A stretch of 64,000 bases of DNA from Eledone cirrhosa (GCA_964016885.1 OZ024760.1:29822001-29886000), one strand, 5' to 3'. Positions 1 through 64,000 are shown, counted from the first letter of the stretch. Translations and numbers: made by a program. The notes: a model not told the origin generated them from the letters alone.

Positions 1-3000
1 GTAATGTAATGTGTAATGTAATGTAATGTAATGTGTAATGTAATGTAATGTAATGTAATGTAATGTAATGTAATGTAATGTGTAATGTAATGTAATGTAA
101 TGTAACGTGTAATGTAATGTAATGTAATGTAATGTAATGTAATGTAATGTGTAATGTAATGTAATGTGTAATGTAATGTAATGTAATGTAATGTGTAATG
201 TAATGTAATGTAACATGTAATGTAATGTAATGTAATGTAATGTAATGTGTAATGTAATGTAATGTAACGTAATGTAATGTGTAATGTAATGTAATGTAAT
301 GTAATATAATGTAATGTAATGTAATGTGTAATGTAATGTTATGTAATGTAGTGTGTAATGTAATGTAATGTAATGTAATGTAATGTACTGTAATGTGTAA
401 TGTAATGTAATGTAATGTGTAACGTAATGTAATGTAATATAATGTAATGTAATGTGTAATGTAATGTAATGTAATGTAATGTGTAATGTAATGTAATGTA
501 GTGTGTAATGTAATGTAATGTAATATAATGTAATGTAACGTAATGTAATGTAATGTAATGTAATGTAATGTAAGGTAAGGTAATGTAATATAATATAATG
601 CGTAATGTAATGTAATGTAATGTAATGTGTAATGAAATGTAATGTAATGTAATGTAACGTAATTTAATGTAATGTAATGTAATGTAATTTGTAATGTAAT
701 GTAATGTAATGTGTAAAGTAATGTAATGGAAAGTGTAATGTAATGTAATGTAATGTAATGTCATGTAATGTGTAATGTAATGTGTAATGTAATGTAATGT
801 AATGTAAAGTAATATATGTAATGTAATGTAATGTAATGTAATGTAAAGTAATATATGTAATGTAATGTAATGTAATGTAATCTAATGTAATGTAATGTAA
901 TGTGTAATGTAATGTAATGTAATGTAATGTAATGTGTAATGTAATGTAATGTGTAATGTAATGTAATGTAATGTAATGTAATGTAATGTAATGTAATGTA
1001 ATCTAATGTAACGTAATGTAATGTGTAATGTAATGTAATGTAATGTAATGTAATGTAATGTGTAATGTAATGTAATGTAATGTAATGTAATGTAATGTGT
1101 AATGTAATGTAATGTAATGTAATGTAACGTGTAATGTAATGTAATGTAATGTAATGTGTAATGTAATGTAATGTAATGTAATGTGTAATGTAATGTAGTG
1201 TAATGTAATGTAATGTAATGTAATGTAATGTAATGTAATGTAATGTGTAATGTAATGTAATGTAATGTAATGTAATGTGTAATGTAATGTAATGTAATGT
1301 AATGTATAATTTAATGTAATGTAATGTAATGTGTAATGTAATGTAATGTAATGTAATGTGTAATGTAATGTAATGTAATGTAATGTGTAATGTAATGTAA
1401 TGTAATGTAATGTAATGTGTAATGTAATGTAATGTAATGTAATGTGTAATGTAATGTAGTGTGTAATGTAAGGTAATGTAATGTAGTGTGTAATGTAATG
1501 TAATGTAATGTGTAATGTAATGTGTAATGTAATGTAATGTAATGTAATATAACGTGTAATGTAATGTAATGTGTAATGTAATGTAATGTAATGTAATGTA
1601 ATGTAATGTAATTTAATGTAATGTAATGTAATGTGTAATGTAATGTAATGTGTAATGTAATGTAATGTAATGTAATGTAATGTGTAATGTAATGTAATGT
1701 AATGTAATGTAATGTAATGTAATGTAATGTAATGTAATGTGTAATGTAATGTAATGTAATGTAATGTGTAATGTAGTGTAGTGTAATATAATGTAATGTA
1801 ATGTAATGTAATGTAATGTAATGTGTAATGTAATGTGTAATGTAATGTAATGTAATGTAATATATGTAATGTAATGTAATGCAATGTAATGTAATGTAAT
1901 GTGTAATGTAATGTAATGTAATGTGTAATGTAATGTAATGTAATGTAATGTAATGTAATGTAATGTGTAATGTAATCTAATGTGTAATGTAAAGTAATGT
2001 AATGTAACGTAATGTAATGTAATGTAATGTGTAATGTAATGTAATCTAATGTAGTGTGTAATGTAATGTAATGTTATGTAATGTGTAATGTAATGTAATG
2101 TAATGTTTAATCTAATATAATGTAATGTAATGTAATGTGTAATGTAATGTAATGTAATGTAATGTGTAATGTAATGTAATGTAATGTAATGTAATGTGTA
2201 ATGTAATGTAATGTGTAATATAATGTAATGTAATGTAATGTAATGTGTAATGGAATGTAATGTAATGTAATGAAATGTGTAATGTAATGTGTAATGTAAT
2301 GTAATGTAATGTAATGTAATGTAATGTAATGTAATGTAATGTAATGTGTAATGTAATGTAGTGTAATGTAATGTAATGTAATGTAATGTAATGTAATGTA
2401 ATGTAATGTGTAATGTAATGTAATGTAATGTAATGTAATGTAATGTAATGTGTAATGTAATGTAATGTAATGTAATGTATAATGTAATGTAATGTAATGT
2501 AATGTGTAATGTAATGTAATGTAATGTAATGTGTAATGTAATGTAATGTAATGTGTAATGTAATGTAATGTAATGTAATGTAATGTGTAATGTAATGTAA
2601 TGTAATGTAATGTAATGTTTAATGTAGTGTAATGTAATGTAATGTAACGTAATGTAATGTAATGTAATGTTTAATGTAATGTAATGTAATGTAATGTAAT
2701 ATTTAATGTAATGTAATGTAATGTAATGTAATGTAATTTAATGTGTAATGTAATGTAATGTAATGTAATGTAATGTAATGTAATGTAATGTAGTGTAATG
2801 TAATGAAATGTAATGTAATGTGTAATGTAATGTAATGTAATGTAATGTAATGTAATGTAATGTGTAATGTAATGTAATGTAATGTAATGTGTAATGTAAT
2901 GTAATGTAATGTAATTTAATGTAATGTAATGTAATGTAATGTAATGTAATGTAATGTAATGTATGTTTAATGAGATGTAATGTAATATAACGTAATGTTT

Positions 3001-6000
3001 AATGTAATGTAATGTGTAATATAATGTAATGTAATGTAATGTGTAATGTAATGTAATATAATGTAATGTAATGTGTAATGTAATGTAATGTAATGTAATG
3101 TAATGTGTAATGTAATGTAATGTAATGTAATGTGTAATATAATGTAATGTAATGTAATGTAATGTAATGTGTAATGTAATGTAATGTAATGTAATGTAAT
3201 GTAATGTAATGTGTAATGTAATGTAATGTAATGTAATGTAATGTAATGTAATGTAATGTGTAATGTAATGTAATGTAATGTAATGTAATGTGTAATGTAA
3301 TGTAATGTAATGTAATGTAATGTAATGTAATGTAATGTGTAATGTAACGCACTGTAATGTAATGTAATGTGTAATCTAATGTAATGTAATGTAATGTAAT
3401 GTAATGTAATGTGTAATGTAATGTAATGTAATGTAATGTAATGTAATGTAATGTAATGTAATGTAATGTGTAATTTAATGTAATGTAATGCAATTTAATG
3501 TAATGTAATGTAATGTAATGTAATGTAATGTAATATGTAATGTAATGTAATGTAATTTAATGTAATGTAATGTGTAATGTAATGTAATGTAATGAAAATG
3601 TAATGTAATGTGTAATGTAATGTGTAATGTAATGTAATGTGTAATGTAATGTAATGTAATGTAATGTAATGTAATGTAATGTGTAATGTAATGTAATGTA
3701 ATGTAATGTAATGTAATGTAATGTGTAATGTAATGTAATGTAATGTAATGTAATGTAATGTAATGTAATGTAATGTAATGTAATGTAATGTAATGTAATG
3801 TAATGTAATGTAATGTAATGTAATGTAATGTTTAATGAGATGTAATGTAATGTAACGTAATGTTTAATGTAATGTAATGTGTAATATAATGTAATGTAAT
3901 GTAATGTGTAATTTAATGTAATGTAATCTAATGTAATGTGTAACATAATATAATGTAATGTAACGTAATATGTAATGTAATGTAATGTGTCATGTAGTGT
4001 AATGTAATGTAATGTAATGTAATATGTAATGTAATGTAATATGTAATGTAGTGTAATGTAATGTAATGTAATGTAATGTAATGTGTAATGTAATGTAATG
4101 TGTAATGTAATGTAACGTAATGTAATGTAATGTAATGTAATGTAATCTAATGTAACGTAATGTAATGTGTAATGTAATGTAATGTAATTTAATGTAATGT
4201 AATGTGTAATGTAATGTAATGTAATGTAATGTAATGTGTAATGTAATGTAATGTAATGTAATGTAACGTGTAATGTAATGTAATGTAATGTGTAATGTAA
4301 TGTAATGTAATGTAATGTAATGTAATGTAATGTAATGTAATGTGTAATGTAATGCAATGTAATGTAATGTAATGTATAATGTAATGTAATGTAATGTGTA
4401 ATGTAATGTAATGTAATGTAATGTGTAATGTAATGTAATGTAATGTGTAATGTAATGTAATGTAATGTAATGTAATGTGTAATGTAATATAATGTAATGT
4501 AATGTGTAATGTAATGTGTAATGTAATGTAATGTAATGTAATATAACGTGTAATGTAATGTAATGTGTAATGTAATGTAATGTAATGTAATGTAATGTAA
4601 TGTAATTTAATGTAATGTAATGTGTAATGTAATGTAATGTAATGTGTAATGTAATGTAATGTAATGTGTAATGTAATGTAATGTAATGTAATGTAATGTA
4701 ATGTAATGTAATGTAATGTGTAATGTAATGTAATGTAATGTGTAATGTAGTGTAATGTAATGTAATGTAATGTAATGTAATGTAATGTAATGTGTAATGT
4801 AATGTGTAATGTAATGTAATGTAATGCAATATATGTAATGTAATGTAATGCAATGTAATGTAATGTAATATGTAATGTGATGTAATGTAATGTAATGTGT
4901 AATGTAATGTAATGTAATGTAATGTAATGTAATGTAATGTAATGTGTAATGTAATCTAATGTGTAATGTAAAGTAATGTAATGTAATGTAATGTAATGTA
5001 ATGTAATGTGTAATGTAATGTAATCTAATGTAGTGTGTAATGTAATGTAATGTTATGTAATGTGTAATGTAATGTAATGTAATGTTTAATCTAATGTAAT
5101 GTAATGTAAAGTAATGTGTAATGTAATGTAATCTAATGTAATGTAATGTGTAATGTAATGTAATGTAATGTAATGTAATGTGTAATGTAATGTAATGTGT
5201 AATATAATGTAATGTAATGTAATGTAATGTAATGTGTAATGGAATGTAATGTAATGTAATGAAATGTGTAATGTAATGTGTAATGTAATGTAATGTGTAA
5301 TGTAATGTAATGTAATGTAATGTAATGTAATGTAATGTGTAATGTAATGTAATGTAATGGAATGTGTAATGTAATGTAATGTAATGTTAAGTAATGTGTA
5401 ATGTAATGTAATGTAATGTAATGTAATGTAACGTAATGTAACGTGTAATGTAATGTAATGTATGTAATGTAATGTAATGTAACGTAATGTAATGTGTAAT
5501 GTAATGTAATGTAAAGTAATGTGTAATATAATGTAATGTAATGTAATGTAGTGTGTAATGTAATGTAAGGTTATGTGTAACGTAATGTAATGTAATGTGT
5601 AACGTAATGTAATGTAATGTAATATGTAATGTAATGTAATGTAAAGTAACTTAATGTAATGTAATGTGTAATGTAATGTAATGTAATGTAATGTAATGTA
5701 ATGCGTAATGTAATGTAATGTAATTTAATGTAATGTAATGTGTAATGTAATGTAATGTAATGTGTAATATAATGTAATGTAATGTAATGTAGTGTGTAAT
5801 GTAATGTAAGGTATTGTGTAATGTAATGTAATGTGTAATGTAATGTAATGTAATGTAATATGTAATGTAATGTAATGTAATGTAATGTAATGTAATGCGT
5901 AATGTAATGTAATGTAATATAATGTAATGTGTAATGTAATGTGTAACGTAATGTAATGTAATGTGTAATGTAATGTAATGTAATGTAATGTAATGTGTAA

Positions 6001-7853
6001 TGTAATGTAATGTAATGTAATGTAATGTAATGTAATGTAATGTAATGTAATGTGTAATGTAATGTAATGTAATGTAATGTGTAATGTAATGTAATGTAAT
6101 GTAATGTAATGTAATGTAATGTAATGTGTAATGTAATGTGTAATGTAATGTAATGTAATGTAATGTAATGTGTAATGTAATGTAATGTAACGTGTAATGT
6201 AATGTAATGTAATGTGTAATGTAATGTAATGTAATGTAATGTAATCTAATGTGTAATGTAATGTAATGTAATGTAATGTAATGTAATGTGTAATGTAATG
6301 TAATGTAATGTAGTGTGTAATGTAATGTAATGTAATGTAATGTAATGTAATGTACTGTAATGTGTAATGTAATGTAATGTAATGTGTAATGTAATGTAAT
6401 GTAATATAATGTAATGTAATGTGTAATGTAATGTAATGTAATGTAATGTGTAATGTGTAATGTAATGTAATGTAATGTAGTGTGTAATGTAATGTAATGT
6501 AATGTAATATAATGTAATGTAACGTAATGTAATGTAATGTAATGTAATGTAATGTAATGTAATGTAATATAATATAATGCGTAATGTAATGTAATGTAAT
6601 GTAATGTAATGTGTAATTTAATGTAATGTAATGTAATGTAACGTAATTTAATGTAATGTAATGTAATGTAATGCAATTTGTAATGTAATGTAATGTAATG
6701 TGTAAAGTAATGTAATGGAAAGTGTAATGTAATGTAATGTAATGTCATGTAATGTGTAATGTAGTGTAATGTAATGTAATGTAATGTAATGTAATGTAAT
6801 GTAATGTAATGTGTAATGTAATGTGTAATGTAATGTAATGTAATGTAATGTAAAGTAATATATGTAATGTAATGTAATGTAATGTAAAGTAATATATGTA
6901 ATGTAATGTAATGTAATGTAATCTAATGTAATGTAATGTAATGTGTAATGTAATGTAATGTGTAATGTAATGTAATGTAATGTAATGTGTAATGTGTAAT
7001 GTAATGTAATGTAATGTAATGTGTAATGTAATGTAATATAATGTGTAATGTAATGTAATGTAATATAATGTAATGTAATGTAATGTAACGTGTAATGTAA
7101 TGTAATGTAATGTAACGTGTAATGTAATGTAATGTAATGTAATGTAATGTAATGTGTAAGGTAATGTAATGTAATGTAATGTAATGTAATGTAATGTAAT
7201 GTGTAATGTGTAATGTAATGTAATGTAATGTGTAATGTAATGTAATGTAATGTGTAATGTAATGTAATGTAATGTAATGAAATGTAATGTAATGTAATGT
7301 GTAATGTAATGTAATGTAATGTAGTGTGTAATGTAATGTAATGTAATGTAATGTGTAATGTAATGTAATGTAATGTAATGTGTAATGTAATGTAACGTAA
7401 TGCAATGTAATGTGTAATGTAATGTAATGTAATGTAATGTGTAATGTAATATAATGTAACGTAATATAATGTAATGTAATGTGTAATGAAATGTAATGTA
7501 ATGTGTAATGTAATGTAATGTAATGTGTAATTTAATGTAATGTAATGTGTAATGTAATGTAATGAAATGTAATGTAATGTGTAATGTAATGTAATGTAAT
7601 GTAATGTGTAAGGTAATGTAATGTAATGTAATGTGTAATGTAATGTAATGTAATGTGTAATGTAATGTAATGTAATGTAATGTAATGTAATGTGTAATGT
7701 AATGTAATGTAATTTGTAATGTACTGTAATCTAATGTAATGTAATGTAATGTAATGTGTAATGTAATGTAATGTAATGGAATGTGTAATGTAATGTGTAA
7801 TGTAATGTAATGTAATGTCTAATGTGATGTAATGTATTGTAATGTAATGTAAT

Positions 7854-8041
7854 TGTTTCTAATTTAGGAACAAGGGCAGCAATTACCCTGTGCATTACTG
7901 GTACTTTATTTTATCGACCCCATAAGGATGAAAAGCAAAGTCAACCTCGGTGGGATTTGAACTCAGATCGTAAAGGGACGTAACTATGCTGGAAAGCATG
8001 GCGTCCGACCCTCTATCGATACTGCCAATCCACCGCCGTTT
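7854..8041 (-). mobile_element. tRNA-derived SINE-like element, copy 1 (188 bp)
   Basis: Minus strand: GGCGG start, A-box-like TGGCAGTATCGA, B box GAGTTCAAATCCC, Meta-like GCTTTTCATCCTTATGGGGTCGATAAAATAAAGTACCAG, 3' end TAAATTAGAAACA joined to (ATTAC)n. Three private substitutions versus the other copies (+ strand ggAac, cccAta, ctaTcg). Confidence 0.88.
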
Positions 8042-9899
8042 GTAATGTAATGTGTAATGTAATGTAATGTAATGAAAATGTAATGTAATGTGTAATGTAA
8101 TGTGTAATGTAATGTAATGTGTAATGTAATGTAATGTAATGTAATGTAATGTAATGTGTAATGTAATGTAATTTAATGTAATGTAATGAAATGTAATGTT
8201 TAATATAGTGTAATGTAATGTAATGTAATGTAATGTAATGTAATGTTTAATGTAATGTAATGTAATGTAATGTAATCTTTAATGTAATGTAATGTAATGT
8301 AATTTAATGTGTAATGTAATGTAATGTAATGTAAAGTAATGTAGTGTAATGTAATGAAATGTAATGTAATGTGTAATGTAATGTAATGTAATGTAATGTA
8401 ATGTAACGTGTAATGTAATGTAATGTAATGTAATGTGTAATATAATGTAATGTAATGTAATGTAGTGTGTAATGTAATGTAAGGTAATGTGTAATGTAAT
8501 GTAATGTGTAATGTAATGTAATGTAATGTAATATGTAATGTAATGTAATGTTATGTAATGTAATGTAATGTAATGTAATGTAATGTAATGTAATGTAATG
8601 TGTAATGTAATGTAATGTAATGTAATGTAATGTGTAATGTAATGTGTAACGTAATGTAATGTAATGTAATGTGTAATGTAATGTAATGTAATGTAATGTA
8701 ATGTAATGTAATGTGTAATGTAATGTAATTTAATGTAATGTAATGAAATGTAATGTTTAATATAGTGTAATGTAATGTAATGTAATGTAATGTAATGTAA
8801 TGTTTAATGTAATGTAATGTAATGTAATGTAATCTTTAATGTAATGTAATGTAATGTAATGTAATTTAATGTGTAATGTAATGTAATGTAATGTAAAGTA
8901 ATGTAGTGTAATGTAATGAAATGTAATGTAATGTGTAATGTAATGTAATGTAATGTAATGTAACGTGTAATGTAATGTAATATAATGTAATGTGTAATAT
9001 AATGTAATGTAATGTAATGTAGTGTGTAATGTAATGTAAGGTAATGTGTAATGTAATGTAATGTGTAATGTAATGTAATGTAATGTAATATGTAATGTAA
9101 TGTAATGTTATGTAATGTAATGTAATGTAATGTAATGTAATGTAATGTAATGTAATGTGTAACGTAATGTAATGTAATGTAATGTGTAATGTAATGTGTA
9201 ACGTAATGTAATGTAATGTAATGTGTATGTAATGTAATGTAATGTGTAATGTAATGTAATGTAATGTAATGTAATGTAATGTGTAATGTAATGTAATGTA
9301 ACGTGTAATGTAATGTAATGTAATGTAATGTAATGTAATGTGTAATGTAATGTAATGTGTAATGTAATGTAATGTAATGTAATGTAGTGTGTAATGTAAT
9401 GTAATGTAACATGTAATGTAATGTAATGTAATGTAATGTAATGTGTAATGTAATGTAATGTAACGTAATGTAATGTGTAATGTAATGTAATGTAATGTAA
9501 TATAATGAAATGTAATGTAATGTGTAATGTAATGTTATGTAATGTAGTGTGTAATGTAATGTAATGTAATGTAATGTACTGTAATGTGTAATGTAATGTA
9601 ATGTAATGTGTAATGTAATGTAATGTAATATAATGTAATGTAATGTGTAATGTAATGTAATGTAATGTAATGTGTAATGTAATGTAATGTAGTGTGTAAT
9701 GTAATGTAATGTAATATAATGTAATGTAACGTAATCTAATGTAATGTAATGTAATGTAATGTAATGTAAGGTAATGTAATATAATATAATGCGTAATGTA
9801 ATGTAATGTAATGTAATGTGTAATGAAATGTAATGTAATGTAATGTAACGTAATTTAATGTAATGTAATGTAATGTAATGTAATTTGTAATGTAATGTA

Positions 9900-12800
9900 A
9901 TGTAATGTGTAAAGTAATGTAATGGAAAGTGTAATGTAATGTAATGTAATGTCATGTAATGTGTAATGTAATGTGTAATGTAATGTAATGTAATGTAAAG
10001 TAATATATGTAATGTAATGTAATGTAATGTAATGTAAAGTAATATATGTAATGTAATGTAATGTAATGTAATCTAATGTAATGTAATGTAATGTGTAATG
10101 TAATGTAATGTAACGTAATGTAATGTGTAATGTAATGTAATGTGTAATGTAATGTAATGTAATGTAATGTGTAATGTAATGACATGTAATGTAATGTGTA
10201 ATGTAATGTAATGTAATATAATGTAATGTAATGTAACGTGTAATATAATGTAATGTAATGTAACGTGTAATGTAATGTAATGTAATGTAATGTGTAATGT
10301 AATGTAATATAATGTAACGTAATGTAATGTAATGTAATGTGTAATGAAATGTAATGTAATGTAATGTAATGTAATGTAATGTGTAATGTAATGTAATGTG
10401 TAATGTAATGTAATGTAATGTGTAATGTAATGTAATGTAATGTAATGTAATGTGTAATGTAATGTAACGTAATGTAATGTAATGTGTAATGTAATGTAAT
10501 GTAATGTAATGTGTAATGTAATGTAATGTGTAATGTGTAATGTAATGTAATGTAATATAATGTAACGTAATGTAATGTAATGTAATGTGTAATGAAATGT
10601 AATGTAATGTAATGTAATGTAATGTAATGTGTAATGTAATGTAATGTAATGTAGTGTGTAATGTAATGTAATGTGTAATGTAATGTAATGTAATGAAATG
10701 TAATGTAATGTAATGTGTAATGTAATGTAATGTAATGTAATGTGTAAGGTAATGTAATGTAATGTAATGTAATGTGTAATGTAATGTAATGTAATGTAAT
10801 GTGTAATGTAATGTAATGTAATTTGTAATGTACTGTAATCTAATGTACTGTAATGTAATGTAATGTAATGTAATGTAATGTAATGTAATGTGTAATATAA
10901 TGTAATGTAATGTAATGTAGTGTGTAATGTAATGTAAGGTAATGTGTAATGTAATGTAATGTGTAATGTAATGTAATGTAATGTAATATGTAATGTAATG
11001 TAATGTTATGTAATGTAATGTAATGTAATGTAATGTAATGTAATGTAATGTAATGTAATGTAATGTGTAATGTAATGTAATGTAATGTAATGTGTAATGT
11101 AATGTGTAACGTAATGTAATGTAATGTAATGTGTAATGTAATGTAATGTAATGTGTAATGTAATGTAATGTAATGTAATGTAATGTAATGTGTAATGTAA
11201 TGTAATGTAACGTGTAATGTAATGTAATGTAATGTAATGTAATGTAATGTGTAATGTAATGTAATGTGTAATGTAATGTAATGTAATGTAATGTAATGTG
11301 TAATGTAATGTAATGTAACATGTAATGTAATGTAATGTAATGTAATGTAATGTGTAATGTAATGTAATGTAACGTAATGTAATGTGTAATGTAATGTAAT
11401 GTAATGTAATATAATGAAATGTAATGTAATGTGTAAAGTAATGTAATGGAAAGTGTAATGTAATGTAATGTAATGTCATGTAATGTGTAATGTAATGTGT
11501 AATGTAATGTAATGTAATGTAAAGTAATATATGTAATGTAATGTAATGTAATGTAATGTAAAGTAATATATGTAATGTAATGTAATGTAATGTAATCTAA
11601 TGTAATGTAATGTAATGTGTAATGTAATGTAATGTAACGTAATGTAATGTGTAATGTAATGTAATGTGTAATGTAATGTAATGTAATGTAATGTGTAATG
11701 TAATGACATGTAATGTAATGTGTAATGTAATGTAATGTAATATAATGTAATGTAATGTAACGTGTAATATAATGTAATGTAATGTAACGTGTAATGTAAT
11801 GTAATGTAATGTAATGTGTAATGTAATGTAATATAATGTAACGTAATGTAATGTAATGTAATGTGTAATGAAATGTAATGTAATGTAATGTAATGTAATG
11901 TAATGTGTAATGTAATGTAATGTGTAATGTAATGTAATGTAATGTGTAATGTAATGTAATGTAATGTAATGTAATGTGTAATGTAATGTAACGTAATGTA
12001 ATGTAATGTGTAATGTAATGTAATGTAATGTAATGTGTAATGTAATGTAATGTGTAATGTGTAATGTAATGTAATGTAATATAATGTAACGTAATGTAAT
12101 GTAATGTAATGTGTAATGAAATGTAATGTAATGTAATGTAATGTAATGTAATGTGTAATGTAATGTAATGTAATGTAGTGTGTAATGTAATGTAATGTGT
12201 AATGTAATGTAATGTAATGAAATGTAATGTAATGTAATGTGTAATGTAATGTAATGTAATGTAATGTGTAAGGTAATGTAATGTAATGTAATGTAATGTG
12301 TAATGTAATGTAATGTAATGTAATGTGTAATGTAATGTAATGTAATTTGTAATGTACTGTAATCTAATGTACTGTAATGTAATGTAATGTAATGTAATGT
12401 AATGTAATGTAATGTGTAATATAATGTAATGTAATGTAATGTAGTGTGTAATGTAATGTAAGGTAATGTGTAATGTAATGTAATGTGTAATGTAATGTAA
12501 TGTAATGTAATATGTAATGTAATGTAATGTTATGTAATGTAATGTAATGTAATGTAATGTAATGTAATGTAATGTAATGTGTAATGTAATGTAATGTAAT
12601 GTAATGTGTAATGTAATGTGTAACGTAATGTAATGTAATGTAATGTGTAATGTAATGTAATGTAATGTGTAATGTAATGTAATGTAATGTAATGTAATGT
12701 AATGTGTAATGTAATGTAATGTAACGTGTAATGTAATGTAATGTAATGTAATGTAATGTAATGTGTAATGTAATGTAATGTGTAATGTAATGTAATGTAA

Positions 12801-15800
12801 TGTAATGTAATGTGTAATGTAATGTAATGTAACATGTAATGTAATGTAATGTAATGTAATGTAATGTGTAATGTAATGTAATGTAACGTAATGTAATGTG
12901 TAATGTAATGTAATGTAATGTAATATAATGAAATGTAATGTAATGTGTAAAGTAATGTAATGGAAAGTGTAATGTAATGTAATGTAATGTCATGTAATGT
13001 GTAATGTAATGTGTAATGTAATGTAATGTAATGTAAAGTAATATATGTAATGTAATGTAATGTAATGTAATGTAAAGTAATATATGTAATGTAATGTAAT
13101 GTAATGTAATCTAATGTAATGTAATGTAATGTGTAATGTAATGTAATGTAACGTAATGTAATGTGTAATGTAATGTAATGTGTAATGTAATGTAATGTAA
13201 TGTAATGTGTAATGTAATGACATGTAATGTAATGTGTAATGTAATGTAATGTAATATAATGTAATGTAATGTAACGTGTAATATAATGTAATGTAATGTA
13301 ACGTGTAATGTAATGTAATGTAATGTAATGTGTAATGTAATGTAATATAATGTAACGTAATGTAATGTAATGTAATGTGTAATGAAATGTAATGTAATGT
13401 AATGTAATGTAATGTAATGTGTAATGTAATGTAATGTGTAATGTAATGTAATGTAATGTGTAATGTAATGTAATGTAATGTAATGTAATGTGTAATGTAA
13501 TGTAACGTAATGTAATGTAATGTGTAATGTAATGTAATGTAATGTAATGTGTAATGTAATGTAATGTGTAATGTGTAATGTAATGTAATGTAATATAATG
13601 TAACGTAATGTAATGTAATGTAATGTGTAATGAAATGTAATGTAATGTAATGTAATGTAATGTAATGTGTAATGTAATGTAATGTAATGTAGTGTGTAAT
13701 GTAATGTAATGTGTAATGTAATGTAATGTAATGAAATGTAATGTAATGTAATGTGTAATGTAATGTAATGTAATGTAATGTGTAAGGTAATGTAATGTAA
13801 TGTAATGTAATGTGTAATGTAATGTAATGTAATGTAATGTGTAATGTAATGTAATGTAATTTGTAATGTACTGTAATCTAATGTACTGTAATGTAATGTA
13901 ATGTAATGTAATGTAATGTAATGTAATGTGTAATATAATGTAATGTAATGTAATGTAGTGTGTAATGTAATGTAAGGTAATGTGTAATGTAATGTAATGT
14001 GTAATGTAATGTAATGTAATGTAATATGTAATGTAATGTAATGTTATGTAATGTAATGTAATGTAATGTAATGTAATGTAATGTAATGTAATGTAATGTG
14101 TAATGTAATGTAATGTAATGTAATGTGTAATGTAATGTGTAACGTAATGTAATGTAATGTAATGTGTAATGTAATGTAATGTAATGTGTAATGTAATGTA
14201 ATGTAATGTAATGTAATGTAATGTGTAATGTAATGTAATGTAACGTGTAATGTAATGTAATGTAATGTAATGTAATGTGTAATGTAATGTAATGTGTAAT
14301 GTAATGTAATGTAATGTAATGTAATGTGTAATGTAATGTAATGTAACATGTAATGTAATGTAATGTAATGTAATGTAATGTGTAATGTAATGTAATGTAA
14401 CGTAATGTAATGTGTAATGTAATGTAATGTAATGTAATATAATGAAATGTAATGTAATGTGTAATGTAATGTTATGTAATGTAGTGTGTAATGTAATGTA
14501 ATGTAATGTAATGTAATGTACTGTAATGTGTAATGTAATGTAATGTAATGTGTAATGTAATGTAATGTAATATAATGTAATGTAATGTGTAATGTAATGT
14601 AATGTAATGTAATGTGTAATGTAATGTAATGTAGTGTGTAATGTAATGTAATGTAATATAATGTAATGTAACGTAATCTAATGTAATGTAATGTAATGTA
14701 ATGTAATGTAAGGTAATGTAATATAATATAATGCGTAATGTAATGTAATGTAATGTAATGTGTAATGAAATGTAATGTAATGTAATGTAACGTAATTTAA
14801 TGTAATGTAATGTAATGTAATGTAATTTGTAATGTAATGTAATGTAATGTGTAAAGTAATGTAATGGAAAGTGTAATGTAATGTAATGTAATGTCATGTA
14901 ATGTGTAATGTAATGTGTAATGTAATGTAATGTAATGTAAAGTAATATATGTAATGTAATGTAATGTAATGTAATGTAAAGTAATATATGTAATGTAATG
15001 TAATGTAATGTAATCTAATGTAATGTAATGTAATGTGTAATGTAATGTAATGTAACGTAATGTAATGTGTAATGTAATGTAATGTGTAATGTAATGTAAT
15101 GTAATGTAATGTGTAATGTAATGACATGTAATGTAATGTGTAATGTAATGTAATGTAATATAATGTAATGTAATGTAACGTGTAATATAATGTAATGTAA
15201 TGTAACGTGTAATGTAATGTAATGTAATGTAATGTGTAATGTAATGTAATATAATGTAACGTAATGTAATGTAATGTAATGTGTAATGAAATGTAATGTA
15301 ATGTAATGTAATGTAATGTAATGTGTAATGTAATGTAATGTGTAATGTAATGTAATGTAATGTGTAATGTAATGTAATGTAATGTAATGTAATGTGTAAT
15401 GTAATGTAACGTAATGTAATGTAATGTGTAATGTAATGTAATGTAATGTAATGTAATGTAATGTGTAATGTAATGTAATGTGTAATGTGTAATGTAATGT
15501 AATGTAATATAATGTAACGTAATGTAATGTAATGTAATGTGTAATGAAATGTAATGTAATGTAATGTAATGTAATGTAATGTGTAATGTAATGTAATGTA
15601 ATGTAGTGTGTAATGTAATGTAATGTGTAATGTAATGTAATGTAATGAAATGTAATGTAATGTAATGTGTAATGTAATGTAATGTAATGTAATGTGTAAG
15701 GTAATGTAATGTAATGTAATGTAATGTGTAATGTAATGTAATGTAATGTAATGTGTAATGTAATGTAATGTAATTTGTAATGTACTGTAATCTAATGTAC
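9900..15800. repeat. Tandem ~1.5-kb higher-order repeat (3-4 near-identical units); boundaries approximate
   Basis: Rare marker GACATG at 10181, 11705, 13219 and 15123 (periods 1524, 1514, 1904). The identical 77-aa pseudo-ORF recurs at 9952, 11476 and 12990. Confidence 0.85.
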
Positions 15801-15922
15801 TGTAATCTAATGTAATGTAATGTAATGTAATGTAATGTAATGTGTAATGTAATGTAATGTAAAGTGTAATGTAATGTAATGTAATGTGTATTGTAATGTA
15901 ATGTATTGTAATGTAATTTAAT

Positions 15923-16110
15923 TGTTTCTAATTTAGGCACAAGGGCAGCAATTACCCTGTGCATTACTGGTACTTTATTTTATCGACCCCGTAAGGATGA
16001 AAAGCAAAGTTAACCTCGGTGGGATTTGAACTCAGATCGTAAAGGGACGTAACTATGCTGGAAAGCATGGCGTCCGACCCTCTACCGATACTGCCAATCC
16101 ATCGCCGTTT
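15923..16110 (-). mobile_element. tRNA-derived SINE-like element, copy 2
   Basis: Same 188-bp sequence and junctions (tgtttct...gccgttt on +). Private variants gtTaacc and aTcgcc; aatcc subtype. Confidence 0.88.
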
Positions 16111-17568
16111 GTAATGTAATGTAATGTAATGTAATGTAATTTTTAATGTAACGTAATGTAATTTAATGTAATGTAATGTGTAATGTAACGTAATGTAATG
16201 TGTAATGTAATGTGTAATGTAATGTAATGTGTAATGTAATGTAACGTAATTTAATGTAATGTAATGTAATGTAATGTAATTTGTAATGTAATGTAATGTA
16301 ATGTGTAAAGTAATGTAATGGAAAGTGTAACGTAATGTAATGTAATGTAATGTCATGTAATGTGTAATGTAGTGTAATGTAATGTAATGTAATGTAATGT
16401 AATGTAATGTGTAATGTAATGTGTAATGTAATGTAATGTAAAGTAATATATGTAATGTAATGTAATGTAATGTAATCTAATGTAATGTAATGTAATGTGC
16501 AATGTAATGAAATGTAACGTAATGTAATGTGTAATGTAATGTAATGTGTAATGTAATGTAATGTGATGTAATGTAATGTGTAATGTAATGTAATGTAATG
16601 TAATGTAATGTGTAATGTAATGTAATGTGTAATGTAATGTAATGTAATATAATGTAATGTAATGTAATGTAACGTGTAATAAAATGTAATGTAATGTAAT
16701 GTAATGTAATGTAATGTAATGTAATGTAATGTAATCTGTAAGGCAATGTAATGTAATGTAATGTAATGTAATGTAATATAATGTGTAATGTGTAATGTAA
16801 TGTAATGTAATGTGTAATGTAATGTAATGTAATGTGTAATGTAATGTAGTGTGTAATGTAATGTAATGTAATGTAATGTAATTTGTAATGTAATGTAATG
16901 TAATGTAATGTAATGTGTAATGTAATGTAATGTAATGTAATGTAATGTAATGTGTAATGTAATGTAATGTAATGTAATGTAATGTGTAATGTAATGTAAC
17001 GTAATGTAATGTAATGTGTAATGTAATGTAATGTAATGTAATGTGTAATGTAATGTAATGTGTAATGTGTAATGTAATGTAATGTAATATAATGTAATGT
17101 AATGTAATGTGTAATGAAATGTAATGTAATGTAATGTAATGTAATGTAATGTGTAATGTAATGTAATGTAATGTAGTGTGTAATGTAATGTAATGTAATG
17201 TGTAATGTAATGTAATGAAATATAATGTAATGTAATGTGTAATGTAATGTAATGTAATGTAATGTGTAAGGTAATGTAATGTAATGTAATGTGTAATGTA
17301 ATGTAATGTAATCTAATGTGTAATGTAATGTAATGTAATTTAATGTAATGTAATGTAATGTAATGTAATGTAATGTAATGTGTAATGTAAAATAATGTAA
17401 TGTGTAATGTAATGTAATGTAATTTGTAATGTACTGTAATCTAATGTAATGTAATGTAATGTAATGTAATGTGTAATGTAATGTAATGTAATGGCATGTG
17501 TAATGTAATGTGTAATGTAATGTAATGTAATGTGTATTGTAATGTAATGTATTGTAATGTAATGTAAT

Positions 17569-17756
17569 TGTTTCTAATTTAGGCACAAGGGCAGCAATTA
17601 CCCTGTGCATTACTGGTACTTTATTTTATCGACCCCGTAAGGATGAAAAGCAAAGTCAACCTCGGTGGGATTTGAACTCAGATCGTAAAGGGACGTAACT
17701 ATGCTGGAAAGCATGGCGTCCGACCCTCTACCGATACTGCCAAACCACCGCCGTTT
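17569..17756 (-). mobile_element. tRNA-derived SINE-like element, copy 3
   Basis: Same 188-bp sequence and junctions; aaacc subtype; no private variant seen. Confidence 0.88.
17667..17742 (-). promoter_or_regulatory. Internal RNA polymerase III type-2 promoter (A box 17731-17742, B box 17667-17679); equivalent in all eight copies
   Basis: Minus strand TGGCAGTATCGG resembles the A box (TRGCnnAnnnGG) and GAGTTCAAATCCC matches the B box core GTTCRAnnC. Order and spacing are tRNA-like. Activity cannot be shown from sequence. Confidence 0.7.
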
Positions 17757-18249
17757 GTAATGTAATGTAATGTAATGTAATTTTTAATGTAACATAATGT
17801 AATTTAATGTAATGTAATGTTTAATGTAATGTAATATAATGAAAATGTAATGTAATGTGTAATGTAATGTGTAATGTAATGTAATGTAATGTAATGTAAT
17901 GTATTGTAATGTAATGTAATGTAATGTAATGTAATGTGTAATGTAATGTAATGTAATGTAATGTAATGTAATGTAATGTAATGTTTAATGTAGTGTAATG
18001 TAATGAAATGTAATGTAATGTAATGTAATGTAATGTTTAATGTAATGTAATGTAATGTAATGTAATTTTTAATGTAATGTAATGTAATGTAATGTAATGT
18101 AATTTAATGTCTAATGTAATGTAATGTAATGTAATTTAATGTAATGTAGTGTAATGTAATGAAATGTAATGTAATGTGTAATGTAATGTAATGTAATGTA
18201 ATGTAATGTAATGTAATGTAATGTATTGTGTAATGTATTGTAATGTAAT

Positions 18250-18394
18250 TTAATTTAATTTAATTTAATTTAATTTAATTTAATTTAATTTAATTTAATT
18301 TAATTTAATTTAATTTAATTTAATTTAATTTAATTTAATTTAATTTAATTTAATTTAATTTAATTTAATTTAATTTAATTTAATTTAATTTAAT
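18250..18394. repeat. Pure (TTAAT)29 block embedded in register in the GTAAT array
   Basis: 145 bp of uninterrupted TTAAT, followed by an unusually pure (GTAAT)20 at 18395-18494. Confidence 0.96.
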
Positions 18395-20724
18395 GTAATG
18401 TAATGTAATGTAATGTAATGTAATGTAATGTAATGTAATGTAATGTAATGTAATGTAATGTAATGTAATGTAATGTAATGTAATGTAATGTAATGTGATG
18501 TAATGTTTAATGAGATGTAATGTAATGTAATGTAATGTTTAATGTAATGTAATGTGTAATATAATGTAATGTAATGTAATGTGTAATGTAGTGTAATATA
18601 ATGTAATGTAATGTGTAATGTAATGTAATGTAATGTAATGTAATGTAATGTAATGTAATGTGTAATGTAATGTAATGTAATGTGTAATGTAATGTAATGT
18701 AATGTAATGTAATGTAATGTAATGCAATGTAATGTAATGTAATGTAATGTAATGTGTAATGTAATGTAATGTAATGTAATGTAACGTGTAATGTAATGTA
18801 ATGTAATGTAATGTGTAATGTAATGTAATGTAATGTAATGTAATGTAATGTAATGTAATGTGTAATGTAATGTGTAATGTAATGTAATGTAATGTAATGT
18901 AACGTGTAATGTAATGTAATGTAATGTAATGTGTAATGTAATGTAATGTAATGTAATGTAATGTGTAATGTAATGTAATGTAATGTAATGTGTAATGTAA
19001 TGTAATGTAATGTAGTGTGTAATGTAATGTAATGTAATGTAATGTAATGTCCTGTAATGTGTAATGTAATGTAATGTAATGTGTAATGTAATGTAATATA
19101 ATGTAATGTAATGTGTAATGTAATGTAATGTAATGTAATGTGTAATGTAATGTAATGTAATGTAGTGTGTAATGTAATGTAATGTAATGTAATGTAATGT
19201 AATGTAATGTAATGTAATGTAACGTAATGTAATGTAATGTAATGTAATGTAATGTAATGTAATGTAATGTAATGTAATGTAATATAATATAATGCGTAAT
19301 GTAATGTAATGTAATGTAATGTGTAATGTAATGTAATGTAATGTAACGTAATTTAATGTAATGTAATGTAATGTAATGTAATTTGTAATGTAATGTAATG
19401 TGATGTGTAAAGTAATGTAATGGAAAGTGTAATGTAATGTAATGTAATGTCATGCAATGTGTAATGTAGTGTAATGTAATGTAATGTAATGTAATGTAAT
19501 GTGTAATGTAATGTGTAATGTAATGTAATGTAATGTAATGTAAAGTAATATATGTAATGTAATGTAATGTAATGTAAAGTAATATATGTAATGTAATGTA
19601 ATGTAATGTAATCTAATGTAATGTAATGTAATGTGTAATGTAATGTAATGTAACGTAATGTAATGTGTAATGTAATGTAATGTGTAATGTAATGTAATGT
19701 GTAATGTAATGTAATGTAATATAATGTAATGTAATGTAATGTAATGTAATGTAATGTAATGTAACGTGTAATGTAATGTAATGTAATGTAATGTGTAATG
19801 TAATGTAATGTAATGTAATGTAATGTAATGTAATGTAATGTGTAATGTGTAATGTAATGTAATGTAATATGTAATGTAATGTAATGTAATGTGTAATGTA
19901 ATGTAATGTAATGTGTAATGTAATGTAATGTAACGTAATGAAATGTAATGTAATGTAATGTGTAATGTAATGTAATGTAATGTAGTGTGTAATGTAATGT
20001 AATGTAATGTAATGTGTAATGTAATGTAATGTAATGTAATGTAATGTAATGTGTAATGTAATGTAATGTAATGTAATGTGTAATGTAATGTAATGTGTAA
20101 TGTAATATAATGTAACGTAATATAATGTAATGTAATGTGTAATGAAATGTAATGTAATGTAATGTAATGTAATGTAATGTGTAATGTAATGTAATGTAAT
20201 GTAGTGTGTAATGTAATGTAATGTAATGTAATGTGTAATGTAATGTAATGAAATGTAATGTAATTTGTAATGTAATGTAATGTAATGTAATGTGTAAGCT
20301 AATGTAATGTAAGGTAATGTAATGTAATGTGTAATTTAATGTAATGTAATGAAATGTAATGTGTAATGTAATGTAATGTAATTTGTAATGTACTGTAATC
20401 TAATGTAATGTAATGTAATGCAATGGAATGTGTAATGTAATGTGTAATGTAATGTAATGTAATCTAATGTAATATAATGGAATGTGTAATGTAATGTGTA
20501 ATGTACTGTAATCTAATGTAATGTAATGTAATGTAATGGAATGTGTAATGTAATGTACTGTAATCTAATGTAATGTAATGTAATGTAATGGAATGTGTAA
20601 TGTAATGTGTAATGTACTGTAATCTAATGTAATGTAATGTAATGTAATGGAATGTGTAATGTAATGTGTAATGTAAGGTAATGTAATGTGTAATGTAATG
20701 TAATGTATTGTAATGTAATGTAAT

Positions 20725-20912
20725 TGTTTCTAATTTAGGCACAAGGGCAGCAATTACCCTGTGCATTACTGGTACTTTATTTTATCGACCCCGTTAGGAT
20801 GAAAAGCAAAGTCAACCTCGGTGGGATTTGAACTCAGATCGTAAAGGGACGTAACTATGCTGGAAAGCATGGCGTCCGACCCTCTACCGATACTGCCAAT
20901 CCACCGCCGTTT
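20725..20912 (-). mobile_element. tRNA-derived SINE-like element, copy 4
   Basis: Same 188-bp sequence and junctions; private variant ccgtTagg; aatcc subtype. Confidence 0.88.
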
Positions 20913-23003
20913 GTAATGTAATGTAATGTAATGTAATTTTTAATGTAACGTAATGTAATTTAATGTAATGTAATGTGTAATGTAATGTAATGTAATGAAA
21001 ATGTAATGTAATGTGTAATGTAATGTGTAATGTAATGTAATGTGTAATGTAATGTAATGTAATGTAATGTAATGTGTAATGTAATGTAATTTAATGTAAT
21101 GTAATGTAATGTAATGTAATGTTTAATATAGTGTAATGTAATGTAATGTAATGTAATGTAATGTAATGTAATGTAATGTTTAATGTAATGTAATGTAATG
21201 TAATGTAATGTAATGTAATTTTTAATGTATTGTAATGTAATGTAATGTAATGTAATTTAATGTGTAATGTAATGTAATGTAATGTAACGTAATGTAGTGT
21301 AATGTAATGAAATGTAATGTAATGTGTAATGTAATGTAATGTAATGTAATGTAGTGTGTAATGTAATGTAAGGTAATGTGTAATGTAATGTAATGTGTAA
21401 TGTAATGTAATGTAATGTAATATGTAATGTAATGTAATGTAATGTAATGTAATGTGTAATGTAATGTAATGTAATGTAATGTGTAATGTAATGTGTAACG
21501 TAATGTAATGTAATGTAATGTGTAATGTAATGTAATGTAATGTAATGTGTAATGTAATGTAATGTAATGTAATGTAATGTAATGTAATGTAATGTAATGT
21601 AATGTAATGTAATGTGTAATGTAATGTAATGTGTAATGTAATGTAATGTAATGTAATGTAATGTGTAATGTAATGTAATGTAATGTAACGTGTAATGTAA
21701 TGTAACGTAATGTAATGTAATGTGTAATGTAATGTAATGTAACGTAATGTAATGTGTAATGTAATGTAATGTAATGTAATATAATGTAATGTAGTGTGTA
21801 ATGTAATGTAATGTAGTGTGTAATGTAATGTAATGTAATGTAACGTAATGTAATGTACTGTAATGTGTAATGTAATGTAATGTAGTGTGTAATGTAATGT
21901 AATGTAATATAATGTAATATAATGTAATGTAATGTGTAATGTAATGTAATGTAATGTAATGTGTAATGTAATGTAATGTAAACGTAGTGTGTAATGTAAT
22001 GTAATGTAATATAATGTAATGTAACGTAATGTAATGTAATGTAATGTAATGTAATGTAAGGTAATGTAATATAATATAATGCGTAATGTAATGTAATGTA
22101 ATGTAATGTGTAATGTAATGTAATGTAATGTAACGTAATTTAATGTAATGTAATGTAATGTAATGTAATTTGTAATGTAATGTAATGTAATGTGTAAAGT
22201 AATGTAATGGAAAGTGTAATGTATTGTAATGTAATGTCATATAATGTGTAATGTAGTGTAATGTAATGTAATGTAATGTAATGTAATGTGTAATGTAATG
22301 TGTAATGTAATGTAATGTAATGTAATGTAAAGTAAAATATGTAATGTAATGTAATGTAATGTAATGTAATGTAAAGTAATATATGTAATGTAATGTAATG
22401 TAATGTAATCTAATGTAATGTAATGTAATGTGTAATGTAATGTAATGTAACGTAATGTAATGTGTAATGTAATGTAATGTGTAATGTAATGTAATGTAAT
22501 GTAGTGTGTAATGTAATGTAATATAATGTAATGTAAGGTAATGTAATGTGTAATGTAATGTAATGTAATGTAATGTAATGTGTAATGTAAATAATGTGTA
22601 ATGTGTAATGTAATGTAATGTAATGTAATGTAATATAATGTAACGTAATGTAATGTAATGTGTAATGAAATGTAATGTAATGTAATGTAATGTAATGTAA
22701 TGTAGTGTGTAATGTAATGTAATGTGTAATGTAATGTAATGAAATGTAATGTAATGTGTAAGGTAATGTAATGTAATGTAATGTAATGTAATGTGTAATG
22801 TAATGTAATGTGTAATGTAATGTAATGTAATGTAATGTAATGTAATGTAATGTGTAATGTAATGTAATGTAATGTGTAATGTAATGTAATGTAATTTGTA
22901 ATGTACTGTAATCTAATGTAATGTAATGTAATGTGTAATGTAATGTAATGTAATGTGTAATGTAATGTGTATTGTAATGTAATGTATTGTAATGTAATGT
23001 AAT

Positions 23004-23191
23004 TGTTTCTAATTTAGGCACTAGGGCAGCAATTACCCTGTGCATTACTGGTACTTTATTTTATCGACCCCGTAAGGATGAAAAGCAAAGTCAACCTCTG
23101 TGGGATTTGAACTCAGATCGTAAAGGGACGTAACTATGCTGGAAAGCATGGCGTCCGACCCTCTACCGATACTGCCAATCCACCGCCGTTT
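23004..23191 (-). mobile_element. tRNA-derived SINE-like element, copy 5
   Basis: Same 188-bp sequence and junctions; private variants gcacTagg and cctcTgtgg; aatcc subtype. Confidence 0.88.
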
Positions 23192-24397
23192 GTAATGTAA
23201 TGTAATGTAATGTAATGTAATTTTTAATGTAACGTAATGTAATTTAATGTAATGTAATGTGTAATGTAATGTAATGTAATGAAAATGTAATGTAATGTGT
23301 AATGTAATGTGTAATGTAATGTAATGTGTAATGTAATGTAACGTAATTTAATGTAATGTAATGTAATTTGTAATGTAGTGCAATGTAATGTAATGTAATG
23401 TAATGTAATGTAATGTGTAATGTAATGTGTAATGTAATGTAATGTAATGTAATGTAATGTAATGTAAAGTAATATATGTAATGTAATGTAATGTAAGGTA
23501 ATCTAATGTAATGTAATGTAATGTTTAATGTAATGTAATGTAACGTAATGTAATGCGTAATGTAATGTGTAATGTAATGTAATGTAATATAATGTAATGT
23601 AATGTAATGTAACGTGTAATATAATGTAATGTAATGTAATGTAATGTAATGTAATGTAATGTAATGTGTAAGGTAATGTAATGTAATGTAATGTAATGTG
23701 TAATGTGTAATGTAATGTAATGTAATGTAATGTAATGTGTAATGTAATGTAATGTAATGTAATGTAATGTAATGTAATGTGTAATGTAATGTAATGTAAT
23801 GTAGTGTGTAATGTAATGTAATGTAATGTGTAATGTAATGTAATTTAATGTAATGTGTAATGTAATGTAACGTAATGTAATGTAATGTGTAATGTAATGT
23901 AATGTAATGTGTAATGTATAATGTAATGTAACGTAATATAATTTAATGTAATGTAATGTGTAAAGAAATGTAATGTAATGTAATGTAATGTGTAATGTAA
24001 TGTAATGTAATGTAGTGTGTAATGTAAAGTAATGTGTAATGTAATGTAATGAAATGTAATGTAATGTAATGTGTAATGTAATGTAATGTAATGTAATGTG
24101 TAAGATAATGTAATGTAATGTAATGTGTAATGTAATGTAATGTAATGTAATGTGTAATGTAATGTAATGTAATGTAATGTAATGTAATGTAATGTAATGT
24201 AATGTAATGTAATGTGTAATGTAATGTAATGTGTAATGTAATGTAATGTAATTTGTAATGTACTGTAATCTAATGTAATGTAATGTAATGTAATGTAATG
24301 TGTAATGTAATGTAATGTAATGGAATGTGTAATGTAATGTGTAATGTAATGTAATGTAATGTGTATTGTAATGTAATGTATTGTAATGTAATGTAAT

Positions 24398-24585
24398 TGT
24401 TTCTAATTTAGGCACAAGGGCAGCAATTACCCTGTGCATTACTGGTTCTTTATTTTATCGACCCCGTAAGGATGAAAAGCAAAGTCAACCTCGGTGGGAT
24501 TTGAACTCAGATCGTAAAGGGACGTAACTATGCTGGAAAGCATGGCGTCCGACCCTCTACCGATACTGCCAAACCACCGCCGTTT
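24398..24585 (-). mobile_element. tRNA-derived SINE-like element, copy 6
   Basis: Same 188-bp sequence and junctions; private variant ggtTcttt; aaacc subtype. Confidence 0.88.
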
Positions 24586-27500
24586 GTAATGTAATGTAAT
24601 GTAATGTAATGAAAATGTAATGTAATGTGTAATGTAATGTGTAATGTAATGTAATGTGTAATGTAATGTAATGTAATGTAATGTAATGTAATGTAATGTA
24701 ATGTAATGTAATGTGTAATGTAATGTAATGTAATGTAATGTAATGTAATGTAATGTAATGTTTAATGAAGTGTAATGTAATGTAATGTAATGTAATGTAA
24801 TGTAATGTTTAATGTAATGTAATGTAATGTAATGTAATTTTTAATGTAATGTAATGTAATGTAATGTAATTTAATGAGTAAAGTAATGTAATGTAATGTA
24901 ATGTAATTTAATGTAATGTAGTGTAATGTAATGTGTAATGTAATGTAATGTAATGTAATGTAATGTAATGTAATGTAATGTGTAATGTAATGTAATGTAA
25001 TGTAATGTGTAATGTGTAATGTAATGTAATGTAATGTGTAATGTAATGTAATGTAATGTGTAATGTAATGTAGTGTGTAATGTAATGTAATGTAATGTAA
25101 TGTCATGTAATGTGTAATGTAATGTAATATAATGTAGTGTGTAATGTAATGTAATGTAATGTAATGTGTAATGTAATGTAATGTAATGTAATGTAATGTG
25201 TAATGTAATGTAACGTAATGTAATGTAATGTGTAATGTAATGTAATGTAATGTAATGTAATGTAATGTGTAATGTAATGTAATGTGTAATGTGTAATGTA
25301 ATGTAATGTAATATAATGTAATGTAATGTAATGAAATGTAATGTGTAATGAAATGTAATGTAATGTAATGTAATGTAATGTGTAATGTAATGTAATGTAA
25401 TGTAGTGTGTAATGTAATGTAATGTAATGTAATGTAATGTGTAATGTAATGTAATGTAATGTAATATGTAATGTAATGTAATGTAATGTAATGTGTAATG
25501 TAATGTAATGTAATGTAATGTGTAATGTCATGTAATTTAATGTAATGTAACGTAATGTGTAATGTAATGTAATGTAATTTGTAATGTACTGTAATCTAAT
25601 GTAATGTAATGTAATGTAATGTAATGTGTAATGTAATGTAATGTAATGTAATGGAATGTGTAATGTAATGTGAAAGCTAATGTAATGTAATGTAATGTAA
25701 TGTAATGTAATGTAATGTAATGTAATGTGTAATGTAATGTAATGTAATGTAATGTAATGTAATGTGTAATGTAATGTAATGTAATGTAATGGAATGTGTA
25801 ATGTAATGTGAAAGCTAATGTAATGTAATGTAATGTAATGTAATGTAATGTAATGTAATGTAATGTGTAATGTAATGTAATGTAATGTAATGTAATGTGT
25901 AATGTAATGTAATGTAATGTAATGTAATATATGTAATGTAATGTAATGCAATGTAATGTAATGTGTAATGTAATGTAATGTAATGTGTAATGTAATGTAA
26001 CGTAATGTAATGTAATGTAATGTAATGTGTAATGTAATGTAATCTAATGTGTAATGTAAAGTAATGTAATGTAATGTAATGTAATGTAATGTAATGTGTA
26101 ATGTAATGTAATCTAATGTAGTGTGTAATGTAATGTAATGTTATGTAATGTGTAATGTAATGTAATGTAATGTGTAATGTAATGTAATGTAATGTAATGT
26201 AATGTAATGTGTAATGTAATGTAATGTAATGTAATGTAATGTAATTTAATGTGTAATGTAATGTAATGTGTAATATAATGTAATGTAATGTAATGTAATG
26301 TAATGTGTAATGTAATGTAATGTAATGTAATGTAACGTGTAATGTAATGTAATGTAATGTAATGTGTAATGTAATGTAATGTAATATGTAATGTAATGTA
26401 ATGTAATGTAATGTAATGTAATGTGTAATGTAATGTAATGTAATGTAATGTAATGTGTAATGTAATGTGAAAGCTAATGTAATGTAATGTAATGTGTAAT
26501 GTAATGTAATGTAATGTAATGTAATGTAATGTGTAATGTAATGTAATGTAATGTAATGTGTAATGTAATGTAATGTAATGTATTGTAATGTGTAATGTAA
26601 TGTAATGTGTAATGTAATGTAATGTAATGTAATGTAATGTGTAATGTAATGTAATGTAATGTGTAATGTAATGTAATGTAATGTAACGTGTAATGTAATG
26701 TAATGTAATGTGTAATGTAATGTAATGTAATGTAATGTAATGTGTAATGTAATGTAATGTAATGTAATATAATGTAATGTAATGTAATGTAATGTAATGT
26801 AATGTGTAATGTAATGTAATGTAATGTTATATAATGTAATGGAATGTAATGTAATGTAATATAATGTAATGTAATGTAAAGTGTAATGTAATGTAGTGTG
26901 TAATGTAATGTAATGTAATGTACTGTAATGTGTAATGTAATGTAATGTAATGTGTAATGTAATGTAATGTAATGTGTAATGTAATGTAATGTAATGTGTA
27001 ATGTAATGTAATGTAATGTAATATAATGTAATGTAATGTAATGTAACGTGTAATATAATGTAATGTAATGTAATGTGTAATGTGTAATGTAATGTAATGT
27101 AATGTGTAATGTAATGTAATGTGTAATGTAATGTAGTGTGTAATGTAATGTAATGTAATGTAATGTAATGTAATGTGTAATGTAATGTAATGTAATGTAG
27201 TGTGTAATGTAATGTGTAATGTAATGTAATGTAATGTGTAATGTAATGTAATGTGTAATGTAATGTAATGTAATGTAATGTAATGTGTAATGTAATGTAA
27301 TGTAATATAATGTAATGTAATGTAATGTAATGTGTAATGAAATGTAATGTAACGTAATGTAATGTAATGTAATGTGTAATGTAATGTAATGTAGTGTGTA
27401 ATGTAATGTAATGTGTAATGTGTAATGTAATGTAATGTAATGTAATGTAATTTAATGTAATGTAATGTGTAATGTAATGTAATGTAATGTGTAATGTAAT

Positions 27501-27601
27501 GTAATGTAATTTGTAATGTACTGTAATCTAATGTAATATAATGTAATGTAATGTAATGTGTAATGTAATGTAATGTGTAATGTAATGTAATGTAATGTAA
27601 T

Positions 27602-27789
27602 TGTTTCTAATTTAGGCACAATGGCAGCAATTACCCTGTGCATTACTGGTACTTTATTTTATCGACCCCGTAAGGATGAAAAGCAAAGTCAACCTCGGTG
27701 GGATTTGAACTCAGATCGTAAAGGGACGTAACTATGCTGGAAAGCATGGCGTCCGACCCTCTACCGATACTGCCAAACCACCGCCGTTT
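27602..27789 (-). mobile_element. tRNA-derived SINE-like element, copy 7
   Basis: Same 188-bp sequence and junctions; aaacc subtype with acaaTggc, shared with copy 8. Confidence 0.88.
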
Positions 27790-30700
27790 GTAATGTAATG
27801 TAATGTAATGTAATGTAATGTAATGTAATTTTTAATGTAACGTAATGTAATTTAATGTAATGTAATGTGTAATGTAATGTAATGTAATGAAAATGTAATG
27901 TAATGTGTAATGTAATGTGTAATGTAATGTAATGTGTAATGTAATGTAATGTAATGTAATGTAATGTAATGTAATGTAATGTAATGTTTAATGTAGTGTA
28001 ATGTAATGTAATGTAATGTAATGTAATGTTTAATGTAATGTAATGTAATGTAATGTATTTTTTAATGTAATGTAATGTAATGTAATGTAATGTAATGTAA
28101 TGTAAAGTAATGTGTAATGTAATGTAGTGTAATGTAATGTAATGTAATGTAATGTAATGTAATGTGTAATGTAATGTAATGTAATGTAATGTAATGTAAT
28201 GTAATGTAATGTAATGTGTAATGTAATGTAATGTAATGTATAATGTAATGTAATGTAATGTGTAATGTAATGTAATGTAATGTGTAATGTAATGTAATGC
28301 AATGTAATGTAATGTGTAATGTAATGTAATGTAATGTAATGTAATGTAATGTGTAATGTAATGTAATGTAATGTAGTGTGTAATGTAATGTAATGTAATG
28401 TAGTGTGTAATGTAATGTAATGTAATGTAATGTGTAACGTAATGTGTAATGTAATGTAATGTAACGTAATGTAATGTAATGTAATATAATGTGTAATGTA
28501 ATGTAATGTGTAATGTAATGTAATGTAATTTAATGTAATGTAATGTAATGTGTAATGTAATGTAACGTAATGTGTAATGTAATGTAATGTAATGTAATGT
28601 AATGTAATGTAATGTAATGTAATGTAATGTAATGTGTAATGTAATGTAATGTAATGTAATGTGTAATGTAGTGTAATGTAATGTAATGTAATGTAATGTA
28701 ATGTAATGTAATGTAATGTGTAATGTAATGTGTAATGTAACGTAATGTAATGTAATATATGTAATGTAATGTAATGCAACGTAATGTAATGTGTAATGTA
28801 ATGTAATGTAATGTGTAATGTAATGTAATATATGTAATGTAATGTAATGCAACGTAATGTAATGTGTAATGTAATGTAATGTAATGTGTAATGTAATGTA
28901 ATGTAATGTAATGTGTAATGTAATGTAATCTAATGTAGTGTGTAATGTAATGTAATGTTATGTAATGTGTAATGTAATGTAATGTAATGTGTAATATAAT
29001 GTAATGTAATGTAATATGTAATGTAATGTAATGTAATGTAATGTAATGTAATGTGTAATGTAATGTAATGTAATGTAATGTAATGTAATGTAATGTAATG
29101 TAATGTGTAATGTAATGTGTAACGTAATGTAATGTAATGTAATGTAATGTAATGTAATGTAATGTGTAATGTAATGTAATGTGTAATGTAATGTAATGTA
29201 ATGTAATGTAATGTGTAATGTAATGTAATTTAACGTGTAATGTAATGTAATGTAATGTAATGTGTAATGTAATGTAATGTAATGTAATGTGTAATGTAAT
29301 GTAATGTAATGTAATATAATGTAATGTAATGTAATGTGTAATGTAATGTAATGTAATGTAGTGTGTAATGTAATGTAATGTATTGTAATGTAATGTAATG
29401 TACTGTAATGTGTAATGTAATGTAATGTAATGTGTAATGTAATGTAATGTAATATAATGTAATGTAATGTGTAACGTAATGTAATGTAATGTAATGTGTA
29501 ATGTAATGTAATGTAATGTAGTGTGTAATGTAATGTAATGTAATATAATGTAATGTAACGTAATGTAATGTAATGTAATGTAATGTAATGTAATGTAATA
29601 TAATATAATGCGTAATGTAATATAATATAATGCGTAATGTAATGTAATGTAATGTGTAATGTAATGTAATGTAATGTAATGTAACGTAATTTAATGTAAT
29701 GTAATGTAAATTAATGTAATTTGTAATGTAATGTAATGTAATGTGTAAAGTAATGTAATGGAAAGTGTAACGTAATGTAATGTAATGTAATGTCATGTAA
29801 TGTGTAATGTAGTGTAATGTAATGTAATGTAATGTAATGTAATGTGTAATGTATTGTAATGTAACGTAATGTAATGTGTAATGTAATGTAATGTGTAATG
29901 TAATGTAATGTAATGTAATGTAATGTGTAATGTAATGTAATGTAATGTAATGTGTAACGTGTAATGTAATGTAATGTAATATAATGTAATGTAATGTAAT
30001 GTAACGTGTAATATAATGTAATGTAATGTAATGTAATGTAATGTAATGTAATGTAATGTAATGTAATGTAATGTGTAATGTGTAATGTAATGTAATGTAA
30101 TGTGTAATGTAATGTAATGTAATGTGTAATGTAATGTAGTGTGTAATGTAATATAATGTAATGTAATGTCATGTAATGTGTAATGTAATGTAATATAATG
30201 TAGTGTGTAATGTAATGTAATGTAATGTAATGTGTAATGTAATGTAATGTAATGTAATGTAATGTGTAATGTAATGTAACGTAATGTAATGTAATGTGTA
30301 ATGTAATGTAATGTAATGTAATGTAATGTAATGTAATGTAATGTGTAATGTAATGTAATGTGTTATGTGTAATGTAATGTAATGTAATATAATGTAACGT
30401 AATGTAATGAAATGTAATGTGTAATGAAATGTAATGTAATGTAATGTAATGTAATGTGTAATGTAATGTAATGTAATGTAATGTAATGTAGTGTGTAATG
30501 TAATGTAATGTAATGTAATGTAATGTGTAATGTAATGTAATGTAATGTAATGTGTAATGTAATGTAATGTAATGTAATGTGTAATGTAATGTAATGTAAT
30601 GTAATGTGTAATGTCATGTAATTTAATGTAATGTAATGTAATGTGTAATGTAATGTAATGTAATTTGTAATGTACTGTAATCTAATGTAATGTAATGTAA

Positions 30701-33498
30701 TGTAATGTACTGTGTAATGTAATGTAATGTAATGGAATGTGTAATGTAATGTGAAAGCTAATGTAATGTAATGTAATGTAATGTAATGTAATGTAATGTA
30801 ATGTAATGTGTAATGTAATGTAATGTAATGTAATGTAATGTGTAATGTAATGTAATGTAATGTAATGTAATGTGTAATGTAATGTAATGTGTAATGTAAT
30901 GTAATGTAATGTAATGTAATGTGTAATGTAATGTAATGTAATGTGTAATGTAATGTAATGTAATGTAACGTGTAATGTAATGTAATGTAATGTGTAATGT
31001 AATGTAATGTAATGTAATGTAATGTGTAATGTAATGTAATGTAATGTAATATAATGTAATGTAATGTAATGTAATGTAATGTAATGTAATGTGTAATGTA
31101 ATGTAATGTAATGTAACGTAATTTAATGTAATGTAATGTAATGTAATGTAATTTGTAATGTAATGTAATGTAATGTAATGTGTAAAGTAATGTAATGGAA
31201 AGTGTAATGTAATGTAATGTAATGTAATGTCATGTAATGTGTAATGTAGTGTAATGTAATGTAATGTAATGTAATGTAATGTGTAATGTAATGTAACGTA
31301 ATGTAATGTGTAATGTAATGTAATGTGTAATGTAATGTAATGTAATGTGTAATGTAATCTAATGTAATGTAATGTGTAATGTAATGTAATGTGTAATGTA
31401 ATGTAATGTAATATAATGTAATGTAATGTAATGTAACGTGTAATATAATGTAATGTAATGTAATGTAATGTAATGTAATGTAATGTGATGTGTAATGTGT
31501 AATGTAATGTAATGTAATGTGTAATGTAATGTAATGTAATGTGTAATGTAATGTAGTGTGTAATGTAATGTAATGTAATGTAATGTAATGTAATGTAATG
31601 TGTAATGTAATGTAATGTAATGTAGTGTGTAATGTAATGTAATGTAATGTGTAATGTAATGTAATGTAATGTAATGTAATGTGTAATGTAATGTAATGTG
31701 TAATGTAATGTAATGTAATGTAATGTGTAATGTAATGTAATGTAATGTAATGTAATATATGTAATGTAATGTAATGCAATGTAATGTAATGTGTAATGTA
31801 ATGTAATGTAATGTGTAATGTAATGTAACGTAATGTAATGTAATGTAATGTGTAATGTAATGTAATCTAATTTGTAATGTAAAGTAATGTAATGTAATGT
31901 AATGTAATGTAATGTAATGTAATGTGTAATGTAATGTAATCTAATGTAGTGTGTAATGTAATGTAATGTTATGTAATGTGTAATGTAATGTAATGTAATG
32001 TGTAATGTAATGTAATGTAATGTAATGTAATGTAATGTGTAATGTAATGTAATGTAATGTAATGTAATGTAATTTAATGTGTAATGTAATGTAATGTGTA
32101 ATATAATGTAATGTAATGTAATGTAATGTAATGTGTAATGTAATGTAATGTAATGTAATGTAACGTGTAATGTAATGTAATGTAATGTAATGTGTAATGT
32201 AATGTAATGTAATATGTAATGTAATGTAATGTAATGTAATGTAATGTAATGTAATGTGTAATGTAATGTAATGTAATGTAATGTAATGTGTAATGTAATG
32301 TGAAAGCTAATGTAATGTAATGTAATGTGTAATGTAATGTAATGTAATGTAATGTAATGTAATGTAATGTGTAATGTAATGTAATGTAATGTAATGTGTA
32401 ATGTAATGTAATGTAATGTAATGTAATGTGTAATGTAATGTAATGTGTAATGTAATGTAATGTAATGTAATGTAATGTGTAATGTAATGTAATGTAATGT
32501 GTAATGTAATGTAATGTAACGTGTAATGTAATGTAATGTAATGTGTAATGTAATGTAATGTAATGTAATGTAATGTGTAATGTAATGTAATGTAATGTAA
32601 TATAATGTAATGTAATGTAATGTAATGTAATGTAATGTAATGTAATGTAATGTGTAATGTAATGTAATGTAATGTTATATAATGTAATGTAATGTAATGT
32701 AATGTAATATAATGTAATGTAATGTAATGTGTAATGTAATGTAGTGTGTAATGTAATGTAATGTACTGTAATGTGTAATGTAATGTAATGTAATGTGTAA
32801 TGTAATGTAATGTAATGTGTAATGTAATGTAATGTAATGTGTAATGTAATGTAATGTAATGTAATATAATGTAATGTAATGTAATGTAACGTGTAATATA
32901 ATGTAATGTAATGTAATGTAATGTAATGTAATGTGTAATGTGTAATGTAATGTAATGTAATGTGTAATGTAATGTAATGTGTAATGTAATGTAGTGTGTA
33001 ATGTAATGTAATGTAATGTAATGTAATGTGTAATGTAATGTAATGTAATGTAGTGTGTAATGTAATGTGTAATGTAATGTAATGTAATGTGTAATGTAAT
33101 GTAATGTGTAATGTAATGTAATGTAATGTAATGTGTAATGTAATGTAATGTGTAATGTAATGTAATGTAATATAATGTAATGTAATGTAATGTAATGTAA
33201 TGTGTAATGAAATGTAATGTAACGTAATGTAATGTAATGTAATGTGTAATGTAATGTAATGTAGTGTGTAATGTAATGTAATGTGTAATGTGTAATGTAA
33301 TGTAATGTAATGTAATGTAATGTAATTTAATGTAATGTAATGTGTAATGTAATGTAATGTAATGTGTAATGTAATGTAATGTAATTTGTAATGTACTGTA
33401 ATCTAATGTAATATAATGTAATGTAATGTAATGTGTAATGTAATGTGTAATGTAATGTAATGTAATGTAATGTGTAATGTAATGTAATGTAATGTAAT

Positions 33499-33686
33499 TG
33501 TTTCTAATTTAGGCACAATGGCAGCAATTACCCTGTGCATTACTGGTACTTTATTTTATCGACCCCGTAAGGATGAAAAGCAAAGTCAACCTCGGTGGGA
33601 TTTGAACTCAGATCGTAAAGGGACGTAACTATGCTGGAAAGCATGGCGTCCGACCCTCTACCGATACTGCCAAACCACCGCCGTTT
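33499..33686 (-). mobile_element. tRNA-derived SINE-like element, copy 8
   Basis: Appears identical to copy 7 by eye and lies 5897 bp downstream with matching flanking variants. Confidence 0.88.
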
Positions 33687-34099
33687 GTAATGTAATGTAA
33701 TGTAATGTAATGTAATGTAATGTAATTTTTAATGTAACGTAATGTAATTTAATGTAATGTAATGTGTAATGTAATGTAATGTAATGAAAATGTAATGTAA
33801 TGTGTAATGTAATGTGTCATGTAATGTAATGTGTAATGTAATGTAATGTAATGTAATGTAATGTAATGTAATGTTTAATGTAGTGTAATGTAATGTAATG
33901 TAATGTAATGTATTTTTTAATGTAATGTAATGTAATGTAATGTAATGTAATGTAAAGTAATGTGTAATGTAATGTAGTGTAATGTAATGTAATGTAATGT
34001 AATGTAATGTAATGTAATGTGTAATGTAATGTAATGTAATGTAATGTAATGTAATGTAATATAATGTAATGTGTAATGTAATGTAATGTAATGTAATGT

Positions 34100-37000
34100 A
34101 ATGTATAATGTAATGTAATGTAATGTGTAATGTAATGTAATGTAATGTAATGTGTAATGTAATGTAATGCAATGTAATGTAATGTGTAATGTAATGTAAT
34201 GTAATGTAATGTAATGTGTAATGTAATGTAATGTAATGTAGTGTGTAATGTAATGTAATGTAATGTAGTGTGTAATGTAATGTAATGTAATGTAATGTGT
34301 AACGTAATGTGTAATGTAATGTAATGTAATGTAATGTAATGTAATGTAATATAATGTGTAATGTAATGTAATGTGTAATGTAATGTAATGTAATTTAATG
34401 TAATGTAATGTAATGTGTAATGTAATGTAACGTAATGTGTAATGTAATGTAATGTAATGTAATGTAATGTAATGTAATGTAATGTAATGTAATGTAATGT
34501 AATGTGTAATGTAATGTAATGTAATGTAATGTGTAATGTAGTGTAATGTAATGTAATGTAATGTAATGTAATGTAATGTAATGTAATGTGTAATGTAATG
34601 TGTAATGTAACGTAATGTAATGTAATATATGTAATGTAATGTAATGCAGCGTAATGTAATGTGTAATGTAATGTAATGTAATGTGTAATGTAATGTAATG
34701 TAATGTAATGTAATGTAATCTGTAATGTAATGTAATCTAATGTGTAATGTAAAGTAATGTAATGTAATGTAATGTAATGTGTAATGTAATGTAATCTAAT
34801 GTAGTGTGTAATGTAATGTAATGTTATGTAATGTGTAATGTAATGTAATGTAATGTGTAATATAATGTAATGTAATGTAATATGTAATGTAATGTAATGT
34901 AATGTAATGTAATGTGTAATGTAATGTAATGTAATGTAATGTAATGTAATGTAATGTAATGTAATGTGTAATGTAATGTGTAACGTAATGTAATGTAATG
35001 TAATGTAATGTAATGTAATGTAATGTAATGTAATGTAATGTAATGTGTAATGTAATGTAATGTGTAATGTAATGTAATGTAATGTAATGTAATGTGTAAT
35101 GTAATGTAATTTAACGTGTAATGTAATGTAATGTAATGTAATGTGTAATGTAATGTAATGTAATGTAATGTGTAATGTAATGTAATGTAATGTAATATAA
35201 TGTAATGTAATGTAATGTGTAATGTAATGTAATGTAATGTAGTGTGTAATGTAATGTAATGTATTGTAATGTAATGTAATGTACTGTAATGTGTAATGTA
35301 ATGTAATGTAATGTGTAATGTAATGTAATGTAATATAATGTAATGTAATGTGTAACGTAATGTAATGTAATGTAATGTGTAATGTAATGTAATGTAATGT
35401 AGTGTCTAATGTAATGTAATGTAATATAATGTAATGTAACGTAATGTAATGTAATGTAATGTAATGTAATGTAATGTAATATAATATAATGCGTAATGTA
35501 ATATAATATAATGCGTAATGTAATGTAATGTAATGTGTAATGTAATGTAATGTAATGTAACGTAATTTAATGTAATGTAATGTAAATTAATGTAATTTGT
35601 AATGTAATGTAATGTAATGTGTAAAGTAATGTAATGGAAAGTGTAACGTAATGTAATGTAATGTCATGTAATGTGTAATGTAGTGTAATGTAATGTAATG
35701 TAATGTAATGTAATGTGTAATGTATTGTAATGTAACGTAATGTAATGTGTAATGTAATGTAATGTGTAATGTAATGTAATGTAATGTGTAATGTAATGTA
35801 ATGTAATGTAATGTGTAATGTGTAATGTAATGTAATGTAATATAATGTAATGTAATGTAATGTAACGTGTAATATAATGTAATGTAATGTAATGTAATGT
35901 AATGTAATGTAATGTAATGTAATGTAATGTGTAATGTGTAATGTAATGTAATGTAATGTGTAATGTAATGTAATGTAATGTGTAATGTAATGTAGTGTGT
36001 AATGTAATGTAATGTAATGTAATGTCATGTAATGTGTAATGTAATGTAATGTAATGTAGTGTGTTATGTAATGTAATGTAATGTAATGTGTAATGTAATG
36101 TAATGTAATGTGTAATGTAATGTAACGTAATGTAATGTAATGTGTAATGTAATGTAATGTAATGTAATGTAATGTAATGTAATGTGTAATGTAATGTAAT
36201 GTGTAATGTGTAATGTAATGTAATGTAATATAATGTAATGTAATGTAATGAAATGTAATGTGTAATGAAATGTAATGTAATGTAATGTAATGTAATGTAA
36301 TGTGTAATGTAATGTAATGTAATGTAATGTGTAATGTAATGTAATGTAATGTAATGTGTAATGTAATGTAATGTAATGTAATGTGTAATGTAATGTAATG
36401 TAATGTAATGTGTAATGTCATGTAATTTAATGTAATGTAATGTAATGTGTAATGTAATGTAATGTAATGTGTAACGTAATGTAATGTAATATGTAATGTA
36501 CTGTAATCTAATGTAATGTAATGTAATGTAATGTAATGTGTAATGTAATGTAATGTAATGGAATGGAATGTGTAATGTAATGTAATGTAATGTAATGTGT
36601 AATGTAATGTAATGTAATGTAATGTAATGTAATGTAATGTAATGTGTAATGTAATGTAATGTAATGTAATGTAATGTAATGTGTAATGTAATTTAATGTA
36701 ATGTAATGTAATGTAATGTAATGTAATGTAATGTAATGTGTAATGTAATGTAATGTAATGTAATGTGTAATGTAATGTAATGTAATGTAATGTAATGTAA
36801 TGTGTAATGTAACGTAATATAATGTAATGTAATGTAATGTAATGTAATGTAATGTAATGTGTAATGTAATTTAATGTAATGTAATGTAATGTAATGTAAT
36901 GTAATGTAATGTGTAATGTAATGTGTAATGTAATGTAATGTAATGTAATATATGTAATGTAATGTAATGCAACGTAATGTAATGTGTAATGTAATGTAAT

Positions 37001-40000
37001 GTAATGTGTAATGTAATGTAATGTAATCTAATGTGTAATGTAAAGTAATGTAATGTAATGTAATGTAATGTAATGTGTAATGTAATGTAATCTAATGTAG
37101 TGTGTAATGTAATGTAATGTTATGTAATGTGTAATGTAATGTAAGGTAATGTTTAATGTAATGTAATGTAATGTAATGTGTAATGTAATGTAATGTAATC
37201 TAATGTAATGTGTAATGTAATGTAATGTAATGTAATTTAATGTGTAATGTAATGTAATGTGTAATATAATGTAATGTAATGTAACGTAATATAATGTGTA
37301 ATGTAACGTAATGTAATGTAATGTAATGTAATGTAACGTGTAATGTAATGTAAGATAATGTGTAATGTAATGTAATGTAATATGTAATGTAATGTAATGT
37401 AATGTAATGTAATGTAATGTGTAATGTAATGTAATGTAATGTAATGTAATGTAATGTAATGTAATGTGTAATGTAATGTGTAACGTAATGTAATGTAATG
37501 TAATGTAATGTAATGTAATGTAATGTGTAATGTAATGTAATGTAATGTAATGTAATGTAATGTAATGTAATGTGTAATGTAATGTAATGTGTAATGTAAT
37601 GTAATGTAATGTAATGTAATGTAATGTGTAATGTAATGTAATGTAACGTGTAATGTAATGTAATGTAATGTAATGTGTAATGTAATGTAATGTAATCTAA
37701 TGTAATGTAATGTGTAATGTAATGTAATGTAATGTAATATAATGTAATGTAATGTGTAATGTAATGTAATGTAATGTAGTGTGTAATGTAATGTAATGTA
37801 ATGTAATGTAATCTACTGTAATGTGTAATGTAATGTAATGTAATGTGTAATGTAATGTAATGTAATATAATGTAATGTAATGTGTAATGTAATGTAATGT
37901 AATGTAATGTGTAATGTAATGTAATGTAATGTGTAATGTAATGTAATGTAATATAATGTAATGTAACGTAATGTAATGTAATGTAATGTAATGTAATGTA
38001 ATGTGTAATGTAATGTAATGCAATGTAATGTAATGTGTAATGTAATGTAATGTAATGTAATGTAATGTAATGTAATGTGTAATGTAATGTAATGTAATGT
38101 AGTGTGTAATGTAATGTAATGTAATGTAGTGTGTAATGTAATGTAATGTAATGTAATGTGTAACGTAATGTGTAATGTAATGTAATGTAATGTAATGTAA
38201 TGTAATGTAATATAATGTGTAATGTAATGTAATGTGTAATGTAATGTAATGTAATTTAATGTAATGTAATGTAATGTGTAATGTAATGTAACGTAATGTG
38301 TAATGTAATGTAATGTAATGTAATGTAATGTAATGTAATGTAATGTAATGTAATGTAATGTGTAATGTAATGTAATGTAATGTAATGTGTAATGTAGTGT
38401 AATGTAATGTAATGTAATGTAATGTAATGTAATGTAATGTAATGTGTAATGTAATGTGTAATGTAACGTAATGTAATGTAATATATGTAATGTAATGTAA
38501 TGCAACGTAATGTAATGTGTAATGTAATGTAATGTAATGTGTAATGTAATGTAATGTAATGTAATGTAATGTAATCTGTAATGTAATGTAATCTAATGTG
38601 TAATGTAAAGTAATGTAATGTAATGTAATGTAATGTGTAATGTAATGTAATCTAATGTAGTGTGTAATGTAATGTAATGTTATGTAATGTGTAATGTAAT
38701 GTAATGTAATGTGTAATATAATGTAATGTAATGTAATATGTAATGTAATGTAATGTAATGTAATGTAATGTAATGTGTAATGTAATGTAATGTAATGTAA
38801 TGTAATGTAATGTAATGTAATGTAATGTGTAATGTAATGTGTAACGTAATGTAATGTAATGTAATGTAATGTAATGTAATGTAATGTAATGTAATGTAAT
38901 GTAATGTGTAATGTAATGTAATGTGTAATGTAATGTAATGTAATGTAATGTAATGTGTAATGTAATGTAATTTAACGTGTAATGTAATGTAATGTAATGT
39001 AATGTGTAATGTAATGTAATGTAATGTAATGTGTAATGTAATGTAATGTAATGTAATATAATGTAATGTAATGTAATGTGTAATGTAATGTAATGTAATG
39101 TAGTGTGTAATGTAATGTAATGTATTGTAATGTAATGTAATGTACTGTAATGTGTAATGTAATGTAATGTAATGTGTAATGTAATGTAATGTAATATAAT
39201 GTAATGTAATGTGTAACGTAATGTAATGTAATGTAATGTGTAATGTAATGTAATGTAATGTAGTGTCTAATGTAATGTAATGTAATATAATGTAATGTAA
39301 CGTAATGTAATGTAATGTAATGTAATGTAATGTAATGTAATATAATATAATGCGTAATGTAATATAATATAATGCGTAATGTAATGTAATGTAATGTGTA
39401 ATGTAATGTAATGTAATGTAACGTAATTTAATGTAATGTAATGTAAATTAATGTAATTTGTAATGTAATGTAATGTAATGTGTAAAGTAATGTAATGGAA
39501 AGTGTAACGTAATGTAATGTAATGTCATGTAATGTGTAATGTAGTGTAGTGTAATGTAATGTAATGTAATGTAATGTAATGTATTGTAATGTAACGTAAT
39601 GTAATGTGTAATGTAATGTAATGTGTAATGTAATGTAATGTAATGTGTAATGTAATGTAATGTAATGTAATGTGTAATGTGTAATGTAATGTAATGTAAT
39701 ATAATGTAATGTAATGTAATGTAACGTGTAATATAATGTAATGTAATGTAATGTAATGTAATGTAATGTAATGTAATGTAATGTAATGTAATGTGTAATG
39801 TGTAATGTAATGTAATGTAATGTGTAATGTAATGTAATGTAATGTGTAATGTAATATAGTGTGTAATGTAATGTAATGTAATGTAATGTCATGTAATGTG
39901 TAATGTAATGTAATGTAATGTAGTGTGTTATGTAATGTAATGTAATGTAATGTGTAATGTAATGTAATGTAATGTGTAATGTAATGTAACGTAATGTACT

Positions 40001-41900
40001 GTAATGTGTAATGTAATGTAATGTAATGTAATGTAATGTGTAATGTAATGTAATGTGTAATGTGTAATGTAATGTAATGTAATATAATGTAATGTAATGT
40101 AATGAAATGTAATGTGTAATGAAATGTAATGTAATGTAATGTAATGTAATGTAATGTGTAATGTAATGTAATGTAATGTAGTGTGTAATGTAATGTAATG
40201 TAATGTAATGTGTAATGTAATGTAATGTAATGTAATGTGTAATGTAATGTAATGTAATGTAATGTGTAATGTAATGTAATGTAATGTAATGTGTAATGTC
40301 ATGTAATTTAATGTAATGTAATGTAATGTGTAATGTAATGTAATGTAATGTGTAATGTAATGTAATGTAATATGTAATGTACTGTAATCTAATGTAATGT
40401 AATGTAATGTAATGTAATGTGTAATGTAATGTAATGTAATGTAATGGAATGTGTAATGTAATGTAATGTAATGTAATGTGTAATGTAATGTAATGTAATG
40501 TAATGTAATGTAATGTAATGTGTAATGTAATGTAATGTAATGTAATGTAATGTAATGTGTAATGTAATTTAATGTAATGTAATGTAATGTAATGTAATGT
40601 AATGTAATGTGTAATGTAATGTAATGTAATGTAATGTAATGTAATGTGTAATGTAATGTAATGTAATGTAATGTAATGTAATGTAATGTGTAATGTAACG
40701 TAATATAATGTAATGTAATGTAATGTAATGTAATGTAATGTAATGTAATGTGTAATGTAATTTAATGTAATGTAATGTAATGTAATGTAATGTGTAATGT
40801 AACGTAATATAATGTAATGTAATGTAATGTAATGTAATGTAATGTGTAATGTAATGTGTAATGTAATGTAATGTAATGTAATATATGTAATGTAATGTAA
40901 TGCAACGTAATGTAATGTGTAATGTAATGTAATGTAATGTGTAATGTAATGTAATGTAATCTAATGTGTAATGTAAAGTAATGTAATGTAATGTAATGTA
41001 ATGTAATGTGTAATGTAATGTAATCTAATGTAGTGTGTAATGTAATGTAATGTTATGTAATGTGTAATGTAATGTAAGGTAATGTTTAATGTAATGTAAT
41101 GTAATGTAATGTGTAATGTAATGTAATGTAATCTAATGTAATGTGTAATGTAATGTAATGTAATGTAATTTAATGTGTAATGTAATGTAATGTGTAATAT
41201 AATGTAATGTAATGTAACGTAATATAATGTGTAATGTAACGTAATGTAATGTAATGTAATGTAATGTAACGTGTAATGTAATGTAAGATAATGTGTAATG
41301 TAATGTAATGTGTAATGTAATGTAATGTAATGTAATATGTAATGTAATGTAATGTAATGTAATGTAATGTAATGTGTAATGTAATGTAATGTAATGTAAT
41401 GTAATGTAATGTAATGTAATGTGTAATGTAATGTGTAACGTAATGTAATGTAATGTAATGTAATGTAATGTAATGTAATGTAATGTGTAATGTAATGTAA
41501 TGTAATGTAATGTAATGTAATGTAATGTAATGTGTAATGTAATGTAATGTGTAATGTAATGTAATGTAATGTAATGTAATGTAATGTGTAATGTAATGTA
41601 ATGTAACGTGTAATGTAATGTAATGTAATGTAATGTGTAATGTAATGTAATGTAATCTAATGTAATGTAATGTGTAATGTAATGTAATGTAATGTAATAT
41701 AATGTAATGTAATGTGTAATGTAATGTAATGTAATGTAGTGTGTAATGTAATGTAATGTAATGTAATGTAATGTAATGTACTGTAATGTGTAATGTAATG
41801 TAATGTAATGTGTAATGTAATGTAATGTAATATAATGTAATGTAATGTGTAATGTAATGTAATGTAATGTAATGTGTAATGTAATGTAATGTAATGTGTA
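34100..41900. repeat. ~3.86-kb tandem duplication; boundaries approximate
   Basis: Rare GTAGTGTCTAAT at ~35399 and ~39260 and GGAAAGTG at 35636 and 39497, both offset by 3861 bp. Confidence 0.75.
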
Positions 41901-44900
41901 ATGTAATGTAATGTAATATAATGTAATGTAACGTAATGTAATGTAATGTAATGTAATGTAATGTAATGTAATATAATATAATACGTAATGTAATATAATA
42001 TAATGCGTAATGTAATGTAATGTAATGTGTAATGTAATGTAATGTAATGTAATGTAACGTAATTTAATGTAATGTAATGTAAATTAATGTAATTTGTAAT
42101 GTAATGTAATGTAATGTGTAAAGTAATGTAATGGAAAGTGTAACTTAATGTAATGTAATGTAATGTCATGTAATGTGTAATGTAGTGTAATGTAATGTAA
42201 TGTAATGTAATGTAATGTGTAATGTATTGTAATGTAACGTAATGTAATGTGTAATGTAATGTAATGTGTAATGTATTGTAATGTAATTTTTAATGTAATG
42301 TAATGTAATATAATGTGTAATGTGTAATGTAATGTAATGTAATATAATGTAATGTAATGTAATGTAACGTGTAATGTAATGTAATGTAATGTAATGTAAT
42401 GTAATGTAATGTAATGTAATGTGTAATGTGTAATGTAATGTGTAATGTAATGTAGTGTGTAATGTAATGTAATGTAATGTCATGTAATGTGTAATGTAAT
42501 GTAATGTAATGTAGTGTGTAATGTAATGTAATGTAATGTAATGTGTAATATAATGTAATGTAATGTAATGTAATGTGTAATGTAATGTAACGTAATGTAA
42601 TGTAATGTGTAATGTAATGTAATGTAATGTAATGTAATGTAATGTGTAATGTAATGTAATGTGTAATGTGTAATGTAATGTAATGTAATATAATGTAATG
42701 TAATGTAATGAAATGTAATGTGTAATGAAATGTAATGTAATGTAATGTAATGTAATGTAATGTGTAATGTAATGTAATGTAATGTAGTGTGTAATGTAAT
42801 GTAATGTAATGTAATGTGTAATGTAATGTAATGTAATGTAATGTGTAATGTAATGTAATGTAATGTAATGTGTAATGTAATGTAATGTAATGTAATGTGT
42901 AATGTCATGTAATTTAATGTAATGTAATGTAATGTGTAATGTAATGTAATGTAATGTGTAATGTAATGTAATGTAATTTGTAATGTACTGTAATCTAATG
43001 TAATGTAATGTAATGTAATGTAATGTGTAATGTAATGTAATGTAATGTAATGGAATGTGTAATGTAATGTAATGTAATGTAATGTGTAATGTAATGTAAT
43101 GTAATGTAATGTAATGTAATGTAATGTAATGTGTAATGTAATGTAATGTAATGTAATGTAATGTAATGTAATGTGTAATGTAATTTAATGTAATGTAATG
43201 TAATGTAATGTAATGTAATGTAATGTAATGTAATGTGTAATGTAATGTAATGTAATGTAATGTAATGTAATGTGTAATGTAATGTAATGTAATGTAATGT
43301 AATGTAATGTAATGTAATGTAATGTGTAATGTAACGTAATATAATGTAATGTAATGTAATGTAATGTAATGTAATGTAATGTAATGTGTAATGTAATTTA
43401 ATGTAATGTAATGTAATGTAATGTAATGTAATGTAATGTGTAATGTAATGTGTAATGTAATGTAATGTAATGTAATATATGTAATGTAATGTAATGCAAC
43501 GTAATGTAATGTGTAATGTAATGTAATGTAATGTGTAATGTAATGTAATGTAATGTAATGTAATCTGTAATGTAATGTAATCTAATGTGTAATGTAAAGT
43601 AATGTAATGTAATGTAATGTAATGTAATGTAATGTGTAATGTAATGTAATCTAATGTAGTGTGTAATGTAATGTAATGTTATGTAATGTGTAATGTAATG
43701 TAATGTAATGTTTAATGTAATGTAATGTAATGTAATGTGTAATGTAATGTAATGTAATCTAATGTAATGTGTAATGTAATGTAATGTAATGTAATTTAAT
43801 GTGTAATGTAATGTAATGTGTAATATAATGTAATGTAATGTAACGTAATATAATGTGTAATGTAACGTAATGTAATGTAATGTAATGTAATGTAATGTAA
43901 CGTGTAATGTAATGTAAGATAATGTGTAATGTAATGTAATGTGTAATGTAATGTAATGTAATATGTAATGTAATGTAATGTAATGTAATGTAATGTAATG
44001 TGTAATGTAATGTAATGTAATGTAATGTAATGTAATGTAATGTAATGTAATGTAATGTGTAATGTAATGTGTAACGTAATGTAATGTAATGTAATGTAAT
44101 GTAATGTAATGTAATGTAATGTGTAATGTAATGTAATGTAATGTAATGTAATGTAATGTAATGTGTAATGTAATGTAATGTGTAATGTAATGTAATGTAA
44201 TGTAATGTAATGTAATGTGTAATGTAATGTAATGTAACGTGTAATGTAATGTAATGTAATGTGTAATGTAATGTAATGTAATCTAATGTAATGTAATGTG
44301 TAATGTAATGTAATGTAATGTAATATAATGTAATGTAATGTAATGTGTAATGTAATGTAATGTAATGTAGTGTGTAACGTAATGTAATGTAATGTACTGT
44401 AATGTGTAATGTAATGTAATGTAATGTGTAATGTAATGTAATGTAATATAATGTAATGTAATGTGTAATGTAATGTAATGTAATGTAATGTGTAATGTAA
44501 TGTAATGTAATGTGTAATGTAATGTAATGTAATATAATGTAATGTAACGTAATGTAATGTAATGTAATGTAATGTAATGTAATATAATATAATACGTAAT
44601 GTAATATAATATAATGCGTAATGTAATGTAATGTAATGTGTAATGTAATGTAATGTAATGTAATGTAACGTAATTTAATGTAATGTAATGTAAATTAATG
44701 TAATTTGTAATGTAATGTAATGTAATGTGTAAAGTAATGTAATGGAAAGTGTAACGTAATGTAATGTAATGTAATGTCATGTAATGTGTAATGTAGTGTA
44801 ATGTAATGTAATGTAATGTAATGTAATGTGTAATGTATTGTAATGTAACGTAATGTAATGTGTAATGTAATGTAATGTGTAATGTAATGTAATGTAATGT

Positions 44901-47900
44901 GTAATGTAATGTAATGTAATGTAATGTGTAATGTGTAATGTAATGTAATGTAATATAATGTAATGTAATGTAATGTAACGTGTAATATAATGTAATGTAA
45001 TGTAATGTAATGTAATGTAATGTAATGTGTAATGTGTAATGTAATGTAATGTAATGTGTAATGTAATGTAATGTAATGTGTAATGTAATGTAGTGTGTAA
45101 TGTAATGTAATGTAATGTAATGTCATGTAATGTGTAATGTAATGTAATGTAATGTAGTGTGTAATGTAATGTAATGTAATGTAATGTGTAATGTAATGTA
45201 ATGTAATGTAATGTGTAATGTAATGTAACGTAATGTAATGTAATGTGTCATGTAATGTAATGTAATGTAATGTAATGTAATGTGTAATGTAATGTAATGT
45301 GTAATGTGTAATGTAATGTAATGTAATATAATGTAATGTAATGTAATGAAATGTAATGTGTAATGAAATGTAATGTAATGTAATGTAATGTAATGTAATG
45401 TGTAATGTAATGTAATGTAATGTAGTGTGTAATGTAATGTAATGTAATGTAATGTGTAATGTAATGTAATGTAATGTAATGTGTAATGTAATGTAATGTA
45501 ATGTAATGTGTAATGTAACGTAATGTAATGTAATGTGTAATGTCATGTAATTTAATGTAATGTAATGTAATGTGTAATGTAATGTAATGTAATGTGTAAT
45601 GTAATGTAATTTGTAATGTACTGTAATCTAATGTAATGTAATGTAATGTAATGTAATGTGTAATGTAATGTAATGTAATGTAATGGAATGTGTAATGTAA
45701 TGTAATGTAATGTAATGTGTAATGTAATGTAATGTAATGTAATGTAATGTAATGTAATGTAATGTGTAATGTAATGTAATGTAATGTAATGTAATGTAAT
45801 GTGTAATGTAATTTAATGTAATGTAATGTAATGTAATGTAATGTAATGTAATGTAATGTAATGTAATGTGTAATGTAATGTAATGTAATGTAATGTGTAA
45901 TGTAATGTAATGTAATGTAATGTAATGTAATGTAATGTAATGTGTAATGTAACGTAATATAATGTAATGTAATGTAATGTAATGTAATGTAATGTAATGT
46001 AATGTGTAATGTAATTTAATGTAATGTAATGTAATGTAATGTAATGTAATGTGTAATGTAATGTGTAATGTAATGTAATGTAATGTAATATATGTAATGT
46101 AATGTAATGCAACGTAATGTAATGTGTAATGTAATGTAATGTAATGTGTAATGTAATGTAATGTAATGTAATGTAATCCGTAATGTAATGTAATCTAATG
46201 TGTAATGTAAAATAATGTAATGTAATGTAATGTAATGTAATGTGTAATGTAATGTAATCTAATGTAGTGTGTAATGTAATGTAATGTTTTGTAATGTGTA
46301 ATGTAATGTAATGTAATGTTTAATGTAATGTAATGTAATGTAATGTGTAATGTAATGTAACGTAATCTAATGTAATGTGTAATGTAATGTAATGTAATTT
46401 AATGTGTAATGTAATGTAATGTGTAATATAATGTAATGTAATGTAATGTAATGTAATGTGTAATGTAATTTAATGTAATGTAATGTAATGTAATGTAATG
46501 TAATGTAATGTAATGTAATGTAATGTAATGTGTAATGTAATGTAATGTAATGTAATGTAATGTAACGTGTAATGTAATGTAAGATAATGTGTAATGTAAT
46601 GTAATGTGTAATGTAATGTAATGTAATGTAATGTAATGTAATGTAATGTGTAATGTAATGTAATGTAATGTAATGTAATGTAATGTAATGTGTAATGTAA
46701 TGTGTAACGTAATGTAATGTAATGTAATGTAATGTAATGTAATGTAATGTGTAATGTAATGTAATGTAATGTAATGTAATGTAATGTAATGTAATGTGTA
46801 ATGTAATGTAATGTGTAATGTAATGTAATGTAATGTAATGTAATGTAATGTAATGTGTAATGTAATGTAATGTAATCTAATGTAATGTAATGTGTAATGT
46901 AATGTAATGTAATGTAATATAATGTAATGTAATGTAATGTGTAATGTAATGTAATGTAATGTAGTGTGTAATGTAATGTAATGTAATGTAATGTAATGTA
47001 CTGTAATGTGTAATGTAATGTAATGTAATGTGTAATGTAATGTAATGTAATATAATGTAATGTAATGTGTAATGTAATGTAATGTAATGTAATGTGTAAT
47101 GTAATGTAATGTAATGTGTAATGTAATGTAATGTAATATAATGTAATGTAACGTAATGTAATGTAATGTAATGTACTGTAATGTAATGTAATATAATATA
47201 ATACGTAATGTAATATAATATAATGCGTAATGTAATGTAATGTAATGTGTAATGTAATATAATGTAATGTAATGTAATGTAACGTAATTTAATGTAATGT
47301 AATGTAATGTAATGTAATTTGTAATGTAATGTAATGTAATGTGTAAAGTAATGTAATGGAAAGTGTAATGTAATGTAATGTAATGTAATGTCATGTAATG
47401 TGTAATGTAGTGTAATGTAATGTAATGTAATGTAATGTAATGTAATGTGTAATGTAATGTAATGTAACGTAATGTAATGTGTAATGTAATGTAATGTGTA
47501 ATGTAATGTAATGTAATGTGTAATGTAATGTAATGTGTAATGTAATGTGTAATGTAATGTAATGTGTAATGTAATGTGTAATGTAATGTAATGTAATGTA
47601 ATGTAATGTAATGTAATTTGTAATGTAATGTAATGTAATGTGTAAAGTAATGTAATGGAAAGTGTAATGTAATGTAATGTAATGTAATGTCATGTAATGT
47701 GTAATGTAGTGTAATGTAATGTAATGTAATGTAATGTAATGTAATGTGTAATGTAATGTAATGTAACGTAATGTAATGTGTAATGTAATGTGTAATGTAA
47801 TGTAATGTAATGTAATGTGTAATGTAATGTAATGTGTAATGTAATGTAATGTAATATAATGTAATGTAATGTAATGTAACGTGTAATATAATGTAATGTA

Positions 47901-50900
47901 ATGTAATGTAATGTAATGTAATGTAATGTAATGTAATGTGTAATGTGTAATGTAATGTAATGTGTAATGTAATGTAATGTAATGTGTAATGTAATGTAGT
48001 GTGTAATGTAATGTAATGTAATGTAATGGAATGTAATGTAATGTGTAATGTAATGTAATGTAATGTAGTGTGTAATGTAATGTAATGTAATGTAATGTGT
48101 AATGTAATGTAATGTAATGTAATGTAATGTGTAATGTAATGTAATGTGTAATGTAATGTAATGTAATGTAATGTAATGTGTAATGTAATGTAATGTAATG
48201 TAATGTAATATATGTAATGTAATGTAATGCAATGTAATGTAATGTGTAATGTAATGTAATGTAATGTGTAATGTAATGTAATGTAATGTAATGTAATGTA
48301 ATGTAATGTGTAATGTAATGTAATCTAATGTGTAATGTAAAGTAATGTAATGTAATGTAATGTAATGTAATGTAATGTAATGTGTAATGTAATGTAATCT
48401 AATGTATTGTGTAATGTAATGTAATGTTATGTAATGCGTAATGTAATGTAATGTACTGTGTAATGTAATGTAATGTAATGTAATGTAATGTATTGTAATG
48501 TAATGTGTAATGTAATGTAATGTAATGTAATGTAATGTAATTTAATGTGTAATGTAATGTAATGTGTAATATAATGTAATGTAATGTAATGTAATGTAAT
48601 GTGTAATGTAATGTAATGTAATGTAATGTAACGTGTAATGTAATGTAATGTAATGTGTAATGTAATGTAATGTAATGTAATATGTAATGTAATGTAATGT
48701 AATGTAATGTAATGTAATGTAATGTGTAATGTAATGTAATGTAATGTAATGTAATGTGTAATGTAATGTGAAAGGTAATGTAATGTAATGTAATGTGTAA
48801 TGTAATGTAATGTAATGTAATGTAATGTAATGTAATGTGTAATGTAATGTAATGTAATGTAATGTGTAATGTAATGTAATGTAATGTAATGTAATGTAAT
48901 GTGTAATGTAATGTAATGTGTAATGTAATGTAATGTAATGTAATGTGTAATGTAATGTAATGTAATATAATGTGTAATGTAATGTAATGTAACGTGTAAT
49001 GTAATGTAATGTGTAATGTAATGTAATGTAATGTAATGTAATGTGTAATGTAATGTAATGTAATGTAATATAATGTAATGTAATGTAATGTAATGTAATG
49101 TGTAATGTAATGTAATGTAATGTAATATAATGTAATGTAATGTAATGTAATGTAATATAATGTAATGTAATGTAATGTGTAATGTAATGTAATGTAATGT
49201 AGTGTGTAATGTAATGTAATGTAATGTAATGTAATGTGTAATGTAATGTAATGTAATGTAATGTGTAATGTAATGTAATGTAATGTGTAATGTATTGTAA
49301 TGTAATGTGTAATGTAATGTAATGTAATGTAATGTGTAATGTAATGTAATGTGTAATGTAATGTAATGTAATGTAATATATGTAATGTAATGTAATGCAA
49401 CGTAATGTAATGCGTAATGTAATGTAATGTAATGTGTAATGTAATGTAATGTAATGTAATGTAATCTGTAATGTAATGTAATCTAATGTGTAATGTAAAG
49501 TAATGTAATGTAATGTAATGTAATGTGTAATGTAATGTAATCTAATGTAGTGTGTAATGTAATGTAATGTTATGTAATGTGTAATGTAATGTAATGTGTA
49601 ATATAATGTAATGTAATGTAATATGTAATGTAATGTAATGTAATGTAATGTAATGTAATGTGTAATGTAATGTAATGTAATGTAATGTAATGTAATGTAA
49701 TGTAATGTGTAATGTAATGTGTAACGTAATGTAATGTAATGTAATGTAATGTAATGTAATGTAATGTAATGTAATGTAATGTAATGTAATGTAATGTGTA
49801 ATGTAATGTAATGTAATGTAATGTAATGTAATGTAATGTAATGTAATGTAATGTGTAATGTAATGTAATGTGTAATGTAATGTAATGTAATGTAATGTAA
49901 TGTAATGTGTAATGTAATGTAATTTAACGTGTAATGTAATGTAATGTAATGTAATGTGTAATGTAATGTAATGTAATGTAATATAATGTAATGTAATGTA
50001 ATGTGTAATGTAATGTAATGTAATGTAATGTGTAATGTAATGTAATGTAATGTAATGTAATGTAATGTACTGTAATGTGTAATGTAATGTAATGTAATGT
50101 GTAATGTAATGTAATGTAATATAATGTAATATAATGTGTAATGTAATGTAATGTAATGTAATGTGTAATGTAATGTAATGTAATGTAGTGTGTAATGTAA
50201 TGTAATGTAATATAATGTAATGTAACGTAATGTAATGTAATGTAATGTAATGTAATGTAATGTAATATAATATAATGCGTAATGTAATATAATATAATGC
50301 GTAATGTAATGTAATGTAATGTGTAATGTAATGTAATGTAATGTAATGTAACGTAATTTAATGTAATGTAATGTAATGTAATGTAATTTGTAATGTAATG
50401 TAATGTAATGTGTAAAGTAATGTAATGGAAAGTGTAACGTAATGTAATGTAATGTAATGTCATGTAATGTGTAATGTAGTGTAATGTAATGTAATGTAAT
50501 GTGTAATGTATTGTAATGTAACGTAATGTAATGTGTAATGTAATGTAATGTGTAATGTAATGTAATGTAATGTGTAATGTAATGTAATGTAATGTAATGT
50601 AATGTGTAATGTGTAATGTGTAATGTAATGTAATGTAATATAATGTAATGTAATGTAATGTAACGTGTAATATAATGTAATGTAATGTAATGTAATGTAA
50701 TGTAATGTAATGTAATGTAATGTAATGTAATGTAATGTAATGTGTAATGTGTAATGTAATGTAATGTAATGTGTAATGTAATGTAATGTAATGTGTAATG
50801 TGTAATGTAATGTAATGTAATGTGTAATGTAATGTAGTGTGTAATGTAATGTAATGTAATGTAATGTCATGTAATGTGTAATGTAATGTAATGTAATGTG

Positions 50901-53900
50901 TAATGTAATGTAATGTAATTTGTAATGTACTGTAATCTAATGTAATGTAATGTAATGTAATGTAATGTGTAATGTAATGTAATGTAATGTAATGGAATGT
51001 GTAATGTAATGTAATGTAATGTAATGTGTAATGTAATGTAATGTGTAATGTAATGTAATGTAATGTGTAATATAATGTAATGTAATGTAATATGTAATGT
51101 AATGTAATGTAATGTAATGTAATGTGTAATGTAATGTAATGTAATGTAATGTAATGTAATGTAATGTAATGTAATGTAATGTGTAATGTAATGTAACGTA
51201 ATGTAATGTAATGTGTAATGTAATGTAATGTAATGTAATGTAATGTGTAATGTAATGTAATGTGTAATGTGTAATGTAATGTAATGTAATATAATGTAAT
51301 GTAATGTAATGAAATGTAATGTGTAATGAAATGTAATGTAATGTAATGTAATGTAATGTAATGTGTAATGTAATGTAATGTAATGTAGTGTGTAATGTAA
51401 TGTAATGTAATGTAATGTGTAATGTAATGTAATGTAATGTAATGTCTAATGTAATGTAATGTAATGTAATGTGTAATGTAATGTAATGTAATGTAATGTG
51501 TAATGTCATGTAATTTAATGTAATGTAATGTAATGTGTAATGTAATGTAATGTAATGTGTAATGTAATGTAATGTAATTTGTAATGTACTGTAATCTAAT
51601 GTAATGTAATGTAATGTAATGTAATGTGTAATGTAATGTAATGTAATGGAATGGAATGTGTAATGTAATGTAATGTAATGTAATGTGTAATGTAATGTAA
51701 TGTAATGTAATGTAATGTAATGTAATGTAATGTAATGTAATGTGTAATGTAATGTAATGTAATGTAATGTAATGTAATGTAATGTGTAATGTAATGTGTA
51801 ATGTAATTTAATGTAATGTAATGTAATGTAATGTAATGTAATGTAATGTGTAATGTAATGTGTAATGTAATGTAATGTAATGTAATATATGTAATGTAAT
51901 GTAATGTAATGCAACGTAATGTAATGTGTAATGTAATGTAATGTAATGTGATGTAATGTAATCTGTAATGTAATGTAATCTAATGTGTAATGTAAAGTAA
52001 TGTAATGTAATGTAATGTAATGTAATGTGTAATGTAATGTAATCTAATGTAGTGTGTAATGTAATGTAATGTTATGTAATGTGTAATGTAATGTAATGTA
52101 ATGTAATGTAATGTGTAATGTAATGTAATGTAATGTAATGTAATGTAATGTAATGTAATGTAATGTAATGTAATGTAATGTGTAATGTAATGTAATGTAA
52201 TGTAATGTGTAATGTAGTGTAATGTAATGTAATGTAATGTAATGTAATTTAATGTGTAATGTAATGTAATGTGTAATATAATGTAATGTAATGTAACGTA
52301 ATATAATGTGTAATGTAACGTAATGTAATGTAATGTAATGTAATGTAACGTGTAATGTAATGTAAGATAATGTGTAATGTAATGTAATGTGTAATGTAAT
52401 GTAATGTAATGTGTAATGTAATGTAATGTAATGTAATGTAATGTAATGTAATGTAATGTAATGTAATGTGTAATGTAATGTAATGTGTAATGTAATGTAA
52501 TGTAATGTAATGTAATGTAATGTGTAATGTAATGTAATGTAACGTGTAATGTAATGTAATGTAATGTAATGTGTAATGTAATGTAATGTAATCTAATGTA
52601 ATGTAATGTGTAATGTAATGTAATGTAATGTAATATAATGTAATGTAATGTAATGTGTAATGTAATGTAATGTAATGTAGTGTGTAACGTAATGTAATGT
52701 AATGTACTGTAATGTGTAATGTAATGTAATGTAATGTGTAATGTAATGTAATGTAATATAATGTAATGTAATGTGTAATGTAATGTAATGTAATGTAATG
52801 TGTAATGTAATGTAATGTAATGTGTAATGTAATGTAATGTAATATAATGTAATGTAACGTAATGTAATGTAATGTAATGTAATGTAATGTAATGTAATAT
52901 AATATAATACGTAATGTAATATAATATAATGCGTAATGTAATGTAATGTAATGTGTAATGTAATGTAATGTAATGTAATGTAACGTAATTTAATGTAATG
53001 TAATGTAAATTAATGTAATTTGTAATGTAATGTAATGTAATGTGTAAAGTAATGTAATGGAAAGTGTAACGTAATGTAATGTAATGTAATGTCATGTAAT
53101 GTGTAATGTAGTGTAATGTAATGTAATGTAACGTAATGTAATGTGTAATGTAATGTAATGTGTAATGTAATGTAATGTAATGTGTAATGTAATGTAATGT
53201 AATGTAATGTGTAATGTGTAATGTAATGTAATGTAATATAATGTAATGTAATGTAATGTAACGTGTAATATAATGTAATGTAATGTAATGTAATGTAATG
53301 TAATGTAATGTAATGTAATGTAATGTAATGTGTAATGTGTAATGTAATGTAATGTAATGTGTAATGTAATGTAATGTAATGTGTAATGTAATGTAGTGTG
53401 TAATGTAATGTAATGTAATGTAATGTCATGTAATGTGTAATGTAATGTAATGTAATGTAGTGTGTAATGTAATGTAATGTAATGTAATGTGTAATGTAAT
53501 GTAATGTAATGTAATGTGTAATGTAATGTAACGTAATGTAATGTAATGTGTAATGTAATGTAATGTAATGTAATGTAATGTAATGTGTAATGTAATGTAA
53601 TGTGTAATGTGTAATGTAATGTAATGTAATATAATGTAATGTAATGTAATGAAATGTAATGTGTAATGAAATGTAATGTAATGTAATGTAATGTAATGTA
53701 ATGTAATGTAATGTAATGTAATGTAATGTAATGTAATGTAATGTGTAATGTAATGTGTAACGTAATGTAATGTAATGTAATGTAATGTAATGTAATGTGT
53801 AATGTAATGTAATGTAATGTAATGTAATGTAATGTAATGTAATGTAATGTAATGTGTAATGTAATGTAATGTGTAATGTAATGTAATGTAATGTAATGTA

Positions 53901-56900
53901 ATGTAATGTGTAATGTAATGTAATGTAACGTGTAATGTAATGTAATGTAATGTAATGTGTAATGTAATGTAATGTAATCTAATGTAATGTAATGTGTAAT
54001 GTAATGTAATGTAATGTAATATAATGTAATGTAATGTAATGTGTAATGTAATGTAATGTAATGTAGTGTGTAATGTAATGTAATGTAATGTAATGTAATG
54101 TACTGTAATGTGTAATGTAATGTAATGTAATGTGTAATGTAATGTAATGTAATATAATGTAATGTAATGTGTAATGTAATGTAATGTAATGTAATGTGTA
54201 ATGTAATGTAATGTAATGTGTAATGTAATGTAATGTAATATAATGTAATGTAACGTAATGTAATGTAATGTAATGTACTGTAATGTAATGTAATATAATA
54301 TAATACGTAATGTAATATAATATAATGCGTAATGTAATGTAATGTAATGTGTAATGTAATATAATGTAATGTAATGTAATGTAACGTAATTTAATGTAAT
54401 GTAATGTAATGTAATGTAATTTGTAATGTAATGTAATGTAATGTGTAAAGTAATGTAATGGAAAGTGTAATGTAATGTAATGTAATGTAATGTCATGTAA
54501 TGTGTAATGTAGTGTAATGTAATGTAATGTAATGTAATGTAATGTGTAATGTAATGTAATGTAACGTAATGTAATGTGTAATGTAATGTAATGTGTAATG
54601 TAATGTAATGTAATGTGTAATGTAATGTAATGTAATGTAATGTGTAATGTAATGTAATGTGTAATGTAATGTAATGTAATATAATGTAATGTAATGTAAT
54701 GTAACGTGTAATATAATGTAATGTAATGTAATGTAATGTAATGTAATGTAATGTAATGTAATGTGTAATGTGTAATGTAATGTAATGTGTAATGTAATGT
54801 AATGTAATGTGTAATGTAATGTAGTGTGTAATGTAATGTAATGTAATGTAATGGAATGTAATGTAATGTGTAATGTAATGTAATGTAATGTAGTGTGTAA
54901 TGTAATGTAATGTAATGTAATGTGTAATGTAATGTAATGTAATGTAATGTAATGTGTAATGTAATGTAATGTGTAATGTAATGTAATGTAATGTAATGTA
55001 ATGTGTAATGTAATGTAATGTAATGTAATATATGTAATGTAATGTAATGCAATGTAATGTAATGTGTAATGTAATGTAATGTAATGTGTAATGTAATGTA
55101 ATGTAATGTAATGTAATGTAATGCAATGTAATGTAATGTGTAATGTAAAGTAATGTAATGTAATGTAATGTAATGTAATGTAATGTAATGTGTAATGTAA
55201 TGTAATCTAATGTATTGTGTAATGTAATGTAATGTTATGTAATGCGTAATGTAATGTAATGTAATGTGTAATGTAATGTAATGTAATGTAATGTAATGTA
55301 ATGTAATGTAATGTAATGTGTAATGTAATGTAATGTAATGTAATGTAATGTAATTTAATGTGTAATGTAATGTAATGTGTAATATAATGTAATGTAATGT
55401 AATGTAATGTAATGTGTAATGTAATGTAATGTAATGTAATGTAACGTGTAATGTAATGTAATGTAATGTGTAATGTAATGTAATGTAATGTAATATGTAA
55501 TGTAATGTAATGTAATGTAATGTAATGTAATGTAATGTGTAATGTAATGTAATGTAATGTAATGTAATGTGTAATGTAATGTGAAAGGTAATGTAATGTA
55601 ATGTAATGTGTAATGTAATGTAATGTAATGTAATGTAATGTAATGTAATGTGTAATGTAATGTAATGTAATGTAATGTGTAATGTAATGTAATGTAATGT
55701 AATGTAATGTAATGTGTAATGTAATGTAATGTGTAATGTAATGTAATGTAATGTAATGTAATGTGTAATGTAATGTAATGTAATATAATGTGTAATGTAA
55801 TGTAATGTAACGTGTAATGTAATGTAATGTGTAATGTAATGTAATGTAATGTAATGTAATGTGTAATGTAATGTAATGTAATGTAATATAATGTAATGTA
55901 ATGTAATGTAATGTAATGTGTAATGTAATGTAATGTAATGTAATATAATGTAATGTAATGTAATGTAATGTAATATAATGTAATGTAATGTAATGTGTAA
56001 TGTAATGTAATGTAATGTAGTGTGTAATGTAATGTAATGTAATGTAATGTGTAATGTAATGTAATGTAATGTAATGTGTAATGTAATGTAATGTAATGTG
56101 TAATGTAATGTAATGTAATGTGTAATGTAATGTAATGTAATGTAATGTGTAATGTAATGTAATGTGTAATGTAATGTAATGTAATGTAATATATGTAATG
56201 TAATGTAATGCAACGTAATGTAATGTGTAATGTAATGTAATGTAATGTGTAATGTAATGTAATGTAATGTAATGTAATCTGTAATGTAATGTAATCTAAT
56301 GTGTAATGTAAAGTAATGTAATGTAATCTAATGTGTAATGTAAAGTAATGTAATGTAATGTAATGTAATGTGTAATGTAATGTAATCTAATGTAGTGTGT
56401 AATGTAATGTAATGTTATGTAATGTGTAATGTAATGTAATGTGTAATATAATGTAATGTAATGTAATATGTAATGTAATGTAATGTAATGTAATGTAATG
56501 TGTAATGTAATGTAATGTAATGTAATGTAATGTAATGTAATGTGTAATGTAATGTGTAACGTAATGTAATGTAATGTAATGTAATGTAATGTAATGTAAT
56601 GTAATGTAATGTAATGTAATGTGTAATGTAATGTAATGTAATGTAATGTAATGTAATGTAATGTAATGTAATGTGTAATGTAATGTAATGTGTAATGTAA
56701 TGTAATGTAATGTGTAATGTAATGTAATGTAATTTGTAATGTACTGTAATCTAATGTAATGTAATGTAATGTAATGTAATGTGTAATGTAATGTAATGTA
56801 ATGGAATGGAATGTGTAATGTAATGTAATGTAATGTGTAATGTAATGTAATGTAATGTAATGTAATGTAATGTAATGTAATGTAATGTAATGTAATGTGT

Positions 56901-59900
56901 AATGTAATGTAATGTAATGTAATGTAATGTAATGTAATGTGTAATGTAATTTAATGTAATGTAATGTAATGTAATGTAATGTAATGTAATGTAATGTGTA
57001 ATGTAATGTAATGTAATGTAATGTAATGTAATGTGTAATGTAATGTAATGTAATGTAATGTAATGTAATGTAATGTGTAATGTAACGTAATATAATGTAA
57101 TGTAATGTAATGTAATGTAATGTAATGTAATGTGTAATGTAATTTAATGTAATGTAATGTAATGTAATGTAATGTAATGTAATGTAATGTGTAATGTAAT
57201 GTGTAATGTAATGTAATGTAATGTAATATATGTAATGTAATGTAATGTAATGCAACGTAATGTAATGTGTAATGTAATGTAATGTAATGTGTAATGTAAT
57301 GTAATGTAATGTAATGTAATCTGTAATGTAATGTAATCTAATGTGTAATGTAAAGTAATGTAATGTAATGTAATGTAATGTAATGTGTAATGTAATGTAA
57401 TCTAATGTAGTGTGTAATGTAATGTAATGTTATGTAATGTGTAATGTAATGTAATGTAATGTAATGTAATGTGTAATGTAATGTAATGTAATGTAATGTA
57501 ATGTAATGTAATGTAATGTAATGTAATGTGTAATGTAATGTAATGTAATGTAATGTGTAATGTAGTGTAATGTAATGTAATGTAATGTAATGTAATTTAA
57601 TGTGTAATGTAATGTAATGTGTAATATAATGTAATGTAATGTAACGTAATATAATGTGTAATGTAACGTAATGTAATGTAATGTAATGTAATGTAACGTG
57701 TAATGTAATGTAAGATAATGTGTAATGTAATGTAATGTGTAATGTAATGTAATGTAATGTAATATGTAATGTAATGTAATGTAATGTAATGTAATGTAAT
57801 GTGTAATGTAATGTAATGTAATGTAATGTAATGTAATGTAATGTGTAATGTAATGTGTAACGTAATGTAATGTAATGTAATGTAATGTAATGTAATGTGT
57901 AATGTAATGTAATGTAATGTAATGTAATGTAATGTAATGTAATGTAATGTGTAATGTAATGTAATGTGTAATGTAATGTAATGTAATGTAATGTAATGTA
58001 ATGTGTAATGTAATGTAATGTAACGTGTAATGTAATGTAATGTAATGTAATGTGTAATGTAATGTAATGTAATCTAATGTAATGTAATGTGTAATGTAAT
58101 GTAATGTAATGTAATATAATGTAATGTAATGTAATGTGTAATGTAATGTAATGTAATGTAGTGTGTAACGTAATGTAATGTAATGTACTGTAATGTGTAA
58201 TGTAATGTAATGTAATGTGTAATGTAATGTAATGTAATATAATGTAATGTAATGTGTAATGTAATGTAATGTAATGTAATGTGTAACGTAATGTAATGTA
58301 ATGTGTAATGTAATGTAATGTAATGTAATATAATGTAATGTAACGTAATGTAATGTAATGTAATGTAATGTAATGTAATGTAATGTAATATAATATAATA
58401 CGTAATGTAATATAATATAATGCGTAATGTAATGTAATGTAATGTGTAATGTAATGTAATGTAATGTAATGTAACGTAATTTAATGTAATGTAATGTAAA
58501 TTAATGTAATTTGTAATGTAATGTAATGTAATGTGTAAAGTAATGTAATGGAAAGTGTAACGTAATGTAATGTAATGTAATGTCATGTAATGTGTAATGT
58601 AGTGTAATGTAATGTAATGTAATGTAATGTAATGTGTAATGTATTGTAATGTAACGTAATGTAATGTGTAATGTAATGTAATGTGTAATGTAATGTAATG
58701 TAATGTGTAATGTAATGTAATGTAATGTAATGTGTAATGTGTAATGTAATGTAATGTAATATAATGTAATGTAATGTAATGTAACGTGTAATATAATGTA
58801 ATGTAATGTAATGTAATGTAATGTAATGTAATGTAATGTAATGTGTAATGTGTAATGTAATGTAATGTAATGTGTAATGTAATGTAATGTAATGTGTAAT
58901 GTAATGTAGTGTGTAATGTAATGTAATGTAATGTAATGTCATGTAATGTGTAATGTAATGTAATGTAATGTAGTGTGTAATGTAATGTAATGTAATGTAA
59001 TGTGTAATGTAATGTAATGTAATGTAATGTGTAATGTAATGTAACGTAATGTAATGTAATGTGTAATGTAATGTAATGTAATGTAATGTAATGTAATGTG
59101 TAATGTAATGTAATGTGTAATGTGTAATGTAATGTAATGTAATATAATGTAATGTAATGTAATGAAATGTAATGTGTAATGAAATGTAATGTAATGTAAT
59201 GTAATGTAATGTAATGAGTAATGTAATGTAATGTAATGTAATGTAATGTAATGTAATGTAATGTGTAATGTAATGTGTAACGTAATGTAATGTAATGTAA
59301 TGTAATGTAATGTAATGTAATGTGTAATGTAATGTAATGTAATGTAATGTAATGTAATGTAATGTAATGTAATGTAATGTGTAATGTAATGTAATGTGTA
59401 ATGTAATGTAATGTAATGTAATGTAATGTAATGTGTAATGTAATGTAATGTAACGTGTAATGTAATGTAATGTAATGTAATGTGTAATGTAATGTAATGT
59501 AATCTAATGTAATGTAATGTGTAATGTAATGTAATGTAATGTAATATAATGTAATGTAATGTAATGTGTAATGTAATGTAATGTAATGTAGTGTGTAATG
59601 TAATGTAATGTAATGTAATGTAATGTACTGTAATGTGTAATGTAATGTAATGTAATGTGTAATGTAATGTAATGTAATATAATGTAATGTAATGTGTAAT
59701 GTAATGTAATGTAATGTAATGTGTAATGTAATGTAATGTAATGTGTAATGTAATGTAATGTAATATAATGTAATGTAACGTAATGTAATGTAATGTAATG
59801 TGTAATGTAATGTAGTGTGTAATGTAATGTAATGTAATGTAATGTCATGTAATGTGTAATGTAATGTAATGTAATGTAGTGTGTAATGTAATGTAATGTA

Positions 59901-62900
59901 ATGTAATGTGTAATGTAATGTAATGTAATGTAATGTGTAATGTAATGTAACGTAATGTAATGTAATGTGTAATGTAATGTAATGTAATGTAATGTAATGT
60001 AATGTGTAATGTAATGTAATGTGTAATGTGTAATGTAATGTAATGTAATATAATGTAATGTAATGTAATGAAATGTAATGTGTAATGAAATGTAATGTAA
60101 TGTAATGTAATGTAATGTAATGTGTAATGTAATGTAATGTAATGTAGTGTGTAATGTAATGTAATGTAATGTGTAATGTAATGTAATGTAATGTAATGTG
60201 TAATGTAATGTAATGTAATGTAATGTGTAATGTAACGTAATGTAATGTAATGTGTAATGTCATGTAATTTAATGTAATGTAATGTAATGTGTAATGTAAT
60301 GTAATGTAATGTATAATGTAATGTAATGTAATTTGTAATGTACTGTAATCTAATGTAATGTAATGTAATGTAATGTAATGTGTAATGTAATGTAATGTAA
60401 TGTAATGGAATGTGTAATGTAATGTAATGTGTAATGTAATGTAATGTAATGTAATGTAATGTAATGTGTAATGTAATGTAATGTAATGTAATGTAATGTA
60501 ATGTGTAATGTAATTTAATGTAATGTAATGTAATGTAATGTAATGTAATGTAATGTAATGTAATGTAATGTGTAATGTAATGTAATGTAATGTAATGTAA
60601 TGTAATGTGTAATGTAATGTAATGTAATGTAATGTAATGTAATGTAATGTAATGTGTAATGTAACGTAATATAATGTAATGTAATGTAATGTAATGTAAT
60701 GTAATGTAATGTGTAATGTAATTTAATGTAATGTAATGTAATGTAATGTAATGTAATGTGTAATGTAATGTGTAATGTAATGTAATGTAATGTAATATAT
60801 GTAATGTAATGTAATGCAACGTAATGTAATGTGTAATGTAATGTAATGTAATGTGTAATGTAATGTAATGTAATGTAATGTAATCCGTAATGTAATGTAA
60901 TCTAATGTGTAATGTAAAGTAATGTAATGTAATGTAATGTAATGTAATGTGTAATGTAATGTAATCTAATGTAGTGTGTAATGTAATGTAATGTTTTGTA
61001 ATGTGTAATGTAATGTAATGTAATGTTTAATGTAATGTAATGTAATGTAATGTGTAATGTAATGTAATGTAATCTAATGTAATGTGTAATGTAATGTAAT
61101 GTAATGTAATTTAATGTGTAATGTAATGTAATGTGTAATATAATGTAATGTAATGTAATGTAATGTAATGTGTAATGTAATTTAATGTAATGTAATGTAA
61201 TGTAATGTAATGTAATGTAATGTAATGTAATGTAATGTAATGTAATGTAATGTGTAATGTAATGTAATGTAATGTAATGTAATGTAACGTGTAATGTAAT
61301 GTAAGATAATGTGTAATGTAATGTAATGTGTAATGTAATGTAATGTAATGTAATATGTAATGTAATGTAATGTAATGTAATGTAATGTAATGTGTAATGT
61401 AATGTAATGTAATGTAATGTAATGTAATGTAATGTAATGTGTAATGTAATGTGTAACGTAATGTAATGTAATGTAATGTAATGTAATGTAATGTAATGTG
61501 TAATGTAATGTAATGTAATGTAATGTAATGTAATGTAATGTAATGTAATGTGTAATGTAATGTAATGTGTAATGTAATGTAATGTAATGTAATGTAATGT
61601 AATGTGTAATGTAATGTAATGTAACGTGTAATGTAATGTAATGTAATGTAATGTGTAATGTAATGTAATGTAATCTAATGTAATGTAATGTGTAATGTAA
61701 TGTAATGTAATGTAATATAATGTAATGTAATGTAATGTGTAATGTAATGTAATGTAATGTAGTGTGTAATGTAATGTAATGTAATGTAATGTAATGTACT
61801 GTAATGTGTAATGTAATGTAATGTAATGTGTAATGTAATGTAATGTAATATAATGTAATGTAATGTGTAATGTAATGTAATGTAATGTAATGTGTAATGT
61901 AATGTAATGTAATGTGTAATGTAATGTAATGTAATATAATGTAATGTAACGTAATGTAATGTAATGTAATGTACTGTAATGTAATGTAATATAATATAAT
62001 ACGTAATGTAATATAATATAATGCGTAATGTAATGTAATGTAATGTGTAATGTAATATAATGTAATGTAATGTAATGTAACGTAATTTAATGTAATGTAA
62101 TGTAATGTAATGTAATTTGTAATGTAATGTAATGTAATGTGTAAAGTAATGTAATGGAAAGTGTAATGTAATGTAATGTAATGTAATGTCATGTAATGTG
62201 TAATGTAGTGTAATGTAATGTAATGTAATGTAATGTAATGTGTAATGTAATGTAATGTAACGTAATGTAATGTGTAATGTAATGTAATGTGTAATGTAAT
62301 GTAATGTAATGTGTAATGTAATGTAATGTAATGTAATGTGTAATGTAATGTAATGTGTAATGTAATGTAATGTAATATAATGTAATGTAATGTAATGTAA
62401 CGTGTAATATAATGTAATGTAATGTAATGTAATGTAATGTAATGTAATGTAATGTAATGTGTAATGTGTAATGTAATGTAATGTGTAATGTAATGTAATG
62501 TAATGTGTAATGTAATGTAGTGTGTAATGTAATGTAATGTAATGTAATGGAATGTAATGTAATGTGTAATGTAATGTAATGTAATGTAGTGTGTAATGTA
62601 ATGTAATGTAATGTAATGTGTAATGTAATGTAATGTAATGTAATGTAATGTAATGTAATGTGTAATGTAATGTAATGTGTAATGTAATGTAATGTAATGT
62701 AATGTAATGTGTAATGTAATGTAATGTAATGTAATGTAATATATGTAATGTAATGTAATGCAATGTAATGTAATGTGTAATGTAATGTAATGTAATGTGT
62801 AATGTAATGTAATGTAATGTAATGTAATGTAATGTGTAATGTAATGTAATCTAATGTGTAATGTAAAGTAATGTAATGTAATGTAATGTAATGTAATGTA

Positions 62901-64000
62901 ATGTAATGTGTAATGTAATGTAATCTAATGTATTGTGTAATGTAATGTAATGTTATGTAATGCGTAATGTAATGTAATGTAATGTGTAATGTAATGTAAT
63001 GTAATGTAATGTAATGTAATGTAATGTAATGTGTAATGTAATGTAATGTAATGTAATGTAATGTAATTTAATGTGTAATGTAATGTAATGTGTAATATAA
63101 TGTAATGTAATGTAATGTAATGTGTAATGTAATGTAATGTAATGTAATGTAACGTGTAATGTAACGTAATGTAATGTGTAATGTAATGTAATGTAATGTA
63201 ATATGTAATGTAATGTAATGTAATGTAATGTAATGTAATGTAATGTGTAATGTAATGTAATGTAATGTAATGTAATGTGTAATGTAATGTGAAAGGTAAT
63301 GTAATGTAATGTAATGTGTAATGTAATGTGAAAGGTAATGTAATGTAATGTAATGTGTAATGTAATGTAATGTAATGTAATGTAATGTAATGTAATGTGT
63401 AATGTAATGTAATGTAATGTAATGTGTAATGTAATGTAATGTAATGTGTAATGTAATGTAATGTGTAATGTAATGTAATGTAATGTAATGTAATGTGCAA
63501 TGTAATGTAATGTAATATAATGTGTAATGTAATGTAATGTAACGTGTAATGTAATGTAATGTGTAATGTAATGTAATGTAATGTAATGTAATGTGTAATG
63601 TAATGTAATGTAATGTAATATAATGTAATGTAATGTAATGTAATGTAATGTGTAATGTAATGTAATGTAATGTAATATAATGTAATGTAATGTAATGTAA
63701 TGTAATATAATGTAATGTAATGTAATGTGTAATGTAATGTAATGTAATGTAGTGTGTAATGTAATGTAATGTAATGTAATGTAATGTGTAATGTAATGTA
63801 ATGTAATGTAATGTGTAATGTAATGTAATGTAATGTGTAATGTAATGTAATGTAATGTGTAATGTAATGTAATGTAATGTAATGTGTAATGTAATGTAAT
63901 GTGTAATGTAATGTAATGTAATGTAATATATGTAATGTAATGTAATGCAACGTAATGTAATGTGTAATGTAATGTAATGTAATGTGTAATGTAATGTAAT
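39400..64000. repeat. SINE-free domain with ~2.6-kb higher-order periodicity and larger block duplications
   Basis: GGAAAGTG marker at 39497, 42133, 44744 and 47358 (2636, 2611, 2614 bp) and 50427/53059 (2632 bp). Rare AATCCGTAAT (~46175/~60883) and GTTTTGTAAT (~46286/~60993) pair blocks about 14.7 kb apart. Confidence 0.75.

What the first reader, a model, noticed from the sequence alone, without database searches (positions are those of the whole stretch)
7854..33686. One SINE insertion captured and amplified inside a simple satellite, forming a composite SINE+(ATTAC)n repeat
Seen: eight 188-bp copies, same orientation, same length, base-identical junctions and 0-3 private substitutions each. 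Spacing is irregular (8069, 1646, 3156, 2279, 1394, 3204, 5897 bp). The copies share rare flanking satellite variants: AATTTGTAATGTACTGTAATCTAAT on the left of all eight, GTATT doublets on the left of most, and ATTTTTAAT and/or GAAAAT on the right. Known: independent retrotranspositions would not share flanks. Inference: a single insertion was copied by unequal exchange or replication-based duplication of kb-scale satellite blocks, giving a tandem cluster of Pol III promoter cassettes in heterochromatin-like DNA.
Basis: partly seen in the sequence, partly recalled or inferred. Interest (0 to 1): 0.75.

Follow-up and report, generated by a model that had tools for sequence, protein, structure and literature searches.

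The report
Satellite repeatedly hit by one-way SINEs
The eight copies are part of a set of 77 near-identical short jumping-gene copies that most likely descend from one insertion duplicated along with a 1.3-million-base simple repeat, and the same repeat holds an estimated 18 separate insertions of this element, all facing one way, likely because one strand of the repeat nearly matches the element's preferred landing site; similar cases are known from humans and a plant.

Summary
It lies in a single-orientation (GTAAT)n array of about 1.296 Mb, nearly the only long one in the assembly. The array holds 170 copies of a young, genome-wide SINE, all on one strand. The eight window copies belong to one lineage of 77. 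That lineage shares private substitutions, one 5' junction and a relic 17-bp target-site duplication (TSD), and its haplotype is confined to the array (57 of 58 matches). So 'one insertion, then amplified' holds for these eight. The other 93 copies come from about 17 further insertions (tree: one origin rejected, p-AU 0.0003; 8 of 23 groups keep TSDs with variant monomers, against 1.9% by chance). Dispersed copies insert at Y|ATTA(T/A). The array offers 210,619 YATTA sites on one strand and 53 on the other, which explains the shared strand and 3' phase. Founders favour the rare ATTAT monomer about 19-fold, close to the roughly 25-fold genome-wide preference. It is not a hotspot and not a regular composite unit (SINE 2.2% of the array). 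Precedents: Alu in human Yq12, LINEs in Cuscuta satellite. No earlier scan note covered this locus.

The parts
1..64000 (.). (GTAAT)n / (ATTAC)n simple satellite with variant monomers; part of a single-orientation array of about 1.296 Mb (G000:C21:29,659,554-30,955,844)
   Evidence: 13,841 of 13,909 genome-wide (GTAAT)8 matches lie in it
7854..8039 (-). SINE copy 1 of lineage A (184-bp element plus 2 extra 5' bases)
15923..16108 (-). SINE copy 2, lineage A
17569..17754 (-). SINE copy 3, lineage A
20725..20910 (-). SINE copy 4, lineage A
23004..23189 (-). SINE copy 5, lineage A
24398..24583 (-). SINE copy 6, lineage A
27602..27787 (-). SINE copy 7, lineage A (element identical to copy 8)
33499..33684 (-). 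SINE copy 8, lineage A
17552..17568 (-). 3' copy of the relic 17-bp target-site duplication, (ATTAC)3AA, which runs into the 'GTATT' variant monomer (shown for copy 3)
   Evidence: found on both sides in 50 of 77 lineage copies; on both sides in 4 of 8 window copies
17755..17771 (-). 5' copy of the same 17-bp duplication (copy 3)
17731..17742 (-). A-box-like motif (copy 3); motif form recalled from Pol III promoter consensus
   Evidence: unchanged in 73 of 77 lineage copies
17668..17679 (-). B-box-like motif (copy 3); motif form recalled
   Evidence: intact in 73 of 77 lineage copies
17646..17649 (-). lineage-specific TTTT (substitution at element position 104), a possible Pol III terminator; absent from the family majority
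   Evidence: 70 of 77 lineage copies, 0 of 93 other array copies
18245..18391 (+). (TTAAT)n run: local expansion of a variant monomer

Best explanation
A very abundant young SINE inserts at Y|ATTA(T/A) and leaves a duplication of about 16 bp, and it has likely landed about 18 separate times in a 1.3-Mb (ATTAC)n array, always on the same strand because the array offers that motif on one strand only, after which some insertions were likely duplicated passively with kb-scale blocks of the array. The eight window copies are part of the most expanded lineage (77 copies over 744 kb), inferred to descend from one insertion whose 17-bp duplication still survives. Shown: copy numbers, strand, target motif, TSDs, lineage structure. 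Inferred: target-primed reverse transcription by an unidentified LINE enzyme; block duplication by unequal exchange, slippage or conversion; passive (neutral) spread. The array is a near-match target rather than an ideal one: ATTAT is preferred about 25-fold over ATTAC per site, and the founders sit disproportionately on the rare ATTAT monomers.
For: Array: 170 of 170 copies on one strand, against 14,054 forward / 14,109 reverse genome-wide. Target: TSD found in 44 of 59 dispersed copies; among the 43 aligned, position -1 is C/T in 41, ATTA is nearly invariant, and +4 is T 38, A 5, C 0. YATTA sites in the array: 210,619 on the SINE-sense strand, 53 on the other. One lineage: 77 copies, clade support 100/97, haplotype 57 of 58 in the array, 17-bp TSD in 50 of 77, Mantel rho 0.36, p 0.0005, 6.5-kb blocks that differ by only 3-5 substitutions. 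Many origins: 24 groups by 5' junction, truncation and diagnostics; the tree needs 13 changes and rejects one clade at p-AU 0.00026; 8 of 23 groups have a TSD with a non-canonical monomer, against 96 of 5000 control sites (p 7e-9). ATTAT: 61,873 vs 1,064 genome-wide on a 1,976:845 background, about 25-fold; 9 of 22 founders vs 3.4% of array sites, about 19-fold.
Against: The founder count is soft: 24 groups, 18 after cautious merging, and only 4 changes are forced by well-supported branches. Some 5'-truncated copies could be deletions inside the array. Part of the ATTAT excess may come from the element's own tail; ATTAT is in the 5' TSD copy in only 5 of the 9 (still p 7e-4). Flank similarity within the lineage is only slightly above background across the whole array (median distance 21.1 vs 23.6). 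No partner LINE was found: the CR1-like and RTE-like families examined (30 loci each) do not share the 3' end. No read set confirmed the SINE-satellite junction, so copy numbers rest on one assembly. The background used for site counts comes from loci near repeats and is not a random genome sample.
Confidence: 0.85

Rival explanations
1. One single insertion gave rise to all SINE copies in the array; differences arose by mutation, deletion and gene conversion from dispersed copies.
For: All 170 copies share strand and 3' phase; two lineages have similar 5' junctions (ACAAAC and ACAAAT).
Against: One clade rejected (p-AU 0.00026); three sampled copies fall in an older subfamily and two group with the youngest dispersed variant. 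Distinct TSDs that duplicate different rare monomers. Distinct 5' truncation points.
Confidence: 0.04
2. The eight window copies are independent, sequence-specific insertions from one source gene that targets this satellite.
For: The family has a target preference that the satellite nearly matches, and independent insertions do exist in the array.
Against: The same 17-bp TSD and 2 extra bases in 50 of 77 copies; shared flank variants up to 1 kb; haplotype absent outside the array apart from one diverged chance match; nested sub-lineages that are clustered by position.
Confidence: 0.03
3. The array SINEs are functional one-way Pol III promoters that make strand-specific satellite RNA, or selection favoured the lineage whose new TTTT stops such read-through.
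For: A and B boxes are intact in 73 of 77 lineage copies. For many other copies the next TTTT on the sense strand is kilobases away or beyond 20 kb. The largest lineage carries a new internal TTTT (70 of 77), and a 10-copy lineage has one 5 nt downstream in 8 of 10.
Against: A 23-copy lineage expanded with no nearby TTTT. Expansion is patchy and local, as expected for neutral drift of blocks. There are no expression data.
Confidence: 0.12
4. The block structure and copy number are partly assembly artefacts of a low-complexity array.
For: Low complexity; 6.5-kb blocks over 99% alike; no read-level confirmation of the junctions.
Against: 47 of 77 elements and 74 of 77 element-plus-500-bp contexts are distinct; nested diagnostic substitutions and clean array ends in unique DNA. 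An artefact would not create different TSDs.
Confidence: 0.08

Closest known systems
Alu insertions amplified inside human Yq12 DYZ arrays (bioRxiv 10.1101/2022.12.01.518658; passages read)
   Same: Several independent SINE insertions into satellite arrays, some then expanded with the repeat units by slippage, non-allelic recombination or conversion.
   Different: Four Alu insertions there, about 18 here; the passages I read report no single-strand polarity or target-motif test; here the monomer itself is a near-target and amplification reaches 77 copies.
CUS-TR24 satellite with L1-CS LINE insertions in Cuscuta europaea (PMC8091179; passages and section 3.4 read)
   Same: The satellite monomer supplies the target site, insertions are oriented and come from several masters, and segmental duplication follows.
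   Different: A LINE in a 389-bp monomer at many loci in a plant, against a non-autonomous SINE in a 5-bp monomer at one locus; there the array is fragmented and has inversions, here it keeps one orientation for 1.3 Mb.
Human DYZ2 (HSat1B) composite repeat (described in the passage read)
   Same: A SINE-derived piece carried within amplified simple repeats.
   Different: DYZ2 is a regular 2.4-kb unit; here the spacing is irregular, the SINE is 2.2% of the array, and one stretch alone has a regular 6.5-kb unit.
SINE-derived satellites of squamates (PMC10702118; abstract and outline only)
   Same: SINE sequence amplified in tandem context.
   Different: There the monomer is a piece of the SINE; here whole SINEs ride in a simple repeat that is not SINE-derived as far as shown.
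RTE-mobilised bipartite SINEs and the Tn-TA insertion signature (PMC5786205, parts 1-2 of 5 read; PMC13295347, sections 3 and 4.1 read)
   Same: TSD starts at a fixed A after a pyrimidine; microsatellite-like tail. From recall only, the middle part resembles RTE 5'-UTR-derived SINE bodies and the element resembles octopus tRNA SINEs.
   Different: No clear T-stretch 10 nt upstream in 43 sites; the conserved motif is longer (Y|ATTA-T); no RTE partner with a shared 3' end was found.

Membership tests
SINE (non-autonomous, TPRT-mobilised) | Short, non-coding, high-copy and dispersed | tested here: met
   183 bp; 28,163 exact 32-mer matches, strands balanced; 40 best hits 98-100% identical on many contigs
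SINE (non-autonomous, TPRT-mobilised) | Variable-length TSDs, fixed 3' end, 5' truncations | tested here: met
   TSD of 8-24 bp in 44 of 59 dispersed copies; truncated 5' ends
tRNA-derived SINE (SINE2) | Internal A and B boxes | tested here: met
   Motifs present (consensus recalled), unchanged in 73 of 77 lineage copies; positions 1-5 pair with the segment after the B box in the predicted fold (z -1.97)
tRNA-derived SINE (SINE2) | Head homologous to a specific tRNA | tested here: inconclusive
   No ARAGORN or Rfam tRNA hit; alignment to 14 of the 16 tRNA-like loci returned gave z at most 2.9, confined to the boxes
tRNA-derived SINE (SINE2) | Transcription by Pol III | not testable with these tools
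   No RNA run was available to lay
RTE-mobilised bipartite SINE | 3' end and middle shared with an RTE LINE of the same genome | tested here: inconclusive
   Not shared with the RTE-like family in 30 DUF6451 loci or the CR1-like family in 30 RT loci; other LINE families were not sampled
RTE-mobilised bipartite SINE | Tn-TA signature (T-stretch about 10 nt upstream of the TSD) | tested here: not met
   No T3 peak in the 43-site matrix; position -10 is mostly A
Named octopus SINEs (OK/OR1/OR2) or a Repbase/Dfam family | Sequence identity to the published consensus | not testable with these tools
   No repeat library available; papers read name the families without sequences; resemblance is recalled only
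Retroelement insertion amplified with a satellite (Yq12 Alu type) | One TSD and junction shared by many copies confined to the array | tested here: met
Satellite-targeted retroelement (Cuscuta L1-CS type) | Independent insertions at a fixed phase and strand of the monomer | tested here: met
Satellite-targeted retroelement (Cuscuta L1-CS type) | Enrichment of insertions in the satellite over the genome | tested here: not met
   About 18 founders in 1.3 Mb, against roughly 85 expected from per-site rates (my arithmetic); the family is dispersed genome-wide
Regular composite repeat (DYZ2 type) | Fixed unit length containing the SINE | tested here: not met
   Spacing from under 1 kb to 175 kb; only one 6.5-kb unit repeated about three times

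The most novel reading that the evidence does not exclude
The array grew from an (ATTAT)n microsatellite, the SINE's ideal target and tail, and the T-to-C shift to (ATTAC)n cut insertion about 25-fold. It now works as a polarised SINE trap whose 170 co-oriented Pol III cassettes can read into terminator-poor DNA and make strand-specific satellite RNA, with the most expanded lineage favoured because its new internal TTTT shuts that read-through off.
Probability: 0.12. Interest if true: 0.7.

Novelty: new variant of a known kind. Interest (0 to 1): 0.42.

Why it matters
The array is a natural tape recorder. About 18 insertions with their own junctions mark positions in an otherwise featureless 1.3-Mb pentamer array. 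Their copy numbers (1 to 77), nested mutations and positions show how far and in what block sizes a simple satellite duplicates and spreads, which is hard to measure otherwise. It also gives a clean, quantitative target rule for a very abundant SINE whose LINE partner is unknown (Y|ATTA-T, about 25-fold over ATTAC), confirmed inside the array. And it warns that same strand and same 3' junction do not prove single origin in satellites. The processes themselves are known.

Tried and rejected
ARAGORN and Rfam on the element: no tRNA or other family (a U2 hit at E 0.06 and a SECIS hit at E 0.7 were treated as chance). tRNA alignment of the head: inconclusive. Partner LINE: two families examined, neither shares the tail. 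Sequencing runs: no RNA holder listed. Contigs of four runs show the family is abundant in organisms A and B, but no contig reached the satellite side of the junction; one 36-nt contig in X1 (depth 35.8, neighbours 4-5) carries lineage alleles, and X1 may be the assembly's own sample, so I count this as no evidence. 'The SINE at the right end seeded the array': rejected, because that copy has its own 14-15 bp TSD and satellite-like bases continue on its 5' side. 'Array copies export (ATTAC)n tails by read-through': the two off-array copies with such tails are diverged or truncated and sit in local (ATTAT)n/(ATTAC)n microsatellites. 'The array is a hotspot': not supported. 'The 11 SINE-free copies of the left 25-mer are empty pre-insertion sites': their downstream monomers do not match the SINE flanks. 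Literature searches for a description of this array or SINE found none; the library lacks most subscription papers, including the 1994 octopus SINE paper. Supplements were not seen (PMC5786205 alignments, the bioRxiv Yq12 supplement) and may bear on family identity and on orientation in Yq12.

Full report
Observation. The window is 64 kb of (GTAAT)n with variant monomers, interrupted by eight copies of one element at the stated places and spacings. The copies differ at 11 of 190 columns. Read on the minus strand, the element has A- and B-box-like motifs (consensus recalled) and ends in ...AGAAAC followed by ATT.

Context. The window is G000:C21:29,822,001-29,886,000. I read the whole array: it runs from about 29,659,554 to 30,955,844 (1.296 Mb), keeps one orientation and ends in unrelated DNA on both sides. 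It holds 13,841 of the genome's 13,909 (GTAAT)8 matches. The element is a large dispersed family: 28,163 exact matches to an internal 32-mer, 14,054 forward and 14,109 reverse, with copies 98-100% alike on many contigs. That the host is an octopus is recalled resemblance plus other agents' notes, not a test.

The eight copies are one lineage. The array holds 170 copies, all on one strand. Seventy-seven, from 29.729 to 30.474 Mb and including the window's eight, share a 5' junction and diagnostic substitutions. The 11 sampled form a clade (100/97). A three-site haplotype matches 58 times in the genome, 57 in the array and once in a diverged copy. Element and flank distances correlate (rho 0.36, p 0.0005), although flank similarity over the whole lineage is only slightly above background (21.1 vs 23.6). 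Blocks of 6.5 kb differ by 3-5 substitutions plus slippage gaps, and 74 of 77 contexts are distinct. One insertion copied with kb-scale blocks is well supported; the exact copying mechanism is inferred.

The array was hit many times. The other 93 copies form 23 groups by junction, truncation and diagnostics; merging six that may share a founder or be deletion products leaves 18 founders in all. In a tree of 32 array and 81 dispersed full-length copies, the array label needs 13 changes (11-13 in bootstraps, 4 forced by strong branches) and one clade is rejected (p-AU 0.00026); truncated and deleted copies were left out of that tree. Eight of 23 groups tested keep a TSD that duplicates a non-canonical monomer, against 96 of 5000 control sites. 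Eighteen insertions on one strand by chance would have p about 8e-6 (arithmetic).

Why one strand. Dispersed copies have TSDs (44 of 59) that start with ATTA after C or T, followed by T or A and never C in 43 sites. The array has 210,619 YATTA sites on the SINE-sense strand and 53 on the other. Genome-wide the 3' end is followed by ATTAT 61,873 times and ATTAC 1,064 times on a 1,976:845 background, about 25-fold per site. In the array 9 of 22 groups (counted by hand) sit on ATTAT, which is 3.4% of sites, about 19-fold. In 5 of the 9 the ATTAT is in the 5' duplicate too, so it is not only tail (p 7e-4). The satellite is thus a near-target. Per-site rates predict roughly 85 insertions for an array of this size (arithmetic, biased background) against about 18 seen, so it is no hotspot and probably expanded during the family's activity.

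Function. Nothing here shows a job. The boxes are intact in 73 of 77 lineage copies, 70 of 77 carry a new internal TTTT, and many other copies face kilobases without TTTT. A 23-copy lineage expanded without a terminator, which argues against selection on it. Both array ends are rich in ATTAT runs, and several short (ATTAC)n runs elsewhere lie inside (ATTAT)n microsatellites, so an origin from (ATTAT)n is plausible but not shown.

Comparison. Alu insertions that expanded with human Yq12 repeats (passages) and oriented LINE insertions into a Cuscuta satellite with later duplication cover both processes. The element works like an RTE-type tRNA SINE, but membership is open: no tRNA source, no partner LINE among two families, no Tn-TA T-stretch. 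Seven searches found no description of this array.

Verdict. Its value lies in the quantitative target rule and in the set of internal markers for satellite turnover. Interest 0.42.

Noticed in passing
L251 (G000:C5:120,791,500-120,793,500), about 890-1020: A 5'-truncated copy of this SINE has a (GTAAT)9 run attached at its 5' end, inside an apparent TSD and starting at the element's internal GTAAT; the element may seed this pentamer by slippage during reverse transcription (opposite strand to the array case).
   Followed up: partly
G000:C21:30,346,505-30,346,582 (L087): A 77-bp fragment of a different repeat with a short tandem tail is inserted in the array, also joining an ATTA site; from recall it resembles another octopus SINE.
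   Followed up: no
G000:C21:30,113,000-30,325,000: Sub-domains of the array where the variants (GCAAT)n and (GTAAC)n expand in repeating kb-scale blocks; (ATAAT)n runs dominate 30.47-30.59 Mb and both array ends.
   Followed up: no
G000:C21:29,729,490-29,786,352: A sub-lineage of the 77 with nested deletions (8 bp in about 14 copies, a further 27 bp in 7), showing stepwise decay and re-amplification at the left end.
   Followed up: partly
G000:C21:30,588,069-30,650,706: Six copies truncated at both ends (element positions 67-144) whose 3' end joins the satellite at the element's internal AAT; internal priming or deletion.
   Followed up: partly
G000:C1:12,133,868-12,138,703: Four co-oriented copies 1-2.3 kb apart, each followed by ATTAC; possibly another small tandem amplification.
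   Followed up: no
L254-L283: An abundant young CR1-like LINE with many open 945-aa frames and an (ATT)n tail; this SINE inserts into its 3' UTR at the same YATTAT site in at least three loci (L222, L223, L277).
   Followed up: partly
window 18245-18391: A pure (TTAAT)n run of about 146 bp inside the satellite.
   Followed up: no
G000:C21:30,956,100-30,957,300: A (CT)n/TAGAT-type low-complexity block directly beyond the right end of the array.
   Followed up: no
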